Positions 1 through 64,000 of a DNA stretch of 64,000 nt are shown in pieces (the stretch's first letter is position 1; every line of letters starts with the position of its first letter). The position numbers and the translations under genes are program-made. The stretch is taken from the IMG/VR virus record IMGVR_UViG_3300044695_003767; one strand, given 5' to 3'. The notes beneath the pieces were generated by a model. The model did not search any database and was not told the DNA's origin. It worked only from the letters and a program-made list of their open reading frames with translations. The stretch comes from a virus.

Positions 1-1
1 T

Positions 2-460
2 TGCACTCAACTGGAGGATCGTGGTTATTCTTGGATGTATATTACTGCCAAGACTGGTGCCGTGATTGATGGTCGTAAGGTCAACCGTGAGGTATTCTTT
101 GACACTCTCTCTGCTTGGGGCAAGGATGACTCTAAGAAGTTCGTTGTTCTTCACCACAGCATCCTGAGCGAAGGCATTAACGTTTCTGGACTGGAGGCAG
201 TGCTGTTTATGCGGTCTATGGACTACATTGGGATCTCCCAGACCATCGGACGGGTGATCCGTCTCCACAAGGACGACGCAGAGGGTCTCAGCAGTGGCAG
301 GATTGCCCCTGGTGCCCTTGCAGACTACACCAAGTCGTTTGGACTGGTCTGCATCCCTGTCTACTCTTCTGTGGGCATCAGCACCGCAAAGAAGGTGCAA
401 GCAGTGGTCGATACGGTGTTCAATCAAGGTCTCCCTGCCATCAGCGTTGTCAAACGTTGA
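2..460 (+). CDS. SF2 helicase, C-terminal part (starts upstream of window)
   Basis: Frame open from window start; helicase motif V-like LSEGINV and motif VI QTIGRVIR. Confidence 0.8.
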   Translation, partial: CTQLEDRGYSWMYITAKTGAVIDGRKVNREVFFDTLSAWGKDDSKKFVVLHHSILSEGINVSGLEAVLFMRSMDYIGISQTIGRVIRLHKDDAEGLSSGRIAPGALADYTKSFGLVCIPVYSSVGISTAKKVQAVVDTVFNQGLPAISVVKR

Positions 461-475
461 TTTTTCTGCTAAACT
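447..475 (+). promoter_or_regulatory. sigma70-like promoter
   Basis: TTGTCA-17 nt-TAAACT upstream of AAGGAGG and ATG at 501. Confidence 0.5.
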
Positions 476-500
476 ACTTACACACAAGGAGGAATCCCCA

Positions 501-638
501 ATGCGTTGCAAAGTCGAACTCTATGTTGCTGGTAAAGTGTTCTATGAGCACGTTGAAGCACGGGACTATCAGGATGCCAAACGTACTGCAATTGCACGTA
601 ATCCAACAGCAAAAGTGGTCAGTGTGACTGCCGTATGA
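501..638 (+). CDS. small hypothetical phage protein
   Basis: Strong SD AAGGAGG; ATGA overlap with next ORF. Confidence 0.75.
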   Translation: MRCKVELYVAGKVFYEHVEARDYQDAKRTAIARNPTAKVVSVTAV

Positions 639-856
639 ACATTCAAAACGAAACTCTCCTGAACTCTGTACCAGGAGACCCAAATGGATATGTGACTAAA
701 GATGGAATGTGGGCAGCAGTTCCTTGGGGAAAAAAATTCATTATCATTCATAATGGACATCAAGTTCATACTGCAAACAACTACAAATCCGCAAAAACCT
801 ACATTCAAAAGTCCGCAAAAGGTGCATCGGTTTCTAGTTTAGATAAGTTTCTTTAA
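635..856 (+). CDS. hypothetical protein
   Basis: Tiles with neighbours. Confidence 0.7.
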   Translation: MNIQNETLLNSVPGDPNGYVTKDGMWAAVPWGKKFIIIHNGHQVHTANNYKSAKTYIQKSAKGASVSSLDKFL

Positions 857-888
857 ACTCGTTAAATAGTATAACTGTCCTACACATT

Positions 889-1059
889 ATGGAAGAATCT
901 TCTGAACTCAAATGGAATCGTGGTCTTGACTTGTTTATTGAAAGTGTTCATAAACCAGACCACGAACTCCGTCAATGTGCTCACAATCAAAAGTGTTACA
1001 ACGAACTAATGGCAGTTCGTGACCACGTTTTAGAATATCTAAAAACAATCAGACGATGA
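889..1059 (+). CDS. hypothetical protein (56 aa, not in ORF track)
   Basis: MEESSELKWNRGLDLFIESVHKPD...; ATGA overlap with 1056. Confidence 0.7.
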   Translation: MEESSELKWNRGLDLFIESVHKPDHELRQCAHNQKCYNELMAVRDHVLEYLKTIRR

Positions 1060-1286
1060 CTTATTACGGTTGGTTTGTTGTATTTGCAGTAGTGGCATAC
1101 TTCATTGTAACAGATGATAGTGTCGCTGCTGCTTTTTATTATCTTATAAGGTTAGCAAAATCTAACTTTGAGAAACAAAAGTGGTGGTTACTGAACAATC
1201 CACGTAATCCTGTGGTAAAATATCTAATGTGGCGTCGTTCTATGAAACTCGCAAAGGAGTTAATGGACGAATACGAAAATAAATAA
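1056..1286 (+). CDS. hypothetical membrane protein
   Basis: N-terminal hydrophobic helix. Confidence 0.7.
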   Translation: MTYYGWFVVFAVVAYFIVTDDSVAAAFYYLIRLAKSNFEKQKWWLLNNPRNPVVKYLMWRRSMKLAKELMDEYENK

Positions 1287-1306
1287 CACTACATCTGGTA
1301 ATACGT

Positions 1307-1633
1307 ATGCTCTCTACACAATATCGCCTGCGTCTTGAAGTAATCTGCGATAAGATTGCAACTGGCGATGAGGTGAGTTTAGAAGATATGATCTGGGCAG
1401 AAAAACTTGCAAAAGCAAATCGATCTGCTGGAACAATGCTACGTCAGGCAAGAAGGAAAGCAGAAAATCCTGATATGCAAGACGGAGATATGGATGATTT
1501 TTTGAATCAACTTGACATTGGTGGTACTGGAAACGAACGTTTTGGTATTAAAGGATTTAATAGTGTTGATGATATTGTAGATTTCTTTGGTGAAGGTAGG
1601 GATAAACCAGATGATTGGAGACAACGTGACTGA
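1307..1633 (+). CDS. hypothetical protein
   Basis: 108 aa ORF; late-like AATAAATA at 1278-1285. Confidence 0.75.
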   Translation: MLSTQYRLRLEVICDKIATGDEVSLEDMIWAEKLAKANRSAGTMLRQARRKAENPDMQDGDMDDFLNQLDIGGTGNERFGIKGFNSVDDIVDFFGEGRDKPDDWRQRD

Positions 1634-2129
1634 TAGAATTATCAGTCAATACACTGACATATTTGATGAAACCCAGGTAAATAATATTTGGGAATACTTA
1701 ACTAAACCAAATTGGGGATTTTGGCAGTCTAGTAGACCAGACTCTAAAAATTTTTTCTGGTATATGAATCTTGATGATCATTCCTTTTTCACTCAAGAAT
1801 TATTTTCTAAAATTAAAACTTTAATTGGTGAAGATTTTTTTATTGAAAAAGTCTATGCGAATGGTCAAACTTTCGGATTAGATGGGGAATTTCATATTGA
1901 TGACCCAGATGATAATGCATATACTTTTCTTTATTACCCTATGAGAGATTGGAATTTATCTTGGGGTGGTGAAACAGTCATTCTTGATCCTGAAGGTGTG
2001 ATAAGCACTATACATCCGATGCCAAATAGTGCTATAATATTCCCATCAAATTGGTTACACTGTGGTAAATCACCATCTAAAAACTTCACAGATTTGAGAG
2101 TCACCATTGCTTATAAATTGAAAAAATGA
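1626..2129 (+). CDS. 2OG-Fe(II) oxygenase
   Basis: HxD (FHIDD), WGGET, distal H, RVTIA; likely GTG start at 1626. Confidence 0.85.
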   Translation: MTDRIISQYTDIFDETQVNNIWEYLTKPNWGFWQSSRPDSKNFFWYMNLDDHSFFTQELFSKIKTLIGEDFFIEKVYANGQTFGLDGEFHIDDPDDNAYTFLYYPMRDWNLSWGGETVILDPEGVISTIHPMPNSAIIFPSNWLHCGKSPSKNFTDLRVTIAYKLKK

Positions 2130-2311
2130 AACCCAACTTTCGTAAGGTATTAGAGATGGCACTGGAAGAAGGTGTTCGATTTGGATACAATCGTGCTCAT
2201 AAACACGTAGAAAATCCACATCAAGATGCTGTGGTTGATTGTGTGGTAGATTGTGCGATGAACTCCCTGTATGAATGGTTTGATTTTGAGGAGAACAATG
2301 AACTTGGTTAA
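2126..2311 (+). CDS. hypothetical protein
   Basis: ATGA overlap, tiles. Confidence 0.7.
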   Translation: MKPNFRKVLEMALEEGVRFGYNRAHKHVENPHQDAVVDCVVDCAMNSLYEWFDFEENNELG

Positions 2312-2597
2312 ATTTAATAAACGCAAATTTTTGATTAAGTACAATCATCGTGAAGATTTTGGGCACGAATGGTATGTTCAGATCTTAAATATCAAGCGTT
2401 GGAGTTTGATTCAAGCATCTGTAAGTTGGAATGATTATCCATCCTGGCCTTATCTACAAATTAAGTCTGGATCTGGTGATGTGTTGAGTATTCTATTTTG
2501 GGCATATAAGTTTGGATTTGATATTGATTTTATCTCTCGCACTTGGAACTGGGATCATTTGGAGGAACTAGATGAAGACGAAACTGAACTGGTTTGA
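2298..2597 (+). CDS. hypothetical protein
   Basis: SD GAGGAG before ATG 2298. Confidence 0.6.
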   Translation: MNLVKFNKRKFLIKYNHREDFGHEWYVQILNIKRWSLIQASVSWNDYPSWPYLQIKSGSGDVLSILFWAYKFGFDIDFISRTWNWDHLEELDEDETELV

Positions 2598-2919
2598 GTA
2601 TTACTTCGGTCATTGTTTCCAAACTGGTTGGAGAGAAATCTGGAACAACTTTAAGATGTGGAGAGATCTCATCAGTGGAAACTATGCCGATTATGCTCTG
2701 CTAAAGAATGACGACCCATACGAAGAATGTTATCAGTGGTTCTGGACTTCTATCAATCTTGACGAAACATATCCTAAAGAGTTTCTTGAGTACCTGATGG
2801 AAATGTGTGACAGAATTGATCGGGGTGAAGAGAAACTGATTCCATTGGATGAAGATTTCTTTAATAGAATAAAAGAACTTACTGATGATATAGAGTTGAA
2901 TGATGAAGACTTTACCTGA
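2572..2919 (+). CDS. hypothetical protein
   Basis: SD GGAGG; tiles. Confidence 0.7.
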   Translation: MKTKLNWFEYYFGHCFQTGWREIWNNFKMWRDLISGNYADYALLKNDDPYEECYQWFWTSINLDETYPKEFLEYLMEMCDRIDRGEEKLIPLDEDFFNRIKELTDDIELNDEDFT

Positions 2920-3103
2920 TAAAAGAGAACTGGATATTATGTGGACGGTTGCCACATCGACCAGTATTGAAACTGGCACAAGACCCCACTACGGGTTTGC
3001 CAACCTGCTGTATGATTACCTCACAGACAACCTCAAAAACAAATACGGAGTTGAACTCTGCTATGAACCTCAAAGAGAAGAAGGCACTGCTCAAGAAACT
3101 TGA
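2900..3103 (+). CDS. hypothetical protein
   Basis: Tiles; contains a degenerate dyad/promoter copy. Confidence 0.6.
   Translation: MMKTLPDKRELDIMWTVATSTSIETGTRPHYGFANLLYDYLTDNLKNKYGVELCYEPQREEGTAQET
2958..3016 (+). promoter_or_regulatory. dyad + -10 early-type promoter, copy 1 (degenerate)
   Basis: CGACCAGTA-TTGA-AACTGGCAC, 31 nt, TATGAT. Confidence 0.55.
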
Positions 3104-3335
3104 GACTGCCTACAATACCTGTTTTGATTGTGGGAAGAAGTATGGAGTGTATTCTGTAGGATGCTCCTCTGTTTATGAGTCAAAGTGTGGTGTATGTGGT
3201 GAAATCAAACCCATTACGGAGACTCGTGACTTTGCTTATTTCTTTCCTACCATTCGAAAACTGAAACTAGAGATTCAAAATGAGAAGAGTAACAGTCAAA
3301 CCAAAGTCCAGCAAAGCGAAGAACCGTCTTGCTAA
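3063..3335 (+). CDS. zinc-ribbon protein
   Basis: CFDCG...CGVCG. Confidence 0.7.
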   Translation: MNLKEKKALLKKLETAYNTCFDCGKKYGVYSVGCSSVYESKCGVCGEIKPITETRDFAYFFPTIRKLKLEIQNEKSNSQTKVQQSEEPSC

Positions 3336-3495
3336 TACTATGGACAACAATCCTGTTTGTATTGTAGAGCAGGATACTGGTGGTGAATTGTTCCTTGCTT
3401 CCGAAAATCGTAAATACTTTTTTTGGGTTAGCACTCGCACTGGTACTAACCGTTTTGGTGACAAATCTGACGCACATTGGGAGGTTATTGAATGA
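3280..3495 (+). CDS. hypothetical protein
   Basis: Tiles; ATGA overlap downstream. Confidence 0.7.
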   Translation: MRRVTVKPKSSKAKNRLANTMDNNPVCIVEQDTGGELFLASENRKYFFWVSTRTGTNRFGDKSDAHWEVIE

Positions 3496-3773
3496 GTTTT
3501 TCTAAAACTGTTTCTGTTTTTGCTGCTCTTGCAAGTATCTTTGCTGCTGGTGCTACTGGTTGGAAACTTGCAGATTCACAAAAAGAAGTTCCTTTGAGTC
3601 CATTAGACCAAAAGGTGATGGAGTTGGAGAAGAAATTGGACCAAGCACAGCAACCGCAAGTTGCTCCTGAACCAGTAAAACTTCCAGCACCTATCGTTCA
3701 AACACCACTACAACCTAACGTACTTCCTGCTCCAACACCACCTCCTCCTGTTTCCGAAAATGCCACTCCTTGA
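3492..3773 (+). CDS. membrane-anchored Pro-rich protein
   Basis: N-terminal hydrophobic segment, coiled coil, Pro-rich tail. Confidence 0.7.
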   Translation: MSFSKTVSVFAALASIFAAGATGWKLADSQKEVPLSPLDQKVMELEKKLDQAQQPQVAPEPVKLPAPIVQTPLQPNVLPAPTPPPPVSENATP

Positions 3774-3954
3774 TACTCTCAACTACTTCATACAAGACCA
3801 AGAAGGACACCTACAATGTCTTGAATGGGAAATCAGGGATGAAACCAATTATGAGAACAATGACATTGATTGGTATTGTGAACAGTATGATGAAGCAAAA
3901 CAACGAATAGAAGACCTTAAACAAATCAAATCCATTATTGAAGCACAACAATGA
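3760..3954 (+). CDS. hypothetical protein
   Basis: Tiles. Confidence 0.7.
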   Translation: MPLLDTLNYFIQDQEGHLQCLEWEIRDETNYENNDIDWYCEQYDEAKQRIEDLKQIKSIIEAQQ

Positions 3955-4145
3955 CTTACGATCAACTCTACGAGCACATTGTCAACTACATTGCTCAACC
4001 ACTAGATGATAAGCGTCGTGCCTGTCTGATTCTGGGTGCATTTATGGAGTTTAACCTTGATTGTCTTGATGAAGGTGTAGACCCTCGCACTATTGATATG
4101 ACTGGTTTTGTGAATGAGAAACTTGATGAACTGGAGGGCAAATGA
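3951..4145 (+). CDS. hypothetical protein
   Basis: ATGA overlaps both ends. Confidence 0.7.
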   Translation: MTYDQLYEHIVNYIAQPLDDKRRACLILGAFMEFNLDCLDEGVDPRTIDMTGFVNEKLDELEGK

Positions 4146-4402
4146 GATTTCGTGATATTGAGTTCCGTTGGAGTAAATGCAACAACAAGTATGAACTCGT
4201 TAAGTGGTATCAATCTAATGGTTCAGGACAAGAGAACTGCTATGTGATTGCTTTTTTTGATAAAGGCAAAGAGTGTTATGATATGAGAACCATCGGTACT
4301 AGGTTCTTTGAGGATAAAGATGCCTGGGTTGTAGGTAAGTATGGTTTGGAGTTTCTAAATGAAATCTTTGAGATTGAAAGGATTGAAGAGGAACTGAAAT
4401 GA
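4142..4402 (+). CDS. hypothetical protein
   Basis: ATGA overlaps both ends. Confidence 0.7.
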   Translation: MRFRDIEFRWSKCNNKYELVKWYQSNGSGQENCYVIAFFDKGKECYDMRTIGTRFFEDKDAWVVGKYGLEFLNEIFEIERIEEELK

Positions 4403-4650
4403 ATAAGGACGAATACTACGATTGGATTGCCGAAAATGATTCATATCCAGAACATTCTCATAAGTGGATAGTGGGACTTTATACTCCTGATGGTGGTAGA
4501 TTTGATATGCTACACAGATACTTTGGACCTTTTGAAACCAAAGAACAAGCACGGGTATTCGCAGCAGATTATAAGGACAAATACACAAAACCAGGATTTA
4601 TTTCCAGAACCAAAATCTTCCCACTCTGTGAGGTAGTAAAGGACACTTGA
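4399..4650 (+). CDS. hypothetical protein
   Basis: YFGPF motif; stop lies inside dyad copy 2. Confidence 0.7.
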   Translation: MNKDEYYDWIAENDSYPEHSHKWIVGLYTPDGGRFDMLHRYFGPFETKEQARVFAADYKDKYTKPGFISRTKIFPLCEVVKDT

Positions 4651-4698
4651 AGAACTGGCACAGGGCATCTCCACAGGTGCCCTTTTTCGTTGTATAAT
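4640..4698 (+). promoter_or_regulatory. dyad + hairpin + -10 early-type promoter, copy 2
   Basis: AGGACACTT-GAAG-AACTGGCAC, hairpin GGGCATCT/AGGTGCCC + T-run, TATAAT after 31 nt. Confidence 0.85.
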
Positions 4699-4720
4699 GA
4701 CTTTATAAACAAACAAACCA

Positions 4721-5053
4721 ATGACTGAACTTACTCCTGAAGCACAAGCAGTTGTAGATGCCTTCTATCGTGAATTGCCCCCAAACTATCAGCAAGGAGG
4801 TATTACTGCTGCTCTCCGTGCTGCTATTGATAGTGTAGTTCCTGAAGAAGCAGAAGCACCGAGGGCACAGTTTGATTGTCCTCCTCGTAAGTTGTGGTCA
4901 ATCAATAAAGAAAAAGAAAGGTGGGGATATGAGCATTCAGATCATCTGAGGAGGCAGTTTGCTCAAGACAAACTGGATATTCGTTGGGAACAACGACAAC
5001 AAACCCGTGCTTTGATGCTTGCTATTGTCGTTGAACTTGAGAACCTGAAATGA
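4721..5053 (+). CDS. hypothetical protein, small helical paralog family
   Basis: AQAVVDAF...AALRA...AIVVELE resembles 5462/5635/11438 ORFs. Confidence 0.7.
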   Translation: MTELTPEAQAVVDAFYRELPPNYQQGGITAALRAAIDSVVPEEAEAPRAQFDCPPRKLWSINKEKERWGYEHSDHLRRQFAQDKLDIRWEQRQQTRALMLAIVVELENLK

Positions 5054-5226
5054 ACTACCTCTGCCTTGTTGATGGTGTTGTAGAATACGGTAGCACAGAC
5101 CTCTACCAATTCAATCATTATCGTATGGTGTATTACGAAGACCACAAAGATGCTGAAAATGTAGAGTATCTTGTGCTGACTGATGAGGCATACAACGAAA
5201 TGTTCCCTTGTGAGGATGAAGAATGA
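5050..5226 (+). CDS. hypothetical protein (58 aa)
   Basis: ATGA overlaps both ends. Confidence 0.65.
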   Translation: MNYLCLVDGVVEYGSTDLYQFNHYRMVYYEDHKDAENVEYLVLTDEAYNEMFPCEDEE

Positions 5227-5465
5227 CTAAAATCCAACTCAAAGCAATCACAGTTACTTACACCAGAACTCTCACAGTTTCACCCACAACTGAAATGTTT
5301 GAGGACTGGGAGGATTATCCAGACCAAGAAGGATTTGAGAGTTTAGTGCTTAATGAATTGTTTGATAAAATCCATTATGAGATGGGAGGACCCGCAAATC
5401 CTATGCCTTACACTGATGTAAAACAGTTTGAAACCGTTGAGATTGACTGGGAGGGTGAAGAATGA
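5223..5465 (+). CDS. hypothetical acidic protein
   Basis: ATGA overlaps both ends. Confidence 0.7.
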   Translation: MTKIQLKAITVTYTRTLTVSPTTEMFEDWEDYPDQEGFESLVLNELFDKIHYEMGGPANPMPYTDVKQFETVEIDWEGEE

Positions 5466-5638
5466 CTGACGCAGCATACAAAGTTTGGGAAGCATTCAAA
5501 GCAGAATTGATTGTAGAACCCACCGATGATATGAAAGAAGCACTTGCTACTGCTATTCGTGAGATTGCTGACCAACTTTATTTTGACCCTGATGTAGATT
5601 ATCTAAATCGTCTTTCCTATAATGTGGAGGCACTATGA
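5462..5638 (+). CDS. hypothetical protein (58 aa), paralog family
   Basis: ELIVEPTDDMKEALATAIREI shared with 11438 ORF. Confidence 0.75.
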   Translation: MTDAAYKVWEAFKAELIVEPTDDMKEALATAIREIADQLYFDPDVDYLNRLSYNVEAL

Positions 5639-5838
5639 CTGAACGAGCACAAAAGATTATGAAAGCATACGAAGCAGAGGATACTTACAACTTTCCAAAA
5701 GATGGAGTTGTTGCTGTTATTCGTGCTATTGTGAATGAACATCAATACTATCAGTGTTGTAGAGACCAGGATATAGAAGATATGGTAGTTGATGCTCGAT
5801 TGCTTTATGAACTTGCTGATGAATTGGAGGCACTATGA
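5635..5838 (+). CDS. hypothetical protein, paralog family
   Basis: IVNE.QYY...EDMVVDAR.LYELA.ELE shared with 11438 ORF. Confidence 0.75.
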   Translation: MTERAQKIMKAYEAEDTYNFPKDGVVAVIRAIVNEHQYYQCCRDQDIEDMVVDARLLYELADELEAL

Positions 5839-7766
5839 AACTCTACCGATACAAGAAAGACGGACACCTTTATACTCTCTATGAGCAGTTGAGACCATTC
5901 TATAATCTTGTAGCAGTTCCTTATTTTCCCAATCAAGGTATTCTTGCTAAAAGTAAGAGGAGTATTTCTATGGATGATTTTGTGGTGGTTGCTGAACGAT
6001 GACTGACGAAGAATGGGAAACCACACTCAAAAGTATGAATGAGAATGTGAAGAAGTGGGTGAATGAAGAAATTGATAAAATTAAGTATAGTATCATCAAA
6101 GACATTATTGACAAAGAACTCAAATGAAACTTTTTATCTTTACTCTCATCATTCCACTTCTTATCATTACTGGTTATTTCCTTTCTATGGAACTACTGAA
6201 TACTTACAATACTCAAAAGGATAGGGAGATGTTCTTGAAATCTTATGAGATTGTGTTAGAATGTAGAAAGTCTTATAATGTGATTAATTCCGCAACTAAC
6301 ATTTGTGGTGAAGTTCCTGTATTTGTGGATGCTGTAAAATGAAAGTTTATTCACTCTATCACAACGAAACTTATGTTGCTTCCTTTCCAAATAAGGAAGA
6401 TGCTGTTTTCTATGGTAAGCAATTCTATGAGGATGGATGGTCTTGTAATATTATTGAAGAGTATTTGAGTAAATCTGCACCACTTTATAGCACTCCTTAT
6501 ATTCCACCTGCTTCAAGCACTACTCCTACTATTCACAAGATAGATTAGGATAATAGAGTAGAAGGAGTTGATTATTGATTATGACTGAACCAACCGACGA
6601 ACAAATTGATGAACTTTGGGATGAGATTGGAGGGTATTACAATCTTTATCCCGAAGTTAGAAATACTATTCGTGAAGCACTTCATCGTTGGGGAAATGTG
6701 GAGGATGAAGAATGACTTACGAAGTTCAAACTTGGGATGACACAGATAAAACTGTGTATTATGAAACCGTAAAGGATGCTATTGATTATGAGAATGCTCG
6801 TGATATAATTGTAGAGAAGTATCCAAACCGTAAAGTAATTGCTGTAATTAGAAAATGACTGAACCATTAAATCACAAACTTGATATAAGTAAAATCAAAA
6901 CCCTCAAAGATGTAAAGAATGTCTTTGAGTGTATGAATTTGTATGCTTCTGCTGAAGAAGGTTACGAAAAGTATGAACTTCTCAAAGAATACTTTACGAT
7001 CCCAAACGAACCACAAGAAATCAAATTTGAATTACCACGCAAGTCATTAGAAGAAATCTCACAAGAGTTTGATGAGAAGATTGATTACCTTTTGGTGAAA
7101 ACCCAAAGAAAGTTTGCCGTATCCAAAGAAACTGCCGAACATTTTTATAATCACAAGTTCAATAGGATTATTGAGAACTTTGAGTATGCGAAAGAACACG
7201 GACAATTCCCAGTCAGACTTACAATAGGTAATTTAGATTGTTCTACTCTTGGTGTGAGCAGTGCTGTAGATTGGAGCACAGAGTTTAGAATTGGTAAAGA
7301 TGAGGTAGGATACTGGAACATCAAACCAAACATCAAAGTGTATCTGAAAAAGAAACCAAATCGTGTTGTGAGATACTTTACTAAACTACTTCTTGATTTT
7401 ACTTGGAAAGATAAATGACTAAACTATCAGCAGCAGACCTTATGGTAATTCATAATACTCTCTATAAAAGTTTGAGTGTCGTTGGAAATAGTATTTGGAC
7501 ACAAGAAACCAGAGAAAGAGTTATGGATAAGGTGTCTATTATTATGGAAAATATGAACGCAGAAGTTGTCTGTGGTGATGTAGAACCTATTGTAGTGAGT
7601 GGAGATGTTGGTGGATAGTATTGAAGAACTCCAAAAATACTTGGATGACCATAACATTACATTTGAAGAGTATATGAGAGCAAATATGATTACTGATGAA
7701 GAACGGAAATATATTGATAAGATATGGATGGATGCGATTTATAAGAACTTGGGTGAGGACACTTGA
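5835..7766 (+). other. run of small hypothetical CDSs (5835-6002, 5999-6127, 6124-6342, 6339-6548, 6581-6715, 6712-6858, 6855-7418, 7415-7618, 7611-7766)
   Basis: Nearly continuous tiling, mostly ATGA overlaps. Confidence 0.65.
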
Positions 7767-7813
7767 AGAACTGGCACAGGGGATGCTCTGGGTGTCTCTG
7801 GATGCCTTATAAT
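7756..7813 (+). promoter_or_regulatory. dyad + -10 early-type promoter, copy 3
   Basis: AGGACACTT-GAAG-AACTGGCAC (identical to copy 2), TATAAT after 30 nt. Confidence 0.85.
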
Positions 7814-7836
7814 ACTCTCATACACACAGACACCTG

Positions 7837-10800
7837 ATGACTGAACAAGAACTTATTGAACTCTGGGGTAATGGAACCCAGTTTGGAATGAATACTCTTG
7901 GTGCTGGTGTTATGACTGGTGCTATGAATAATGCCTTTCGTGAGGTTGCTGTAAAGTTTGCTCTTGTAGTTGCTGATAAAGCATATGGTATTGGTTATGA
8001 TATTGGAGCAGGTGATGAGTATGATAGGGGATATGTTGATGGTGTGGAAAGTGTAAGGTCTGGTGTTCTTGGAGATTGAAATGACTGCCTTCAATTACAA
8101 AGGATACGGACGCATCTACACCAATTCAAGGAACATTCAAAATGTAGAAAAAATCATTCAAGAACTTGATGAGTTTGAGTGGGGTTATTATCCAGGAGGT
8201 CTCGTAGCATCTTGGGATATGTATCCAAATGTAGAGTATATTGGTAAGTTTGAACTGAATGAAGACAAGTTCAAACAAATCTGTAAGGAACGAAACATTC
8301 CTGTTTTTGTCTTTAATGCTTATGATAATGAGTATCCTCGTGGTTATGTCAAAACTTTGAATAGAGAAGAAATCAAACAACTTTCTTATGGAGAACTGAA
8401 ATGACTGAACGAGTAAAATTCAAAACTATCACACGAGTGATTGACCCAAAGACACGCATTCATTATCTAGATGCTGTTGATGAGAATGGATACCACTGGA
8501 CTGCCGAAATGTCACCACACGAAGAGAGATGGTTGTGCTATACTGATGTATGGAAAAAAGACCCCCAGCAGCCCTATGACCTTTAATTATGAAAGACCTT
8601 GAACTCGGACAAATGATTTTTGGCAATCCCACAGAGGAATATAGTGTTCCTCGTGAGAAATGGATGGGTGGTCCATTCCAAATCTTGATTGATGCGATTA
8701 CAGAAAAGACAGGAGAAAAAGATTATGGATATACTCCACATTTCTCCAACGATTTTTTCATCATCCGTCCTTATTATTGGGGTGATGAAGAAGATGAAAT
8801 GGATAAACCTAACTTTGAAATTCCAAGTGAAAACTTTCGTTTGACTTGGTATAAGTATCCTTTTAGGAGTTCTTATGCGAGTGAGAAACTTACTCCGAAG
8901 AGGTGGAATGCCCTTATTCAAAAATGTATCAAGAGTTTGGAAGAATGACCCTTGAAGAAATCCTAGAAGAATACGGACAGGAAGTATTAGACACATACTA
9001 CGAACTGTTCCCAGACAAAAACATCTCAAAGTTTGGTGATAGGTGTTGTGGATTTGTTGGTGAGTATCAGGATTTTGTGTTAGACTGTTATCATTCAACT
9101 GGTAGTGATGAACTGGAAACACTTGAAGAGTTTATGAATGGTGTATTTCAGGAGTATTATTACTACTGCGAAAAAACAGCAACAGGATTTGTATTTTATA
9201 ATGAACGATGATTAAAGAAGAACTCAAAGCAATCTTGTTTATTCTTGGATTATTGCTACTTTTAGGAATACTCACATCATTTACTACTGATTATCAAAAA
9301 ACAAAATGTTTGGAAGACGGTGGTAGGTGGATTAGTGGATTTGTAGGTGGAAATTGGACTTATTTTTGTTTGCCGAAATGACCAAACATCCTACATCAGA
9401 ATGGGAGTGGGAAGACACTGCCGAAGTCGCATTTCAGGAATGGTTTAACGACCTTTATACTCCTTATACCTTTCGTTGTGAATGGTTCTATGGAGATTGT
9501 GCCGTAGAAGACCTGAAAACCCGTGAGGATTTGTTGAGAAAGTGGTTGCATTCTGCCTTCTTGACGGGTTATAATACTGGTAGATGCTCCAAGACCGATG
9601 AGTGACCTAATCTTCTACACAAATGGTGAGGAAACATATCGTATTTCTCCTCCAACTATTGGAACCAAGTGCCCTGAAATGAAACTTGAAATCAAAATGA
9701 CTGAAACTGACATCTCAAAAGTTCTCATAGAAGGAGAATATGCAACCATTATGGGTGTGAAATATAAGAGAGTGGAAGAACCAAAATCACCAGTAGAAGA
9801 AGCATACAAAGAGTGGTGGGGACAATATCCTGAATTGGAAACTGATTCCAAGTATGATGATATGAGGTGGCAGGGTTTCCAAGCAGGTTATGAACTAGCA
9901 CAAGTAAAAGATGGGTGCCCTGAACCACCTGATGAACCAGATTATTATGATGAAGTTGAATGGGATGAGAAAGACAACTCAAAACCTATGGATGAGGTTG
10001 TGAATAGGTTGGTGAAAAAATACGAAGCACAAAAACTTTTTAATAGATTGGTAGATGAACTTGGTTATGATTTTGATGCTTGTAATGATGTTGTAGATTT
10101 GGTAGAAGATTGGTTGCCGAAAGAACAATCAGCAGCAGGAAGTCAAAATGTAGATACTGAATTGCTTGTTGATGGATTTAATGATTGTTTGCGTAAAATC
10201 AAGGGGATGCTACGATGACTGAACGCAACTTTGCCAAAGAACTTTGCCATCACCGCTATATTGATATGGAGGATGGGAATGATACTGAAACTATTTGCTA
10301 TCCTTCTTTGATTTGTATTATCACCGAGTTGTGTGATAGAATAGAGCAACTGGAGAAGGACAACGAACTTCTGAAATCTTATGCTTGGGAACAATGAACA
10401 ATGATATGCCTTGGGTCAATCTCACCCAAGAAGAAGTAGAAGAACTCCGCAACAAAAAGCACACACTCACCGAATATGGCAGAGAACAACTGAAACGACT
10501 TATGATGAACCAAGAACCTTATCCTGACGAATTTTTTGAGGAAGCAGAACGTCGTGAGAAGAGTAATCGTATTCTGCAACGATATAATGACTTTCACAAT
10601 CTTGAAACTTCTGGACTTCCTCACGGCACACCAATCACACCAGAGCATCAGCAGATTATTGCAATGGAAAGTATGATTGATGCTATTCGTTGCGAGTATC
10701 TCAATCGGGAGTATAATCATATTGCGATTGAAGATATTGAGGATTTGATTGAACGACTTCGTGAGCAAGCAACTGCATTTCTTGAACGAGTGAGGCAGAA

Positions 10801-11096
10801 CAATGACCGATAAACCATTCTATCGTTTCTTTGCGATTGATTATTGTGCAACTGGTGAAGGTCGCTCTATTTGGTTAATGATCTGTCGTTATGACCTTGA
10901 TGGAGAAAGAGATTATGAGTATGAAAGATTTGCAAACTTTGTTAATTATGATCATTACCTACACGGATTTGATGAACTTACAGAGCGAGAGTTTCTGGAT
11001 AAGTATACGAGATTTATTCCTCACCTGATTGCTAATATGTTACAAAAGAAAACTATCGGAACTTGGCAAACTCATTTGCATTTTAATCTCAGTTAA
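7837..11096 (+). other. run of small hypothetical CDSs (7837-8079, 8081-8404, 8401-8586, 8589-8948, 8945-9211, 9378-9605, 9598-10218, 10215-10397, 10394-10813, 10803-11096)
   Basis: Tiled + strand ORFs. Confidence 0.65.
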
Positions 11097-11152
11097 GACA
11101 CTTACCAAACTGGCACACCCACACACCACAGACCCACAAAATACCCTATAAT
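11095..11152 (+). promoter_or_regulatory. dyad + -10 early-type promoter, copy 4
   Basis: AAGACACTT-ACCA-AACTGGCAC, C/A-rich spacer without hairpin, TATAAT after 30 nt. Confidence 0.8.
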
Positions 11153-11177
11153 ACACCCATAAACACCCATTATTGTG

Positions 11178-11441
11178 ATGACTTTCCAACCCTACAACAT
11201 TGTTCCTGGAACCGACATTCTTCATAGTTTGACTGATGTTTATGAATTTTGTGATGAAGTAGAAGGAATGACTTATCGTGTAGAACTCAATGCTGATAAT
11301 GGTGGAGTTTACATTAAGTCCAGTGAAAAAGGACACGAAGAAGGTTCTAAAAACATCACCGAAGATATGTCTATCGGCAACAAACAACTTTCCATCGTTG
11401 TTGCTCGTCGTATTCTTGAACTTTATGGAGAACTGAAATGA
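11178..11441 (+). CDS. hypothetical protein
   Basis: First gene after promoter copy 4. Confidence 0.7.
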   Translation: MTFQPYNIVPGTDILHSLTDVYEFCDEVEGMTYRVELNADNGGVYIKSSEKGHEEGSKNITEDMSIGNKQLSIVVARRILELYGELK

Positions 11442-11638
11442 ATACAAAAGCACAAACAATCTGGAAAGTATTTTGTGAAGAACTGATTGTAGAACCCACA
11501 GATGATATGAGAGAAGCACTTGCGACTGCTGTTCGTGAGATTGTGAATGAGTTTCAATACTATCACTTTGGTGATGGTGAAGATATGGTAGTTGATGCTC
11601 GTGTTCTTTATGAACTTGCGGAGGAACTTGAGAAATGA
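11438..11638 (+). CDS. hypothetical protein, mosaic paralog
   Basis: N half matches 5462 ORF, C half matches 5635 ORF. Confidence 0.75.
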   Translation: MNTKAQTIWKVFCEELIVEPTDDMREALATAVREIVNEFQYYHFGDGEDMVVDARVLYELAEELEK

Positions 11639-12166
11639 ACGACGAAAAGAACCCTGATGAGATTGTCGTCAGGGACATTGATATGATACACTTTGAGATG
11701 ATGGATGATGGATTCCTCTGGTGCGGAATCTATCATAAGAATGGGCAGATTGACCACTTCAATATCACTGCAAAGAAAAACAAACTCTCTACACTCTGGA
11801 TGCCTAATTGTGGATAATACTATGAGATTTGAAAACCCAACAAAATGGGAACTTTTCCTTGATGGATTTCGTAATGTCCTGTATATTCTTGACTGTTATG
11901 ATGACGGTGATGAATGGGGTTATGGTGAGTTCTGGGAATCGTTGAGTATTGGATGGATGCAGATGGAAATTTATCCTTATGATGACCCCTACAACCTAAC
12001 TATCAGTCCAGAACGTAGGTTGAGATTAGGACAAGAACCAGAAAGGATTATTGTATCCGCAGAAGCATATGATGAACTTGTGCGACGAATCAATGAACCA
12101 CAAGACCCTGCTGTGGTGGAAAGAATTAAAGAACTTATGAGTCGCAAAGCACCGTGGGATGATTGA
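11635..12166 (+). other. two hypothetical CDSs (11635-11817, 11822-12166)
   Basis: Tiled ORFs. Confidence 0.6.
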
Positions 12167-12771
12167 TTATGACACTCATAACATATCCATTTCATTATCT
12201 CTATTTTGAGAATTTTTATTCCCAAGAAGAATTGGATTTAATATGGGAAGAATTGAATAGTTTATATGTTGAAGGTGATAAATTTTTATCACCAGATGAT
12301 ACTCATAGTGCCAAAGATGATAATGGAAATTATATAAAAGCAAATAGAGGTTTATGGTTAGAGGATAAATCATCCAATCTTTTTAATATCACAAAAAAAT
12401 TATATGATCCAACCATAATAAATCATCCATCATCTTGGTTTTTTAAAGACACTAATTTTAATAAGGATGTGACACTCATATCATATTATGATGACGATGA
12501 TTATTATGCTAAGCATAATGATTCATCCTACATTACTGCTTGTACTTGGTTATATAAAGAACCAAAGCAATTTTTGGGTGGAGAGTTTTGGTTCCCTGAT
12601 TATGATATAAAAGTTCCCTGTAAAAATAATTCCTGTATTATATTCCCGTCAAACATCTGGCATTCGGTTAAAAAAGTTTATCTACCAGATGAATATAAAA
12701 ATAAAGGATATGGTAGGTATTGTATAAGTCAATTTGTATCTGTAAATATTGGTAAAGATGTCTCTCAGTGA
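12163..12771 (+). CDS. 2OG-Fe(II) oxygenase
   Basis: HND, F.GGE, IIFPS..WH.V, GRY. Confidence 0.85.
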   Translation: MIMTLITYPFHYLYFENFYSQEELDLIWEELNSLYVEGDKFLSPDDTHSAKDDNGNYIKANRGLWLEDKSSNLFNITKKLYDPTIINHPSSWFFKDTNFNKDVTLISYYDDDDYYAKHNDSSYITACTWLYKEPKQFLGGEFWFPDYDIKVPCKNNSCIIFPSNIWHSVKKVYLPDEYKNKGYGRYCISQFVSVNIGKDVSQ

Positions 12772-13690
12772 TAAGGATAAAATATACTACAACGTATGGT
12801 CTTGTGCCTATCGTCGTCGATATGCTGCGAAACTCAAACAAGACTGGGAATTGTATGATCGTGAACATCAAACTTTACTGATGTGCCTTAAAATAGCAAA
12901 GTGGACAACATTTGATACAGAAAAAAGGAATTATTTAAAATGACTTCAACGTTTAAACAAACTTGTGATAAACCTTATGATCACCACGATTATAAGTTGG
13001 TTTATGAAGATGGTAAAAAGGTAATCTTTGATAATTATGAGGATGTCCAACTGACTTGGTTTCAAAATGGTGGACACTTTTTAAGTCATATTGAAGTTTT
13101 GGATAAAAAGAAAAGCAAGGGGTTCAAATGATGTTTAAATTGTTATGTGAGGACCATCACTACGGGTGGGTGGTGAATAGTCACTATGATTGGGTGAATA
13201 TGCTCACTAAGATGGAAAAGAAAAAACCACAAAGATTTGAAGAGTTTCAATACTCAAGAGCAACTATCTACCACTACCTAGATAGAATACAACAGGAGCA
13301 AAACCTTTACGACTAATGAACTTTACACCTGAACAATATAAACTCATCTACTCTGCCGTGCGAAGGTATCAGTATGATAAGACCGTACTGAACAGTAAAG
13401 AGTATCATACCTGCAGTGAGGTACTTGACGAACTGTTCGATTCCGTCTATACTCAACGTGTTGAGCAACCTACCTGATAAATTATGGGACGATCTAAAAA
13501 AGTTGAAGAGGTTACTCCAGAATTCAAGTATGATATGTTTCCAGTTATCATTGTCCACAAGGATGGTAAAGACCTAAAAGACACTAAGACTTGTTATTTT
13601 GACAATGAAGTTAATGCTAACAAGTACATTCAAAAATCAAAGTTCAAGAAAACCGATTACAAAATTTATATCAAAGGGCAAACAAAATGA
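12758..13690 (+). other. run of small hypothetical CDSs (12758-12943, 12940-13131, 13128-13316, 13316-13477, 13484-13690)
   Basis: Tiled ORFs. Confidence 0.6.
13425..13453 (+). promoter_or_regulatory. sigma70-like promoter
   Basis: TTGACG-17 nt-TATACT upstream of 13484 ORF. Confidence 0.65.
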
Positions 13691-13858
13691 CGACACGAAA
13701 TTTTATTGATAAAAACGGAAACTCTTGGGAATGGGAAGAAACTCCTGAAACTGTTGAGGCACTCAAACAACTTCATGGAACTGTAAAAAAAGCAAATGAA
13801 ATTAAGTTTGCTGGTAATTATCCTGGTCCTCTCTATGCTCCGCATCCAGATATAAAAA

Positions 13859-14368
13859 ATGTCTAATACAGATTTTAATATTAAAGAATACACAAGGAAA
13901 GTATTAAGTGAAGATTTTGTAAAAGAAAATAATAAAATTTTTAATTTATCTGATCAAAGTTACAAAGATTTTAAGATAGTAAAAAAATATATTTCATCGT
14001 TTCAGCAAAAAAATTTAGAGGATATTTCTTTTATTTTTTCTGAAGATGTTGTTTTGATTACTAATGGTCAAAAATTTATTGAACAAAAAAATGTAATTGA
14101 ACACTTAAAATCTATCATTGACAATTTCAATCCTAATGAACTACCAATTAAATCTAGAGACAGTTTTATTTCTGTTTCTATGGAACTTGGTGAGATTAAA
14201 AAAGATTGCCATGATGACGCAGAAGGTTGTTTATTTGCCATTCCTTGGGTGCATTTCTTTTCTTGTAGAATAATTTTAGAATACTATAATATTGAAAATA
14301 AATTAGACATCAATCATTCAATTAAGTTTGATGATAATGGCAAAATATGTGAAATAATCTTACATTGA
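13859..14368 (+). CDS. NTF2/SnoaL-like protein
   Basis: VKKYISSFQQKNLEDISFIFSEDVVL...IKFDDNGKI pattern; very AT-rich gene. Confidence 0.55.
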   Translation: MSNTDFNIKEYTRKVLSEDFVKENNKIFNLSDQSYKDFKIVKKYISSFQQKNLEDISFIFSEDVVLITNGQKFIEQKNVIEHLKSIIDNFNPNELPIKSRDSFISVSMELGEIKKDCHDDAEGCLFAIPWVHFFSCRIILEYYNIENKLDINHSIKFDDNGKICEIILH

Positions 14369-14376
14369 AACATAAT

Positions 14377-15390
14377 ATGGAAAAGAAACTGATTGATGAT
14401 TGCTTTTATGTGGAGCAAAAAAAGTATGGACTCTGGTATTCAACTGACAAAGATGGTAACGGACTTATCACATCTCTCACTGAAGAGCAATGTATCCAAG
14501 CAACCCGTTTTTATCTTAAAGGACGGCAGGAAGGTTTCTCTGAATCCAAAACTTATGAAGGTGAGGTAGGTGGAAAACTCTGATTATCCATATCACGTAT
14601 TAGATCCTACAACTCCTTGGTATGAGTGGTTGTGCTACTGTGAAATATGTCATCAGTTAGATATTCAAGGACAACCAAACTGGAATCGTTTTATGAGATA
14701 TAGAAATTATTTGAAAGAGGTTGGTGTATTATGATTATGACTGATCCTTATTGGTTTCATAAAAAGTGGGGACTTAAACCAGAAGTTCCAATGGATGATG
14801 TCTATGATCGTCTGGTTGAACTTGAAGATAAAGTTAGAAAGTTAGAAGAAGAGAATGTAGAACTAATTAATGAACTTTATCGTATGGAAAATTCTCTTGA
14901 TGCTCGCATAGATATTCTTGCCGAGCATATGAGAATTGATTACGATGTATGATTTAGACGACTTCGAAAAAGCACTTGCACATTTTGGAACCAGAGTTGA
15001 TATAATCATTGCACTGGAAATGGGAGGAAAATTAGATGCTGACATTGCTTACAAAAATATTAAAACTGAACTTAAAGAACTCAAAAGAATCAGAAAGTCT
15101 ATCAAAAAAGACAAGGATTTGTGATAAATGTGGTGAAGAAAAACCATTGAATGCTGATAACTTTCAAAAAGTAAAACATTTTCGTGAAGGATACTCTTAT
15201 TACTGCAATGAATGCTCAAAACCAAAATCCAGGGAATGACTCCCTAAAAATAACACAAAATGAGGATGGATCCTTCACAATGGACTGGGACAAGGAAGAC
15301 CCAAATTGGAAGTGGCTCAATGGGTTGACTTCTAAGGAAATTCAGGTTATTATGCAACAAGCAATCGAGGATTATCTCAATGACCTCTGA
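14377..15390 (+). other. run of small hypothetical CDSs (incl. 14377-14583, 14731-14952, 14945-15124 and a CxxC..CxxC ORF ending 15239)
   Basis: Tiled ORFs; starts uncertain. Confidence 0.55.
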
Positions 15391-15979
15391 CTTTGATTAT
15401 AAAAAGTATTCTCTTGAAAAACTTGAAACTTGGGTAAGAGATTCTCTGACTAGTGCAGAAGCAAGCCCACAAGAAATATACAATACCATTAAGGGTGTTG
15501 TAGATGAAGAATATCATTACTTCAAGCATTATACTGGTCGTTGCTATGAACTTCTTGCTCTTCTGAATGGTAATGGTAAGGGTCATATTACAGCATACGA
15601 TGAATATGTTGAGAAAAAAGAAAATCTTGTATGTGATAAGGAAGATCCATCACCCGAATGTAAAAACTCTTGGACTTCCTTCTGGGAAGAGTATTTTTAC
15701 CCAGAAGAAGTAAAGGATGATGGTATGCATCCTTGGGGGCATAGTGATTTGGAATATCAAGGTTCAACTGTGAGTAGTGTAAAACAAGATAAAGTGAAGA
15801 AGTGGGTTCTTCCCGTTGAAGTAAGTGATGATTTAGAAGATTATATTGTATCTTTCCCTGATGATCTTTTGGAAGCAGCAAATCTTAAAGAAGGAGATCA
15901 AGTGGAGTGGGCAGATCAGGGCGATGGGTCTTATCTTCTCCGTAAGGTAATACAACCACTGGGAATGGATGACTGTTAA
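15380..15979 (+). CDS. protein with C-terminal AbrB/MazE-like DNA-binding domain
   Basis: IVSFPDDLLEAANLKEGDQVEW. Confidence 0.7.
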   Translation: MTSDFDYKKYSLEKLETWVRDSLTSAEASPQEIYNTIKGVVDEEYHYFKHYTGRCYELLALLNGNGKGHITAYDEYVEKKENLVCDKEDPSPECKNSWTSFWEEYFYPEEVKDDGMHPWGHSDLEYQGSTVSSVKQDKVKKWVLPVEVSDDLEDYIVSFPDDLLEAANLKEGDQVEWADQGDGSYLLRKVIQPLGMDDC

Positions 15980-17014
15980 TGTTTGAATTTTTATTATGTG
16001 GGTATAATATAGTTTGCCATCTTAATACTATTGAATCAAAAATCAATAATTCAAAATATCAAAAAGATGTAGAACAACTCTGTTACTACTTTGAAGGGCA
16101 AGATGTAAATTTACCTGATTATTGTTTTTATAAACCTGAAATTAAAAAACCTAGAAGGAGAAGTGAATTCTAATGGCACTATCACAATCTGTTGAAGAGT
16201 CTTTGAAAGAAGCAGAAGCAGCACTACGCAATGCACTAGCATATGCTGCACGTCAAGAACGCCCGATGGTTTGCAGTGTGATCGCAGATCTTATCAGTCG
16301 CATTGAATCATTGCAAAGCACTGAGGCAATTCTTGATAAGTTAGAGAACCGTAAATCGGGAGACTCTGGATTTTTTGGAAATATTTTTGGAGAATAATGA
16401 CTGAACCCAACGAACTTGGTAAAGCACTACAAGAATGGTGGGATTCTGATGCCTGCAAACAACTTCAGAAAGATCTTGAGGAAGGAAAACAACGTGCAGT
16501 AGGAAAGTATTTTATGCTTTCCGAAGAGGACAAACTTGATATGGTTCAGGCAATCTGCTACATTATGTGTAAGGCAGAAAGTGAAGGAACCAGTCATCGT
16601 GGTCTTCAAGATACACTGGGAATCTATCCTGCTGGTTTCTGGATTGATAATCTTATGGATGTTCATAATGCTCTTTGGTCTTACTATCACGACCAAAAAA
16701 AGGAAAAAGAACTTAAAGATGACCTAGACAACCTTGAAGATTTCATTAAGTAATGTAACGTGATCCCAAAGAAAACATTAAGTTTCTAGATAGTAATGTA
16801 TTGAAATGCTAATATTGGGAAATATCGCAAGAAACCTATGACTCTAGCAAAAACTGGCACCGAAGTTCTTACAAAAGAAGAGTGGAATGAACTTGTTGCA
16901 CTTAAGGACGCAATCACCTATGCTCCACAGACAGTTTCTGCTGAAAAAATGGAAAAATTTGCAGAATTGATGGTTAGATCTCTTGAAGGTAAAGGTGATT
17001 GCACTCCACGGTAA
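15979..17014 (+). other. hypothetical CDSs (15979-16173, 16173-16397, 16397-16753, 16838-17014)
   Basis: TAATG overlaps, tiled. Confidence 0.65.
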
Positions 17015-17041
17015 AATAAATACAACAACCGATATAAAAAG

Positions 17042-17254
17042 ATGGATAATATTAATCAACATATTCAGAAAGATGAAGAGATTCTGAATGATCCAATGAT
17101 TTCTCCACAAGCAAGGAGACATACTGAAGAAGAATTAGAAGCATTGAAGGCATATAAGGAAAATCACCCACAAGATTCTCACGATCCCACACCATTGGAA
17201 CTTTATTGTGATACTCATCCTGATGCACCAGAATGCAGAGTCTATGAGGATTGA
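17042..17254 (+). CDS. cp12: CP12 Calvin-cycle inhibitor
   Basis: C-terminal LELYCDTHPDAPECRVYED signature; late-like AATAAATA at 17015-17022. Confidence 0.93.
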   Translation: MDNINQHIQKDEEILNDPMISPQARRHTEEELEALKAYKENHPQDSHDPTPLELYCDTHPDAPECRVYED

Positions 17255-17312
17255 GGACAGTTAGTAAACTGGCACACAGAGGGTTCTCAGGGCACTGGGG
17301 ACCCCTTATAAT
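17254..17312 (+). promoter_or_regulatory. dyad + hairpin + -10 early-type promoter, copy 5
   Basis: AGGACAGTT-AGTA-AACTGGCAC, hairpin GGGTTCTCAG/CTGGGGACCC, TATAAT after 31 nt. Confidence 0.85.
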
Positions 17313-17337
17313 ATGTGGGTAATCAACAAATGCCCCA

Positions 17338-17724
17338 ATGGCAACTCGTTCCCGCATCGGTCTTGAACTTGCTGATGGTTCTATCCTGTCTGCCTATCAC
17401 CACTGGGATGGATATGAGTCTTGGTTGGGTCGCATTCTTCGCACCCACTACAACAGCAAAGAACTTGCTGCCGAACTGATTGATGGTGGTGATATGAGCA
17501 CCTGCTGGAATGATGACAATCAACCTGAGTATTATAGTGCTCGCGGTGAGAATTGCCCTCCTCGCCTTGATGCTGACTTGTGCGAATATCTTCTGCCTGA
17601 TAATAGCGAAGAGTATGCATATGTCTTCCGCAGTGGTGAATGGGTCTGCTATAATATGCATCAGTTTGATGATAGCAAACTGCCCGAAGTTGTTGAAATC
17701 CCCTCTGCTGCCCTTGCTGTTTAA
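17338..17724 (+). CDS. conserved phage protein (HWDGY motif)
   Basis: MATRSRIG...YHHWDGY...EEYAYVF. Confidence 0.8.
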   Translation: MATRSRIGLELADGSILSAYHHWDGYESWLGRILRTHYNSKELAAELIDGGDMSTCWNDDNQPEYYSARGENCPPRLDADLCEYLLPDNSEEYAYVFRSGEWVCYNMHQFDDSKLPEVVEIPSAALAV

Positions 17725-17739
17725 TTTTTGAGGTAAATT

Positions 17740-18144
17740 ATGAAACCCGACAATACTCTTCGTAACGCTAGTATCATTGGCGTTTCTTTTCTTTTGAGTC
17801 TGATGATTATCAATGCAGTTGTTGGACCTCTCTATAATGTGTGGGCACAATCTTTGCAAGGTAAAGCTGAACTGCAAAAAGCAGAATATACACGACAGGT
17901 TGCAGTGCTGGAAGCACAAGCAAAGAAAGATAGTGCCCAACAACTTGCTGATGCTGAAGTGATTCGTGCTCAAGGTGTTGCTAAAGCAAACCAAATCATT
18001 GGTAATTCGCTGAAGGACAATCGTGAGTATCTCCAGTATCTGTATATCACTGGTCTTGAAGAAGGTTCTAACAAAGGTAATGTGACCATCTATGTTCCTA
18101 CTGAAGGTGGGATGCCTGTCCCTACATTGCAAATGAATAAGTGA
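17740..18144 (+). CDS. membrane protein, SPFH/band-7-like coiled-coil tail
   Basis: TM helix, Ala-rich AEV/AKA coil, YLQYL...IYVPTE. Confidence 0.65.
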   Translation: MKPDNTLRNASIIGVSFLLSLMIINAVVGPLYNVWAQSLQGKAELQKAEYTRQVAVLEAQAKKDSAQQLADAEVIRAQGVAKANQIIGNSLKDNREYLQYLYITGLEEGSNKGNVTIYVPTEGGMPVPTLQMNK

Positions 18145-18197
18145 CGGTTTAAAAACTGGTACAAGACCCACCCAAAAGGTGGGTTTTCTGCTATAAT
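18141..18197 (+). promoter_or_regulatory. dyad + hairpin + -10 early-type promoter, copy 6
   Basis: GTGACGGTT-TAAA-AACTGGTAC, hairpin ACCCACC/GGTGGGT + T-run, TATAAT after 29 nt. Confidence 0.8.
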
Positions 18198-18220
18198 ATT
18201 CTTGTAATTGAGGGTTTCTT

Positions 18221-18346
18221 ATGGATCTGTCTGAACTGATTGAAGAACTGCGGGAAATCGAAATCTATGGTTCTGAACCAGCAGATTGGATGGGATTCCT
18301 GGGTGATGACGACTCCTGGGTGCCAGATCATGAACTGGCATACTGA
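18221..18346 (+). CDS. 41-aa acidic protein forming a one-gene cassette
   Basis: MDLSELIEELREIEIYG...; between dyad copies 6 and 7. Confidence 0.6.
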   Translation: MDLSELIEELREIEIYGSEPADWMGFLGDDDSWVPDHELAY

Positions 18347-18378
18347 CCCTCAGAGACCCCTCTAGGATGCCCTATAAT
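18320..18378 (+). promoter_or_regulatory. dyad + -10 early-type promoter, copy 7
   Basis: GTGCCAGAT-CATG-AACTGGCAT, TATAAT after 31 nt. Confidence 0.8.
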
Positions 18379-18399
18379 AAGCACATACGCAACCAACCG

Positions 18400-18750
18400 A
18401 TGACTGCCACCTTTGCCGACTACGTTGCCCAGCAAGACGCAAGGAACACTATTCAGTTGAATGTTACCAAGTGGACTTTGATGCTGTGTGATGCTCTCCG
18501 TGATAATGGTCCCGATGATTATGACTTTACCTTTGAGTCTGGTCGTAAGTATCACAAAATCATTATGATTGATTCTGCTGGTGGACGTAGTGTTCACGCA
18601 TTTGTGGATCGTAAGACTGGTGAAGTCTACAAATCTGCATCTTGGAAGTCTCCTGCCAAAGGTGTTCGATATGATCTTCGCATCATTGAGCAACGTGAAT
18701 GGTTGCTTGAAAATGCAGACTGGGCAGGTTCTTATTTGTACGCAAAGTGA
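18400..18750 (+). CDS. conserved phage early protein
   Basis: GRKYHKI...VHAFVD..TGEVYKSASWKSPAKGVRY. Confidence 0.75.
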   Translation: MTATFADYVAQQDARNTIQLNVTKWTLMLCDALRDNGPDDYDFTFESGRKYHKIIMIDSAGGRSVHAFVDRKTGEVYKSASWKSPAKGVRYDLRIIEQREWLLENADWAGSYLYAK

Positions 18751-18758
18751 TTAGCACA

Positions 18759-18986
18759 ATGAACGACACAATTAACGAACTGACCGTCACTAAGTCTCTC
18801 CGTCTTCTGTGTAACGGTTTCAAATCAGAGTTTGCCACATCTGTGTTTGCAGATGAACGAACGATTGAACTTTTGAGTCAACTTGCAAGTGAGTTTGTGG
18901 ATGCAAACATTCCTGTCGTTGATGATCATAATCAAATGGAACTTGCTATGATGCTACTGGAATCTCTGGATATTATTGCTCGATGA
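18759..18986 (+). CDS. hypothetical protein
   Basis: Tiles. Confidence 0.65.
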   Translation: MNDTINELTVTKSLRLLCNGFKSEFATSVFADERTIELLSQLASEFVDANIPVVDDHNQMELAMMLLESLDIIAR

Positions 18987-19044
18987 CTGCTAGAGACAAA
19001 CTCATCTTCATCTCTTCGTTCATTTATTTCTTGCACTGGGGGCA

Positions 19045-19521
19045 ATGTCTTACTTTGAAATGTCTGGATATGGTTACTCTAAACGTACCTGTCAGGATGT
19101 TACCACTTGGTTTCTGAATAAGTTCCTTCCACGCCATAAGATTGAGGTGGAGATTCGTCACCGTGGTCTGCGTCGTGAACAAGTTTATGGTTACTGTGAT
19201 TATGTGGGAGAATCTTATCGTCCTCGTGAGTTTTTGATTGAACTCAACACCTATATGTGTGAGGAGTTGTATATAAAAACTCTTTTACACGAACTGGTCC
19301 ACCTGCGGCAGTGGGTAGTCGGTTCACTGCGGGTCCGTCGTGGAAAAATGTGTTATGGTAAACAATGTGTTGAAGATTATGAGTATTGGTATCAGCCCCA
19401 CGAAATAGAGGCACGGGAGCAAGAAGAAACCCTATATCTTGAGTACCTAATTGAGAAGCAAGGTGTGCCAGATCCCAAAGTGGCACAGTTCTTCCCGAAC
19501 CGCCTGCTGCAGGCAGTATAA
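19045..19521 (+). CDS. zincin-type (HExxH) metallopeptidase-like protein
   Basis: TLLHELVHLRQ plus downstream PHEIEA; start uncertain. Confidence 0.75.
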   Translation: MSYFEMSGYGYSKRTCQDVTTWFLNKFLPRHKIEVEIRHRGLRREQVYGYCDYVGESYRPREFLIELNTYMCEELYIKTLLHELVHLRQWVVGSLRVRRGKMCYGKQCVEDYEYWYQPHEIEAREQEETLYLEYLIEKQGVPDPKVAQFFPNRLLQAV

Positions 19522-19522
19522 T
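19465..19522 (+). promoter_or_regulatory. dyad + -10 early-type promoter, copy 8
   Basis: GTGCCAGAT-CCCA-AAGTGGCAC, TATAAT after 30 nt. Confidence 0.85.
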
Positions 19523-19546
19523 ACAAAGGTAATCAAGGGAACCACG

Positions 19547-19708
19547 ATGGTCACCGACACAACGCAAGATCAACAGATCCGCCGCACCATTCAGAAAACG
19601 ATTGAAAATGAAATGCCTCTTCAACTTCTGAAGCGTATTGTTTATGAGGTGCGCTGTGAAGAACTGGGCATCCGCCCCGATGGTTGGAAACTTTATCCCG
19701 AAAACTGA
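19547..19708 (+). CDS. hypothetical protein
   Basis: First ATG after promoter copy 8. Confidence 0.6.
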   Translation: MVTDTTQDQQIRRTIQKTIENEMPLQLLKRIVYEVRCEELGIRPDGWKLYPEN

Positions 19709-19877
19709 GGAGAAATTAAATGAGTCATTACTGGACTACAAAACTGAATAATGCAACCAGTCGTCGTTTGGAAAAACTTGAAAAAGAAAACGTTCTAATC
19801 AATACAAATACTCATCAAGGACGCAAAGTAATCGGTTACAATTATCTTGAACTTGTATTTGAAGAATCTAACGAAGA

Positions 19878-20192
19878 ATGATTGAAACTTTGATTGCTGG
19901 TCTAACCTGTGGTATTGCTACATTTTATGGAATGGGTGATGGTTTCCACGGGCAACGCACTGCAAATGGAGAACGATTTAATGCTTATCGTTGGACTGCT
20001 GCTCACCCTTACCTTGCTATGGGAAGTAAAATTAGGGTTACAAATCAAGACAATGGGAAACAAGTAATTGTAAGAGTTAATGATCGTGGACCCTATTCCC
20101 ACGCTGACCTGGATCTAAGTTATGCTGCATTTTCTCATATTGAATCAACTAATAAAGGAAATGCTACTGTTTGTTGGAGAGTAATTGGATGA
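19878..20192 (+). CDS. rlpA: RlpA-like double-psi beta-barrel lytic transglycosylase
   Basis: TANGERFN..TAAHPYL..GSKIRVTN..NGKQVIVRVNDRGPY..DLSYAAF. Confidence 0.88.
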   Translation: MIETLIAGLTCGIATFYGMGDGFHGQRTANGERFNAYRWTAAHPYLAMGSKIRVTNQDNGKQVIVRVNDRGPYSHADLDLSYAAFSHIESTNKGNATVCWRVIG

Positions 20193-20560
20193 AAAAACTT
20201 CTTCTTGCTGCTGCAATTTTTATCTCTTTTCCTGCCTTTGCTCAAGAAATTAAAACATATCGACCATTTCGATATGAAACACCCTGCCTCTTGGAGCAAG
20301 GTATTCAAACCTATCCCGATACCTGTGTAGTAATTGAAACTAGAGAAAAAGGTGGAGCACTTCGCACCCGCAACATTTACTCCAACAAATATGCTCTTAC
20401 TATCAAAGGAAGATTTGATAAGGAGAAAGGATATATGACCTGGGATAGCCATAATAAGTTTGAATACAAGTGGGATTATAAAGTTGGTGGAAATGATGGT
20501 CTTGGTGTCTGGACTTATGTGATGCCTGGTTTTCTTGTTCAAAATGTATCTTGGGACTAA
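20189..20560 (+). CDS. exported hypothetical protein
   Basis: Signal peptide MKKLLLAAAIFISFPAFA. Confidence 0.7.
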   Translation: MKKLLLAAAIFISFPAFAQEIKTYRPFRYETPCLLEQGIQTYPDTCVVIETREKGGALRTRNIYSNKYALTIKGRFDKEKGYMTWDSHNKFEYKWDYKVGGNDGLGVWTYVMPGFLVQNVSWD

Positions 20561-20769
20561 TGACAATGACTGAAACAAATGTACAACTGAATGTTCAAGA
20601 AATTGGTATAATTCTATCCGCACTTCAATTGCTTGAGATTAGGGAAGAAAACCGAATCGCAAGGGAGTATGGAAGTGTGCCAGCACTGTATAATAAACTT
20701 TATACGGTCTTTGAGCAAATGGACACTTCGCAAACTGGTCTACGGTACGACGTGGTGCCGTCCTTCTGA
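20560..20769 (+). CDS. hypothetical protein
   Basis: Tiles. Confidence 0.6.
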   Translation: MTMTETNVQLNVQEIGIILSALQLLEIREENRIAREYGSVPALYNKLYTVFEQMDTSQTGLRYDVVPSF

Positions 20770-20777
20770 CCTATAAT
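20720..20777 (+). promoter_or_regulatory. dyad + hairpin + -10 early-type promoter, copy 9
   Basis: TGGACACTT-CGCA-AACTGGTCT, TATAAT after 30 nt; TATAATACAAAGGTAATC shared with copy 8. Confidence 0.75.
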
Positions 20778-20801
20778 ACAAAGGTAATCGGGACACACCC
20801 A

Positions 20802-22662
20802 ATGCAACTGTCTACCTTCTCCAAGATCGACGGCAAACCCTCTATGGTCGTTGATTACTTCCCTGTCAAGAACAGTACCAAGTTTATGTTCAAGGTGCTC
20901 AAGTTTCAAGGTGTTGATACGATGTCCTACAAGTGCATCACCAAACGTGACTTTGAACGTGAAATGAATGAACGCATTGGTATGGGTTGGGAAGTGACTG
21001 GTTTCAACACTGAAGAGAAAAATGTCAACCCGATGGCAGGTGCAGTTTGATGAAACTACGTTATCTTGTTTTGGGTGGAATTGGGTGCATAATTGGATTG
21101 AATGTGTTTCTCATCCAACGTGATGCAGAACTGTTCAAGGCATATGATGCCTGCACTCAGTCCACTCAACATCCCGATTGCCCGTATAAAAAATGAACGA
21201 CGAAGACATCAAACAATTTATGACTGCCTTTGAGGATTTTATGCAACACTCCGAAATCAAACAATTCAATCATAATGCCTGGACTGCTGCTAAGCAATAT
21301 ACTGATCATTACTATGAACAAAAAGCTGCAGAACTAGAGGTGACTGTCGATTATTATATTCAAGAGTTTGTATGAATGAGCAAACCAAATTGATTCTAGC
21401 ACTAATGCAGATTGATAATCTTACCTCTCTGACTGAAGGTAATGAGTATCAAAAATTCCTGTATTCTCATTTAATTCAAATTCAAGTTGAACTACAACGT
21501 CAGTTGACAAATCTGAATCATTCATCTAAAATTAAGGAGTAATTTTTCAAAAGAAATGAAATCACTTTATATCGTTGATTACTGGGTGCCGTTTCCTTCA
21601 AGTGAGTATGGTGGTGTAATCAATCTAATTGCTGAGTCTGATACTGAAGCATTTTCTATTTTGTCGCAGTCAAGTATCTATGATGAAAATTATATTGATC
21701 GCATTATGCCCAATGTAGTCAGTGCCCAGAAGTTTTCTCTTGTAGATGAGTATGAGTCTGGCATCATTGATTCATTTACTACCTGAGAACTATGTCCGAA
21801 ACACTGTATCGAATTGAAGAGTATTGTACGACTGGCTGGGCACTCATTGATTCTCATCAAGTAAAACTGACTAAAGAACAATGTAAAGAACAACTGGATA
21901 TGTATCTTGCTCAAGGTCATAATCCTCAATATTTGAGAGCTGTTCCTGATGGCAATTGAGTTTCCACATAAAGCACCCAAAGGAATGTATTATGAGCAAA
22001 CTGAGTTTAAACGCAATGTTACTGCTATCTGGATTCACTATAAGTGTAAGTTTGATTACAATCTTGGTGATCCAGTTCGTTGTATCTGGGGATTCTACAA
22101 TACTAAAACAAAACAATACCACGCACCAATCAATTCAAAGACAGTGGGTGATGTAGTAAGTATTCATAATACAACACCATATTCTGCAATGATTCCTAAG
22201 CAAACTGTATTGGAGTCTTGCTTTGTATGAGTTACATTCCAGAAGTTAATCATTATGTAAAGTGGAAATCACACATTGAAGGGTGGATTTACTTCAAGGA
22301 TAAGGAATATATTACGATAGAAATTGGAGTCAAACCAAAAGATGAAGAGAATTACGAAGCGTGTTCAATTCATCGCAATGATCGTTTGATGGTGCTGTGT
22401 TATCATAACCAATGGAAAGAATTAAAATATATAAAGTCTAGACAATCAAGATATGAAAAAAAAGAAAACACTGTGGAGATTGTGGGCGAAATCTATTGGG
22501 GAGAAGGCATCGAAAAATGACAGAGAAGCAGACCACGTTGCTCATATACGGACTGTTATATTTCTCACTTATCTCATTACTAATCTTTTTATTGTTGCAG
22601 GGGTCGTAAGACATTGGAACGACATTGAGTATCAACAACCCGTGAATCATGGACAAATATAG
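20802..22662 (+). other. run of small hypothetical CDSs (incl. 20802-21050, 21193-21375, 21556-21786, 21949-22230, 22227-22520, 22453-22662)
   Basis: Tiled ORFs. Confidence 0.6.
21504..21532 (+). promoter_or_regulatory. sigma70-like promoter
   Basis: TTGACA-17 nt-TAAAAT followed by AAGGAG. Confidence 0.7.
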
Positions 22663-23266
22663 AAAAATAATCTTTCCGACTTACATTTATCAATATAGTC
22701 TTCGGGAGAAGAATCAAGTTCTAAAAGAACTTCTTCTTCCGAAGATTTTGCAGTATCAAAAAGATTTTAAATTGAATCCACCGCAAGGATGGACAACGGA
22801 TAAAGTTTACACAACATTTGAGCAGAATGAATTAAACTATAAGTTATTCATTCAGTCTTCAGAAGTTCGTCAAAACTATGAAAAGCATTTCTCTCAAGTC
22901 TTTGGAAAGGGAACACAATTTGAGTTTACTGGTGCCTGGTTCAATTACTATACCAATGGTGAATATCAGGAAGAACACGATCATATGGGTGATTCATTCA
23001 ATGTACCAGATGCACATTTTTCTGCAATTCATTTTTTACAGTTTGATCCAAAACGTCACGCACCAGTCACATTCATTGATTCATTGAGTAAGTTAAATCG
23101 AAGATACAATAATTTCTATGTCTATAATCCTAGAATTGCAGAAGGTGATTTAATCATTTTTCCATCACATTTGAGTCACCGTGTGAAACCATCACAACCA
23201 ACACCTGATTATCCAAGAGTGACGATTGCTTTTAACCTTCATATTCAGACGATTCATGCAAATTAA
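22649..23266 (+). CDS. 2OG-Fe(II) oxygenase-like protein (HxH type)
   Basis: WFN..QEEHDH, EGDLIIFPSHLSHRV, RVTIAFN. Confidence 0.85.
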   Translation: MDKYRKIIFPTYIYQYSLREKNQVLKELLLPKILQYQKDFKLNPPQGWTTDKVYTTFEQNELNYKLFIQSSEVRQNYEKHFSQVFGKGTQFEFTGAWFNYYTNGEYQEEHDHMGDSFNVPDAHFSAIHFLQFDPKRHAPVTFIDSLSKLNRRYNNFYVYNPRIAEGDLIIFPSHLSHRVKPSQPTPDYPRVTIAFNLHIQTIHAN

Positions 23267-23735
23267 TTTTATCGATAACTTCTTAACAAAATCAGAACAT
23301 CAGAGAGTTTATCAATACTGTCTGAGTGCTTCCTATCGTTATGGTGAACAGGACAATCCACAGACTCCGACGACTGGAATGGTTCATAACATATCTGGAA
23401 ATGAGTTTGTCTATAAGGTCTTAAATCGAAAGATTCTAGAAACATTTGATTTTCTTGGTCCACTCAAACTGTATCGAATGTATGTGAATTGTTTTGCCCC
23501 TGGTGAACGATCCTATTTTCATATTGATCACAATACTGGATATACCTTGTTGTATTATCCACATTTAGAATGGAGTTTGAATGATGGTGGTGAAACACAA
23601 TTTTACCTGGAAGAAAGTATTCAAGGAATTTGTGCCGTTCCCAATCGACTTGCAATATTTGATGCATCATTATTACATCGTGCGACACCATTTTATCATT
23701 CACATCGATTCACGATCGCAATCAAATACAGGTAA
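23256..23735 (+). CDS. 2OG-Fe(II) oxygenase
   Basis: FHID, GGETQF, H, RFTIAIKY. Confidence 0.85.
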   Translation: MQINFIDNFLTKSEHQRVYQYCLSASYRYGEQDNPQTPTTGMVHNISGNEFVYKVLNRKILETFDFLGPLKLYRMYVNCFAPGERSYFHIDHNTGYTLLYYPHLEWSLNDGGETQFYLEESIQGICAVPNRLAIFDASLLHRATPFYHSHRFTIAIKYR

Positions 23736-23776
23736 GAGTCTAAATATCTAAAAATAGACTTCTATTTCTCTTTGAA

Positions 23777-25045
23777 ATGCCAGTTAATACAACACAGACA
23801 AAGTATTTTCAGAATATTGGACCAAGTGCAGATTCTCTGAGTTTCAGTACAATTGCCTCTACATTAGGAAACTCTTCGACGAACATTCGATTTGGTGATT
23901 ATCGAAGAAAGACAAGTGCAAATGAAGTATTTGTCGATGTAAGTGCCAGTGCAGAACAAAAACTTGCACAGACTGGTATTGTACCTGATTCAATTGAAAA
24001 TCAGACTTGTGGTGTCGATGGAAACGGAATTACGACACTGAACGATCATAAGATTTCCAGTCTGAAGAATATGATCAAACGTTATGATGTATCCTATACT
24101 GGAAACACATCCAGTCAAATTGACATTAGCCCTGGTGGTGGAACGATTGCAGATAACTGGGCAACAAATATTGATTTGAATGTACCAAAAAGAGTCACCT
24201 TTGATAGTTCGACACTAAAGGCAAGTACAACATCAGAACACGCTGTCGTGTTTAGTGGTTCGGCACTAAATTTAGATCTAACGTTCAATGCCACACAGGT
24301 TCTGGGAAGAGAAGGAGTTGGTGGAACAAAGGCAACTGCCAATACATCTGCGACTGGTGGTGGTGCTGGTGGTGGTGCATTGTATCTGAGAAATACGACA
24401 TCCAGAACATCTGGAAATGCGTCTACAATTAATCTAACTCTCAACAATACTGCACTGATTGCTGGTGGTGGAGGCGGTGGAGGTGGTGGTGCCACAGGAA
24501 CAGTTAGTGGTACGACTCAATGCACCAATTACAATGATTATTCTTATAATAACAATTATTGGGCTTATCTTTACGGTGGATGTCCAGTTGCTTGTGATAG
24601 TGGTGATACTCAATTAGCCTGTAATTATAGCAATGATATTCGATATTTCCGTGGTACGGGTGGATTTTCTCAGGGTACTTGGTATTCCTATCCCTGGACA
24701 GTCACGTGCCGTAAGTTTATCACCACCGACAATGGTGCAGTTGCAGCAGCATCTGGTGGAGATGGTGGTGTTGGTCAAGGATCAAACAATGCCAATGCAG
24801 GTGTTGGAGGTAATGCAAGTGGTGCAGCATCACTAAATTGCCCTGGTGGTACTTATGCCCAGAATGCAACATCGAATACGACTGCTGGTGTTGCTGGTGG
24901 AGATGGTGGAACCTATGGTCTTCCTGGTGGAAATACAAATGTAGCCAATGGTGGATCTGCTGGTCCTTGGTTGAATGTATCTAATACACGATGGGCAAAC
25001 AGAGGTGCATCAGGAGCACTTGTACAAAGAGTCAATACTATTTGA
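23777..25045 (+). CDS. Gly-rich tail-fibre tip / gp38-like adhesin
   Basis: VLGREGVGG, GGGAGGGALYL, NNTALIAGGGGGGGGG match gp38-type Gly-rich motifs; late-like CTAAATA at 23740. Confidence 0.65.
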   Translation: MPVNTTQTKYFQNIGPSADSLSFSTIASTLGNSSTNIRFGDYRRKTSANEVFVDVSASAEQKLAQTGIVPDSIENQTCGVDGNGITTLNDHKISSLKNMIKRYDVSYTGNTSSQIDISPGGGTIADNWATNIDLNVPKRVTFDSSTLKASTTSEHAVVFSGSALNLDLTFNATQVLGREGVGGTKATANTSATGGGAGGGALYLRNTTSRTSGNASTINLTLNNTALIAGGGGGGGGGATGTVSGTTQCTNYNDYSYNNNYWAYLYGGCPVACDSGDTQLACNYSNDIRYFRGTGGFSQGTWYSYPWTVTCRKFITTDNGAVAAASGGDGGVGQGSNNANAGVGGNASGAASLNCPGGTYAQNATSNTTAGVAGGDGGTYGLPGGNTNVANGGSAGPWLNVSNTRWANRGASGALVQRVNTI

Positions 25046-25070
25046 CATTTAATTCGATTGTTGATAGAAT
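25042..25070 (+). promoter_or_regulatory. sigma70-like promoter
   Basis: TTGACA-17 nt-TAGAAT with extended TG. Confidence 0.7.
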
Positions 25071-25089
25071 AGAAAAAAACTGATGTCAT

Positions 25090-25407
25090 ATGAAACTGTC
25101 TGAATTTATTTTTCATATTGTCTGTGAAATGAATGATGCTCGATTCGCATTTCCAGTCAAGGTCAAAGAAGAAAAGGAAAGACTGGCACATTGCCTGAGT
25201 TGTGATCATTATGATGCCGAATCTCAGATGTGTGGATTGTGCAATTGTTATGTGCCAAACAAGGTAAAGCACTTGTATGAGTTCTGTCCTCTCGAAAAAT
25301 GGGATCGAAGTTCCGAAACCTGGAATGATACGTATTGTAATCTGTTTGCCGAAAAAGTCATTGAAAAGTACCCTGATGCAGAAGAATGGAAGAATCAATT
25401 AAACTAA
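25090..25407 (+). CDS. Cys-rich DUF6171-like protein
   Basis: RLAHCLSC...CGLCNC...CPLEKW. Confidence 0.7.
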   Translation: MKLSEFIFHIVCEMNDARFAFPVKVKEEKERLAHCLSCDHYDAESQMCGLCNCYVPNKVKHLYEFCPLEKWDRSSETWNDTYCNLFAEKVIEKYPDAEEWKNQLN

Positions 25408-25985
25408 AAGGAACGTATGAAGACTTTATTGGAACATACGAAAACATTCTAGATTTCAATCTCTGTGATGAGATCATAGGTGCATTTGATTATTATCACG
25501 ATATGGATGCCGTCTTCTGTGAAGATGGACAATTTGAGAATTCCAATGCAGGACGATTCGATTGGGCAATTGATCTATCAGAACTTGGATCAACAATGAA
25601 ACCGACTCATCCTCAACAGATTGTGAATAATGTACTGAAAGAATGTCTAGATGAGTATATGACTGTCTTTGGTCATCTTAAACCATTGGTTCTTTATTCG
25701 ATTAATCAGAAGGTACAAAAGACTCCTGCTGGTGGTGGTTATCACGTCTGGCACGATGAGAATACTTCTATTCAACATTCATCTAGAGTTGCTGTTTGGA
25801 TGTTTTATTTGAATGATGACTTTGAAGGAGGAGAGACTGAGTTTCTGTATTATAAGAAGAGAATCAATCCATCGAAAGGAACATTGTTAATTTGGCCTGC
25901 TGGATTAACACATTGTCATCGTGGTGGATTAGTTCTGAAAGGTACAAAGTATGTTGTAACGGGATGGTTCTATGTCGGACAATAA
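25386..25985 (+). CDS. 2OG-Fe(II) oxygenase (prolyl-4-hydroxylase-like)
   Basis: GYHVWHDE, YLNDDFEGGET, THCHRG, KYVVTGW. Confidence 0.88.
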   Translation: MEESIKLKGTYEDFIGTYENILDFNLCDEIIGAFDYYHDMDAVFCEDGQFENSNAGRFDWAIDLSELGSTMKPTHPQQIVNNVLKECLDEYMTVFGHLKPLVLYSINQKVQKTPAGGGYHVWHDENTSIQHSSRVAVWMFYLNDDFEGGETEFLYYKKRINPSKGTLLIWPAGLTHCHRGGLVLKGTKYVVTGWFYVGQ

Positions 25986-26244
25986 AGAAGAGAAAGAGTT
26001 TCCATCATTAATCGAACAAGGAAAGAATCTGGCACAGTTCACGTTTGAGGTTGTTAAGGATGTTGTTGTGCCAAATACTGAACATCAGATCTATGCTAGT
26101 AATGAGGTTAAGAAGCAAAGGTTAGATACTTGTAAGACTTGCGAATATTATCATCAACAACAGAATCGTTGTAGGCACTGTGGTTGTTGGTTAGAACATA
26201 AGACTAAGTTCATTGTTGCAGAGTGTCCGATTGGAAAATGGTAG
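25972..26244 (+). CDS. Cys-rich DUF6171-like protein
   Basis: RLDTCKTC...CRHCGC...CPIGKW. Confidence 0.75.
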   Translation: MSDNKEEKEFPSLIEQGKNLAQFTFEVVKDVVVPNTEHQIYASNEVKKQRLDTCKTCEYYHQQQNRCRHCGCWLEHKTKFIVAECPIGKW

Positions 26245-26312
26245 CGAATAATACTAAAATAAGTTAAATTTAATTAAAAAAGGTATTAAAAAACTAATAT
26301 GTTCTTTCTATA

Positions 26313-26370
26313 ACATTCTCAATAAGGTGTAATTAATTGAGAATCAATAGTGTATTATAGTTGAGAATAA
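26313..26370. repeat. ~58-bp core with three ATTCTCAA boxes; inverted copy of 27120-27176
   Basis: Aligns with the reverse complement of 27120-27176 with few mismatches and indels. Confidence 0.8.
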
Positions 26371-26518
26371 GTCTTATACTTGTATTTTATAAGTGTGATA
26401 AAACCTTATAAATGCCTCTGAGACTTGTGTTCATAAAGTCTTTTAAATGTTTATAAATGCCTCTGAGACTTGTATTTTATAAGTGTGATAAAACCTTATA
26501 AATGCCTCTGAGACTTGT
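26361..26518. repeat. 45-bp-period array: 23-bp repeat x3 (+1 degenerate) with 22-bp spacers
   Basis: TTATAAATGCCTCTGAGACTTGT at 26406, 26451, 26496; degenerate at 26361; first and third spacers identical. Confidence 0.92.
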
Positions 26519-26533
26519 GAGTTTAGTCCGCGC

Positions 26534-26563
26534 ATTATAACACACGAGACCCCGAAATGTCAA
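26534..26563 (-). promoter_or_regulatory. consensus sigma70 promoter on minus strand facing the 45-bp array
   Basis: TTGACA-18 nt-TATAAT with extended TG (plus strand ATTATA 26534, TGTCAA 26558). Confidence 0.8.
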
Positions 26564-26598
26564 CCCCCCACGAGATTTGCTACGAGACCCACACATAT

Positions 26599-26856
26599 CT
26601 CGACGAGAATTATAATCATATCTTAACATTTCTCGACGAGAATACATATATATCATTATGAGACTCGACGAGATTGTGCATCATAAGGGCTTGCAAACTC
26701 GTCGAGATCGTGCTACACTATAACAGTCATCAATCATTCTCGACGAGCATTATGTACGACGACTACGATCTCGACTACTCTTTCAGTAACGATTACAATC
26801 TCGACGAGGACTCATACTACGAGCATTATGTGCAAGGTGATGCGAACCTCGACGAG
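26599..26856. repeat. array of 9-bp dyads CTCGWCGAG
   Basis: Copies at 26599, 26632, 26664, 26698, 26739, 26800, 26848. Confidence 0.88.
26691..26719 (+). promoter_or_regulatory. sigma70-like promoter with CTCGTCGAG in spacer
   Basis: TTGCAA-17 nt-TACACT with extended TG. Confidence 0.6.
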
Positions 26857-26913
26857 GATTATGCACGAGATGGGCAAGATTACGAATCACTTGCATATCG
26901 TCATTATGCATGA
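26752..26913 (+). CDS. 53-aa Asp/Tyr-rich protein
   Basis: MYDDYDLDYSFSNDYNLDEDSYY...; downstream of 26691 promoter. Confidence 0.65.
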   Translation: MYDDYDLDYSFSNDYNLDEDSYYEHYVQGDANLDEDYARDGQDYESLAYRHYA

Positions 26914-26943
26914 TAGAATCTAGCACACATACACGAGAGCATC

Positions 26944-27096
26944 ATGATAGCACAGAAGCGTATCGTACAGGTTACACTAGATATCATGTGTTATGATGAT
27001 CTAGACCTAGATGATATTAACTGGCGTGAGTTATTGCAACTCGAACCAGGTGAAGATGTCCATTGTAAGGTACAAGAATTCGATATCGATTGGTAA
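26944..27096 (+). CDS. hypothetical protein (50 aa)
   Basis: MIAQKRIVQVTLDI...; stop abuts dyad copy 10. Confidence 0.65.
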   Translation: MIAQKRIVQVTLDIMCYDDLDLDDINWRELLQLEPGEDVHCKVQEFDIDW

Positions 27097-27199
27097 TGTG
27101 CCAGTTTGTAGATTGGCACATATTCTCAATTAGTAATACTTATTGATTCTCAATAACAAGATCTTATTGAGAATATGTGACAGTCGGAGAACTGGCACA
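27097..27199. repeat. 103-bp imperfect palindrome containing dyad copies 10 (27098-27119) and 11 (27177-27198)
   Basis: Symmetric about 27148; arms TGTGCCAGTT-N4-GAYTGKCAC-ATATTCTCAAT; centre TTATTGA-TTC-TCAATAA. Confidence 0.88.
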
Positions 27200-27235
27200 A
27201 GACCCATTGCATACGTGATATCTCCGTGCCATACT
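27177..27235 (+). promoter_or_regulatory. dyad + -35/-10 early-type promoter, copy 11
   Basis: GTGACAGTC-GGAG-AACTGGCAC; TTGCAT-17-CATACT. Confidence 0.85.
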
Positions 27236-27286
27236 ACATTCGTGGTTGAGAAATTCTCTACATTCTCTTCCAACCACGAAAATATC

Positions 27287-27535
27287 ATGAAACTCTTTGC
27301 CTCGAAATTCTACCAAACTCTGGTGCTAAATGTTGCCACGATTGCTGCAATTGTCGTGGGTTTGTATCAGTTTGCTGTTCGTGCCTATGTTGAAAACAAC
27401 GGGGCAGAAAAGACCCGCAAGGTGATTCAAACTGTTCTGCAGTTCGTTGATACTATTGTTGGGCAATTGCAAGCGTTGGTTGATACCGATGTGCCAGTTG
27501 TGAAAGTGGCACAGAAAACTACCAAACGTTCCTGA
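27287..27535 (+). CDS. small membrane protein
   Basis: One TM helix; 3' end contains dyad copy 12. Confidence 0.65.
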   Translation: MKLFASKFYQTLVLNVATIAAIVVGLYQFAVRAYVENNGAEKTRKVIQTVLQFVDTIVGQLQALVDTDVPVVKVAQKTTKRS

Positions 27536-27548
27536 TTCCTGCTAGTTT
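27491..27548 (+). promoter_or_regulatory. dyad + -10 early-type promoter, copy 12
   Basis: GTGCCAGTT-GTGA-AAGTGGCAC, TAGTTT after 30 nt. Confidence 0.8.
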
Positions 27549-27570
27549 ACATTCGTTCCTGAGATTTCCG

Positions 27571-27774
27571 ATGATTTTTCTGACTTCTACCAATCACGGT
27601 TGTGTGTATACTTTGGGACAAGAAGATGGGGATGAGTTGTATTATGCCCCAATCTACACCAACGGTACAGTAAATCTCGAAGAATTTGCTCCTGTTGATA
27701 TGAATGAAATTGATATGGATGATATGGAAGTGTTTGATATCATTCGTCGCCTTAAAGTTATGAATGAGGTGTGA
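27571..27774 (+). CDS. hypothetical acidic protein, one-gene cassette
   Basis: Between dyad copies 12 and 13. Confidence 0.7.
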   Translation: MIFLTSTNHGCVYTLGQEDGDELYYAPIYTNGTVNLEEFAPVDMNEIDMDDMEVFDIIRRLKVMNEV

Positions 27775-27829
27775 CGGTCTGACAAGTGGCACACACCCCC
27801 TTGCGGTTCTGATTAATCCGTTCTACATT
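27771..27829 (+). promoter_or_regulatory. dyad + -35/-10 early-type promoter, copy 13
   Basis: GTGACGGTC-TGAC-AAGTGGCAC; TTGCGG-17-TACATT. Confidence 0.8.
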
Positions 27830-27852
27830 ACATTCGTTCCTGAGAGATTTCA

Positions 27853-28333
27853 ATGTTTGATGAACTCTGGTCTGAGATTCAAGATGCTCCTGGTGAGATC
27901 TTCGATATGGACATTCCCGAACTTCGTGATACTGAGAAGTTCGATGTCAATGAGTACCTGAACGCAAACTACGATTACTGATGAACACAATCAGTCGCCA
28001 ACATTGGGACACTCTTTATACCAAACTCTACGATGCGTATGAAGAGTGTTCTAAGAATTATGATGAAACTTACCGACAAAAAATCGGTATGATTCTTGAC
28101 CACATGATTTACAATCAACCCCACCTTAACATCAAATGACTGACACCTTTGACCGTGATTCTCTCATTGCTGATTATGCTCAGCAGATCCTAGATGGGAT
28201 GGATATGAAAACAATGGAGTGTTTCGTTTATGATACTTTGAAGGATAATCTTTCGTCCTATTCTGATGAGGAATTGATTGCTGAGATTACAGAATACAAT
28301 CCCGAACTGCTGGAGGATGTGACAGTCGGATAA
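27853..28333 (+). other. three small CDSs (27853-27981, 27981-28139, 28136-28333)
   Basis: TGATG/ATGA overlaps. Confidence 0.65.
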
Positions 28334-28377
28334 GTGGCACAAGGGGGATTGCAAAGTCCCCCGATCTGATCCATACT
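28319..28377 (+). promoter_or_regulatory. dyad + hairpin + -35/-10 early-type promoter, copy 14
   Basis: GTGACAGTC-GGAT-AAGTGGCAC; GGGGGATT-GCAA-AGTCCCCC hairpin; TTGCAA-17-CATACT. Confidence 0.85.
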
Positions 28378-28402
28378 ACCTTTGTTGAAACGAACGACAC
28401 CA

Positions 28403-28624
28403 ATGAGCACCGCAACTTACAACGGTTGGGCAAACTACGAAACCTGGAATGTTGCTCTGTGGATTCAGAATGATGAGGGTTTGTATAACATTGCCCGTCG
28501 TTATGATGATTATCTTAAGTTCGTAAAGCACATGTGGTTTGATGCTACAACTCCCGATGGGGTTAGCTACACTGATCCTAAACTTGATTGGGATGAACTG
28601 AATGAAATGATGGCCGATCTCTGA
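28403..28624 (+). CDS. conserved phage protein (YNGWANYETWNVALW)
   Basis: Recognisable phage motif. Confidence 0.75.
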   Translation: MSTATYNGWANYETWNVALWIQNDEGLYNIARRYDDYLKFVKHMWFDATTPDGVSYTDPKLDWDELNEMMADL

Positions 28625-28660
28625 CCTTAAGTAACACTTACCAATCACAACATTTGACCA

Positions 28661-28828
28661 ATGCCTGACATCACTCCCATCGTTGATCTATTTTATCATC
28701 TGCCTGAGGGTACTGGTAAGGTCCTCCTGCTGTTTGCTCTTGCTATGGGCATCGGGGTCATGATCACCGTCAAGGTGAAGGGTAGTTTGAGCAATGCCGA
28801 CGATTTCATTTGGTGGGACGATCTCTGA
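28661..28828 (+). CDS. small membrane protein (55 aa)
   Basis: One TM helix; stop inside dyad copy 15. Confidence 0.6.
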   Translation: MPDITPIVDLFYHLPEGTGKVLLLFALAMGIGVMITVKVKGSLSNADDFIWWDDL

Positions 28829-28873
28829 ACTGGCACACTGAGACCCCAGATCCGACTTCCGACCCTGTAGACT
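28815..28873 (+). promoter_or_regulatory. dyad + -10 early-type promoter, copy 15
   Basis: GGGACGATC-TCTG-AACTGGCAC, TAGACT after 31 nt. Confidence 0.7.
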
Positions 28874-28879
28874 GAAAGC

Positions 28880-29785
28880 ATGAAAAACACCCACCTTGAG
28901 CACCCTGAAGATACCATCCTCACGGGTGATCTTTCTGTCCTGGATTGGTTTGTAACTCCTGGCACTTTGTCTGTTAAGATAGACGGTGCTCCCGCAATTG
29001 TGTGGGGAATTGATCCTGCAACTGGTACATTTTTCGTTGGCACTAAAGCAGTGTTCAACAAGAAAAAGATTCGTATTGCTCACAATCATGAAGAGATTGA
29101 TCAATTCTACGATGGAAATGTTGCAGAAATTCTTCACTCTTGTTTTGATTGCTTACCTCATACAGACACCATTTATCAGGCAGACTTTATCGGGTTTGGT
29201 GGATCTACTGAATACAAATCCAACACCATCACCTATCAGTTCCCTGAGGTAGTTTCTCAGCAAATTATCATTGCACCTCACACCTGCTATTATGCTGAGA
29301 ACGATCTGCGTGATGCTCAGGCATTCCCTGATCGTGCAGTCTGGAATGATACCGAATCGGTCAAATATGTGAAACCGAATGCATACATTCTGCACGGTCA
29401 AACGTCCTTTGCCGATGTTGATGAGATCTGCAAATTTGCCCGTCAGATGGCAACCACTGTGACCTTTGTAACTGATAAGGAAGCAGCAAAGATCAAACAA
29501 CAACTTAATGCCTGCATTCGTGCTGGTGAACAGATCAGTGTAGAGAGTGTGAATGAGTTTGATTGTGATCCTAACCTGATTCGTTTGTGGGCATTGGTGA
29601 AGTCGATCAAAGATGATTGTTTGTTCCTGTGCCGCAATGATGGTCCCGCAGCATACATCGGGCACAACAGAATCGATGCCGAAGGTTATGTGATGACCAA
29701 TGAGTTTGGTATGTTCAAACTGGTGAATCGTGAGGTCTTTTCTTATCACAATTTCAACTCAGGTCGTTTCCAGTGTGCCAGTTGA
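28880..29785 (+). CDS. RNA-ligase-like nucleotidyltransferase (DUF6267-like)
   Basis: HLEHPED, motif I KIDG, EGYV, FKLV. Confidence 0.65.
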   Translation: MKNTHLEHPEDTILTGDLSVLDWFVTPGTLSVKIDGAPAIVWGIDPATGTFFVGTKAVFNKKKIRIAHNHEEIDQFYDGNVAEILHSCFDCLPHTDTIYQADFIGFGGSTEYKSNTITYQFPEVVSQQIIIAPHTCYYAENDLRDAQAFPDRAVWNDTESVKYVKPNAYILHGQTSFADVDEICKFARQMATTVTFVTDKEAAKIKQQLNACIRAGEQISVESVNEFDCDPNLIRLWALVKSIKDDCLFLCRNDGPAAYIGHNRIDAEGYVMTNEFGMFKLVNREVFSYHNFNSGRFQCAS

Positions 29786-29833
29786 GGAAGTGGCACAAAC
29801 CCCCTAGACCTGCCCCCCATCCCGTGCCATACT
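29775..29833 (+). promoter_or_regulatory. dyad + -10 early-type promoter, copy 16
   Basis: GTGCCAGTT-GAGG-AAGTGGCAC, CATACT after 31 nt. Confidence 0.85.
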
Positions 29834-29914
29834 ATGTTCATCAGGGGGGAGGAAGGAGAACCCCCCAAGGGCAGAGGTGAGGACTGCCCATCCCATTTCA
29901 ATCGCAATTGCCAA

Positions 29915-30232
29915 ATGCGTAAGATCGAACGTCTGATGAATGCTGCTATCACTGCAGGCAAAGATTTCAAAATGGCAAACACTGAGGTTGTTTCCTGCAG
30001 CAACGTTACCGATGTCTTTCTGCACGGTAATTTGATTGCCCGCATTGGTGAAACCTGGATTGAACTTTTCGATGGTGGGCATCAAACTGTCACCACCAAA
30101 TCCCGTCTCAATGCTATTCTGCGTGAGCACGGTGTTGGTGATGAGAGTGTGTTTCAAAAGAACTTTCAATGGTTCTTTCACTCTAATCAATTCGGCACAA
30201 TTCCGTTCTTCTCTGGTATGCGTCTGAACTGA
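29915..30232 (+). CDS. conserved phage early protein
   Basis: MRKIE...VFLHGNLIA...GGHQTVTTKSRLNA. Confidence 0.75.
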   Translation: MRKIERLMNAAITAGKDFKMANTEVVSCSNVTDVFLHGNLIARIGETWIELFDGGHQTVTTKSRLNAILREHGVGDESVFQKNFQWFFHSNQFGTIPFFSGMRLN

Positions 30233-30290
30233 ACATCTGTCCTGGTGATGACATTAAACTCACCGCAACTTTCATTCCTTTCTGTCACAA

Positions 30291-30607
30291 ATGATCCGAT
30301 ACGAAGTTCGTTATCAGACCCCATACAATCAGTGTGAATGGAGGTCGCAATGGTTTAAGACTTTGGATGAGGCAGAACGTATGGTTGAGTTCTATCGATC
30401 CTGCGGATCTCCTGCTCACCTGGCACCCTAAACTTTTCCCCCTTCGTTAACACTTACTTCGTTTCTAAAATGACTTTCGAACTTGCAATCTCCCTGCTTC
30501 GTCAAGGTGACAATGGGGAGCAAATCCTGCAGATTCTTGATACCATCGCAACTGATGATGAACAGGGAACTGTAACAGATCTGCAGGGCAATCCTGTTAT
30601 CTGGTGA
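30291..30607 (+). other. two small CDSs (30291-30431, 30470-30607)
   Basis: Open frames between promoter copies; second stop inside dyad copy 17. Confidence 0.6.
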
Positions 30608-30661
30608 CAGTTGATAAGGTGTCCACGATTCTCCCCGTGGGCACCTTTTTTGTGCAATACT
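30604..30661 (+). promoter_or_regulatory. dyad + terminator-like hairpin + -10, copy 17
   Basis: GTGACAGTT-GATA-AGGTGTCCA; AAGGTGTCCACG/CGTGGGCACCTT + T-run; AATACT after 30 nt. Confidence 0.7.
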
Positions 30662-30687
30662 AAAAGAGTCAAAGAAAGGCAACTCAA

Positions 30688-30948
30688 ATGTCCGTGATCA
30701 AAGCATTCTCCATTGACGGCAAGATGATCAACAAGAGCACTGAAACTGGAAAGTGGTGGGTGTCTGAAATGGAGAATGATTGCTTCCGTGGTGCTATTGC
30801 TTCTCTCTACAACTTCGTGGTTGAGACTAATGCAGACTGTGACGCAGCATACGAATGGGTTTGTGATCAGTGCGGGATTGATACATTCGTTGCCGATACT
30901 TGGGCGTGGGATTGTTTCTATTCGGTGTTTGATTCTGCCCGTGACTGA
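30688..30948 (+). CDS. hypothetical protein
   Basis: First gene after copy 17. Confidence 0.7.
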   Translation: MSVIKAFSIDGKMINKSTETGKWWVSEMENDCFRGAIASLYNFVVETNADCDAAYEWVCDQCGIDTFVADTWAWDCFYSVFDSARD

Positions 30949-30986
30949 ATTACACTGAACCGTTCGAACATTCTTCACTCAACATC

Positions 30987-31184
30987 ATGGCACTCTACAG
31001 TATTGCGTCTGATCTTAACACCCGTCAAACCGTATGGGTGAGCACCAATGTTGTTAAAGGTCGTCCGCAACTTAACTCTCACCGTGATGATTCGTTCGGT
31101 CGTTCACTCAATCGTGAGGGCATTGATGGTTATCCTGCGTGGGAACTTGCGGGTCTCCATTGTGATTACGTAGGACGTGGTTAG
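30987..31184 (+). CDS. hypothetical protein
   Basis: Last ORF of early block. Confidence 0.6.
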   Translation: MALYSIASDLNTRQTVWVSTNVVKGRPQLNSHRDDSFGRSLNREGIDGYPAWELAGLHCDYVGRG

Positions 31185-31224
31185 GTATATCATTCGTTCG
31201 TGACCTGGCAGTTGTTTTATATGC

Positions 31225-31240
31225 GCCCCCTTCGGGGGGT
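31225..31240 (+). terminator. C(UUCG)G hairpin closing the early block
   Basis: GCCCCC-TTCG-GGGGGT; weak U-tail. Confidence 0.5.
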
Positions 31241-31364
31241 TGCCGCCGTGATATAAAAACCCCTACCTCCCATAAGCTATAAAGTCTTGCTTTTGCCATC
31301 TCTTTATAACACTCATATAAAAAAAAATTTCCCTATATAAAAAATAAAATAAAGATTCATATAG

Positions 31365-31535
31365 ATGAGAAAAAATTCCGGAGAAATTTTTCAACCCCTA
31401 CAAGTCGATCCAATTTCTGGGGAGTATTATTTGATAATACCAGAACATATTATTAATGATTTAAGTTGGTACGAAGACACCGAGATTAGATTGGAATTAT
31501 CTGCAAATGAAATCATTCTCTCAGAAAGAAAGTAA
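31365..31535 (+). CDS. AbrB/MazE-like small DNA-binding protein (56 aa)
   Basis: YYLIIPEHIINDLSWYEDTEIRL pattern. Confidence 0.6.
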   Translation: MRKNSGEIFQPLQVDPISGEYYLIIPEHIINDLSWYEDTEIRLELSANEIILSERK

Positions 31536-31564
31536 TTGACATTGCATAGATAATACTGTATGAT
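31536..31564 (+). promoter_or_regulatory. sigma70-like promoter
   Basis: TTGACA-17 nt-TATGAT. Confidence 0.75.
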
Positions 31565-31586
31565 ATGAAAGTAATTACACTCAATT

Positions 31587-32345
31587 ATGGCTAAAGGATT
31601 TACTGTAAAAGCAAAGGCCCCTGTAGCTGGAGGGTCTGTAGAAGAATGGGACTATGACAAAGCCCGTGAATTAATTCGGGGCAAGACTATTGTATTCTGC
31701 CTACCAGGAAGAGGAGTATCATATACTTACCTCAAAAACTTTGTACAACTCTGTTTTGACCTTGTGCAATCGGGTGCTAGCATTCAGATCTCGCAAGATT
31801 ATTCATCGATGGTAAACTTTGCAAGATGCAAATGTTTAGGTGCGAATGTACTGCGTGGACCTGATCAGATTCCCTGGGATGGCAAACTCCATTATGATTG
31901 GCAACTTTGGATTGATTCTGATATTGTTTTCAATACGGAAAAGTTTTTCCAACTTGTTTTGATGGAAAAAGACATTGCCGCTGGTTGGTACTGCACCGAA
32001 GATGGAATGACAACTTCTGTTGCACACTGGCTTGATGAAGATGATTTCCGTAACAATGGTGGAGTCATGAACCACGAAACACTTGAAACCATCTCAAAAC
32101 GTCGTAAACCATTTACTGTTGACTACACTGGTTTTGGATGGCTTCTGATTAAGAATGGAGTCTTTGAACACTCGGAAATGAAGTATCCTTGGTTTGCACC
32201 AAAGATGCAAGTTTTTGAGTCTGGTCAAGTACAAGATATGTGTGGAGAAGACGTATCATTCTGTTTGGATGCTAAAGATGCTGGATTTGATATCTGGTGC
32301 GATCCTCGTATTAGAGTCGGTCACGAAAAAACAAGGGTTATCTGA
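31587..32345 (+). CDS. GT-A fold (GT2-like) glycosyltransferase
   Basis: WIDSD (DxD), GFGWLLI, GEDVSFC, VGHEK. Confidence 0.8.
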   Translation: MAKGFTVKAKAPVAGGSVEEWDYDKARELIRGKTIVFCLPGRGVSYTYLKNFVQLCFDLVQSGASIQISQDYSSMVNFARCKCLGANVLRGPDQIPWDGKLHYDWQLWIDSDIVFNTEKFFQLVLMEKDIAAGWYCTEDGMTTSVAHWLDEDDFRNNGGVMNHETLETISKRRKPFTVDYTGFGWLLIKNGVFEHSEMKYPWFAPKMQVFESGQVQDMCGEDVSFCLDAKDAGFDIWCDPRIRVGHEKTRVI

Positions 32346-32350
32346 TTAGT

Positions 32351-32542
32351 ATGTCTAACGATCGCTATAATATTCTCTGTAAAGGACGACGAATTTACTC
32401 TAGTCTGACAGAAGAAGAATATTTCGATATAATGGAGGACCTGTCAATTGAATTTTATCAGACAGGTTCTCCACTTCCTGAAGATCTTGAAACTGAAATT
32501 TTAAAAGGAGATACAGTATGGCCAAATCCAAAGTCGGTTTAA
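32351..32542 (+). CDS. hypothetical protein
   Basis: 63 aa ORF in operon context. Confidence 0.7.
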   Translation: MSNDRYNILCKGRRIYSSLTEEEYFDIMEDLSIEFYQTGSPLPEDLETEILKGDTVWPNPKSV

Positions 32543-32664
32543 ATAAGAGTTCTTATATTGCAGGTCCCCCCAAGAAATCAATGCAAGGTGCTGGTAAGGG
32601 GACCAAATATGCAGCAACGTCTCGTAATAAAGCAAGAAAAGCTTATAGAGGTCAAGGAAAATAA
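32518..32664 (+). CDS. small highly basic protein (48 aa, ends YRGQGK)
   Basis: SD AAGGAG; Lys/Arg/Gly-rich. Confidence 0.7.
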   Translation: MAKSKVGLNKSSYIAGPPKKSMQGAGKGTKYAATSRNKARKAYRGQGK

Positions 32665-32684
32665 ATAGGTAAAAACTAAAAAAT

Positions 32685-33275
32685 ATGTATTACTTAGAGG
32701 GTAATGATGAGTGGAATAAAATTCATCCATTAGACCTCTGGACATACAATAAATTATTTTTAAGTCGGATGTTGGGTTATAATTGTGGTCCTATAGGAAC
32801 CACAGTTCCCAAATCCGACTTTTATATTGTCAGGCCATCATTCAATTTGCTCGGAATGGGCCGCTTTGCTCGTAAAGAATGGATTGAGAATGAAACTGAT
32901 CACTTTCATCCTGGGGAATTCTGGTGTGAAATTTTCGAGGGTGATCACTTAAGTGTCGATTACTATAAAAAACAGTCAGATTTAGTCGTTCTTGGCACAA
33001 GAGATCCATTAGATCCTTACTATAAGTGGAAAAAATGGGAAAAAATTGATCGTAAAGTAGAATTTCCAGAAATTTTAAAAGATTTAAACGGAGATTATGA
33101 TTGGATTAACTGTGAATTTATTGGTGATAAACTTATAGAAGTACATTTTCGCAGAAACCCAGACTTTAGACACGGAAATTCAATTGCTATACCAGTTTGG
33201 GAAGAAAAAAACATAGAAAATATGAAATTTATTAATGATAGTGAGTATTTTCGCAAAGGTTTTTATATTGAATAA
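32685..33275 (+). CDS. ATP-grasp-like protein
   Basis: YIVRP..G.G, FWCEIFEG, SVD, INCEF...LIEVHFR; late-like AATAAATA at 32660. Confidence 0.55.
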   Translation: MYYLEGNDEWNKIHPLDLWTYNKLFLSRMLGYNCGPIGTTVPKSDFYIVRPSFNLLGMGRFARKEWIENETDHFHPGEFWCEIFEGDHLSVDYYKKQSDLVVLGTRDPLDPYYKWKKWEKIDRKVEFPEILKDLNGDYDWINCEFIGDKLIEVHFRRNPDFRHGNSIAIPVWEEKNIENMKFINDSEYFRKGFYIE

Positions 33276-33298
33276 ATAAGTTTTTTAAATCCGGTGAA

Positions 33299-33640
33299 TT
33301 GAAAAAGTTTCCGATGGGCAAACACCTACTTTTAGAGGTGTATAATGTAAACTATGATCTTATCAATGACGTAAATTCTCTACAAGACGTTATGATAAGA
33401 GGCATTAACCGTGCCAAAATGACAATTCTGAATACTTTCTCACATTGCTTTCTTCCACAAGGTTGTACGGTCGTTATTGCCCTTGCAGAAAGTCATGTTT
33501 CTTGTCACACTTGGCCAGAAAACGGTTGTCTTGCAGTTGATGTATATACTTGTGGTGAAGGAAATCCTCGTTTAATAGCCTTAGAAATTCTCAAATACCT
33601 TGATTCAGAATCATACTCTTTACGAGAAGTAGACCGTTAA
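33299..33640 (+). CDS. speD: S-adenosylmethionine decarboxylase proenzyme (class 1b)
   Basis: GKHLL, LAESHVSCHTWPE self-cleavage motif, DVYTCG; start could be ATG 33314. Confidence 0.92.
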   Translation: MKKFPMGKHLLLEVYNVNYDLINDVNSLQDVMIRGINRAKMTILNTFSHCFLPQGCTVVIALAESHVSCHTWPENGCLAVDVYTCGEGNPRLIALEILKYLDSESYSLREVDR

Positions 33641-33707
33641 ATAGAAGTAAGGAGATAGCAACCTCCTTTATAAAAGTTCTGTTTTATTCATTAAAACAGG
33701 AGCTAAA

Positions 33708-33950
33708 ATGTCTAATTTACCAGTCGATAGAGACCCCAATTATATGAAGGATATGTGGGGAACTTCTAAATTAATTACAGATTATGGTTCTACAGAACAA
33801 AAGAGAATAATACAAGAAGTAATGCACGATACTGCACCACGACACGATTTAAAAAAACAAGTTGAACTTCACGAAAAAATTCGTAATGATGAAGATTATG
33901 ATGATTGGGAATATGGAACTGAACCAACGTATGGTTCTCCCTGGCACTGA
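33708..33950 (+). CDS. hypothetical protein
   Basis: SD AGGAG; precedes gp25. Confidence 0.7.
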   Translation: MSNLPVDRDPNYMKDMWGTSKLITDYGSTEQKRIIQEVMHDTAPRHDLKKQVELHEKIRNDEDYDDWEYGTEPTYGSPWH

Positions 33951-33951
33951 A

Positions 33952-33959
33952 TATAAATA
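33952..33959 (+). promoter_or_regulatory. T4-type late promoter
   Basis: TATAAATA upstream of gp25. Confidence 0.8.
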
Positions 33960-33981
33960 AAGCAAAGAAAACTTTTGGTCA

Positions 33982-34383
33982 ATGGCATCAAAAAGAATAT
34001 CTAGATCTTTTAAGGATATTAGTTTATCATTTGAACCTCATCCAATAACAAAAGATTTGCAAGTTTTAAAGAATGAAAATGCTATTCGCAGATCTGTGAG
34101 AAATATTGTTGAAACAATTCCTACTGAAAAATTTTTTAATTCTTTATTTGGTTCCGAAGTAAGATCTAGTTTATTTGATTTTGTCGATTTTGGTACTGCT
34201 TCGGTTATACAAAGTCAAATTGAAACCGCAATATTAAACTTTGAACCGAGAGTTGAAATTGTAAATATAAATGTTGAACCAAATTCAGATCAAAATTCAT
34301 TTTATGTTACAATTGTTTTTAACATCATTGGTCAAGAGTTTCCAACACAAGAATATTCGTTTCTATTAGAGGCAACAAGATAA
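33982..34383 (+). CDS. g25: baseplate wedge protein gp25
   Basis: FKDISLSF..HP, NENAIRRSVRNIV, FGS, NFEPRV. Confidence 0.92.
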   Translation: MASKRISRSFKDISLSFEPHPITKDLQVLKNENAIRRSVRNIVETIPTEKFFNSLFGSEVRSSLFDFVDFGTASVIQSQIETAILNFEPRVEIVNINVEPNSDQNSFYVTIVFNIIGQEFPTQEYSFLLEATR

Positions 34384-34384
34384 A

Positions 34385-36316
34385 ATGCCTTTCACTAAAT
34401 TTGCTAATTTAGATTTCGATCAAATAAAAGAATCTATCAAAGATTATATCCGTGAAAATTCAGATTTCACGGACTTTGATTTTGAAGGTTCTAACTTTTC
34501 AATTTTGATTGATACTCTTGCATATAACACTTATATTAATGCGTTTAATTCTAATATGATTGTTAATGAGTCTTTTTTAGACTCTGCAACATTACGTGAA
34601 AATGTTGTTTCTTTGGCAAGAAATATTGGATATATTCCTCAGTCAAGAACAGCATCTAAGGCACAAATATCTTTTAATATTTCTGGATTACTTGATGGAA
34701 GTGGAAAACAAACGACAAAAACACTAACACTAAGGGCAGGATTAGTTTGTACAGGTGATGCCAAAAACACCTCATATGTTTTTTCAATTCCTGAAAATAT
34801 CACAGTCAACGTAAGTTCAACTGGAGTAGCAAGTTTTAATAATATAACAGCTTATCAAGGAACTTTTTTAACAAGTAAATTTAGATATGATGGTTCTTTA
34901 GATCAAAGATTTATTCTTGATAATTCATTTATTGACACTTCTACTGTTAGAGTTTATGTTAAAAAACAATCAAATGCCGAAGAACTGGGTTTTGAATATA
35001 CTCAGGTAGAAAATATTTTAAATTTAAATTCTAATTCTAGAATTTATTTAATTCAGGAAGTTCAAGACGAAAAATATGAAATATTTTTTGGGGATGGATT
35101 AGTTGGTAAAAAACTTGGGACAAATTCAAATCAAGATGGAGACATAATTACCATAAATTACATTGTTACTGATGGAAAAGACGGTAATGGTGTGTCTAGA
35201 TTTTTATTCTCTGGATCCTTGCAGGATGACAATGATGATCAATTAATATTGAATACACCAGTTTCAGTAACAACAAATCAAGTTTCTCAAAATGGTGCAG
35301 ATATTGAAAAAATTGATTCTATTAAATACTTTGCACCAAGAATATATTCTTCACAAAATAGAGCAGTAACTGCTAATGATTATGAATCTATAATTAAAAG
35401 AGTTTATCCAGATACTGAATCAGTTTCTATAGTTGGTGGAGAAGAATTAGATCCTCCAGAATACGGAAATGTTGTAATCAGTATTAAACCAAAAAATGGA
35501 ACATTCGTTTCTCAATTTAACAAGAAGCAAATCCTAGATAATTTAAGAAAATATAGTGTTTCTGGGATTAATCAGAGAATAGTAGATCTTAAGGTTTTAT
35601 ATGTAGAAATTGATACTTCAATTTATTATGATTACTCAAAGGTTTCTTCATCTGATATTTTAAAAACTAAAGTTATCAATTCTCTTACAAAATATTCTGA
35701 GTCTTTAGATTTAAATAAATTTGGTGGTAGATTCAAATATAGTAAAGTTTTACAAATTATCGACAATACAGATTTTTCGATTACTTCCAATATTACTAAA
35801 GTTAGAATGAGGAGAGATCTACAAGCACTCGTTAATCAATATGCACAATATGAACTTTGTTTTGGTAATAAGTTTCATATCAGTAAAAAAGGATATAATA
35901 TTAAATCCACGGGATTTAATATATTTGGTGAAAATGATGTTGTCTATTTAACAGATATTCCAAATGAAGATGGAAAAACTGGATTTTTATCTATAGTAAA
36001 ACCAATTAGTGATGAAGAAACAAGGGTTGTTTTGAAATCTGCTGGAACTATCGATTATGAAAAGGGTGAGATTTTACTCAATACTATAAACATTACATCT
36101 ACAGTATTAGATAATAATATTATTGAGGTTCAAGCTGTTCCAGAATCAAATGATGTTCTTGGATTAAAAGAATTGTATTTGGATTTTAGTATTTCTAAAA
36201 GTGAAATAAATATGGTAAAGGATGTAATATCTTCTGGTGAAGAAGTTTCTGGATCAGAGTTTTCTAAAAATTATTTCACATCTAGTTATTTAAACGGAAA
36301 TCTTATAAGAAAGTAA
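34385..36316 (+). CDS. g6: baseplate wedge protein gp6
   Basis: LDFDQIK, FEGSN, ESFLDSATLRENVV, FGDG, QNRAVTANDY. Confidence 0.93.
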   Translation: MPFTKFANLDFDQIKESIKDYIRENSDFTDFDFEGSNFSILIDTLAYNTYINAFNSNMIVNESFLDSATLRENVVSLARNIGYIPQSRTASKAQISFNISGLLDGSGKQTTKTLTLRAGLVCTGDAKNTSYVFSIPENITVNVSSTGVASFNNITAYQGTFLTSKFRYDGSLDQRFILDNSFIDTSTVRVYVKKQSNAEELGFEYTQVENILNLNSNSRIYLIQEVQDEKYEIFFGDGLVGKKLGTNSNQDGDIITINYIVTDGKDGNGVSRFLFSGSLQDDNDDQLILNTPVSVTTNQVSQNGADIEKIDSIKYFAPRIYSSQNRAVTANDYESIIKRVYPDTESVSIVGGEELDPPEYGNVVISIKPKNGTFVSQFNKKQILDNLRKYSVSGINQRIVDLKVLYVEIDTSIYYDYSKVSSSDILKTKVINSLTKYSESLDLNKFGGRFKYSKVLQIIDNTDFSITSNITKVRMRRDLQALVNQYAQYELCFGNKFHISKKGYNIKSTGFNIFGENDVVYLTDIPNEDGKTGFLSIVKPISDEETRVVLKSAGTIDYEKGEILLNTINITSTVLDNNIIEVQAVPESNDVLGLKELYLDFSISKSEINMVKDVISSGEEVSGSEFSKNYFTSSYLNGNLIRK

Positions 36317-36317
36317 T

Positions 36318-39300
36318 ATGATACAAACGGGATTTGATTCAAGAGTTAAAATTACTGATGTTATTGACAACCAGCTTCCAAGTTTTGTTTTGGATGAAAA
36401 TCCAAAACTATCTGATTTTTTAAAGCAATATTATATTTCTCAAGAATATCAAGGTGGACCTGTTGATATATCTGAGAATTTAGATCAGTATTTAAAAATT
36501 AATAATATTATATCTGAATCAATTTCTGATAGAGAAGTATACTTAACATCGAATATAGGAACTGATAATAAAATTACAATTAGTGTAAATACAACAAAAG
36601 GATTTCCAGAAAAATATGGATTGTTAAAAATAAATGATGAAATTATTACCTATACTGGAATAACTACAAATTCATTCTTAAATTGTCAAAGGGGATTCAG
36701 TGGAATAACTGGATATCATCAAGATTTAAATGAAGAAGAACTAGTTTTTGAAAAAACTAATGTTCAATCACATCAAGAATTTTCTTCAGTTAAAAATTTA
36801 AGTTCCTTATTCCTAAAAGAATTTTATAAAAAAATAAAATATACTTTTGCTCCAGGATTTGAAGAACTTGATTTTGATCCAAGATTAAATGCAGGTAATT
36901 TTATCAAATCTATTCGTTCTTTTTATCAATCTAAAGGAACAGATGAGTCTTTTAAAATATTATTTAAAGTTTTATATAATGTAGAAGCAACGGTTGTAAA
37001 TTTAGAAAACTTTTTGATTAAACCATCTTCTGCAGAATATGTTAGAAGAGAAGTTATTTTAGTTGATCCAATCTCTGGAGAACCAAATAACTTAGTTGGT
37101 CAGGAAATAAAAAAGGAAAATGATTTAACAACTTTTGCATCTGTATCTGAAGTTGAAATTATTACAAGAAATTTTAAAACATATTATAAATTATCCCTTT
37201 TTGTTGGATACGATGAATCATCAACTATTCAAGGAAAATTTATTGTTACACCTAAATCTAAGTGTATTGAAACAATTGCAGTAGGTTCTTCCACAATTTC
37301 AGTAGATTCGACCATCGGATTTCCAGAATCTGGAACTTTAATTTCTGGAAATAATGAAAGTATCACATATTCTAGTAAATCCATTAATCAATTTTTTGGT
37401 TGTGCTGGAATTATTGATGAAATTTCGTATGGATCAGATATACGTAGTGATGATGTTTATTTTGGATATGAAAATGGAGATGTTTCTAAAAAAGTTAGAT
37501 TTAGTATACTAGGTTCTTTATCTAAATTTGAACAAATCTCAGACGTTTTAAACGGTGTTGCAGAAGGTGACGATATTAATATTAAGAGTCTTGGAAGTCC
37601 CATTGATAGAACTAGATTTTCAAATAAAACATTTAAAGAAATTTTTGCAAATTCTTGGATATACAATTCAAACTCAAGATTTTATATAGAAAATTTTAAT
37701 GGACCAAAAACATTAAACTTAAAATCACCAATTTTAAAAGATGATCTAACAAGTTTTAAACATGGTGACGCAGTAGAAATTGTTGAAAGAGGAACTAATA
37801 ATGTTGTTTTCACTTCACACATTGAGGAAAGAATAGGAGATAATTCAAAATCAATTAAATTATTGGGTTCTTTTACTCCTGTTGGTAATACAGAATATGA
37901 TTTAAGACGTAAAGTTAATAAAGCAAGCAGCCTATATGCGACAATTAAAGGTGGAAATGATAATATTATATCTGATGTAAGTAATTTATATACAAATACT
38001 GATAATGCATATGTAGCATCAAATTCACTTCCATCAAGTAATAGAGGACTGTCAATTCCATATAATTATCAGATAACCAAAAAACTAGATAGTTTCAATA
38101 TTACTAATACTAGTGGAACATTAGAAAATCAAATAGACATAGACTATAGCGTCATTTCTTTTGAAAATTCAACTTCATTTATTACAGGAGATAAAATATT
38201 TTATCAACCAGAATCAGATAATCTTGTAGGACTTGATACTGGATATTATTACGTTCAAATTGTATCTGCCGATAATAAAAAAATAAAGTTATACTCATCA
38301 CCATCTTTTATAGGAAGTTCAAGTTATTTAACTTTTAGATCACCATATATTTCTGGAATAGGAACACACAGATTTACTCTTGCAACACAAAAGTCTGCAA
38401 TTATTGGAGCACAAAAATTATTAAAAAAATTCCCACTTTCAAAAGATAGAAATACTCAAACAAATTTAAGTTCTAGTAAAGAAATTTTACCAGGACCTAT
38501 TGGTTTGCTAATCAATGGTGTAGAAATAGATAGTTATAAATCAACGGATAAAATTTATTACGGACCTTTAAAATCAGTTGATGTTTTAAATGGTGGCAAT
38601 AATTACGATGTTATAAATTTACCAAAAATTGTAGTTTCTGCTGGATTTGGTCAGACTGCTTTAATACAACCTGTTATTAGTGGTTCTCTCAATAAAATAT
38701 ATGTAGAAAACCAAGAATTTGATATTGAAAAAATACTATCAATTGGAGTTAATGGTGGAAATGGTAAAGGTGCTGTTTTAGAACCCACTTTAAACTTAAG
38801 GGTAAGAGAAGTTCTTTTTGATGGTAGGGCAACAACAATTGGTGGTGGTATCAATACTACAACAGGACAATTGACATTTGATGCTGATCATTATTTTAAT
38901 GATGGTGAAGAAATCTTTTACAATGCTAATGGAAATAATGGTATAGGTGTTGGTATTGGAACATCAACATTGATTGATAAAGCATCATATTATCCAAAAA
39001 GCACAAGCCCACGTACAGTTTTATTATATCCATCTTTTAATGACTACTCTACGGGTATTAATACAATAAGATTTAATACTGACAATAATTTTGGTGTACA
39101 TAAATTTTATACAAAATCAGATAAAAAAACTTTAACAGATATCAAGGTAATTAATGGTGGAGAAGGATATACTAATAGAAAATTAATTGTTAAACCATCT
39201 GGAATATCTACTACTACACATACTATAAATTTTTCAAACCACGGATTTAAAGATGGTGAATTAGTAGTCTATAATTATGAAACTTCGCCAATAAGTGGTA

Positions 39301-42300
39301 TTTCTACAGATTCTAATAATCAGTTTTATATTTTAAAACTTGACAATGATACATTTAGATTATGTGATGGTGGATTAAATGGGTCAATTTCTTCAAATTA
39401 CTCAAGAAAAAATTATTTAAAATTTACATCACAGGGAACAGGGTATCAATACTTTAGTTATCCAGCAATTACAGTTTCTGTAGAATTTAGTTCTGTTGGA
39501 TCATCCTCTACTATACAATCTGTAAAAAATCTCAACATAACTCCTTATGTAAGGGGAGAAATAATAGATGCATATCTATACGAATCTGGTACTGGTTATG
39601 GATCTACAATTTTAAATTTTGAAAAAAAACCAATTATTTCTATAAAAAATGGAAGAGATGCAAAAATAAAACCAAATATTAGTCAGGGCAAAATTAATAC
39701 TGTAAAGATAGAATATGGTGGATTAGAATATTTTTCTATTCCAGATATAGTTGCCAATGATCCTACAGGCAAAGGAAGTGGTGCTGAATTTTTACCAGTT
39801 ATTGACAATGGTAGAATAGTTAATGTTAAAGTTATAAACAGTGGTATAGGATATTCATCAACATCAACCATTTCTGTAATTCCTTCGGGATTTAATGCCA
39901 TTTTTGATACAAAAGTTAGATCACTCACAATCAATAATGCTGAGAGATTTAAATATGAGAATTATACAGAAACTTTAGATAGTGATTTAAAATATTCGAT
40001 TATTGGTTACTTTAAAAATTTACAAGATTCTTTCGAAGATGATGGTTCTAAGCATTCGAAGATTATTGGTTGGTCTTATGATGGAAATCCCATATACGGT
40101 GCATATGGATATACAGATCCCCAAGACACAAACTCCTCTCCAAAATCTTTACAATCTGGATATGCCCTAAACATTTTATATGAAGATAGACCGACAGGAT
40201 TTAGTGCAGGATTTTTTACAGAGGACTATGAGTATGTTGGTAGTGGAGATTTGGATCAAAATAATGGTAGATTTTGTAAAACTCCAGAATTTCCATTAGG
40301 CATTTATGCATATTTTTCCCCTATTAACAATATCAGCTACGTCCCACAATTTCCATATTTTATTGGAGATAGTTTTAAATCAAATGCTATAGATGAAAAT
40401 TATTATTTAAATCAGTCGTTATTTGATTTTTCTGAAAATAAAGTTTTAAGAAATACATATCCATACAAATTAATAGATCCTAATGCAGAAAATGACTTTT
40501 TATCTGGATTTTTTGATTTAAAAAATCAAATTATTAAGATAGAATCCATTTCTGGGGGATATGTAAATGGATATGAAATATTGAGTGGGGGAAATAATTA
40601 TAAAGTAAATGATTTGATTACTTTTGAAGAAAATGAAAATTCTAATCTTTTAGCAAAAGTTTCTTCAATCGAAGGAAAAACTATTAAAAATATTGTTTGC
40701 AATCAAGAAATATATGATGATATTGTTTTAACTAAAATTAATAATCAAACACTAAATTTTTCTGTTTCATCAACACATACATTAAATGATTCTGAATATA
40801 TTTCTTTATCTGGATTTTCTACAGTATTTAATAATTTAGATGGAATTTATAAAGTAGGTGTATCAACAGTATCTACCACTCTAGTAAATAATCTTCCAGC
40901 AGCTGCTTCTATTGGAACAACAGAAATTTATGTATCTCAGATTCCAAATTCAATTATTCCCGGAAATCTAATTGGAATAGGATCAGAAAGTGCATTAGTT
41001 TTAAACACATTTAAAGATAGAAATATTATAAGAATCAAAAGATCAACAACTGGAATATCACACACCACATCAACTAAAATTTCTCTTGTCCCAAATTCTT
41101 TCACCATTGATAAAAATATTGAAGATTTTGATTCAAAATTAAACAACAAGGTTTACTTTAATCCCGTAGAGTCTATAGGTGTGGGAACTCAATCTGGAAA
41201 TTCATCATTTGTAACATTTAATTTTGCAGATTTCACGGTACAAAGAGATATTCCTACTAGATCAATTTATCTAGAAAATCACCCATTTATCACAAACCAA
41301 AAAGTATTATTTACTCCACCGTCTGGATCAATTTCAGTATCAACAAATGGAACAAATACTTTTAGTATTCCACTTAGTGGATCATCCCAAGAATTTTATG
41401 TTGTCAATAAAACTATTAATACCATTGGATTGAAGACATCTTTTGATTCTGCAGAATTATTTTTCCATACAAATGGAATTAACAATGATGAATATTTGCT
41501 GGAAAGTCAATTCAATCAAATAAAAGGAAGTGCAACTAGATTTAAGACTACAGTTTCACTAGAAACTGCCCACGAGTTAAGTGATGGGGATTCTATTGTT
41601 TTAAATTTAAAGCCAAAATTGGGTGTGGGAATAGGGACCTCGACATTTGTTAATGTTTCTTATAATGAGACGTATCAAAAATTAATTTTTGATACCGTAG
41701 GGTTTGGTACGACCGCGGTTATCACTTCACAATTCTATTATACTAAACCAACTCAGCAAGCTATAATTGACACTTATGTTGGATTAGGATTTACTGTTGG
41801 ATTGGGAACAACAGGAACAAGAAGTTCTCAACAAATATATGATTTCATTTGGGATAATTACAGTAAATTTGATTTTGATGGTGATGGTGTAATTAGTGAT
41901 AATGATAGTTTGATTGCGGTTAGAGAAATGTCTGGTATTGGATTTTCTGGAGATTTGTTGATAAAAAATATTGTTTTTCCACAAAATGCAACAAGAAAGA
42001 CCGCAACTTCCATTAGATCTTATATAAACTCTTTAACCGGAGGAGTGGGAATAGGTAGCACCACTTATGATATTAATAATAGTGGATTAGTAGATTCAAA
42101 AATTGACGGTGAATTACTTACAAGGTTTACTTCCACAGATGGATTAGGAAAACCAGGTATTTACAATCCATCTCCTATAAGAGGGCAATTTAATATTCAA
42201 AACCATAGTTTTAAAACTGGTGATAAAGTACTATATTTGAATAATAATTTAGATACGTTACAACCTACTAATGATGGTGAGTATTTTATTATTAAAATAG

Positions 42301-45300
42301 ATGATAATAACTTACAATTAGCATTAACTTATAAGGATTGTATTAGCAATCCACCAAATGCTATTAGTATTGGATATACTGGATCTGATGGTCAGACCAT
42401 AGGACTAATCAATCCAGAAATTAGAGTAACAAAAAATAATGTTCTTACATTTAACTTAAAAGATCCTACACTTGCTGGATATGATCTTAAAATATACTAC
42501 GATAAGGAATTTAATGATGAATTTGTATCTACAGGTTCCACATCTTCATTTACTCGTTACAAAGTTGGAACTCCTGGAATATCAGTAGATGCATCCTTAG
42601 AGATTGAATATGATAATGAAACCCCACAAACTTTATATTACGCTTTGGAAAAAAATGGAAATGTTATTGCCCCAGATTTTGATGTACAAAATAATTCATT
42701 AATTACATATAATGATAGTTTGTATATAAAAACTTCACCATATACTATCGTTGGTTTGGGTACAACTACCTTTAACATATTCTTGGAAAAAACTCCAGAA
42801 AGAGTCTCTTATGCTAGTACGGAATGTGAAGTATTAGAATATTTTACTAACTCAAGAACTGCAAAGGGTCCAATTCACCAAATTGATATAACATCTAGAA
42901 AATCAGACTATAAGATAGTTCCGATATTGCAAAATATCCAATCAGATGAAGGAGTAGATGGAAATATCATCTTAAAATCAAATACAATAGGTGATATTAA
43001 AGAGGTAAAAATTACGAATGAAGGATTCCCATATCAATCCGATATTACATTAAAACCATCTGCATACATATCACCACAAATATTGATAAAAAATGCAAAT
43101 ACTATTAAATCTATTGAGATTAATAGTGGTGGATCAAATTACAGTACTGAACCCAACATTATTGTAGTAGATGTGCTAAGTGGACAAAAAATTGATAGTG
43201 GCATTTTAGAGGCAAGATTGTCAGGAACCTCCATTTCCTCCGTTTCGATCGTACAAAAACCAAAAGGAATATCTGATACTGAAGTTAAATTAATTGCAAT
43301 AAACAATACTAACGGATTTAGTATTCAAAGAATTGAAGTATACTCTCCTGTTGTTTTTGACTTATACATTTCTCAACCTACTGATGGATTTGTTATTGCA
43401 CCTTTTGCTCCCGGTGATAGTGTGTTTATAGAAGGTATTCAAAAAGATGACACAGTATCTGGAAATGGATTTAATTCTGAAAATTATGGATATAACTTTT
43501 TCAAAGTTATAGACTTTGATACTACAGGATTATTGGCTAAAATAAGAATAGATGCTTCAGAATTAACAAGTCTTGTCGGAACTCCAAAAACTATACAGGA
43601 TTTTGTTCCATTTATAATTAATGAAAAAAATTATCCAAAATTTCAGATAGAAAAGGAGAAACTAGGTTTTTCTCCTGGAGAAAAAATATTATCTAATGGT
43701 ATTGAAAGGGATTTGAGAGTTGTATTTTCTAGCAATTCTTACATAAAAGTATTTGGATCATATGAACTTAGTGTTGATGAAGTTATTACTGGAAAAGAAT
43801 CAGGTACAATAGTAACTGTTGCTGAGATTAAAGATAATATTGCACAATTTGAAATTGATTATTCTACTAAGGTTACTAATGGTTGGGCAAACAATGTTGG
43901 AAAACTAAACAATGATGATCAAGTAATTCCCGATAATGATTATTATCAAAATTTATCTTATACGATCAAGAGTCCAATTACATATGAAAAATCAAAAACT
44001 ATTGTAAATAATTTACTACACACAATAGGAACTAAAAACTTTAGTGATACTGGTATAACATCAACTTCCAATTTCTCGTTTAATAGTGAAGACTCGTCTA
44101 TCACAATTAAGGATATTGTTACTGATCAAAGAACTGACACAATTTATAGTTTTGATCTGGTTAAGGACATCAACTCTTTCAGTGGATATTCAAAATTCTT
44201 AGAATTTAATAATAAAAAACTAACACCTTATATTAATAATCAAACAAATAGAGTTCTTAAAATTGACAATATCAACAAAGAATTTTCAAATTTAGAATCA
44301 AATGTTAATCCATATTTGGATGTCGCAAATTTAACTATTGATAACAACGAGTATCTTAATATTCTAGTTAGAGTATCAGATGTAAATGGTTCAAAGGTTC
44401 AATTGAGTGAGCTAGTTATTCTTAATAAAGAAACAGACACTTTCTTATTAGAAAAAGGGTCAATTGTAAATGTTGGCACAGGTCTAACTGAGGTTTCTAA
44501 TGAAAAAATAGGAGATTTTTCATTAGAAACAAAAAATACGGAAATTAATTTAAGATTTACTCCTGTAGATCCCACTAGTACAGATTATGATCTTAAATGG
44601 ATTCAGAATTCATTTAGATCTAATGCAGTTGGAGTAGCATCAACATCGATAGGATTTGTTAAATTACTTAATTCCATTCAAAGGATTACTCCTGGCATTT
44701 CTACTGGTGTTGGAATTAGTACAAATATTATTTCACTTGAATCAACATCATTCAAATCATTACACGCTTCTATTCAAGTGACGGATGATGTGACAAATCA
44801 GATGCAATATTCTGAGATATATCTAACTCATGATGACACCAACAGTTATATTTCAGAATTTTATTTTGATGACTTTGGAAATGATGGAAATGCCTATTCG
44901 AGTAATTTTATAGGATCTTTCAGTTCAAATATAGATGTAATCTCAAATGTTTTATCTTTAGATTTTACAAATTCGGGAGTTAATACAAATAATATAACCA
45001 TTAAAGCAAATATTGTTGGTTTTGGTACAACTAGTCTTGGAATTGGTACATATAGATTTAAAAAATCTGGCACACCAAATGGTTTTGAAAGAAGTGCAAT
45101 TTATGATGCATACCATACATCTACAATATCAAATAATCCTGTTCAAATATTAACCAAAACAGCATCATCGTTTAACTCATTCAAATCTTTAGTTGAGGTC
45201 AGTATTGGATCCACAAAAGCTATACACCAAATTTTCACAATTTATGATGGATCTGATGTTTATGTAAAACAACTTCCATTCTTATCTGTTAGTGGTATAA

Positions 45301-48300
45301 GTACAAGTGATTTAGGTGTTGGGTTAGGTACATTTGGTGGAAGCATATCTGGTGGAAATTTAATATTAACATTTTATCCAGATCCAACATTCACTCAAAG
45401 AATCAATATATCTAATTTTAGTAAAATTTTATATTCTAGTGTTGACTCTATTAATGTTCCCCCAGATTTAAACTACTATAGTGATGCTGGAGCACTACTT
45501 GCAAAAGATTCCACTAAAGTAAAATATTATAATTCTATTAATGGTGAACGAATTAATAAAAAAGACTTTTTAATGTTTTATAATGAATTGCCAATTTTTG
45601 CAAGAGAAATTGATACCAGTCTACCTACGGAACTTAATCCAACCACAGGAACTTTTACATCAAATCAACACTTCTTTAGTGAAAATGAAGAACTAATTTA
45701 TACACCAAAATCGACAATTATTGGTATTGGATCTACTCCATTGATGTATAAGTCTAGTGGTGGAATTGGAACTTTACCATCTACAGTATTTGTAGTTAAC
45801 AAGTCTGAAAATACTTTCCAAATTTCGACTACAAAATCTGGAGTAGCTGTTACTTTTGTTTCGGTTGGTGAAGGAAATGCTCATATGTTTGAGATGAAAA
45901 AGAAAAATGAAAAATGCGTATTAACAATAGATGATGTAATTCAATATCCAATATTCCCCAAACAAATATACTATCAACTATCAAATCCAATTAGTGCTGG
46001 TCAATCAACATTCCAAATGACCGGCATTACCACAATTGTACCTAAAGATATATTAAAAATTGATAATGAATATATGGGAGTTTTAAGTGTTGGATTTGGA
46101 ACAACAAGTATTGGACCAATTGTTGGAACTGGCACTTTTGGATTAGTAACTGTTTCTAGGGGTCAACTGGGAACATTAAAAGCATCCCACAATTCAGGAT
46201 CTCAAGTGTCTGTAAATGTTGGTGCATTTAATATTGTCGGAAATACCTTATACTTTACAGATCCTCCAAGAGGAAATGTGCAAGAAGAAAAGGATAATAG
46301 TAATTTGGATTCTATTAAATCTGATTTTACTGGCAGAGTTTTCTTAAGAAAAGATTATACAACTAACATCATTTATGATGATATATCAACAAGATTTAAT
46401 GGAATTGGTAGAACATTCACTTTAACTGTTGGTAGTGCAAATACTGTTGGATTAGGAACAAGTGGTGGAAATGGGTTGCTATTAATTAATGGATTGTTCC
46501 AGACTCCAACAACATCAAATAATCCATTAAATAATTTTAGACTTGTAGAAAATGCAGGAATAACGAGTGTTGTTTTTACTGGTGTTAGAGTTAGTGGTAG
46601 TGCAGAATCTGATATTGTTTCTACTTATGATATAAATCAGAATGATAGGCCAAGAGGTGGTCTAATAATATCTATTGGTTCAACAACTGGTGTTGGATAC
46701 GCACCTTTAGTTGGAGCAAGAGTAAGACCTATAGTTAGTTCTGCTGGTACAATCACTTCTGTCGTTGGCACCTCTTATACGGGAACCTCAGTATCTATAA
46801 GTACAGCAAATTATAATAATTTTTCTGGATTGATTGAAATTACAACTTCCCAGCCACATCAATTATCTGAGAGTGATTTGGTAAGATTGGTTGGATTGGC
46901 ATTTACCTGCCCATCAAATCCAGGAGTTACTTCATATTTCCCAAGATCTACAGCATCTCATCTTGAATCTACTTTCCCAATCATAAGTATTGGATCCAGT
47001 ACAGTATTTACTGCAAAAGTTGGTATTAGTACTTTACCACATTCATATATTGGATTTGGAACTGTATTCCCTCAGTATAGTTTAAATTTTGGATCTGGGT
47101 ATAGAAGTCCAGTATCAATTGCAATTACACAATCTGGACATAGTGGTACGATAGCTTCTATAACTGCAAATGTTGGTGCTGGAGGAACTCTTTCATTTAC
47201 AGTGAATAGTGGTGGAAGTGGATATAGTACTACAACAAAAACTGAAATTTTTATTCCTGATCCTTCATATACTAATTTACCAGTAACAGGAGTATCAAGA
47301 GTTGGATTGGGTTCAACAACAACCACTGGAGTTGGACTATTATTGGATCTTGAAGTTGATAGCAATCCTTATAATGCTGGAGGAAAGTTCTATGATGCTG
47401 CCAATTTAATTTCCAGAAATTTACAACTTATTGCTGATGTTGCAGTTGGAAGAATGCTAGCAGCTTATCCTAGTTTTACCGTTCCAGGTGGAAATCAACA
47501 GTGTTCTGATGATATAAAATCTGTTTTAGAAACAGTAATTTATAATTTAAGATTTGGTGGAAATGATCAAGTTTATGAAGCAGCCAATATCTATAAGACA
47601 AATCAAACATTATTGTCGGGAGAAGAGATTCAATCAATTTATGCCTTTAATCAAGCAAGAGATCTTGCAATACAGGCTATGAGGAATGAAGTTATCAATA
47701 CTAATGGGTATACAACAGAAACCCAAGTTATCGATAACACAGTAATTGGAGACGCATCAGATACACCTGGAGTATATACTCTAGGGGACTGTGCAGACGT
47801 TGCATCTGCAATTGGATCTTATGTTGGTATTGTGACTAATACAATTGCAAATGTTATTGCTTACGGTGCAACAGCAACTATCCCTGCAACAAAGACAGTT
47901 GCAACAGGATCTCTGTTTAGTGTCAAAAACTTTACAGTAAAGAGACCAGGATATTCCTTCCAAAAAGGTGACGTTATTAGACCAGTAGGATTAGTAACTG
48001 ATGCAAGATTAAATAACCCACTGACTAATTTTGAATTGACAGTTTTAGATACGTTTACCGATTCTTTTGCATTATGGCAATTTGGTAACCTAGATTATAT
48101 TGACTCTGTTGCTGCTTATCAAAATGGAGTAAGACTTTCTTTCCCATTATATTATAATGGGCAATTATTAAGTTTCCAAAAGGATCCTAATTTTGATATG
48201 GATATGAAGAATTTGCTTGTAATTTTTGTTAATGGAATCCTTCAAGAACCAGGAAAATCATATGATTTTGATGGGGGAACAACACTTAGTTTTATTAATG

Positions 48301-49364
48301 CACCCAAAAAAGAAGATAATATTGCAATTTTCTTCTATAGGGGAACAATTGGTTCAGATAGTGCTTTAAATACCGATATTTTACAAACAATAAAGATCGG
48401 TGATACTGTACAAGTATATAAAAATAATCAATATCCAAGTACGGTAGATCAAAATTCTAGATTAGTACAAAATATAGAACTAACTGATAGAATTGAAACT
48501 GACTTATACAATGGTCCAGGCATAGATGAAATTAATCCAAAACCTTTGAATTGGACAAAACAAAAAACTGATAAGAATATATTTGGACAAGTTGTATACA
48601 AGACAAGAGATTCCATAGAATCTCAAATTTATCCAACAGCAAAATTAATTTCAGGAATTACAACATTAAGTAACGAATTATTTGTAGATAATGCAACTTT
48701 CTTCAATTATAATAATCAAATACTTGCAAAAGAATTTGATCTTTTAATTGTAGGTAGTTCAAGTACTGTTGGAATATCAACTACCGAACCATTCCCAATT
48801 GAAACTGTTATAGGTGTTGATGCTTTATCTGTACAAGGTTTTGGTGGAGTTATAACTGGAATAGGAACTACAACTGGTATAGGTACTAATCTAGCCATTA
48901 AATTCACTCTTAATAACTTAGATTCTAATACCTTTGTAACTGCAGGTTTATCAACAGGATATCCAATTTATATTTACAATACAAGAGTTGGAAATGGAAT
49001 TACAGCAATTAATGCAAATAATAATAATATTATTGGAATAGGAAGCACTTATTTAGATTGCATTTACTATGTAAATGCTTGGTCTGGGGTTGTTGGTGAT
49101 GACAATGTTGGTATTGTTACTTGCAATATTCATTCTGGATCAAATATAGTAGGTATTGCAACTACTGGTACAGAATTAAGACCCGTTGGTAATTTTTCTT
49201 GGGGTAAATTAAGTGGATTTACAAGATCAGATAAACCAATTTCTATTGCAATTTCATCATATATTGCTGATGCTGGACTAACAACATATCCAACAATTCA
49301 AAGAAGATCCATAGGATTGAAATTGAGACGTGAAACTGGGGCATTACCAAAAAGATTAACGTGA
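36318..49364 (+). CDS. g7: giant baseplate wedge initiator gp7-like protein (4348 aa)
   Basis: Between gp6 and gp8; FYQSKGT, DNDYYQNLSY, many GxGY beta repeats, YHYH-like segment. Confidence 0.8.
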   Translation: MIQTGFDSRVKITDVIDNQLPSFVLDENPKLSDFLKQYYISQEYQGGPVDISENLDQYLKINNIISESISDREVYLTSNIGTDNKITISVNTTKGFPEKYGLLKINDEIITYTGITTNSFLNCQRGFSGITGYHQDLNEEELVFEKTNVQSHQEFSSVKNLSSLFLKEFYKKIKYTFAPGFEELDFDPRLNAGNFIKSIRSFYQSKGTDESFKILFKVLYNVEATVVNLENFLIKPSSAEYVRREVILVDPISGEPNNLVGQEIKKENDLTTFASVSEVEIITRNFKTYYKLSLFVGYDESSTIQGKFIVTPKSKCIETIAVGSSTISVDSTIGFPESGTLISGNNESITYSSKSINQFFGCAGIIDEISYGSDIRSDDVYFGYENGDVSKKVRFSILGSLSKFEQISDVLNGVAEGDDINIKSLGSPIDRTRFSNKTFKEIFANSWIYNSNSRFYIENFNGPKTLNLKSPILKDDLTSFKHGDAVEIVERGTNNVVFTSHIEERIGDNSKSIKLLGSFTPVGNTEYDLRRKVNKASSLYATIKGGNDNIISDVSNLYTNTDNAYVASNSLPSSNRGLSIPYNYQITKKLDSFNITNTSGTLENQIDIDYSVISFENSTSFITGDKIFYQPESDNLVGLDTGYYYVQIVSADNKKIKLYSSPSFIGSSSYLTFRSPYISGIGTHRFTLATQKSAIIGAQKLLKKFPLSKDRNTQTNLSSSKEILPGPIGLLINGVEIDSYKSTDKIYYGPLKSVDVLNGGNNYDVINLPKIVVSAGFGQTALIQPVISGSLNKIYVENQEFDIEKILSIGVNGGNGKGAVLEPTLNLRVREVLFDGRATTIGGGINTTTGQLTFDADHYFNDGEEIFYNANGNNGIGVGIGTSTLIDKASYYPKSTSPRTVLLYPSFNDYSTGINTIRFNTDNNFGVHKFYTKSDKKTLTDIKVINGGEGYTNRKLIVKPSGISTTTHTINFSNHGFKDGELVVYNYETSPISGISTDSNNQFYILKLDNDTFRLCDGGLNGSISSNYSRKNYLKFTSQGTGYQYFSYPAITVSVEFSSVGSSSTIQSVKNLNITPYVRGEIIDAYLYESGTGYGSTILNFEKKPIISIKNGRDAKIKPNISQGKINTVKIEYGGLEYFSIPDIVANDPTGKGSGAEFLPVIDNGRIVNVKVINSGIGYSSTSTISVIPSGFNAIFDTKVRSLTINNAERFKYENYTETLDSDLKYSIIGYFKNLQDSFEDDGSKHSKIIGWSYDGNPIYGAYGYTDPQDTNSSPKSLQSGYALNILYEDRPTGFSAGFFTEDYEYVGSGDLDQNNGRFCKTPEFPLGIYAYFSPINNISYVPQFPYFIGDSFKSNAIDENYYLNQSLFDFSENKVLRNTYPYKLIDPNAENDFLSGFFDLKNQIIKIESISGGYVNGYEILSGGNNYKVNDLITFEENENSNLLAKVSSIEGKTIKNIVCNQEIYDDIVLTKINNQTLNFSVSSTHTLNDSEYISLSGFSTVFNNLDGIYKVGVSTVSTTLVNNLPAAASIGTTEIYVSQIPNSIIPGNLIGIGSESALVLNTFKDRNIIRIKRSTTGISHTTSTKISLVPNSFTIDKNIEDFDSKLNNKVYFNPVESIGVGTQSGNSSFVTFNFADFTVQRDIPTRSIYLENHPFITNQKVLFTPPSGSISVSTNGTNTFSIPLSGSSQEFYVVNKTINTIGLKTSFDSAELFFHTNGINNDEYLLESQFNQIKGSATRFKTTVSLETAHELSDGDSIVLNLKPKLGVGIGTSTFVNVSYNETYQKLIFDTVGFGTTAVITSQFYYTKPTQQAIIDTYVGLGFTVGLGTTGTRSSQQIYDFIWDNYSKFDFDGDGVISDNDSLIAVREMSGIGFSGDLLIKNIVFPQNATRKTATSIRSYINSLTGGVGIGSTTYDINNSGLVDSKIDGELLTRFTSTDGLGKPGIYNPSPIRGQFNIQNHSFKTGDKVLYLNNNLDTLQPTNDGEYFIIKIDDNNLQLALTYKDCISNPPNAISIGYTGSDGQTIGLINPEIRVTKNNVLTFNLKDPTLAGYDLKIYYDKEFNDEFVSTGSTSSFTRYKVGTPGISVDASLEIEYDNETPQTLYYALEKNGNVIAPDFDVQNNSLITYNDSLYIKTSPYTIVGLGTTTFNIFLEKTPERVSYASTECEVLEYFTNSRTAKGPIHQIDITSRKSDYKIVPILQNIQSDEGVDGNIILKSNTIGDIKEVKITNEGFPYQSDITLKPSAYISPQILIKNANTIKSIEINSGGSNYSTEPNIIVVDVLSGQKIDSGILEARLSGTSISSVSIVQKPKGISDTEVKLIAINNTNGFSIQRIEVYSPVVFDLYISQPTDGFVIAPFAPGDSVFIEGIQKDDTVSGNGFNSENYGYNFFKVIDFDTTGLLAKIRIDASELTSLVGTPKTIQDFVPFIINEKNYPKFQIEKEKLGFSPGEKILSNGIERDLRVVFSSNSYIKVFGSYELSVDEVITGKESGTIVTVAEIKDNIAQFEIDYSTKVTNGWANNVGKLNNDDQVIPDNDYYQNLSYTIKSPITYEKSKTIVNNLLHTIGTKNFSDTGITSTSNFSFNSEDSSITIKDIVTDQRTDTIYSFDLVKDINSFSGYSKFLEFNNKKLTPYINNQTNRVLKIDNINKEFSNLESNVNPYLDVANLTIDNNEYLNILVRVSDVNGSKVQLSELVILNKETDTFLLEKGSIVNVGTGLTEVSNEKIGDFSLETKNTEINLRFTPVDPTSTDYDLKWIQNSFRSNAVGVASTSIGFVKLLNSIQRITPGISTGVGISTNIISLESTSFKSLHASIQVTDDVTNQMQYSEIYLTHDDTNSYISEFYFDDFGNDGNAYSSNFIGSFSSNIDVISNVLSLDFTNSGVNTNNITIKANIVGFGTTSLGIGTYRFKKSGTPNGFERSAIYDAYHTSTISNNPVQILTKTASSFNSFKSLVEVSIGSTKAIHQIFTIYDGSDVYVKQLPFLSVSGISTSDLGVGLGTFGGSISGGNLILTFYPDPTFTQRINISNFSKILYSSVDSINVPPDLNYYSDAGALLAKDSTKVKYYNSINGERINKKDFLMFYNELPIFAREIDTSLPTELNPTTGTFTSNQHFFSENEELIYTPKSTIIGIGSTPLMYKSSGGIGTLPSTVFVVNKSENTFQISTTKSGVAVTFVSVGEGNAHMFEMKKKNEKCVLTIDDVIQYPIFPKQIYYQLSNPISAGQSTFQMTGITTIVPKDILKIDNEYMGVLSVGFGTTSIGPIVGTGTFGLVTVSRGQLGTLKASHNSGSQVSVNVGAFNIVGNTLYFTDPPRGNVQEEKDNSNLDSIKSDFTGRVFLRKDYTTNIIYDDISTRFNGIGRTFTLTVGSANTVGLGTSGGNGLLLINGLFQTPTTSNNPLNNFRLVENAGITSVVFTGVRVSGSAESDIVSTYDINQNDRPRGGLIISIGSTTGVGYAPLVGARVRPIVSSAGTITSVVGTSYTGTSVSISTANYNNFSGLIEITTSQPHQLSESDLVRLVGLAFTCPSNPGVTSYFPRSTASHLESTFPIISIGSSTVFTAKVGISTLPHSYIGFGTVFPQYSLNFGSGYRSPVSIAITQSGHSGTIASITANVGAGGTLSFTVNSGGSGYSTTTKTEIFIPDPSYTNLPVTGVSRVGLGSTTTTGVGLLLDLEVDSNPYNAGGKFYDAANLISRNLQLIADVAVGRMLAAYPSFTVPGGNQQCSDDIKSVLETVIYNLRFGGNDQVYEAANIYKTNQTLLSGEEIQSIYAFNQARDLAIQAMRNEVINTNGYTTETQVIDNTVIGDASDTPGVYTLGDCADVASAIGSYVGIVTNTIANVIAYGATATIPATKTVATGSLFSVKNFTVKRPGYSFQKGDVIRPVGLVTDARLNNPLTNFELTVLDTFTDSFALWQFGNLDYIDSVAAYQNGVRLSFPLYYNGQLLSFQKDPNFDMDMKNLLVIFVNGILQEPGKSYDFDGGTTLSFINAPKKEDNIAIFFYRGTIGSDSALNTDILQTIKIGDTVQVYKNNQYPSTVDQNSRLVQNIELTDRIETDLYNGPGIDEINPKPLNWTKQKTDKNIFGQVVYKTRDSIESQIYPTAKLISGITTLSNELFVDNATFFNYNNQILAKEFDLLIVGSSSTVGISTTEPFPIETVIGVDALSVQGFGGVITGIGTTTGIGTNLAIKFTLNNLDSNTFVTAGLSTGYPIYIYNTRVGNGITAINANNNNIIGIGSTYLDCIYYVNAWSGVVGDDNVGIVTCNIHSGSNIVGIATTGTELRPVGNFSWGKLSGFTRSDKPISIAISSYIADAGLTTYPTIQRRSIGLKLRRETGALPKRLT

Positions 49365-49384
49365 TGTAGATTCTTGAAAATCAT

Positions 49385-49392
49385 TATAAATA
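49385..49392 (+). promoter_or_regulatory. T4-type late promoter
   Basis: TATAAATA upstream of gp8. Confidence 0.8.
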
Positions 49393-49409
49393 GATAAAAA
49401 ACTATTAGC

Positions 49410-50972
49410 ATGGCATCAATTATAACAGATCAATTTAGAATATTTAATGCAGGAAATTTTGTTGATTCTGTTAATACTAATTCATATTTTGTTTTTTTGG
49501 GATTGGCAAATCCAAATGATGGTGGATTTAGTAGAACTAGTGGGTCGGTAGGAACAGAAACTACTTGGGATTCAAATCCACCATCTCCAATTGATAATTC
49601 CCAATATCTATCTCATTATAAAGATACTTTATTATTTGGAAAAAAAGTTACATCTTCAAATGTGAGAAGAGTTGTTAGAAAAATCACCTGGACATCAAAC
49701 ACCAGGTATGATATGTACAGGCATGATTATAGTTCTTCGAATTTAACTCCAAATTCAAATTTACCTAGATTATATGATTCTGATTTCTATGTAATGAATA
49801 GCAATTATCGTGTTTATGTTTGCATTGATAATGGTTCTTCGGGATCTAATTTACTAGGAAATAAATCTCAAGATGAACCTACATTTACTGATGTGGAACC
49901 CTCTGCGGCAGGATCTAGTAATGATGGTTATGTTTGGAAGTACTTATTTACAATTTCACCATCCGATATTATTAAATTCGATTCAACCGAATATATCATT
50001 CTACCAAATAACTGGGAAACAGATACAGACACAGAAATTCAAAGAGTTCGAAATGCAGGAAATTCTGAAATAGAAGAAAACCAAATTAAAAAAATATATA
50101 TTGACACTGCTGGTGATGGATATGTTAATGGATTATATCCAGTAGATATAAATGGAGATGGATCTGGTGCTAAAGCATTAGTAACTGTTGAAAATAGTAC
50201 AATTAAATCTGCAATAGTTACTGCTGGTGGAAAAGGATACACATACGGAATTCTTGATTTGGGAAAATTGAGAGCTGGAAATATATCACAAAATGCAAAA
50301 TTAATACCTATTATTCCACCATCAAATGGACACGGATATAATATTTACACAGAATTGGGTGCGGATCGAGTTTTAATATATTCTAGATTTGACGATCTTA
50401 CAAAAGATTTACCAACTGATACTAAGTTTTCTCAAATTGGAATAATTAAAAATCCAACCTATGTATCTTCAAGTACAACTTTTGATGAGAATTCATTTTC
50501 TGGATTGTATTCTGTAAAATTAACATCAATTCCACAAAAACCAATAATAGGTGAGGAAATATATCAAACAAGATCAGATGGGAATATTGCCAGGGGTTAT
50601 GTAGCATCTTTTGATAGTGATACTCTTGTTTTAAAATATTTTAGAGACAGATCTTTATATTACCCGAATACATCTGATGAAACTGATAGTTCAACTATTA
50701 GCACAAGATCAAAAATATATGAGTTTGAATCTTCTGCAAACAATATTTATTTTATAGATTCTGGATTTAATGCTCCAATTAATACAACATTTAGTGATAA
50801 TAAAGTTACTATCGGAACTAAAGTAATTGATTTGGGAGTTATATTTAATAGTGGCCTTGCAAATCCAGAGATAAATAAGAAGTCGGGAGATGTTATCTAT
50901 ATTGATAACAGACCACTGGTTGCAAGAAATCTTAGACAAAAAGAAGACGTTAAAATCATCCTGGAATTTTAA
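49410..50972 (+). CDS. g8: baseplate wedge protein gp8
   Basis: IITDQFR, VYVCIDN, DGYVWKYLFTI, SGDVIYIDNR..QKEDVKIILEF. Confidence 0.9.
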   Translation: MASIITDQFRIFNAGNFVDSVNTNSYFVFLGLANPNDGGFSRTSGSVGTETTWDSNPPSPIDNSQYLSHYKDTLLFGKKVTSSNVRRVVRKITWTSNTRYDMYRHDYSSSNLTPNSNLPRLYDSDFYVMNSNYRVYVCIDNGSSGSNLLGNKSQDEPTFTDVEPSAAGSSNDGYVWKYLFTISPSDIIKFDSTEYIILPNNWETDTDTEIQRVRNAGNSEIEENQIKKIYIDTAGDGYVNGLYPVDINGDGSGAKALVTVENSTIKSAIVTAGGKGYTYGILDLGKLRAGNISQNAKLIPIIPPSNGHGYNIYTELGADRVLIYSRFDDLTKDLPTDTKFSQIGIIKNPTYVSSSTTFDENSFSGLYSVKLTSIPQKPIIGEEIYQTRSDGNIARGYVASFDSDTLVLKYFRDRSLYYPNTSDETDSSTISTRSKIYEFESSANNIYFIDSGFNAPINTTFSDNKVTIGTKVIDLGVIFNSGLANPEINKKSGDVIYIDNRPLVARNLRQKEDVKIILEF

Positions 50973-50977
50973 GCAAA

Positions 50978-53900
50978 ATGGCACAAAAAACGAATTTAAA
51001 TATTAGTCCATATTACGACGATTTCAGTTCGGATAAAAATTTTTATAAGATTTTATTTAATCCAGGAAGACCCGTCCAAGCTAGAGAATTAACAACAATA
51101 CAATCTTTATTACAAAACCAAATAGAATCTTTTGGTAGTCATATGTTTAAAGAGGGATCGATGGTGATCCCTGGTAATTTAACTTATGATGGACAATTTT
51201 ACGCAGTACAACTAAATTCATCTAATACTGGTACAGATATTGCGTTATATCTGGAAAGTTTGATAGGGAAAAAAATTACAGGTCAAACCTCAGGAATAAC
51301 AGCAACAGTTCAACACATTGAGTTACCTAATGGAACTTCTGTTTTAAACCCAACAATTTATGTAAAATACTTAGAATCCGATAATGATTTCAATTTTACA
51401 CAATTTAATGATGGAGAATTTTTAACTGCCAATGAAAATATAGTTTATAGTGGCACCACTATAAACACAGGAACTCCTTTTGCATCTCTCATATCATTTA
51501 ATGCAACTTCAGTGGGATCTGCAGCATTCATCAACTCTGGAGTTTATTTTGTTAGAGGATTTTTTGTAAATGTACCTAAACAAACATTAATTTTAGATTA
51601 TTACACGAATAATCCGTCATATAGAGTTGGATTGACAATAGAAGAAATTATAATAACACCTAAAGATGACAAATCAATTTATGATAATGCTAAAGGATTT
51701 GAAAATTATGCTGCGCCAGGTGCAGATAGACTTCAAATCCAATTAACATTAGATAAAAAATTATTAACAGATTTAAATGACAGTAACTTTATTGAACTTT
51801 TAAGGATAGATAACGGAAAAATTAAAAAAATAGAAAATAAGTCTATTAATGACAAATTTAGAGATTACCTGGCCCAAAGAACTTATGAAGAGTCTGGTGA
51901 TTATGCAGTAGAACCTTTTAATCCATCTATTCATAACTCTTTAAATAATAGATTAGGGAATAATGGATTATTTTTCTCAAATGAGTCTACTCCAAATGGG
52001 GGAAATCCATCAGATGATCTGATGTGTATTAAAGTTTCACCAGGAAAAGCATATGTGAGAGGATACGATATCCAAAAATCTTCAACAACTATTTTAGATG
52101 TAGATAAGCCAAGAGATACTAAATCAGAATCTAATGTAGGAATATCTTTTGAGATGGGTAATTTGTTACGAGTTAACAACGTAACTGGAATTCCACAACA
52201 AAAAGGGATAGTAACATTATATGATCAACTTGGTTCTACTGGAACTGGAATTGGAAGTGCCAGAGTGTATGCTTTCAACCTAACCGATTCGGCATACTCT
52301 AGTACATCCACAAATTGGGATTTATATCTATACGATATTCAAACAAATATAAGACTAGTATTAAACAGATCATCTAGTTCATCTGAGATTCCAGCATCAT
52401 CTCTTATTAAGGGTAAAAATAGTGGGGCAAGTGGATATACTGTAGCATCTGCAAATGGATCCGATACTATTAGTGTCAGACAAACTTCCGGAACCTTTAT
52501 GGTTGGTGAATCAATAACTGTTAATGGTATTGATTTTCCAAGAACAATTATATCATCAAATGTATTTAATACTCAGAGTATTAAATCAGTTAAACAAGAT
52601 GTATTTTCAACTGTTGGTGTTCCTACCTTTACTGCAGACACTGTACTAGAAAGATTTAGATTTTTTGGTGGAATTACAGAGGCAAATATTTCTGCAGCTG
52701 TTGGTGGAGTTTCAACAATAACCAGTCCAGGTAGATTTTTTACTGGTATTACAACAGGTAATTTAGTTAGATATCAAAAGGTTGGATTTAATACTGAGAC
52801 TTATAATAGAATTAATTCAGTTTCATCAGATGGATCTTCAATGCAAATTGTGGCTCTAAGTTCTAATGTTTCTGGTGTCTATGAAGGTTCTCTACCAACT
52901 AGTGCAATAAGAACTAATGTTTTTCCAACAGCAACAATCATAAGAAATCCAAGTGCTGGATATCTTTACAGTGATATTCCGCATAAAAATATTTCTAGTG
53001 TAAATTTATCAGACTCTTCTTTAAAAATATCAGTACAATTAGCAAATCAAAGTATTACAAACAATCAAATAACTCTTGATGCATCAACTATTGCGTCCTC
53101 TATCGGAATTGTAACAGCATATTTTGACTCATTTGACCAAGAAAGATACTCAGTAGTCTATAATAATGGAACAATAGCAACTTTATCAAGTGATTCTGTA
53201 GAAGTATCTAATACAAGTTTAGTAATAAGGAATTTAACAAATACTAATGCCACAATAAATGTAACTTTAGTTAAGACTGGAGTTAAAAATAAAATTAAAA
53301 ACTATGTAAGAAGTGAAAAATTAGAAATAACAAGATCTAAGTATTTGCAATCTGGATCTGGGATCAATACTTCAATTTCTGATGGATTAACATTTAACCC
53401 ATACTATGGGTTAAGAGTTCAAGATGAAGATATTTGTTTATTAAAACCAGATGTAGTTAAAATTATTGGTATTTTTGAATCATATGATTCAACATCACCA
53501 TCTTTAGATAGAATTTTATTTACTTCTACTGCTAACGTTAGTACAAATGCAATTGTTGGTGAAAATATAATAGGTAGTTCTTCAAAAGCTGTCGCAAGAG
53601 TAGTTGAAAGGTTATCAAGTCCATCAAATACACTAGAAGTAATTTATTTAACTGATGATAGATTTTCAGTAGGAGAAGATGTGATATTTGAGGAATCAAA
53701 TATTAAAACACAAATTGAATCTATTAGAATTGGAAAGTATAAGGATATTACTTCAACATATACCTTAGACAAAGGGCAGAAAGAGGAATATTATGATTAT
53801 TCCAAATTAGTAAGAAATAAAAATATTTCAGAACCAAGCAAAAAATTATTAGTAGTTTATGACTACTATAATGTAGAATCGAATGACAATGGAGATGTCT

Positions 53901-56900
53901 TTACTGTACTGAGTTATGATAAAGATAGATACTCCACAGACATACCAGCATTAGATTCTGGCGTTAGAGCATCAGATATTTTAGACTTTAGACCTAGAGT
54001 TACTACATTTAACCCAACAATTACAAGTGCATCACCATTTGAATTTAGTTCAAGAAATTTTGGAACAGATCCTAGGTTAATAATAACACCAAACGAATCA
54101 TTTACAATTTCTTATGATTATTATTTACCAAGAATTGATAGATTATATTTAGATAAACTTGGAAATTTTGTTTTGGAAAGGGGAATATCTGCAGTTAATC
54201 CTAAAGCACCAACAAAAAGTGATGCAATGATGGAAATTGCAACCATTCAATTGCCACCATACCTATACAATCCCCAAGATGCATTAATTCAATTAAGAGA
54301 TAATAGAAGATATACAATGAGAGATATTGGATATCTCGACAATAGAATTGAAAGTTTAGAAAGAATTACTTCTTTATCTTTCCTTGAAGTTCAAACACAA
54401 ACTCTCCAAATTCAAGATAGTGAAGGTAGAAATAGATTTAAGAGTGGATTTTTTGTTGATGATTTTAAAAACAATTCTTTAATGAATAGAGTTTTATCAA
54501 ACGTTCAGGTCAATCCATCTGCTCGTGAAATGATCCCATTAATTAGCAGAAATTCTATAAAATCTAGATTGCTATCTGCTAACAATATAATTGATGAAGA
54601 ATTAGATTATAGAGATAATTTTGAATTATTAGATCCAAATGTTCAAAAAACTGGAAATTGTGTTACTTTAAAATATAATGAAGTTGGTTGGATTCAGCAA
54701 CTTTATGCAACTGGAGTTGAGAATGTAAACCCATTCAACGTTGTGATATATACGGGTATTATCAATTTAAATCCAGCTGTAGATACTTGGGTTAGAACCA
54801 TTCAATTACCAGATAGAAATATCAATATTACAAATAACTCATCTAGAACGATAACCAGAGATTTGAATGGTAGTCTTAGACAAGATATTAACAATCCTGT
54901 AGTTAGAGAAACAACATCATCTTCTGTAGTTCGTGTAGCAAATCCAGGTAGAAGAGGTCAAACATCTGTAACAGGAAGTAGTGTTACAGAGTCAAGAGAT
55001 ACTCAAACGTTTAGCAGTTCTAGTTCATCAACTAATGTAACTTTTGATACTGTAACAAATACTGATGTTTCTGTTAGAAATGTTTTAGTATCAACCTCAG
55101 ATGAGTCTTTTATGAGATCCAGAAACACTGAGTTTTCTGTTTCAAATCTAAAACCATCAACAAAATACTATCAATTCTTAGATGGCAATAGTTCTGTAGA
55201 TTTTACCCCAAAACTAGTAGAAGTTACTACAGATTCTACATTGTCAACAGATGGAACAACTGGTATTTTTGTGGTAGGAGAAACAGTTGTTGGTTCTTCT
55301 AATGGGAGAAATTTGATATCATTTAGACTTGCAACTCCAGATCATAAGTATGGACCATTTAATAATCCAACCACTAAATTTACAATAAATCCATATATTA
55401 AAACAGAAACATTACAATCATCCTATAGCAATACTTCAAAAGTATTAAATATAGATACAAACTCTTTAGCAGAAGAAGCTCAAGGTAGATATGGTGGATA
55501 TCTCACGAAAGGGATGGTTTTGGTTGGACAAACTAGTGGAGCGGTTGCTTATGTTAAAGATTTGAGACTGATCACTGATAATTTTGGTGATTTGATAGGA
55601 ACATTCTTTTTAAGAGATCCAAATACGATACCAGTACCTATCATAAGAATACCAACAGGAACAAAGACATTTAAATTAACTTCAAGTCCAACTAATGAAA
55701 TTGGTATTCCTGGAAGTAATTCAATTTCTTTTGCTGAAGTTGCTTATAGTTCTGACGGAACTCTTAATCAATGGGAAAATGAAGTTACTTCTATTACTAG
55801 CAATTTAACAACACAAACTGTTACCAATTTAAATCTTAATTTAACAACTAATTTAACAACAACTACTAGAAATACAAATCTTACTGTAGCTGAATTTTTT
55901 GATCCTTTAGCACAGTCATTTACTGTCGGAGGAAGTGTAGAAGCACCAGGTGCCAATGACAGTATTGATGATATAAATGGTGCATTCTTAACATCAGTTG
56001 GACTATTTTTTGCCAAAAAAGATGATGGCAATGCACCACTAAGAGTTGAAATTAGAACAGTTGAATTGGGTACACCAACAAGAATTATTGTAGGAAAATC
56101 AGTTACTTTAAGACCATCAGATGTTTTGATTTCTGATGATGGTGAAACTGAAACAAAAGTAACTTTCCCAGAACCAATTTACTTGGCACCTGGAAATGAA
56201 TATGCTGTTGTCATTATATCTGCCCATAGTGACAAGTATGAAATGTGGATTGCAACTATGGGAGAAAAGAGTAGAAAAACTCAACTTCTTCCAGATACTG
56301 AATCTGTAATTTACTCCAAACAGTTTTCAATGGGTAGTCTATTTAAATCCCAAAATGGATCTATATGGACGGCTAATCAGTATCAAGATCTTAAATTTAA
56401 ATTATATAAAGCACAATTCATCGCAACAACTGGAACTGCATTCTTTACAACACCACCTTTAAATCAGACCAATGGTTATATAACAACCCTGAACAATAAT
56501 CCAGTTAAAACATTACCAAAAACTGCGACTCTTGGAATATCGACTATCGTTACTTCATTAAACTCAGGATTAGTTAATGACATTTTAAAGGTTGGTAGAA
56601 AGATTGCAGGATCAAATCCAAACACTTATGGATATATAGTTGGAACTGGATGCTCAGTATCACAGGTTGTTATCAGTGATGGTGGTACAAATTATCCAGC
56701 AAGTTCAACAATTGTAAATTTAAGTACTACAAATATAGTTGGAAGTGGATCTGGATTAAAATTAAGTGTTACAACCAATTCAAGTGGTTCTATAACTGGA
56801 ATTGCTGCCACAACTTCTTCTGGAACTGGATACAAAGTTGGGGATGTTGTTGGTATTGTAACAACACTGGGAAGGAATGCAAGGGTTTCTATATCATCAA

Positions 56901-58420
56901 TCTCTGGAGTTGATACCCTTTATCTCTCCGGAATTCAAGGTGAGACAAATTCCTTCGGAGTTGGTGTTGCACTTAGTTATTATCCAGATAATTACCCATC
57001 ATCACCTATTGTATCATTGGCATCAACTACTGTAAGAAGTTTCACTTCAACTGGTGGTGTAAATTCTGGAAATTATATTAAAGTTGACCATTTTGATCAT
57101 GGAATGTATTCTGGAATAGACAAGATTAGAATTAATAATGTTCAATCCAGCTATCCAGTAACCACTTTAAGTGCATCATTAAGTGTAAGTGAAAGTAATA
57201 CTATTAATGTGGGAGATTCCTCGATATTCTCAACATTTGAAGGAGCTCCTGTTGGATCTGCAAATACCGGATATGTAAAAATCAATAATGAAATTATTGG
57301 ATATAGTACTGCTACGAACGGTACACTAACCATTGCATCTAATGGAAGAGGTGTAGATCAAACTTTAGTAACATTGCACGAGTCTAATAGTTTAGTTTAT
57401 AAGTATGAATTAAATGGTGTTTCACTAAGAAGAATCAATAAAGATCATGATATAAGTTCCTTAAACATTGGAATAGATGATTATTACATTCAGGTTTCAA
57501 GAACATCAAATGGATCTAATAGATCTTCAGATGGATCATTAGTTGGTTATCCAGAATTATCTTTTGTTGATGAGGGTAATTATGGAGGTTCTTCAGTCAC
57601 TGCATCTGAAAATATTAATTTCACAAGCTTAGTTCCATCATATGATTTAATTACACCAGGTTCTCAGACCTCCGTGAATGCTTTCGTCAGAACTATTAGT
57701 GGGACAAGTGCTAATGGAAGTGAAACACCATTTGTTGAACAACTATCTGAACCAATTCAATTAAATGCAGTCAATACATTAAGATCTGTCAGACTTGTAG
57801 CATCCGAAATTAATGAAAAAAATCAACCAGGATTAAGTAAATTATTAAGAAACAAATCCTTCGTAACTGGTATTACGTTAAATACAAAAAATACTAATTT
57901 ATCTCCAATAATTTATTTGGATAATGCAATTACAGAATTTAGATGTAATAGATTAAATTCCCCAATTTCAGATTATGTTTCTGATAACAGAGTTAATCAA
58001 ATTTTAAATGATCCACACGCTGCTGTTTATGTTTCAAACACTGTAAATCTATCCCAACCAGCATCAACTCTCAAAGTTATTTTAAGTGCATATAGACATA
58101 GAACGTCAGATTTTAGAGTTTTATATAGTCTAATTAGAGCAGATTCTGCAGAGGTTCCTCAAGCATTTGAATTGTTCCCAGGTTATGACAACCTTAAATT
58201 TGTTTCTGATCAGGGATATCTTGTTTTGGATCAATCAAAAAATAGTGGTAGACCAGATATGATTGTTCAACCAAGTCTTGATAATGAATTTTTAGAGTAT
58301 CAATTTACTGCAGATAATTTAGATTTATTTGTTGGTTATACAATTAAGATTGTTATGTCTGGAACAGATCAGTCAAGGCCACCAAGAATAAAAGAATTGA
58401 GAACACTCGCTATTCGATAA
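50978..58420 (+). CDS. large virion structural protein, DUF4815/VrlC-like (2480 aa)
   Basis: PYYDDF, LFNPGRPVQARELT, APGADR, RTYEESGDY, GFFVDDF, DPLAQSF. Confidence 0.85.
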   Translation: MAQKTNLNISPYYDDFSSDKNFYKILFNPGRPVQARELTTIQSLLQNQIESFGSHMFKEGSMVIPGNLTYDGQFYAVQLNSSNTGTDIALYLESLIGKKITGQTSGITATVQHIELPNGTSVLNPTIYVKYLESDNDFNFTQFNDGEFLTANENIVYSGTTINTGTPFASLISFNATSVGSAAFINSGVYFVRGFFVNVPKQTLILDYYTNNPSYRVGLTIEEIIITPKDDKSIYDNAKGFENYAAPGADRLQIQLTLDKKLLTDLNDSNFIELLRIDNGKIKKIENKSINDKFRDYLAQRTYEESGDYAVEPFNPSIHNSLNNRLGNNGLFFSNESTPNGGNPSDDLMCIKVSPGKAYVRGYDIQKSSTTILDVDKPRDTKSESNVGISFEMGNLLRVNNVTGIPQQKGIVTLYDQLGSTGTGIGSARVYAFNLTDSAYSSTSTNWDLYLYDIQTNIRLVLNRSSSSSEIPASSLIKGKNSGASGYTVASANGSDTISVRQTSGTFMVGESITVNGIDFPRTIISSNVFNTQSIKSVKQDVFSTVGVPTFTADTVLERFRFFGGITEANISAAVGGVSTITSPGRFFTGITTGNLVRYQKVGFNTETYNRINSVSSDGSSMQIVALSSNVSGVYEGSLPTSAIRTNVFPTATIIRNPSAGYLYSDIPHKNISSVNLSDSSLKISVQLANQSITNNQITLDASTIASSIGIVTAYFDSFDQERYSVVYNNGTIATLSSDSVEVSNTSLVIRNLTNTNATINVTLVKTGVKNKIKNYVRSEKLEITRSKYLQSGSGINTSISDGLTFNPYYGLRVQDEDICLLKPDVVKIIGIFESYDSTSPSLDRILFTSTANVSTNAIVGENIIGSSSKAVARVVERLSSPSNTLEVIYLTDDRFSVGEDVIFEESNIKTQIESIRIGKYKDITSTYTLDKGQKEEYYDYSKLVRNKNISEPSKKLLVVYDYYNVESNDNGDVFTVLSYDKDRYSTDIPALDSGVRASDILDFRPRVTTFNPTITSASPFEFSSRNFGTDPRLIITPNESFTISYDYYLPRIDRLYLDKLGNFVLERGISAVNPKAPTKSDAMMEIATIQLPPYLYNPQDALIQLRDNRRYTMRDIGYLDNRIESLERITSLSFLEVQTQTLQIQDSEGRNRFKSGFFVDDFKNNSLMNRVLSNVQVNPSAREMIPLISRNSIKSRLLSANNIIDEELDYRDNFELLDPNVQKTGNCVTLKYNEVGWIQQLYATGVENVNPFNVVIYTGIINLNPAVDTWVRTIQLPDRNINITNNSSRTITRDLNGSLRQDINNPVVRETTSSSVVRVANPGRRGQTSVTGSSVTESRDTQTFSSSSSSTNVTFDTVTNTDVSVRNVLVSTSDESFMRSRNTEFSVSNLKPSTKYYQFLDGNSSVDFTPKLVEVTTDSTLSTDGTTGIFVVGETVVGSSNGRNLISFRLATPDHKYGPFNNPTTKFTINPYIKTETLQSSYSNTSKVLNIDTNSLAEEAQGRYGGYLTKGMVLVGQTSGAVAYVKDLRLITDNFGDLIGTFFLRDPNTIPVPIIRIPTGTKTFKLTSSPTNEIGIPGSNSISFAEVAYSSDGTLNQWENEVTSITSNLTTQTVTNLNLNLTTNLTTTTRNTNLTVAEFFDPLAQSFTVGGSVEAPGANDSIDDINGAFLTSVGLFFAKKDDGNAPLRVEIRTVELGTPTRIIVGKSVTLRPSDVLISDDGETETKVTFPEPIYLAPGNEYAVVIISAHSDKYEMWIATMGEKSRKTQLLPDTESVIYSKQFSMGSLFKSQNGSIWTANQYQDLKFKLYKAQFIATTGTAFFTTPPLNQTNGYITTLNNNPVKTLPKTATLGISTIVTSLNSGLVNDILKVGRKIAGSNPNTYGYIVGTGCSVSQVVISDGGTNYPASSTIVNLSTTNIVGSGSGLKLSVTTNSSGSITGIAATTSSGTGYKVGDVVGIVTTLGRNARVSISSISGVDTLYLSGIQGETNSFGVGVALSYYPDNYPSSPIVSLASTTVRSFTSTGGVNSGNYIKVDHFDHGMYSGIDKIRINNVQSSYPVTTLSASLSVSESNTINVGDSSIFSTFEGAPVGSANTGYVKINNEIIGYSTATNGTLTIASNGRGVDQTLVTLHESNSLVYKYELNGVSLRRINKDHDISSLNIGIDDYYIQVSRTSNGSNRSSDGSLVGYPELSFVDEGNYGGSSVTASENINFTSLVPSYDLITPGSQTSVNAFVRTISGTSANGSETPFVEQLSEPIQLNAVNTLRSVRLVASEINEKNQPGLSKLLRNKSFVTGITLNTKNTNLSPIIYLDNAITEFRCNRLNSPISDYVSDNRVNQILNDPHAAVYVSNTVNLSQPASTLKVILSAYRHRTSDFRVLYSLIRADSAEVPQAFELFPGYDNLKFVSDQGYLVLDQSKNSGRPDMIVQPSLDNEFLEYQFTADNLDLFVGYTIKIVMSGTDQSRPPRIKELRTLAIR

Positions 58421-58621
58421 ATGCTTAAAGTAGAAGGGTATCAAAACTTATACCGTGATGAAAATACTGGTGCTATAATTAATTATGATTCTATGGCATA
58501 TGACCAGTATGTAAATTCTATTAATCAAAGAGAAATTCAAAAAAGAGAAATAAATCAAATTAAAACAGATATAGACGAAATTAAAACTTTATTGAGGGAG
58601 TTATTAAATGAATCCAAGTGA
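58421..58621 (+). CDS. small coiled-coil protein
   Basis: LYRDENTGAIIN...IDEIKTLLRELL. Confidence 0.75.
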   Translation: MLKVEGYQNLYRDENTGAIINYDSMAYDQYVNSINQREIQKREINQIKTDIDEIKTLLRELLNESK

Positions 58622-58787
58622 AATTAGTTTAAGTGATATTAATAAATTATTTGAATATGAAAAAATAAGTAGAGAAATTGATGAGTGTGAAGATATTGAA
58701 AAACTTCGCGATCTGACAAAATCATATATTAAATTGTATATGAAGCAGCAAGAAGTTTTAAAGGATTTAAATTTTAATAACCTATAG
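58608..58787 (+). CDS. 59-aa helix-loop-helix protein, possibly NblA-like (not in ORF track)
   Basis: SD GGGAG; LFEYEKISREIDECEDIEKLRDLTKSYIKLYMKQQEV. Confidence 0.55.
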   Translation: MNPSEISLSDINKLFEYEKISREIDECEDIEKLRDLTKSYIKLYMKQQEVLKDLNFNNL

Positions 58788-58791
58788 TATT

Positions 58792-58799
58792 CATAAATA
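58792..58799 (+). promoter_or_regulatory. late-type promoter
   Basis: CATAAATA upstream of 58822 ORF. Confidence 0.6.
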
Positions 58800-58821
58800 G
58801 TTTAAATAATAGAATATTCAG

Positions 58822-59160
58822 ATGTCTGCTGTTTATGTTAACAATCTAATTATTAATACAGGAGTAGACTTTGAACAAGTTTTTACCTTAGCTAGTAGTT
58901 CTGGTAATAGTGCTTTTAATCTTAATGGATATACTGCGGATGCTAAACTATCTAAGCATCCATACAGTGCGACAAAAGTTGGTTTTGCGGTAACATTTGT
59001 TGTTCCAAGTCAAGGAATACTTCAAATAAGTTTAACCCAACAACAAACCGCAACATTGAAAGAAGGTAGATACGTTTATGATGTAGTTTTAGACAGTGGT
59101 TCTAAGAAAACAAAGGTCGTTGAAGGGATGGTCCTTGTAAGAAAAGGAGTTACTTACTGA
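58822..59160 (+). CDS. virion structural protein (BppU-N-like)
   Basis: NLIINTGVDF, ISLT..QT..LKEGRYVYDV, VVEG. Confidence 0.7.
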   Translation: MSAVYVNNLIINTGVDFEQVFTLASSSGNSAFNLNGYTADAKLSKHPYSATKVGFAVTFVVPSQGILQISLTQQQTATLKEGRYVYDVVLDSGSKKTKVVEGMVLVRKGVTY

Positions 59161-59747
59161 TGTCTCGAATACCAGTAAGAATTGGGCAAGAAAATCAAAT
59201 AAAAGTTATTACTTCATTTGGTGCCCCAGGTATTCCGTATTTAGCAGTTAATGCAACAAATGTTGTCGGTGGAATTGTAACTGCAACAAGTCTAGAAATA
59301 GATGGAACATCAAATTTTCTTGGTGATGCATATTTTTCCCGTGATATCAATGTCACGAGAAATTTAACGGTTGGTGGTGCCTCGTATTTTATTGGAACTG
59401 CTAGTTTTTATGGTGGAACTATTGGACTCGGCAACACAAACACTGATGATATTATATTTGGTGGTGAAGTAAGTTCCGATATTGTTCCAAATTTAAATAA
59501 TACATATAGCCTTGGAATTTCCACACAAAGATGGAGTACATTATATTCTGAAAATTTAAATATTAATGCTGCTGTTATATTATCTGGTATTGGAAATACA
59601 TATGGTATAGCATATTTTGGACCAAACTCAGAAATTATATCAACAGCAACACCAGCTGTAGGTATACAAACAACAAATTTATTACTGACCACAAATTCCA
59701 GCAATGTTCCAGTTTGGGCAGATAGTATCGATGGAGGATTTTATTGA
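59160..59747 (+). CDS. short fibre-like structural protein
   Basis: Beta-rich repeats, YSLG...RW, C-terminal IDGGFY. Confidence 0.6.
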   Translation: MSRIPVRIGQENQIKVITSFGAPGIPYLAVNATNVVGGIVTATSLEIDGTSNFLGDAYFSRDINVTRNLTVGGASYFIGTASFYGGTIGLGNTNTDDIIFGGEVSSDIVPNLNNTYSLGISTQRWSTLYSENLNINAAVILSGIGNTYGIAYFGPNSEIISTATPAVGIQTTNLLLTTNSSNVPVWADSIDGGFY

Positions 59748-60589
59748 TGTCAAAACCATCTTCAAGACAAGAATTAATAGACTATTGTTTAAGACAATTG
59801 GGTGAACCAGTCATTGAAATAAACGTTGCAGAAGAGCAAATAGATGATTTGGTAGATGATGCACTTCAATACTTTCAAGAAAGGCACTTTGATGGTATTG
59901 AAAAAATGTATCTAAAGTATAAATTAACGGAAGATGATTTAAATAGGGGAAGAGCATCGGCAACAACTGGAGTGGGTATTACTACTACAACTGGAACTTC
60001 AAACATTGCTGGTATTGGAACAACTTCATTCAATTTTTACGAAAGTTCTAATTATATTCAAGTTCCGGATTCAATTATAGGTATTGAAAAGATATTCAAA
60101 TTTGATACTAGTTCTATTTCGGGTGGGATGTTCAGCATCAAATATCAATTATTTTTAAATGATCTATATTATTTTAATTCTGTAGAACTTCTTCAATATG
60201 CAATGGTTAAACGTTACTTGGAAGATATTGACTTTTTATTGACTACAGATAAGCAAGTAAGATTTAATAAAAGGCAAAATAGGTTATATTTGGATATTGA
60301 TTGGAATTCACAGTCAGCAAATACTTATATTGTAATTGAATGTTATAGAATATTGGATCCCAATACTTTTACCAAAGTTTATAATGATAGTTTTTTGAAG
60401 AAATATCTTACAGCATTAATTAAGAAACAATGGGGACAAAATTTAATAAAATACCAGGGAGTAAAATTGCCAGGTGGTATAGAGTTAAATGGTAGACAAA
60501 TATATGATGATGCACAAAGAGATCTAGAAGATATCAAGGAGAGGATGACACTTGAATATGAATTACCACCTTTAGATATGATCGGGTAA
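59747..60589 (+). CDS. g13: neck protein gp13
   Basis: YCLRQLGEPVIEINV, HFDG, QWGQNLIKY, LPGG. Confidence 0.93.
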   Translation: MSKPSSRQELIDYCLRQLGEPVIEINVAEEQIDDLVDDALQYFQERHFDGIEKMYLKYKLTEDDLNRGRASATTGVGITTTTGTSNIAGIGTTSFNFYESSNYIQVPDSIIGIEKIFKFDTSSISGGMFSIKYQLFLNDLYYFNSVELLQYAMVKRYLEDIDFLLTTDKQVRFNKRQNRLYLDIDWNSQSANTYIVIECYRILDPNTFTKVYNDSFLKKYLTALIKKQWGQNLIKYQGVKLPGGIELNGRQIYDDAQRDLEDIKERMTLEYELPPLDMIG

Positions 60590-60596
60590 TAATGTC

Positions 60597-62063
60597 ATGG
60601 CACTTAATCCTTTCTTTTTAAATGGTTCCTCAACAGAACAGAACTTAATTCAAGATTTAATTAATGAACAATTGAAAATCTATGGAATTGACATTATGTA
60701 TATTCCAAGAAAAATATTAAGATCTGATAATATCTTAAAAGAAGTTCAATCATCTAAATTTGATGATAATTTTATCATAGAAGCATATGTCAACAATTAT
60801 GAGGGATATGCTGGTTCTGGAGACATAATGACAAAATTTGGTGTATCTTTACGAGATGAAGTTACATTAACAATTTCAAAAGAAAGATTTGAAGAATTTA
60901 TTGCGCCAATATTATTATCAATTTATAATCCAGATTTAATTTACAATGATCCAAATGAGGTTGAATTAGTAACTAGACCTAGAGAGGGGGATTTAATTTA
61001 TTTTCCACTAGGTAAAAGGTTATTTGAAATTAAATTTGTTGAGCATGAGAAACCTTTTTATCAATTGGGAAAACTTTATGTTTATGAACTAGTTTGTGAA
61101 CTATTTGAATATGAAGATGAAATTATTGATACTACTGTAGATGAAGTTGATGAACTTATTAAAGATGTTACTGCAACATTATATCTCATAGATTATGATG
61201 ATGCTCAGAATGCAAGTCTTAAAGTTACTGCAGTAACTCCTCAACCAGGATATGTGCAACAGATTATTTTAAATCACGATGGATATGGATATACTTCAGT
61301 TCCAACAGTATCAATATCAACTTCACCAGTTGGAGTATCTAGTGCAAATGCAACTGCAGTAGCAATTACAACTTCTATTGGTGATGCATACTCTGTTAAG
61401 GAGGTTTTAATTACCAATACCGGATATGGATACATAGAACCACCAACAGTAACGTTTATTGGTGGTGGTGGATCCGGAGCAGATGCAACTTGTTTAATCA
61501 ATACCTCTGGAAGTAAAGGAGTACAGAATCTAACAGTTATTAATTATGGAGAGGGATATTTTTCTTCTCCAACTATTACAATCAGCCCATCCCCAACTGG
61601 TATAGGTTCGACCAATGCAATTATAGTTGGAAATGTAAGAGATTCTGTGGTTGGAATACTAACATTTGGTATGAGAAATGCTGGAAGTGGTTATCAAGGA
61701 GAATATGATAATCTAGGAAGATTAATATCACCAACAATTTCAGTATCATCACCATCAGCAATAACAAACAATGCTGGCATAGGTACTTTTCAGGATAATG
61801 AAATTGTTACTGGATCAATTTCTGGTGCCAAAGCTAGAGTTAAAAACTGGAATATAAATAATAAACAATTATTAATTTCTATTATATCTGGTGATTTTAT
61901 TAAAGGTGAATCTATTGTTGGTGCAGCATCAAGTGCATTATGGACTGTCAAAAAATATGATGACTTTATAACAGAAGATCCATATGCCCAAAATGATGAA
62001 ATTGAAAGTGAAGGTCTGGATATTATAGATTTTAGTCAAGATAACCCATTTGGTGTTTATTAA
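60597..62063 (+). CDS. g14: neck protein gp14
   Basis: LNPFF, YIPR, RPREGDLIYFP, PFYQLGK, NPFG. Confidence 0.92.
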   Translation: MALNPFFLNGSSTEQNLIQDLINEQLKIYGIDIMYIPRKILRSDNILKEVQSSKFDDNFIIEAYVNNYEGYAGSGDIMTKFGVSLRDEVTLTISKERFEEFIAPILLSIYNPDLIYNDPNEVELVTRPREGDLIYFPLGKRLFEIKFVEHEKPFYQLGKLYVYELVCELFEYEDEIIDTTVDEVDELIKDVTATLYLIDYDDAQNASLKVTAVTPQPGYVQQIILNHDGYGYTSVPTVSISTSPVGVSSANATAVAITTSIGDAYSVKEVLITNTGYGYIEPPTVTFIGGGGSGADATCLINTSGSKGVQNLTVINYGEGYFSSPTITISPSPTGIGSTNAIIVGNVRDSVVGILTFGMRNAGSGYQGEYDNLGRLISPTISVSSPSAITNNAGIGTFQDNEIVTGSISGAKARVKNWNINNKQLLISIISGDFIKGESIVGAASSALWTVKKYDDFITEDPYAQNDEIESEGLDIIDFSQDNPFGVY

Positions 62064-62908
62064 TGCTTGGAAATTATTACTATCACGAAATTATTAGAAA
62101 AACCATTATTGGTTTTGGAACTTTATTTAATGATATTCATATCAAACATAAGGACGAAAATTCTGATGTCTTGAGTGTTCTTAGAGTACCATTAAATTAT
62201 GGACCAGCTCAAAAATTTCTGGCAAGAATTACAGAACAAAAAGACTTAAATCGACCATATCAGATAACATTGCCAAGAATGTCCTTTGAGCACAATAGCA
62301 TATCTTATGATCCAACAAGAAAAACTACAGTAACCCAAACATTTAAAGCGGTAGATGGGAATAATAAGGTAAAAAAAGTTTTTATGCCTGTTCCTTATAA
62401 CATTGGATTTGAATTGAATATTCTTTCCAAATTGAATGATGATTCTTTACAAATAGTGGAACAAATTTTACCATATTTTCAACCCTCATTTACCATTACA
62501 ATAGACCTTGTAGACTCGATCGGAGAAAAAAGAGACATACCAGTAGTTTTAGACAGTATTAGTTTTCAAGATGATTATGAAGGAGATTTTTCAACTAGAA
62601 GAGCAATAATATATACGTTACAATTTACAGTAAAAACATATCTGTTTGGTGCTATAGCAGAAAATAGTGACGGACTGATTAAAAAAGTTCAAGTCGATAT
62701 GTCATCCAATACAAACAAATCTTCTGCTATTAGGGAGGTAAGATACACGGCTACTCCTAAAGCACTAAAAGATTATAATAATGATGGAATAATAACTCCA
62801 GCAGATGATGCATTTGTTGATCCAGATGACGATTTTGGATTTAATGAATCCTGGCAAGATTTTTCTGATGCGAAAAAATATAGTCAACCAAGACAAGTAG
62901 ATTATTAA
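62063..62908 (+). CDS. g15: tail sheath stabiliser/terminator gp15
   Basis: FGTLFNDI, VPLNYGP, LPRMSF, QIVEQILPYFQP. Confidence 0.93.
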   Translation: MLGNYYYHEIIRKTIIGFGTLFNDIHIKHKDENSDVLSVLRVPLNYGPAQKFLARITEQKDLNRPYQITLPRMSFEHNSISYDPTRKTTVTQTFKAVDGNNKVKKVFMPVPYNIGFELNILSKLNDDSLQIVEQILPYFQPSFTITIDLVDSIGEKRDIPVVLDSISFQDDYEGDFSTRRAIIYTLQFTVKTYLFGAIAENSDGLIKKVQVDMSSNTNKSSAIREVRYTATPKALKDYNNDGIITPADDAFVDPDDDFGFNESWQDFSDAKKYSQPRQVDY

Positions 62909-62912
62909 AATT

Positions 62913-63344
62913 ATGAAAAATTATGATAATTTAGATAAGGCATTAAACATTGAAAGTTCTATAGTAGAAGTTGAAAAAAATTCTGCAGAGATAGAAAAAC
63001 CATTACTAGCTTTGAAAAATAATGACATACAAAAAGATTATGAGTATACTCGTGCAAATTTATATTCCTTAATTGAAAAGGGGCAAGAGGCAATTAATGG
63101 GATTATGGAACTTGCCGGTGAAGGTGGAAGTCCTAGAGCATATGAAGTTGCTGGGCAATTAATTAAAAATGTTGCAGACACAACGGATAAATTAATAGAT
63201 TTACAAAAGAAATTAAAAGAGGTTGAGGAAGATTCACCCAAGACAACTAATAATGTTACTAATAATGCTTTGTTTGTTGGTTCTACTGCAGAGTTATCAA
63301 AACTACTAAAGCAAGGTTTTCTAAATAATAATGAAGAGAAATAG
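62913..63344 (+). CDS. g16: terminase small subunit gp16
   Basis: DYEYTRANL, PRAYEVAGQLIK, NALFVGSTAEL. Confidence 0.92.
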   Translation: MKNYDNLDKALNIESSIVEVEKNSAEIEKPLLALKNNDIQKDYEYTRANLYSLIEKGQEAINGIMELAGEGGSPRAYEVAGQLIKNVADTTDKLIDLQKKLKEVEEDSPKTTNNVTNNALFVGSTAELSKLLKQGFLNNNEEK

Positions 63345-63349
63345 TATCA

Positions 63350-64000
63350 ATGAAAGATCCAAAAGGTCCTGTTAAAGCATATAAATCTCCAGAGGAACTT
63401 GCTAAAAAGCATAATCTTCCTTTAGAGACTATTATGAAGCAGGTAGAAATTGGAACTAAAGTAGAAGGTGAGCACACTACGAGTAAAGGTAGTGCAAGAA
63501 TTACTGCTCTCCAACATATTGACGAATTTCCCGATTATTATACAAGATTAAAAAAAGTTGAGAAAATTAAAGAAGGAAATTTGCATAAGTGGTTTCAAAG
63601 TAAATCTAAAGATGGAAAATCTGGTTGGGTAAATGTTGTAACTGGTGGTACTTGTGCCAGTGATGAACCAGGAGAGGGTGTTCCCAAATGTGTCTCTTCT
63701 GAAAAAAGAGCAAGTATGTCAAAAGCAGAAAGACTTTCTGCAGCAAGAAGAAAAAAAGCAGCAGATCCAGGACAACAAGAAAAATCTGGGGCAGCAAAAC
63801 CAACGTATGTTTCTACTGATAAACCAAAGAAAAAAATGAATGAAGAATCTGACGTTAAGGGGAAAAGTAGTGGCAAAAAAGATGCTTGCTATCGTAAGGT
63901 AAAGGCAAGATATGATGTTTGGCCAAGTGCATATGCATCTGGAGCACTGGTTAAGTGTCGTCAAAAAGGTGCTGCTAACTGGGGTACTAAATCGGAAGAA
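63350..64000 (+). CDS. conserved phage protein with DUF5661-like N-terminus (runs off window; not in ORF track)
   Basis: Open 217 codons: GTKVEGEHT..ALQHIDEFPDYYTRL, WPSAYASGALVKCR; late-like CTAAATA at 63321. Confidence 0.75.
   Translation, partial: MKDPKGPVKAYKSPEELAKKHNLPLETIMKQVEIGTKVEGEHTTSKGSARITALQHIDEFPDYYTRLKKVEKIKEGNLHKWFQSKSKDGKSGWVNVVTGGTCASDEPGEGVPKCVSSEKRASMSKAERLSAARRKKAADPGQQEKSGAAKPTYVSTDKPKKKMNEESDVKGKSSGKKDACYRKVKARYDVWPSAYASGALVKCRQKGAANWGTKSEE

Follow-up and report, generated by a model that had tools for sequence, protein, structure and literature searches.

A 22-bp dyad upstream of −10 boxes in T4-like cyanophages and its likeness to a host operator: PlmA as a candidate regulator

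Introduction

Much of the mortality of the ocean's main primary producers is due to T4-like cyanophages. In two of these phages, Syn9 and P-TIM40, Doron et al. reportedly described in 2016 a 'novel regulatory element' of early genes. The element is said to lie upstream of small early genes and to correspond neither to a T4-type nor to a plain sigma-70 promoter. The study reportedly concerns T4-like cyanophages that lack alt, modA, motA and asiA; to our knowledge, it named no factor that binds the element. How these phages, which have no polymerase-reprogramming Alt, ModA/B, MotA or AsiA, switch on their first genes has been treated as an open question (PMC2984593).

T4-type coliphages and vibriophages carry promoter-early/stem-loop cassettes, or PeSLs (Arbiol 2010; Comeau 2014, PMC4122927). 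Cyanophages are not treated in the PeSL paper (PMC4122927). On the host side, the yfr2 promoters of Prochlorococcus and marine Synechococcus contain CGRE1, the site of the PlmA-family GntR regulator PMM1637 (Lambrecht et al. 2018, PMC6191309). CGRE1 is a palindrome of 21–22 nt with GTTG flanks 13–14 nt apart, and it was bound by PMM1637/PlmA in a pull-down and in EMSA (PMC6191309). It was called restricted to picocyanobacteria, and phages are absent from that paper (PMC6191309).

Results

The window, i.e. the whole 64-kb stretch of DNA analyzed here, belongs to a divergent T4-like cyanomyovirus; its early region is made up of ORFans, and baseplate and neck genes come after it. The original prediction had placed 17 copies of a dyad at the head of promoter units in this window and none in the structural region, and this description held: all 17 dyads are present at the coordinates given below. 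A pattern search allowing up to 3 mismatches recovered 13 of the 17 places, compared with 0.07 matches expected from shuffled sequences. A position weight matrix built from the 17 copies gave them 18–33 bits and every other position of the 64 kb, on both strands, at most 8 bits; as the matrix derives from the scored copies, the gap between the two groups is in part a circular result. Since no other position exceeds 8 bits, the window contains no copy beyond 30.6 kb on either strand, and the units are restricted to its small-gene region.

The geometry of the units is nearly constant. As predicted, a −10 box follows the end of the dyad by 29–31 nt on the plus strand in 16 copies (TATAAT in eight, CATACT in three, and TATGAT, TACATT, TAGTTT, TAGACT and AATACT once each). 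The remaining copy (27098) has no plus-strand −10 box; its hexamer, TACAAT, lies on the minus strand at a distance of 30 nt, so that with both strands counted the spacing of 29–31 nt applies to 17 of 17. The −35 region had been described as usually poor, and a match of 10/12 including a −35 is indeed reached by only two of the 17 units (4640 and 17254), the other units having no −35. The stop codon of the upstream ORF lies inside the dyad in 11 copies (10 in the earlier count), and the dyads at 19465 and 20720 fall within the last codons of the upstream ORF. The picture of promoter-headed units is retained, each with a stop codon and a −10 box and many with a hairpin.

All units but one are on the plus strand. 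The first (2958–3016) has the weakest dyad of the 17 (~19 bits), CGACCAGTATTGAAACTGGCAC, followed by a 31-nt spacer and TATGAT; it is located within an ORF, and the nearest 70 nt hold no start codon. In the second (4640–4698) the dyad holds the upstream stop codon, a terminator-like hairpin occupies positions 4662–4683, and TATAAT precedes the ATG at 4721. TATAAT is also the −10 box of the units at 7756–7813 (with hairpins; ATG 7837), 11095–11152 (C/A-rich spacer without structure; ATG 11178) and 17254–17312 (strong hairpin; ATG 17338 of a gene homologous to S-PM2 g016). The −10/leader of the 7756 unit is an indel crossover relative to a related fragment, G001, and the 11095 unit belongs to an 822-bp segment that G001 lacks. 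TATAAT recurs at 18141–18197 (terminator-like hairpin 18170–18184; ATG 18221) and at 18320–18378 (ATG 18400), where homologues of the downstream gene in S-PM2, S-SKS1 and S-SRM01 all have the dyad end 58 nt before the start. The unit at 19465–19522 begins in the last codons of a SprT-like gene and continues with TATAAT and an ATG at 19547; the one at 20720–20777 combines a degenerate dyad, a hairpin, TATAAT and an ATG at 20802.

The minus-strand unit (27062–27119) consists of the dyad at 27098–27119, a 30-nt spacer and TACAAT at 27067–27062. Its dyad and that of the next unit (27177–27235; CATACT and the conserved leader ACATTCGT) form the left and right arms of a 58-nt inverted repeat. A consensus dyad with TAGTTT and the leader ACATTCGTTCCTGAGA follows at 27491–27548 (ATG 27571), and the same leader accompanies TACATT at 27771–27829 (ATG 27853). 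Further copies are found at 28319–28377 (strong hairpin, CATACT; ATG 28403) and at 28815–28873 (TAGACT), where the ATG at 28880 opens a 301-aa DUF6267 gene whose homologues in S-SRM01 and Syn9 have the dyad too. The consensus dyad at 29775–29833 is paired with CATACT, and the true start of its downstream gene is probably near 29915. In the last unit (30604–30661) the right half of the dyad belongs to a terminator-like hairpin (30616–30647); AATACT and the leader AAGAGTCAAAG, common to Syn9, precede an ATG at 30688.

The arms of the dyad are complementary at 4–8 of 9 positions, and the variable positions show no covariation. Positions 7 and 16 are C/C or G/G in 10 copies, and at position 4 an A stands opposite a G in 11. 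The half proximal to the −10 box is better conserved than the distal half. The lack of covariation favors a protein site over a hairpin. Together with the better-kept proximal half and the fixed spacing to the −10 box, it makes a site for a DNA-binding dimer, centred near −53.5, the preferred interpretation, as had been proposed. Of the 17 spacers of 30 nt, 7–8 fold into hairpins of −10 to −18 kcal/mol, which are stable in comparison with random 35-mers of the region (−3.8 ± 2.6 kcal/mol), and three hairpins (4662–4683, 18170–18184 and 30616–30647) are terminator-like, as had been said of several.

The unit of dyad and −10 box is also present in S-PM2, Syn9, S-RSM4, S-SKS1, S-SRM01 and G001, with 0–1 matches for the reversed pattern used as a control. 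The Syn9 dyads at 48559, 51001, 51212 and 148743, each with a −10 box at ~30 nt, head gp73, gp78, gp79 and a DUF6267 gene. The unit was also found in at least 120 IMG/VR stretches. A strong −10 box was observed 29–32 nt from 147 of ~187 exact dyads (~79%) in 120 such stretches, compared with ~2 boxes at any other offset. In front of homologous genes from other genera the dyad ends 57–61 nt before the start, and the conservation of this distance across genera indicates selection on the position of the dyad. The same gene can have the unit in some phages and lack it in others.

The dyad element is thus common to many T4-like cyanophages and is not new, contrary to the novelty first ascribed to it. 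It is probably the element that Doron et al. reportedly described for early genes of Syn9. As expected of the 2016 element, the present unit lies before small genes without assigned function in Syn9 and is carried by S-PM2, S-SRM01, S-SKS1 and S-RSM4 as well.

A scan of 185,579 species genomes with the exact pattern gave ~13 cyanobacterial loci among the 80 matches listed. In five of these ~13, the Rfam Cyano-1 RNA begins ~41 nt past the dyad, in the order dyad, 31 nt, TATTAT. Across the phylum, ~20 of 35 Cyano-1 promoters have a dyad that ends 37–42 nt before the RNA. With up to 2 mismatches allowed, five cyanobacterial genomes gave 27 dyads and one control match. Five cyanobacterial genomes that are small or GC-rich, of which only G148 was placed in Cyanobiaceae, showed no enrichment of the full phage-type dyad: all matches had 3 mismatches and were fewer than in the control. 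We know of no description of an upstream dyad at the Yfr2/Cyano-1 promoters of non-picocyanobacteria.

These non-picocyanobacterial promoters (RF01701) share with the phage units the sequence GTGNCANTT-N4-AANTGTCAC, a distance of 30–32 nt from dyad to −10 box, the better conservation of the proximal half and, often, a position just past the stop codon of the upstream gene. They differ in that a TTG-type −35 is usually kept in the spacer. Their dyads number 2–7 per host genome, compared with 17 in 28 kb of phage DNA.

The Yfr2 promoters of Cyanobiaceae have the elements CAACTGTCAC-N-GTGACAGTTG and AACTGGCAC-T-GTGCCAGTTG, which match CGRE1 as verbally described (PMC6191309). This assignment follows the wording of the paper and not its figure, and the phrase 'GTGATCAC-like middle' fits imperfectly. 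With CGRE1 so identified, its 9-bp half-sites, AACTGKCAC / GTGMCAGTT, are identical to those of the phage dyad, and both elements are palindromic, 21–22 nt long and located upstream of a −10-driven promoter. The arrangement and spacing of the half-sites differ: in PlmA-bound CGRE1 they are everted, back to back with a gap of 1–2 nt, and the centre lies ~6 nt further upstream, whereas the phage dyad is inverted with a 4-nt gap. Everted copies in the phages did not go beyond chance overlaps. The inverted N4 form is present at the yfr2 promoters of other cyanobacteria.

A further link comes from Acidobacteriota, in which the exact dyad adjoins PlmA-like genes. Among 120 genome loci with the dyad, 7 have a GntR gene of 321–335 aa whose start is no more than 52 bp away, and the acidobacterial dyads overlap the gene start, as the site of an autorepressor would. 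The dyad-adjacent protein aligns over 300 aa with the GntR protein of a Prochlorococcus-like genome (27% identity, E = 5e-23), the only clear match in that genome (E at most 0.001). This overlap, and the fact that GntR proteins are usually repressors, speak against activation. PlmA is connected with the PII-PipX network of nitrogen/carbon and light stress. Neither the window nor any other phage searched (S-SKS1 in part only) yielded a PlmA homologue, which argues for a host factor over a phage-encoded one. Of the dimeric activator originally predicted, the dimeric-protein site stands and gains a host candidate in PlmA through the Yfr2 register and the CGRE1 half-sites. On balance we favor, with some reserve, the reading that host PlmA is borrowed as the activator of the phage units.

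The same promoter units could respond to a different protein at the dyad, either another host regulator or an injected or very early phage protein, with the likeness to Yfr2 promoters reflecting that shared factor. PlmA binding is known for the everted picocyanobacterial site and the phage form is inverted N4, and a DNA-binding protein could hide among the ~100 small ORFs of the window without assigned function (Pfam and PHROGs returned nothing informative for the 20 largest). However, a phage-only factor is not needed, since the same dyad occurs at host promoters in phage-free genomes; the half-sites are those of the published PlmA site, and the acidobacterial dyads adjoin PlmA-like genes. 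We therefore regard a factor other than PlmA as rather unlikely.

A comparison of the window with G001 revealed 10 events, either indels or replacements. In two of them a single cassette is cleanly inserted or deleted, with crossovers in the shared −10/leader, TATAATACAA and TATAATACTCTCATACACA, and not in the dyad; at the 19465 unit the indel comprises one cassette of 1.08 kb and the crossover is the −10 box. A third event touches a cassette through a 74-bp homology island that begins at a dyad, and the other seven lie at ordinary gene borders. Three of 10 events thus touch a cassette, with cassettes making up ~4–5% of the region compared. The idea that dyads serve as junctions for cassette exchange survives in part: breakpoints do occur within the units, but the clean crossovers lie outside the dyad and most events are elsewhere.

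PeSLs resemble the cyanophage units as repeated, composite units that bracket small ORFan genes in hyperplastic regions; a terminator joined to the promoter (here three terminator-like hairpins in 17 units) and breakpoints of indels between close relatives within the repeated unit (here cleanly in 2 of 10 events) may be further common traits. Unlike the cyanophage units, which lack a −35 (two of 17 at 10/12), PeSLs have a near-consensus −35/−10 pair; their stem-loop is upstream of the promoter and not between dyad and −10 box; and they contain no activator dyad, whereas the conserved part of the cyanophage unit is a regulator site. One might see in the unit mainly a mobile or recombination element, the cyanophage counterpart of PeSLs, with transcription secondary. 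The two clean indels, the homology island, the confinement to the hyperplastic small-gene region and the presence of the unit before a gene in only some phages would all suit such a role. We consider it improbable, as the crossovers fall in the −10/leader and only three of 10 events involve a cassette. Moreover, host promoters use the dyad without any tie to shuffling, and any repeated sequence of 15–20 bp would recombine as a by-product.

It is very improbable that the dyad acts as a hairpin, in RNA or single-stranded DNA, at the 3' end of the gene before it (terminator, stabilizer or nuclease site), with an incidental distance to the −10 box. In favor of this reading, the dyad is near-palindromic, overlaps stop codons and forms the tail of the upstream transcript. 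Against it, the arms pair incompletely and without covariation, a separate, variable GC hairpin already follows the dyad, the distance to the −10 box is constant within 2–3 nt over hundreds of copies, and the same element is found upstream of host sRNA genes.

Discussion

Based on the arrangement of the units and their host counterparts we propose the following mechanism. Each unit would be an activator-dependent promoter of the early-type small-gene region, read by the host RNA polymerase; it would have a −10 box but lack a usable −35, and a 22-bp protein site of two-fold symmetry would be centred near −53.5. The dyad would be the operator of a GntR regulator from the PlmA subfamily, namely the element that cyanobacteria use, in the same register, upstream of Yfr2 (Cyano-1) promoters. 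Since the phage lacks such a regulator, host PlmA is most likely borrowed, and its dimer would recruit or stabilize RNA polymerase at these −35-less promoters. Binding of PlmA to the phage sites, activation by this binding, early timing and the start positions of transcription are predicted from sequence. Since the dyad overlaps or closely precedes the stop codon of the gene before it, and about half of the spacers form a GC hairpin, the unit may also close the upstream message. The repeated −10/leader segments could serve as substrates of homologous recombination by which single gene cassettes are added or deleted.

Taken together, these proposals allow a broader reading that we put forward tentatively. 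T4-like cyanophages may start their program by capturing the host PlmA that drives Yfr2, so that early transcription would be gated by host physiology, and operator copies on replicating phage DNA could titrate PlmA from its host targets. The inverted-N4 operator would then be the ancestral, pan-cyanobacterial form, kept by the phages and rearranged in their picocyanobacterial hosts.

The analysis provides PlmA as a candidate regulator for the cyanophage dyad. As a named, purifiable host protein it turns the question of the activating factor into a gel-shift and knock-down experiment. The cassette indels suggest how ORFan regions can gain and lose genes, each with one promoter unit. If the proposal is true, early transcription of these phages would be joined to the host circuit for nitrogen and light stress.

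Architecture of the dyad units

We found all 17 predicted copies of the 22-bp dyad GTGMCAGTT-N4-AASTGGCAC in place between 2958 and 30661. A position weight matrix (PWM) built from them scored these copies at 18–33 bits and never exceeded 8 bits in the rest of the 64 kb on either strand; no further dyad was found above that value. As originally predicted, 16 dyads are followed by a -10 hexamer 29–31 nt downstream. The hexamer is a perfect TATAAT in eight units of the block 4640–20720, and seven units of the block 27177–30604 carry weaker, CATACT-like boxes. The odd copy, 27098, has TACAAT at 30 nt on the minus strand. Dyads 27098 and 27177 make up the two arms of an inverted repeat of 58 nt and therefore form a putative back-to-back promoter pair. 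If the -10 box is placed at -12 to -7, the dyad reaches from about -64 to -43, and the start codon follows the -10 box by ~17–26 nt in most units.

The -35 element, described beforehand as usually poor or replaced by a hairpin, is indeed missing in all but two units, and 7–8 spacers contain stable GC hairpins by folding, three of them terminator-like. The stop of the upstream ORF lies inside 11 dyads (ten had been counted), and its last codons hold two more copies. The dyad units are a real, strongly non-random class of predicted promoters.

The dyad is most consistent with a protein site and not with a hairpin. A hairpin is ruled out by the arms, which pair at just 4–8 of 9 positions without matching changes: in ten copies the variable S positions 7 and 16 read C/C or G/G, and in eleven an A at position 4 faces a G. 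Among the window copies, conservation is also far stronger in the promoter-proximal half, AASTGGCAC, than in the distal half. Known sites compared by eye, i.e. NtcA (GTA-N8-TAC), CRP (TGTGA-N6-TCACA) and the sigma-54 -24 element (TGGCAC), were ruled out by the spacing and the presence of a -10 box.

Four plus-strand promoters without a dyad (21504–21532, 25042–25070, 31536–31564 and 32405–32433) match the -35/-10 consensus at 11 of 12 positions. They form a second, host-like class of predicted promoters in the same region, which might belong to another temporal class. A 45-bp tandem repeat at 26378–26519 (3.2 copies, consensus including CTTATAAATGCCTCTGAGACTTGT) differs in sequence between the window and G001, a related IMG/VR fragment. 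Near it lie a perfect minus-strand TTGACA-18-TATAAT promoter (26563–26534) and the palindromes ATTCTCAAT/ATTGAGAAT (26317–26370 and 27122–27176). The gene-poor stretch 26598–26809 contains six copies of the palindrome TCTCGNCGAGA, ~30–60 bp apart (0.32 expected), several of them directly followed by ATTATAAT-like boxes.

Occurrence in other cyanophages

With up to three mismatches, the pattern is present in S-PM2, Syn9, S-SKS1, S-SRM01 and S-RSM4 and occurs 12 times in G001; the reversed pattern gave 0–1 hits in the same phage set. In PWM scans of those phages the layout dyad, ~30 nt, -10, ~24 nt, ATG recurs. An exact-pattern scan of IMG/VR yielded at least 120 stretches with as many as five exact copies within 5–6 kb. 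Among the matches listed, 147 of ~187 exact dyads have a strong -10 at 29–32 nt (84 at 30 and 48 at 31), compared with about two at each other offset. Homologues of several downstream genes in other genera retain a dyad ending 57–61 nt upstream of the start; in other homologues it has been lost. Judged from these genomes, T4-like cyanophages generally carry the dyad-plus-(-10) unit.

Entire leaders from -10 to ATG (ACTCTCATACRCAACCAAMCG, ACAAAGGTAATCAAGGGAAC, AAGAGTCAAAGAAA, ACATTCGTTCCTGAGA) recur across phage genera. They are located in the window at 7808–7830, 18379–18399, 19523–19546 and 30662–30687, and elsewhere in S-PM2 (9854, 5077), S-SRM01 (57328, 78817) and Syn9 (48559). Conservation reaches past the promoter into the predicted 5' UTR.

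A 'novel regulatory element' was reportedly described for Syn9 early genes by Doron et al. in 2016. Our full-text search of one literature collection found no published description of the motif. The window contains a new instance of an element common to many T4-like cyanophages, and the element itself has probably been published already. According to a review, sigma-70-like motifs lie upstream of early-gene homologues in S-PM2 and Syn9, and how early control works in cyanomyoviruses is not clear (PMC2984593).

Genomic context and possible cassette exchange

The first 33 kb of the window (GC ~0.40) consist of dense, small plus-strand ORFs, almost all without known function. Similarity to g016, an 'ORFanage' gene of S-PM2, covers one stretch of 170 bp. 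Rfam and tRNA searches of the window found no family and no tRNA. T4-type baseplate and neck genes follow from 34.4 kb onward (GC ~0.30), with gp6-like (34385), gp8-like (49410), gp14-like (60597) and gp15-like (62063) genes. Two giant ORFs of 4348 aa (36318–49364) and 2480 aa (50978–58420) among the baseplate genes presumably code for structural proteins, gp7-like or fibre-like. The best matches of gp14 are from the cyanomyoviruses S-SKS1, S-SRM01, S-T4 and P-SSM2 (~50% identity). A sharp fall in GC at ~33000–34400, from ~0.40 in the small-gene region to ~0.28–0.30 in the structural genes, hints at an accessory block of different origin or codon regime.

The nearest record, the 29.7-kb fragment G001, is collinear with the window at 87–99.7% identity, interrupted by ten indel or replacement events. 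At 19517–19526, G001 carries an additional unit of 1.08 kb, made up of leader, gene, a second dyad and spacer and joined within the shared TATAATACAA; at 7808–7826 it carries an extra 300-bp gene joined within TATAATACTCTCATACACA. A third homology block starts 3 nt upstream of dyad 7756, and the remaining seven of the ten events fall at ordinary gene borders. The proposal that dyad units serve as exchange junctions is thus retained only in part. Because the two joins fall in the shared -10/leader, the repeated -10/leader and not the dyad would be the recombination substrate. This alignment gives modest direct evidence that cassettes are gained and lost at the units. As a recombination substrate the unit would work like the promoter/stem-loop (PeSL) cassettes of T4-type phages, but it departs from their definition in the -35 and in the position of the stem-loop. 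Cyanophages are not covered in the paper on PeSLs (PMC4122927).

A host counterpart at Yfr2 promoters

An exact-dyad scan of 185,579 species genomes gave at least 120 loci, 80 of them listed by name; among these 80, ~13 are cyanobacterial and the remainder mostly Acidobacteriota. At five cyanobacterial loci the Rfam family Cyano-1 (Yfr2 sRNA) begins ~41 nt past the dyad, in the layout dyad, 31 nt, TATTAT, ~6 nt, RNA. The dyad ends 37–42 nt upstream of the RNA in ~20 of 35 Cyano-1 genes sampled across the phylum, and its proximal half is better conserved, as in the phage. Three 1.6–2.0-Mb genomes of this sample, probably not picocyanobacteria, yielded no Cyano-1. Five dyad-bearing, non-picocyanobacterial genomes contain 27 dyads at up to two mismatches (2–7 per genome) versus one control hit. 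As dyad and register match at Cyano-1 promoters, the phage element would be the upstream element of this host promoter class, copied in sequence and register.

In two Nostocales (L076 4977, L098 2775) dyad and -10 lie upstream of a second conserved transcript beginning ...GCAAGGAGTGATACCACTTCAC, and at two sites in Mojavia (L069) the dyad heads yet another transcript. They could be additional small RNAs under PlmA control.

A proposed link to PlmA

Upstream of yfr2, Prochlorococcus and marine Synechococcus carry CGRE1, a 21–22-nt palindrome with flanks GTTG (or GTTA) 13–14 nt apart; PMM1637, a regulator of the GntR/PlmA family, was pulled down on it and EMSA confirmed binding (Lambrecht et al. 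2018, PMC6191309). PMM1637 is the one GntR regulator of Prochlorococcus MED4 (PMC6778093). We sampled 40 genomes (1.0–3.9 Mb), taken as Prochlorococcus/Synechococcus-like from their size, GC and family sampling, from the family containing G148, a genome placed in Cyanobiaceae. Upstream of Cyano-1 they contain CAACTGTCAC-T-GTGACAGTTG, AACTGTCAC-A-GTGACAGTTG and AACTGGCAC-T-GTGCCAGTTG, matched to CGRE1 by its published wording only. Their half-sites equal those of the phage letter for letter, but are everted and 1 nt apart, whereas the phage dyad is inverted with a gap of 4 nt. In further picocyanobacterial yfr2 promoters, (A/G)GGACAGTT is followed after 4 nt by a second half that is degenerate, in the register of the phage dyad. 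In the phages, the inverted form is the only one used. Read as GTTR...YAAC, CGRE1 has the wrong orientation; across 401 cyanobacterial genomes this pattern had 27 hits, about the control number, and those inspected were coding.

In seven of the at least 120 loci, all in Acidobacteriota, a gene for a PlmA-like GntR protein (321–335 aa) begins no more than 52 bp from the exact dyad GTGACAsTT-N4-AAsTGTCAC (L084 7351, L110 3279, L124 4316, L174 7097, L162 1340, L082 7318 and L123 7622). This is the classic place for a regulator's own putative operator. The acidobacterial protein and a Prochlorococcus-like protein share 27% identity in a 300-residue alignment (E 5e-23). The latter is the sole clear GntR match (E ≤0.001) in its 1.8-Mb genome and, compared along the full length, has 51% identity to its Tolypothrix counterpart. 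In Terracidiphilus, Pyrinomonadaceae and Bryobacterales the same exact dyad is also present at many further intergenic places. The acidobacterial sites suggest a PlmA-type regulon beyond cyanobacteria, to which the family is said to be restricted.

When the window, S-PM2, Syn9, S-SRM01, G001 and 120 kb of S-SKS1 were searched by tblastn with three PlmA proteins, no hit had an E value under 0.3. PHROGs and Pfam searches of the window's 20 largest ORFs found no phage-encoded DNA-binding regulator except for one weak match: the 199-aa ORF 15380–15979 has a MazE/AbrB-like (SpoVT-AbrB) C-terminal match (E 1e-4, under the Pfam cut-off), and no other of the larger ORFs hints at such a fold for binding DNA.

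Proposed mechanism

PlmA is a well-supported but unproven candidate for the factor binding the phage dyad. One argument against it is that the actual marine hosts arrange the half-sites differently. The full phage-type dyad is also absent from five small or GC-rich cyanobacterial genomes, in which we obtained 3-mismatch hits only, below the control number and none at yfr2. GntR proteins are usually repressors, which counts against PlmA as an activator. On the most economical reading, the phage dyad would be bound by host PlmA. We propose activation rather than repression, and early timing, for the dyad units: bound PlmA would aid the host RNA polymerase where a promoter offers a -10 and lacks a -35.

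Follow-up and report, generated by a model that had tools for sequence, protein, structure and literature searches.

A conserved single-copy early control module in T4-like cyanophages: a candidate replication origin and immediate-early switch

A gene-poor stretch of 0.95 kb in a T4-like cyanobacterial virus appears, from its anatomy and conservation, to be an early control module carried once per genome, and among the candidates to date it is the strongest for the place where copying of the viral DNA would start and the first genes would be switched on. T4-like cyanophages, which rank among the most abundant viruses of lakes and oceans and influence the carbon cycle, have replication origins and early control circuits that are still unmapped; the module offers a widely conserved, one-per-genome, non-coding candidate for both. 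The only published statement that we found on such origins is a predicted single theta origin in Syn9, given second-hand as a citation in PMC2984593.

Our tentative preference, a little short of an even bet, is that the locus would be a promoter-driven origin resembling oriF and oriG of phage T4, joined to an operator region for immediate-early genes, with DNA-binding proteins of the host as its gate. PhoB and NtcA are known phage links to host physiology; if host DnaA or a Fur-type regulator binds the module, it would add a new route by which a phage reads the state of its host. The module is open to bench tests in cultured carriers such as S-SRM01, DSL-LC03 and S-SM2.

Layout and conservation of the locus

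In the window (the whole 64,000-nt stretch of viral DNA that was analysed), the module runs from left to right through an AT-rich flank, a cluster of ATTCTCAAT boxes, repeats of the CTTATAAA type and a leftward sigma-70 promoter without an ORF, and continues with one or more rightward promoters and helically phased CTCGWCGAG sites, two tiny acidic ORFs, and a 103-nt palindrome that holds the box cluster in inverted form:

26245..26314, no strand: AT-rich flank, in which A+T makes up about 81% and TTAAAAA occurs twice, between the stop of a DUF6171 CxxC gene and core A
26315..26372, no strand: core A, with ATTCTCAAT at 26315-26323 (+), ATTGAGAAT at 26336 and TTGAGAAT at 26361-26368; a hairpin-capable, FurA-core-like cluster
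26378..26519, no strand: 45-bp array, 3.2 copies, 78% match, true unit CTTATAAATGCCTCTGAGACTTGTG
26534..26563, minus strand: leftward sigma-70 promoter, TTGACA-18-(TG)TATAAT, 12/12, inferred start near 26527
26599..26856, no strand: seven CTCGWCGAG palindromes, at 26599, 26632, 26664, 26698, 26739, 26800 and 26848
26691..26719, plus strand: rightward promoter as read from sequence, TTGCAA-17-TACACT with CTCGTCGAG in the spacer
26752..26913, plus strand: ORF1, 53 aa, very acidic and Tyr-rich (MYDDYDLDY...SLAYRHYA)
26944..27096, plus strand: ORF2, 50 aa, phrog_12516, the conserved first gene of the rightward unit
27097..27199, no strand: palindrome of 103 nt, in which TGTGNCA..TGKCACA dyads at 27097-27120 and 27176-27199 flank core B
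27118-27174, no strand: core B, inside the palindrome, with ATTCTCAAT at 27122 (+), 27146 (+) and 27166 (-)
27191..27235, plus strand: first dyad-type early promoter, ACTGGCACAAGACCCA, with TTGCAT at 27207-27212, a 17-nt spacer and CATACT at 27230-27235

An earlier note on this DNA had listed the box core (at 26313-26370, where ATTCTCAAT stands at 26315 and 26336 and TTGAGAAT at 26361), the 45-bp array, the two promoters, the phased palindromes, the tiny ORFs and the large palindrome with its inverted core. All are present where it placed them, far above chance expectation, and the architecture is kept in related cyanophages. The module is single-copy and occurs in more than 110 distinct cyanomyovirus contigs, one per genome, with S-SRM01, DSL-LC03, S-SM2, S-SCSM1, Bellamy and S-SKS1 as cultured carriers. 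A composite core, TTCTCAATAAG-N5-11-TGAGAATCAATA, has matches in at least 120 viral contigs; its strict form is found once per genome in five relatives, and a scan of 185,579 prokaryotic genomes returned one MAG contig only. The internal content of the module varies between lineages.

Five of the six ATTCTCAAT copies in the 64-kb window fall within 26315-27174, the second copy of core A lying on the minus strand at 26336-26344. Core B is the collinear reverse complement of core A, and the inverted 58-nt cores bracket the unit, an arrangement in which each divergent transcript would cross a box cluster in identical orientation. This is a simpler reason for the inverted cores than the inversion between them that had been suggested for this DNA, and inversion finds no support: none of about 120 contigs has a hybrid junction joining the left flank of core A to the right flank of core B, and a fragment 95% identical to the window (G001) carries the module collinear and in unchanged orientation.

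More generally, the cores could be recombination sites, either the borders of a mobile or shuffled cassette or the ends of an invertible segment. The bracketing itself would suit such sites, as would the sharing of the whole unit, with both ORFs and the dyads, with S-SKS1 of another genus (Llyrvirus; the lineage names no family) and the differing internal content between lineages. An exchange of this kind has a precedent in the PeSLs, the promoter-early stem-loops of T4-like phages, for which a role in shuffling has been reported (Arbiol et al. 2010, PMC2839356; Comeau et al. 2014, PMC4122927). Given the lack of hybrid junctions in the same contigs, the collinearity of G001, the co-conservation in fixed order of the left flank and of promoters outside and inside the cores, and the absence of a recombinase among the neighbouring genes examined, we regard the recombination reading as very improbable.

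The palindrome begins exactly where ORF2 ends, 50 related contigs share its context, and single-stranded DNA of 27085-27212 folds at -30.3 kcal/mol (z -9.2). Eight dyad promoters in 3.6 kb had been counted in this region, a figure reproduced only in part, with five full dyads (27097, 27176, 27490, 28318 and 29774) plus half-sites. A sigma-54 reading of TGGCAC..TTGCA was rejected on its spacing, which is 8 nt and not 5, and cyanobacteria are not known to have sigma-54.

The box clusters and their counterparts in relatives

The 9-nt core ATTCTCAAT is found unchanged at the centre of the FurA consensus from Anabaena, which reads AAATAAATTCTCAATAAAT (Gonzalez et al. 2014, PMC4005646). Five exact copies stand at the locus, clustered in AT-rich DNA, and ATTCTCAATAAG and ATATTCTCAATTA are the two predicted sites of the Anabaena furA promoter (PMC4005646). 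Against the full 19-nt consensus the phage boxes match at 13 of 19 positions by hand count, the same as furA's own sites, the consensus being that of Anabaena and the hosts being unicellular Synechococcus. The boxes differ from a complete Fur site in lacking both a full-length match (none to the 19-mer with up to three mismatches) and the 7-1-7 geometry of inverted heptamers, for which the pattern TGAGAATNATTCTCA is neither enriched nor located at the cores. Fur sites are expected within about -100 to +50 of a regulated start (PMC8634477). Measured from inferred starts, core B spans about -120 to -68 relative to the 27207 promoter and core A about +155 to +215 on the leftward transcript, and neither overlaps a promoter. 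The ATTCTCAATAAG palindrome also occurs on the Nostoc plasmid pNPM5, over TATAAT promoters and beside repeats; a match on a Tolypothrix plasmid was weak and not palindromic and was set aside. No phage-encoded Fur was found. We know of no role for Fur in replication start, which counts against the origin reading.

In relatives the same slot is filled differently. Perfect copies of the cyanobacterial DnaA box, TTTTCCACA (PMC4674748), stand exactly in the place of core A in S-SKS1, S-SM2 and S-SCSM1, where they replace the ATTCTCAAT cluster; S-SKS1 carries three boxes spaced exactly 21 bp apart, and S-SM2 a pair separated by 21 bp. In DSL-LC03, seven of the ten copies of TTTTCCACA lie inside 456 bp at the module, and across 113 loci DnaA boxes are in 8-fold excess at up to 1 kb from the core. 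The window's own module has no DnaA box, and the 64 kb hold five relaxed boxes against 13.9 expected.

Clustered sites of this kind, multiplied by phage replication, could act as a sink that titrates host regulators (Fur-type here, DnaA in relatives), and iron uptake would then be derepressed or initiation on the host chromosome blocked. In E. coli, datA titrates DnaA in this way. A sink would fit the filling of one slot by boxes for different host factors in different lineages, the six boxes per genome in two clusters, and a phage without a Fur of its own. It would need no conserved promoters, no fixed place beside an AT-rich block and no fixed orientation relative to the transcripts; many relatives have just one or two boxes, and the binding of Fur or DnaA is itself putative. 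We consider a sink improbable.

Divergent promoters, small genes and the readings they allow

The leftward promoter is the sole 12/12 match to the sigma-70 consensus on either strand of the 64-kb window. No ORF lies downstream of it, and long ORFs on the plus strand cover 73% of the window. In 43 distinct loci both its -35 element and the block transcribed first are kept, with the TTGACA promoter 90-270 nt from core A; at most of these loci a rightward TTGACA promoter stands 50-75 nt past the leftward one. In P-TIM68, ORF2 and a rightward promoter are kept without the leftward promoter or the boxes, which counts against the origin reading.

The DNA that a leftward transcript would cross is AT-rich, with 24-26% GC over 26200-26500 against about 40% in the surroundings. 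Beyond core A, the flank can be aligned with those of marine and freshwater relatives, where A+T content is 74-85% in 16 of 17 and 68% in DSL-LC03, and we propose it as a candidate unwinding element. Comparable AT-richness occurs elsewhere in the window, so that an AT-rich tract is necessary for an origin and not specific to one. Between core A and the promoter, a CTTATAA(A) motif recurs at the array position across lineages with periods of 11, 12, 21, 22 or 45 bp. G001 is 99.9% identical to the window in the adjoining DNA yet has one array unit fewer (a 77-bp difference). That repeat copy number differs between near-identical phages counts against the origin reading. Two other identities for the array were rejected. 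Its "spacers" are themselves repeated and G001 is merely one unit short, which disposes of a CRISPR-like mini-array, and a T4-type late promoter (TATAAATA) is unlikely with units of TATAAATG here and CTTATAAAC, CTTATAAC or CTTATAAAG in relatives.

On the rightward side, the promoter scores only 8/12 in the window; homologous promoters in S-SRM01, L071 and L111 read TTGCAA or TTGCAT-17-TATAAT, again with CTCGTCGAG in the spacer. The seven CTCGWCGAG sites, against 0.03 expected, are all confined to 26599-26856 with spacings of 33, 32, 34, 41, 61 and 48, and the spacings in 43 related arrays cluster around 21, 32, 42 and 63 bp (Rayleigh p ~2e-7, indicative only as the arrays are related). The promoter spacer and the leader hold one site each, and two fall within ORF1, where they encode Leu-Asp-Glu. 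Across the ORF family, 49 of 60 such triplets are spelled exactly CTCGACGAG, where codon use predicts about 6.5%: CTCGACGAG is under nucleotide-level selection within the gene, and a DNA signal overrides codon choice. Genome-wide, CTCGWCGAG is confined to the module or the early region, and S-SRM01 and G002 have additional clusters in further gaps between early genes.

We propose these sites as candidate operators on one face of the helix, pointing to a further DNA-binding protein. Evenly spaced repeats in numbers expected of iterons (at least three) are present as the seven CTCGWCGAG sites and three CTTATAAATGCC units; the helical spacing, the run from promoter into ORF and the recurrence in other early gaps make operators a better fit for CTCGWCGAG than initiator iterons. 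Both tiny ORFs are real conserved genes, with 42 (ORF1) and 44 (ORF2) distinct homologues. ORF1 has no Pfam or PHROG match. ORF2 is carried by S-SM2, Bellamy, P-TIM68, S-SCSM1 and S-SKS1 among others, and its fold model (pLDDT 81.5) has no PDB match. No initiator (Rep) gene adjoins the module, the neighbouring ORFs being acidic, 50-53 aa long and of no known family; the early genes further downstream are DUFs.

From this layout we infer transcription, R-loop formation, protein binding and origin activity in the following scheme. Host sigma-70 RNA polymerase would fire leftward from the window's strongest promoter, and the untranslated RNA would cross easily melted DNA, namely the CTTATAAA tract (24-26% GC), core A and the 81% AT flank. 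By analogy with T4, the RNA could remain paired with its template in an R-loop and serve as primer for the leading strand, and the gp59/gp41 helicase system could load onto the displaced strand; the R-loop/fork helicase loader gp59 (PF08993) is found above cut-off in all five complete relatives searched (G004, DSL-LC03, S-SRM01, S-SKS1 and S-SM2). The hairpin-capable box cluster might serve as a sequence-recognised landing pad at which a host protein gates or ends the leftward transcript, through Fur-type boxes (ATTCTCAAT) in this freshwater lineage and DnaA boxes in marine relatives. In the other direction, the rightward promoter, with CTCGTCGAG in its spacer and six more CTCGWCGAG sites on the same face, would drive the two tiny acidic immediate-early proteins until a putative dimeric repressor shuts it off, and its transcript would end in the 103-nt palindrome, just ahead of the first dyad-type early promoter.

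The same anatomy may instead be a purely transcriptional immediate-early switch with no replication role, in which the leftward of two divergent early promoters gives a non-coding RNA and the rightward one an mRNA spanning two genes. The box clusters would then be 3'-end or roadblock elements, or operators of host regulators (Fur type here, and in marine relatives DnaA in its capacity as a transcription factor). Early expression would thereby track the iron status or growth state of the host, and CTCGWCGAG would be the operator of a phage repressor. We hold this to be a real possibility, nearly as likely as the origin reading. A core met in the same orientation by both transcripts suits a signal read during transcription; on pNPM5 the palindrome covers TATAAT promoters in the manner of an operator; a promoter spacer holds one CTCGWCGAG, and extra clusters lie in the early gaps of S-SRM01 and G002; the palindrome at the exact end of ORF2 resembles a terminator or a PeSL stem-loop; and the fold of the leftward RNA is more stable than those of shuffled controls (z -3.7). 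As an RNA signal the locus fares less well. A search of Rfam gave no family match, only a chance hit of a microRNA model on the palindrome (E 0.31, far under the gathering score), and single changes in the box stems of variants are not compensated. A defined RNA structure is also unlikely because repeat unit, period and copy number vary between lineages, even between near-identical phages. The boxes do not overlap promoters in the window, and same-strand DnaA boxes at 21-bp spacing, next to AT-rich DNA that is itself conserved, are more suggestive of an origin than of an operator.

The earlier note had proposed a replication origin or an immediate-early switch, and the evidence on that proposal is divided. 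The conserved single-copy architecture, the DnaA boxes of relatives, the T4-like layout and the gp59 genes of relatives favour it; the lack of a GC-skew inflection at the locus and of DnaA boxes in the 64-kb window does not. The skew check, suggested as a way to locate an origin, proved uninformative: in the window, DSL-LC03 and G004 alike, the cumulative curve is monotonic and never turns, because nearly all genes lie on one strand. Third-codon-position GC and AT skews disagree, with an extreme near the locus in the window and DSL-LC03 (AT3) and none there in G004. T4-like phages replicate mostly via recombination, and an origin may matter little to them.

A bolder form of the origin reading, which we think unlikely, would give each T4-like cyanophage one defined origin, gated by a host protein that each lineage has recruited to a fixed slot (DnaA in the marine phages, a metal regulator of the Fur type in those of fresh water), with the two acidic proteins and the CTCGWCGAG-binder as an attached new immediate-early circuit. 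If true, phage DNA replication would be coupled to the replication state or iron status of the host.

Comparison with known systems

The dyads of the module resemble PeSLs in that a stem-loop stands directly before a sigma-70-like promoter and the pair is repeated between the small early ORFs of a plastic region, the large palindrome being built of two dyads. The dyad sequence is particular to these cyanophages, and the palindrome here also encloses a box cluster; the text of PMC4122927 does not mention cyanophages. T4 oriE offers a second likeness, with evenly spaced 12-nt repeats of undefined role and the small genes repEA and repEB (PMC3016281). Here too, short repeats at even spacing adjoin very small early genes in a candidate origin region; the module's repeats differ in being 9-bp palindromes at whole helical turns, in extending from a promoter into coding sequence, and in their presence in other early gaps of some relatives.

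An oriC-type origin is most closely approached in the relatives. Perfect DnaA boxes of the host type adjoin the conserved AT-rich block in DSL-LC03, S-SKS1, S-SM2, S-SCSM1 and a number of metagenomic lineages; many are spaced at 21 bp, and a promoter reads into the boxes. The window differs in holding ATTCTCAAT boxes in that slot with no DnaA box, there is no dnaA or dnaN nearby, and the phage has its own replisome.

At T4 oriF (uvsY) and oriG (gene 34), a promoter of the pre-late phase reads into an unwinding element rich in A+T, and its transcript does not have to serve as mRNA (Kreuzer and Brister 2010, PMC3016281). The module departs from these origins in its plain sigma-70 consensus promoter, which is not MotA-dependent, in the repeats and box cluster of its transcribed tract, and in being one locus per genome, known from sequence alone, where T4 has several. 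Cyanophages are not known to have MotA. The ori of phage lambda, a further point of comparison, is activated by transcription. With oriF and oriG the module would share a promoter whose motifs make it usable before the late mode, AT-rich DNA directly downstream of that promoter, and its place in a T4-like phage.

Identity, setting and anatomy of the module

The window derives from a T4-like cyanomyovirus (Kyanoviridae) of Synechococcus, and long plus-strand ORFs make up 73% of it. Cyanophages gave the sole BLAST matches to positions 25000-28500; S-SRM01 matches the module at 72% identity over 26269-27045, DSL-LC03 also matches it, and G001, an IMG/VR fragment of 29.7 kb, is 95% identical to the window. 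The elements that the earlier note had read from the sequence were recovered, between the flanking genes given first and last, as follows:

Upstream of the module: 2OG-Fe(II) oxygenase and DUF6171 CxxC protein
26315-27174: five of the six copies of the box ATTCTCAAT present in 64 kb
26378-26519: 45-bp array (Tandem Repeats Finder)
26563 to 26534, leftward: consensus promoter TTGACA-18-TG-TATAAT, 12/12 match
26599-26856: CTCGWCGAG array, holding all seven copies (0.03 expected)
26691-26719, rightward: promoter TTGCAA-17-TACACT, weak in the window (8/12)
26752-26913 (+): ORF1
26944-27096 (+): ORF2
27097-27199: 103-nt palindrome, folding as single-stranded DNA at -30.3 kcal/mol (z -9.2)
Downstream of the module: small early-type genes DUF7326, DUF7249, DUF6267 and Kyano_Gp96

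Searching both strands, we found the leftward promoter to be the sole 12/12 match in the window. The spacer of the rightward promoter holds CTCGTCGAG, and relatives carry TATAAT at the homologous place. Reverse-complemented core A (26315-26372) aligns collinearly with core B (27118-27174), as the claim of an inverted core implied. About 8 kb before the module, and not in the early region, are two further TGCCAG..TGGCA dyads (19464-19487 and 18321-18340). The order of oxygenase then small ORFs upstream of the module is common to the window (25386-26244), from a freshwater phage, and marine S-SCSM1 (L152 1-852), the DUF6171 CxxC protein having been assigned in the window alone; the S-SCSM1 GenBank record opens with the oxygenase gene, some 0.85 kb before the module.

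Conservation and candidate host-factor boxes

The architecture is kept in related cyanophages, as a conserved, single-copy unit in IMG/VR contigs and five relatives. The composite TTCTCAATAAG-N5-11-TGAGAATCAATA matches at least 120 IMG/VR contigs, its context among the matches listed being the left core (60), the palindrome with dyads (50) or a third lineage (16), and it occurs once per genome in all five relatives (172-241 kb). Among 185,579 prokaryote genomes it matched one MAG contig only (NZHF01000011.1, 'Gammaproteobacteria bacterium MED656', 2634-2666); this 8.9-kb contig probably comes from a cyanophage and was placed in the MAG by mis-binning. Of the ten ATTCTCAAT copies in the complete relative G004, six belong to the module, where they form two clusters separated by about 740 bp. 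In 43 distinct loci, core A has on its right side the leftward -35 TTGACA together with a conserved block that would be transcribed first (...CCTTATAAAtgCCTCnnGnCTTGTGA...), and most of these loci have a rightward TTGACA promoter a further 50-75 nt on. Next in order in nearly all lineages is ORF2, a 50-57-aa protein (phrog_12516) with homologues in marine S-SM2, Bellamy, S-SCSM1, S-B05, SynMITS9220M01 and P-TIM68, and also in S-SKS1. To the left of the boxes, an AT-rich flank of 85 nt is alignable between freshwater and marine phages. Searches returned no PDB match for the ORF2 model (pLDDT 81.5), no family match for ORF1, no Rfam match to the module and no paper describing it.

The cyanobacterial DnaA box is TTTTCCACA (PMC4674748). 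DSL-LC03 has seven of its ten genome-wide copies inside 456 bp at the module, and in S-SM2 and S-SCSM1 DnaA boxes stand directly past the conserved AT-rich flank. Taken over 113 distinct loci, the density of DnaA boxes is 8-fold higher up to 1 kb from the core (0.19 vs 0.023 per kb); the module in the window has none. S-SKS1 (HQ633071, 1730-2760), of the genus Llyrvirus in a lineage without a family name, holds the whole module. There, three DnaA boxes set exactly 21 bp apart stand in place of core A; beyond them come five CTTATAAA repeats of 21 bp, then the leftward promoter, the CTCGWCGAG sites, the pair of tiny ORFs and a dyad palindrome. Its presence in another genus points to horizontal exchange of the module between phage groups with a common host. 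In two loci of the third-context lineage, a T-rich tract with repeated TTTTTTGAG/TTTTTGA words follows a dyad promoter (relative to the core, +270 to +400 in L064 and +200 to +300 in L120), adjoining three DnaA boxes in L064; it looks like another unwinding-element-like block.

The window box ATTCTCAAT(AAG) reads the same as the core of AAATAAATTCTCAATAAAT, the FurA consensus of Anabaena, and as both furA promoter sites (PMC4005646). Outside the core the match is modest (13/19), and the window boxes fail both the 19-mer consensus and 7-1-7 pattern tests, so a Fur reading is a lead, not established. No phage-encoded Fur gene was found. That the module serves as a sink for host factors is a weaker reading, which we consider improbable.

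In the Nostoc plasmid pNPM5 (NZ_CP026687), the same box palindrome, ATTCTCAATAA-N8-TTATTGAGAA, occurs twice, each time overlying a TATAAT promoter and adjoining direct repeats, which supports it as a putative cyanobacterial operator type. With a TCAATAAG variant, these form three palindromes (~1583-1650, 2010-2080 and 2490-2570) interleaved with the direct repeats. Downstream of each stands a -10-like hexamer, which reads TATAAT for both ATTCTCAATAA copies and TAATCA for the variant, and beyond it comes the same conserved ~30-nt leader (..tgttgcaa..gtacttcaa..). This stretch may control the plasmid or contain its origin, using the same operator.

The CTCGWCGAG array, the repeat tract and the inverted cores

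ORF1 is a genuine gene. Its 42 distinct homologues conserve MYDDYDLDY... and ...DYARDGQDYESLAYRHYA, and every one is preceded by one to six CTCGWCGAG sites. Within the family, Leu-Asp-Glu is encoded exactly as CTCGACGAG in 49 of 60 triplets, against about 6.5% predicted from the codons used in the rest of these ORFs, and the word is therefore under nucleotide-level selection. In 43 arrays, the distances between sites cluster near 21, 32, 42 and 63 bp, which are whole helical turns. Genome-wide, the sites are confined to the module in G004, G003 and S-SKS1; S-SRM01 and G002, another related sequence, each have two further clusters of two to three sites:

S-SRM01 (MW015081): 88165-88252; 90908-91005
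G002: 48536-48569; 52054-52139

Such clusters occur in the early region of some relatives, 2.5-7 kb downstream; the one at 88.2 kb in S-SRM01 occupies an early intergenic gap between small genes. They look like a small regulon of a putative binder. The pattern fits an operator for a putative dimeric regulator better than initiator iterons. A purely transcriptional switch, which would explain almost as much as an origin, is a possible reading of the module, nearly as likely as an origin.

The CTTATAAATGCCTCTGAGACTTGTG array expands and contracts quickly: G001 (reverse strand) has two units to the window's three at 26378-26519, a 77-bp difference, and the two agree at 99.9% over the neighboring 850 bp. 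Exact copy number is thus not critical.

The earlier suggestion that the cores permit inversion found no sign in its favor, since none of about 120 contigs joined the left flank of core A to the right flank of core B and G001 is collinear with the window. Cores acting as recombination borders are a weaker reading still, and very improbable. Leftward and rightward transcripts both meet ATTCTCAA, TATTGATTCTCAAT, a loop and CTTATTGAGAAT, in that order and the same orientation; the inverted cores would be most simply explained by an element that acts at the end of each transcription unit in an orientation-dependent way. Variant boxes carry single, uncompensated changes, which argues for recognition of the box sequence by a protein rather than a pure RNA stem.

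Proposed replication origin and comparison with T4

GC skew, which the earlier note had proposed as a check on an origin, was monotonic, and codon-position skews were inconsistent. For plus-strand genes in the window, third-position GC skew runs from +0.04 to +0.12 left of ~26 kb and from -0.01 to -0.17 over 24-56 kb; its cumulative-deviation maximum falls at 26,106, which is not seen in G004.

On sequence grounds, a replication origin is the best single reading of the module, held tentatively, because the left half agrees with a sequence-level definition of T4 origins, gp59 is encoded by all five complete relatives, and relatives carry DnaA-box arrays. Among other T4-like phages, promoter-early stem-loops have been described (PMC2839356, PMC4122927), and a review gives a single predicted theta origin for Syn9 (PMC2984593). 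In T4, origins lie near transcriptional divergence, and oriE combines evenly spaced repeats with small genes (PMC3016281). At the level of sequence only, the left half of the module resembles the definition of T4 oriF and oriG (PMC3016281): it has a strong early-type promoter, a predicted leftward transcript that contains no ORF, and 24-26% GC downstream of that promoter.

Follow-up and report, generated by a model that had tools for sequence, protein, structure and literature searches.

A predicted promoter, a phased repeat array and candidate protein boxes in a single-copy cassette of T4-like cyanophages, a possible replication origin or control region

Introduction

In oceans and lakes, a large share of picocyanobacteria falls victim to T4-like cyanophages. 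To our knowledge, it has not been mapped where and how these viruses start the replication of their DNA. Only a single predicted origin, in the cyanophage Syn9, is cited (PMC2984593).

The DNA analysed here (IMG/VR record IMGVR_UViG_3300044695_003767; the window, 64,000 nt) comes from a T4-like freshwater cyanophage (Kyanoviridae). The nearest cultured relatives of the window are Synechococcus phages S-SRM01 and DSL-LC03. About 500 bp of the window (26245–26752) have no conserved ORF and lie between a small CxxC gene, which stops at 26244, and a small ORF, which starts at 26753. On the minus strand this stretch contains a perfect promoter followed by an array of regularly spaced direct repeats. 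The question raised by this locus is what such a promoter and such an array could be for in DNA without a conserved ORF. A sequence-only reading had proposed an RNA processed into 45-nt units, with an anti-defence, guide-like or primer function. Comparison with relatives points to another description, namely that promoter and array form the transcribed left arm, with transcription being predicted, of a gene-free, single-copy cassette of about 0.9 kb. No published description of this cassette was found in a literature search.

Sequence features and promoter of the locus

The features of the cassette are listed in Table 1 from left to right, so that the predicted leftward transcript reads the lines of its own arm from below upwards.

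Table 1. Positions of predicted features of the cassette and its borders in the 64,000-nt window
Feature	Position	Strand	Basis or remark
A+T-rich tract, putative unwinding element, U-rich end of the transcript, or both	26245–26312	.	Composition
A+T-rich stretch, 82% A+T over 80 bp	26235–26314		Overlaps last 10 nt of upstream gene
Conserved terminal element, three TTGAGAAT/ATTCTCAA boxes	26313–26383	-	Comparison with relatives
Boxes 1, 2, and 3 of the terminal element	26361–26368, 26337–26344, 26315–26322		Third box inverted
Mini-array	26384–26518	-	Three exact 23-mers and 22-nt intervals A, B, A
Copies of the 23-mer ACAAGTCTCAGAGGCATTTATAA	26496–26518, 26451–26473, 26406–26428	-	Exactly three copies; period 45 nt
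Array intervals A, B, A (22 nt)	26474–26495, 26429–26450, 26384–26405		
Predicted RNA start (~26527) and conserved leader	26496–26528	-	Reads CTAAACTCACAAGTCTCAGAGGCATTTATAA; family consensus CTAAGgTCACAAGaCCTggAGGcATTTATAAGG
Leftward sigma-70-type promoter	26534–26569	-	G6 run, TTGACA, 18-nt spacer ending TGT, TATAAT
-35 TTGACA and -10 TATAAT of the leftward promoter	26563–26558, 26539–26534	-	12/12 consensus match, extended -10 TG
Divergent side	26570–26752	+	Palindromes CTCGACGAG, half-sites ACGAGA, rightward promoter
Palindromes CTCGACGAG	26599, 26632, 26664, 26698, 26739		32–41 bp apart
Rightward promoter, TTGCAA and TACACT	26691–26696, 26714–26719	+	17-nt spacer with one CTCGACGAG palindrome
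Small very acidic ORF, 53 aa	26753–26913	+	Predicted; in 20/68 relatives
50-aa acidic protein gene, phrog_12516	26944–27096	+	Profile match (E=2e-12)
Second, inverted TTGAGAAT box trio	27120–27176	-	Closes the ~860 bp cassette

The perfect TTGACA/TATAAT promoter on the minus strand, first noticed in the sequence-only reading, was confirmed. It is the top-scoring site on both strands within 20–34 kb, and the pattern TTGACA-N17/18-TAnnnT occurs a single time on the minus strand of the 64 kb window. By our own arithmetic, about 0.02 perfect-match promoters per window are expected by chance. Sixty-nine distinct relatives were gathered by anchoring on the promoter and leader, and TTGACA-17/18-TAnnnT is kept in all members of the set so selected. 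The extended -10 TGn, which played no part in the selection, is present in 65 of the 69. The spacer has 17 nt in 63 of them, and a G-rich stretch lies upstream of the promoter in 52. Spacer and flanks vary among the 69 relatives while the promoter stays; because of this, and because the unselected TGn is present in 65 of them, the promoter is judged from its conservation to be real and under selection. The word in the promoter spacer depends on the lineage, as it is CTCGTG in the window and CTTATGA in most relatives.

The start of the RNA is predicted near 26527 solely according to the position of the -10 hexamer. The conserved leader that follows is at the same time repeat 1 of the array. Its pattern common to relatives is CTAAGgTCACAAGaCCT..AGGcATTTATAAGG, and it is also present in phage S-SKS1. 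That the promoter is aimed into non-coding DNA was borne out too, with no conserved ORF in 26245–26752. A minus-strand ORF of 30 aa was rejected as a gene, as its ATG lies inside the -10 hexamer and the ORF is not conserved. No tRNA or tmRNA was predicted by ARAGORN. Spurious ORFs and tRNAs are called over the cassette by gene callers. The left neighbour of the cassette is variable, with a DUF6171 gene in just 19 of 68 cases, and for this reason antisense regulation of one particular gene is not the role of the leftward RNA.

Structure and turnover of the array

The three 23-nt repeats with 22-nt intervals in the order A, B, A were found again as first reported. In TRF, the array has the highest score in the window (191), with 3.1 copies of a 45-bp unit and 78% match. 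When aligned without gaps, intervals A and B are identical at 11 of 22 positions, and the 45-bp unit is itself composed of sub-repeats of about 11 nt. What had been called spacers corresponds to that half of the 45-bp tandem unit which has diverged. The IMG/VR contig G001, which is 93% identical to the window across the locus, has two copies in its array and differs from the window by an indel of 77 nt. This length is not a multiple of 45, and the indel is flanked by a shared TATAA word as judged by eye.

Tandem repeats were detected in 34 of 59 distinct arrays and were not detectable in the remaining 25. Array periods among relatives, as computed in TRF, are solely 10–12, 20–23, 33–35, and 45 nt, and the arrays have 0 to about 9 copies. 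At the base of these periods are 11-mers, for example GGCATTTATAA, GGTATCTATGA, and GAGAATTATAA. These unit sequences are unrelated, and a TAT(A/G)A core together with the phase of about 11 nt persists through them. Across relatives the array shares merely a core of about 11 nt, similar to GGCATTTATAA, and the leader. Relatives L012, L129, and L080 have nearly identical flanks and very different arrays in which whole units are replaced, while L046, L019, and S-PM2 have a single core word and no repeats. The self-similarity of 35 dereplicated arrays has peaks at lags 10–11, 22, 33, and 44 (z 5–14) and dips at half-periods. As both the periods and the self-similarity follow multiples of about 11 nt, the 45-nt unit of the window represents four turns of this phase and not a unit of repeat and spacer. 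A feature of the iteron type, direct repeats which are evenly spaced in helical phase and lie at one locus only, is present throughout the family, with a phase of about 11 nt.

The orientation of the array relative to the promoter is fixed in all cases, and the distance from promoter to boxes is always 91–228 nt among relatives. The arrays are mildly A+T-rich (66% vs 58–63% nearby). The G-richness that favours an R-loop is absent from the RNA-like strand of the arrays, where the mean skew is -0.02. Tandem late promoters on the plus strand were also considered and rejected for the array: TATAAAT is present in 26 of 59 arrays, yet the cyanophage late word ATAAATA, read on the opposite strand, is in none of the 59. 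Exact copies of TATAAATA in the window sit elsewhere on the plus strand, at 33952, 49385, and 61853.

The sequence-only reading saw in these repeats a CRISPR-like mini-array or a pseudo-ToxI mimic, transcribed and cut into 45-nt units which guide a defence or act as its decoy. Direct repeats downstream of a promoter are indeed common to CRISPR arrays, ToxI repeat RNAs, and this locus, and three exact 23-mers with regular spacing behind a strong promoter agree with such a view; the features that define these systems are nevertheless absent here. The spacers of a CRISPR array are unique and about as long as the repeat or longer, whereas here all three have 22 nt beside a repeat of 23 nt, interval A occurs twice, and A and B are 50% alike. 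Nor does a conserved repeat accompany changing spacers, since the period ranges from 10 to 45 nt and the sequences of the units differ. The same range of 10–45 nt in relatives that have this promoter and terminal element in common, together with 0–9 copies and the replacement of whole units, speaks against a fixed processing unit of the ToxI kind and against processing into 45-nt units of repeat and spacer. A guide-like RNA is disfavoured by the search of spacers A and B against 2.9 M viral contigs of IMG/VR, in which the only matches were in the homologous array of a near relative. Similarly, mimicry of a host repeat or a CRISPR repeat found no counterpart when the repeat 20-mer was searched by exact match in 185,579 prokaryotic genomes (596 Gb): the single match, in a Saprospiraceae coding region, equals the chance expectation. 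Among viruses, this 20-mer is common to only six contigs, mostly in single copy.

As for known RNA families, the Rfam search of the whole window at gathering thresholds gave nothing relevant, and the search of 26000–27000 at E<=10 gave three unrelated weak matches and no ToxI. No Cas or ToxN-like family was found in the ten flanking ORFs scanned. Folding across the family gave a mean z of -0.86 on the transcribed strand vs -0.64 on its complement, with no conserved fold. Compared with its shuffles, the array of the window does fold better (z -4.4), and its opposite strand does so equally well or better. The degenerate fourth repeat described at the distal end (26361–26383) turned out to be a junction with a different element, the conserved terminal element with its box 1. 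Relatives with tandem repeats of the slippage type and no conserved 23-mer, which the sequence-only reading itself had named as evidence against a repeat RNA, were in large part found. Taking these comparisons together, the CRISPR/ToxI-type reading is largely refuted and is considered highly improbable.

Box trios and their replacement by DnaA boxes

The terminal element next to the array has, in the family, the plan CTTATTCTCAAC..TATTGATTCTCAAT-N12-ATTGAGAA. Its boxes 2 and 3 are able to pair as a 9-bp A/U-rich hairpin. In 47 sequences no compensatory changes were found in this hairpin, and there are 24 uncompensated breaks. As for a Fur-box reading of TTGAGAAT, a literature search returned lists of Fur boxes, but the boxes of the trio are not in a 7-1-7 arrangement. 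The pair of trios which borders the cassette in the window, the second one inverted, has its equivalent in G003, G004, and L071, where paired trio copies are 730–810 bp apart. In near-complete genomes the terminal element is at one locus only, either as a single copy or as an inverted pair with a distance of 755–808 bp.

Beyond the boxes the DNA is markedly A+T-rich. The tract carries a conserved word T6-N6-T6-AATTAAA, recurring as TTTTTTAATAnnTTTTTTAATTAAATTTAAC and TTTTTTAATAnnTTTTTTAATTAAA, and in the window about 215 nt separate it from the predicted start. In 50 relatives, binned by 40 nt from the boxes onwards, the mean A+T content is 84% in the first bin, 80% in the second, and about 63% thereafter. 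There is no GC-rich intrinsic terminator in the A+T tract of the window, and some relatives have GC-rich bidirectional terminators about 60–90 nt beyond the boxes.

The family was searched with the conserved element beside the array (TTCTCAATAAG, a gap, and TGAGAATCAATA) as query, and more than 120 IMG/VR viral contigs were matched. The cassette is at a single locus per genome of 170–240 kb, and it is also present in phages S-SRM01, DSL-LC03, and S-SKS1, with two phage genera represented. Along the transcript, the order in the family is G-rich stretch, TTGACA, 17-nt spacer, TAnnnT, leader, array, terminal element, and an A+T tract of 80 bp. Assembly breaks are frequent at the cassette, with 48 of 121 related loci ending <=1 kb from the element.

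In several lineages, DnaA boxes are found in the place of the trio. The marine phage S-SKS1 (Llyrvirus, the other genus) has the same promoter and leader, then five 22-nt repeats, and then three DnaA boxes in the same orientation and 21 bp apart. Two of these are TTATCCACA and one is TTTTCCACA, and they are the sole cluster of this genome. The sequence TTTTCCACA is the cyanobacterial DnaA box (PMC4674748). Relatives L125 and L130/131 have three copies of TTTTCCACA in the slot of the trio, also in the same orientation. The spacing of the DnaA boxes in S-SKS1, L125, and L130/131 is 21/21 or 21/11 bp, and with all of them oriented alike no hairpin is possible. Both kinds of boxes are present in DSL-LC03, in which 7 of 13 DnaA boxes are within 456 bp around the cassette. 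Phage S-PM2 has a minimal version, consisting of TTGACA, leader, A+T word, and three DnaA boxes, and Syn9 has a decayed one. No DnaA box was identified in the cassette of the window, whose three TTWTCCACA sequences sit elsewhere. Clusters of boxes at both borders of the cassette were found in the window, DSL-LC03, and L046. Since the potential hairpin has no covariation and in several lineages the trio gives way to same-oriented DnaA boxes unable to form one, the trio fits a set of sequence-specific protein boxes, and its members are regarded as candidate binding sites.

Divergent side and neighbouring genes

The right side of the cassette is dominated by the palindrome CTCGACGAG. Seven exact copies are in the window, all of them within 26599–26856, where 0.08 would be expected. 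Two of the seven are within the 53-aa ORF, in which they are translated as LDE. No gene is linked more tightly to the cassette than that of phrog_12516, whose transcription leads away from the leftward promoter. It accompanies 62 of 68 distinct cassettes; it is also beside the cassette in S-SRM01 and S-SKS1. Among the 60 phrog_12516 matches listed, all but three start 137–430 nt rightward of the promoter. The 50-aa protein was modelled in AF2 with a pLDDT of 81 and almost no secondary structure.

Comparison with known origins

A promoter reading through phased repeats, a candidate box trio, and an A+T tract, with one copy per genome, make up the parts list of an origin. On this ground the cassette is read here, with a probability of about 0.45, as the replication origin of the phage or as a control region linked to replication, of which the leftward transcript would be a cis-acting activator or primer. 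Of the three functions offered by the sequence-only reading, the primer RNA is compatible with it.

The following course may be proposed. As the sequence and its conservation suggest, the strong leftward promoter would be fired early in infection by the host sigma-70 RNA polymerase. The RNA would pass the leader, the hypervariable direct repeats with their phase of about 11 bp, and the trio of candidate protein boxes, and would next enter the 80-bp tract with about 82% A+T. There the transcript, or transcription itself, could open the duplex. The RNA may persist as an R-loop and prime leading-strand synthesis, similarly to T4 oriF and oriG. The repeats would act as DNA, that is, as helically phased sites of binding or bending comparable to iterons in T4 oriE and in plasmids, and not as processed RNA units; an array with a phase of about 11 nt, and with periods only at its multiples, appears to behave like DNA sites. 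The box trio would recruit a host or phage factor, probably host DnaA in some relatives and some other protein recognising TTGAGAAT in the window.

The R-loop origins of T4 are oriF (uvsY) and oriG (gene 34) (Kreuzer and Brister 2010, PMC3016281). Their layout, with a sigma-70-type -10 promoter leading into an A+T-rich unwinding tract of a T4-like genome, is the same as that of the cassette, and in both the transcript is non-coding at the A+T tract. The A+T-rich element downstream of the promoter, typical for an R-loop origin, has 82% A+T here and 80–84% in the 50 relatives. In S-PM2 the A+T tract comes directly after the leader, as it does in oriF and oriG. The promoters of oriF and oriG are MotA-dependent middle promoters, whereas the cassette has a full early promoter with -35 and -10. 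Unlike in oriF and oriG, the promoter is separated from the A+T tract by a box trio and by phased repeats, 130–200 bp in all, and there is no sequence similarity. We know of no MotA in cyanophages.

Another T4 origin, oriE, has evenly spaced short direct repeats in a transcribed origin region and small early genes adjacent to it (PMC3016281), and in both respects the cassette is alike. The repeat period, which is a multiple of about 11 nt in the cassette, and the repeat sequences differ. The small proteins linked to the cassette are strongly acidic and thus unlikely to bind the repeats, in which the comparison with oriE does not hold. In bacterial oriC, iteron plasmids, and phage P1 oriR, boxes, an A+T-rich tract, phased repeats, and promoters reading through them are found in the same order as here. 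Relatives with perfect, phased, and same-oriented DnaA boxes at one locus only resemble the DnaA-dependent origins in this as well. The window differs from these by having TTGAGAAT boxes instead, no adjacent initiator (Rep) gene, and no GC-skew switch. Also, the cassette is carried by lytic T4-like phages with a replisome of their own, unlike the DnaA-dependent origins of oriC and iteron plasmids.

Discussion

Several observations stand against an origin. The A+T tract is much farther from the start than at T4 oriF, the cassette of the window has no DnaA box, and the arrays of the family are A+T-rich just mildly. The RNA strand is not G-rich, and its composition thus lends no support to a stable R-loop. 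There is no GC-skew step at the locus, as the cumulative skew is monotonic both in the window and in the full genomes of G004 (213 kb) and DSL-LC03; this test is weak, as all genes are on one strand and replication of the T4 type is mostly recombination-driven. DnaA is also a transcription factor and a roadblock, so that DnaA boxes in relatives are no proof of an origin. The phase of about 11 nt, too, need not reflect selection for helical register and could go back to an ancestral 11-mer unit.

The second role of DnaA leads to the view of the cassette as a transcription-control hub and not an origin, where boxes and phased repeats would bind regulators which tune the divergent early promoters to the host state. 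They would also halt the leftward RNA polymerase, as well as rightward read-through coming from genes upstream, through roadblock or collision, and so serve as an insulator. A divergent promoter pair with palindromes in or near both promoters, the lineage-dependent word in the leftward spacer, and the box clusters at both borders in the window, DSL-LC03, and L046 would all be expected of such a hub. It does not explain, however, why a strong promoter should be there only for its transcription to be halted about 250 nt downstream, within non-coding DNA, why an A+T tract of 80 bp is conserved beyond the boxes, and why there is a single copy per genome when early promoters are many, and it is held to be unlikely. 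If instead the RNA itself were the product, a trans-acting early RNA of about 250–300 nt could offer repeated AU-rich words (..GGCAUUUAUAAGG..) as a sponge for a host RNA-binding protein or nuclease, or as a decoy in defence, and an arms race would account for the extreme turnover between the nearly identical flanks of L012, L129, and L080. The strong conserved promoter, the conserved 5' leader, and the fixed orientation of the repeats are in agreement with it, and the GC-rich bidirectional terminators past the boxes in some relatives would release a discrete RNA. This RNA, however, would have no conserved fold, no Rfam match, and a repeat without host counterpart, and it is not obvious what a phase of about 11 nt would mean for an RNA. 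Moreover, a sponge requires many sites, while L046, L019, and S-PM2 have one core word, and the element on its 3' side is swapped in several lineages for DnaA boxes, which are DNA sites. A product acting in trans is on balance doubtful.

The array could also have no function at all and be a slippage-prone minisatellite between a functional promoter with leader and a functional box trio, with the period of 45 nt as an accident of the last duplication. Copy numbers from 0 to about 9, replaced units, 25 of 59 relatives without detectable tandem repeat, and the 77-nt indel between the window and G001, flanked by its shared TATAA word, are what such a process would leave. It would not keep the promoter-to-box distance always within 91–228 nt, nor would a TAT(A/G)A core with a phase near 11 nt survive in unrelated units, and the absence of ATAAATA from all arrays, though TATAAAT is in 26 of 59, hints at constraint. 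A functionless array is regarded as improbable. An origin or replication-linked control region is the reading which is preferred here.

In that reading, the cassette is a concrete candidate for an origin of T4-like cyanophages, unannotated until now and occurring once per genome in the cultured phages S-SRM01, DSL-LC03, and S-SKS1, and in minimal form in S-PM2. Exchangeable sites for host factors would tie the replication or early transcription of the phage to the physiology of the host. In a more speculative and rather uncertain form, the cassette may be a portable plug-in origin or switch in at least two cyanophage genera, in which an early promoter reads through an array phased at about 11 bp into an unwinding tract, and an exchangeable host-factor trio (DnaA or TTGAGAAT boxes) gates replication or the early programme by host state. 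If this were true, cyanomyoviruses would have in the cassette their first defined origin or control element, and its carriers would be the first lytic T4-like phages that link their cycle to host DnaA or to an analogous factor.

Palindromic words and border elements

The palindrome CTCGACGAG is present in seven exact copies, all within 26599-26856, to the right of the leftward promoter of the cassette, and is absent from the rest of the 64 kb. The first four copies are spaced by 32-34 bp, one copy sits between the -35 and -10 hexamers of the rightward promoter, and two are located within the acidic ORF (a small ORF of 53 aa), where they are translated as LDE. Relatives have different words of CTTATGAG type in the same slot, and the leftward promoter has in its spacer a word that varies together with them. 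Judging from this arrangement, the CTCGACGAG copies look like a lineage-specific set of operators or iterons. Downstream of the right-hand TTGAGAAT trio lies another rightward promoter-like site, ACTGGCACAAGACCC-TTGCAT-17-CATACT, and words resembling the dyads of this border (CTGGCAC..CCCCTTGA) were found in the cultured relative DSL-LC03.

Features flanking and bordering the cassette
Feature	Position	Strand	Remarks
Two small CxxC proteins (DUF6171, phrog_13558) on either side of a 2OG-Fe(II) oxygenase	25090-26244		Directly upstream of the cassette
phrog_12516 gene	26944-27096	+	50-aa, strongly acidic early protein
Inverted right-hand copy of the TTGAGAAT trio	within 27097-27199		Nested inside more dyads (TGTGCCA..TGGCACA)

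Annotation and assembly of the locus

The RefSeq record of S-PM2 (NC_006820.1) has several tRNAs annotated across the DnaA-box-cluster stretch (18506-19333), no tRNA was predicted there by ARAGORN, and the tRNA coordinates of the record look misplaced. Likewise, Syn9 gp86 and gp87 were called across the homologous non-coding stretch. Of 121 related loci (L008-L127 range), 48 terminate less than 1 kb from the conserved element (the terminal box trio), on either side, and the hypervariable cassette locus tends to be a frequent breakpoint of metagenome assemblies.

Linked genes and distribution of the cassette

Only roughly one in four relatives shares the left neighbourhood (DUF6171, 2OG-Fe(II) oxygenase, and phrog_13558). 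Linkage of the phrog_12516 gene to the cassette was seen in 62 of 68 relatives; S-SRM01 also carries the gene. Its product, with the consensus ..KRxVRVTLDIxCYDDLDLxxIxWxELLxLEGDE.., was modelled as a monomer in AF2 with pLDDT of 81 and nearly no secondary structure, and it is probably too acidic to bind the repeats.

The entire cassette is present in S-SKS1 (at about 150.9-151.5 kb of HQ633071.1), which belongs to a different genus, Llyrvirus; a trio of DnaA boxes and five repeats of 22 nt are accompanied there by the leader, the divergent promoters, the acidic ORF, and the phrog_12516 gene. Its presence there suggests that the cassette is a module transferred among cyanophage lineages.
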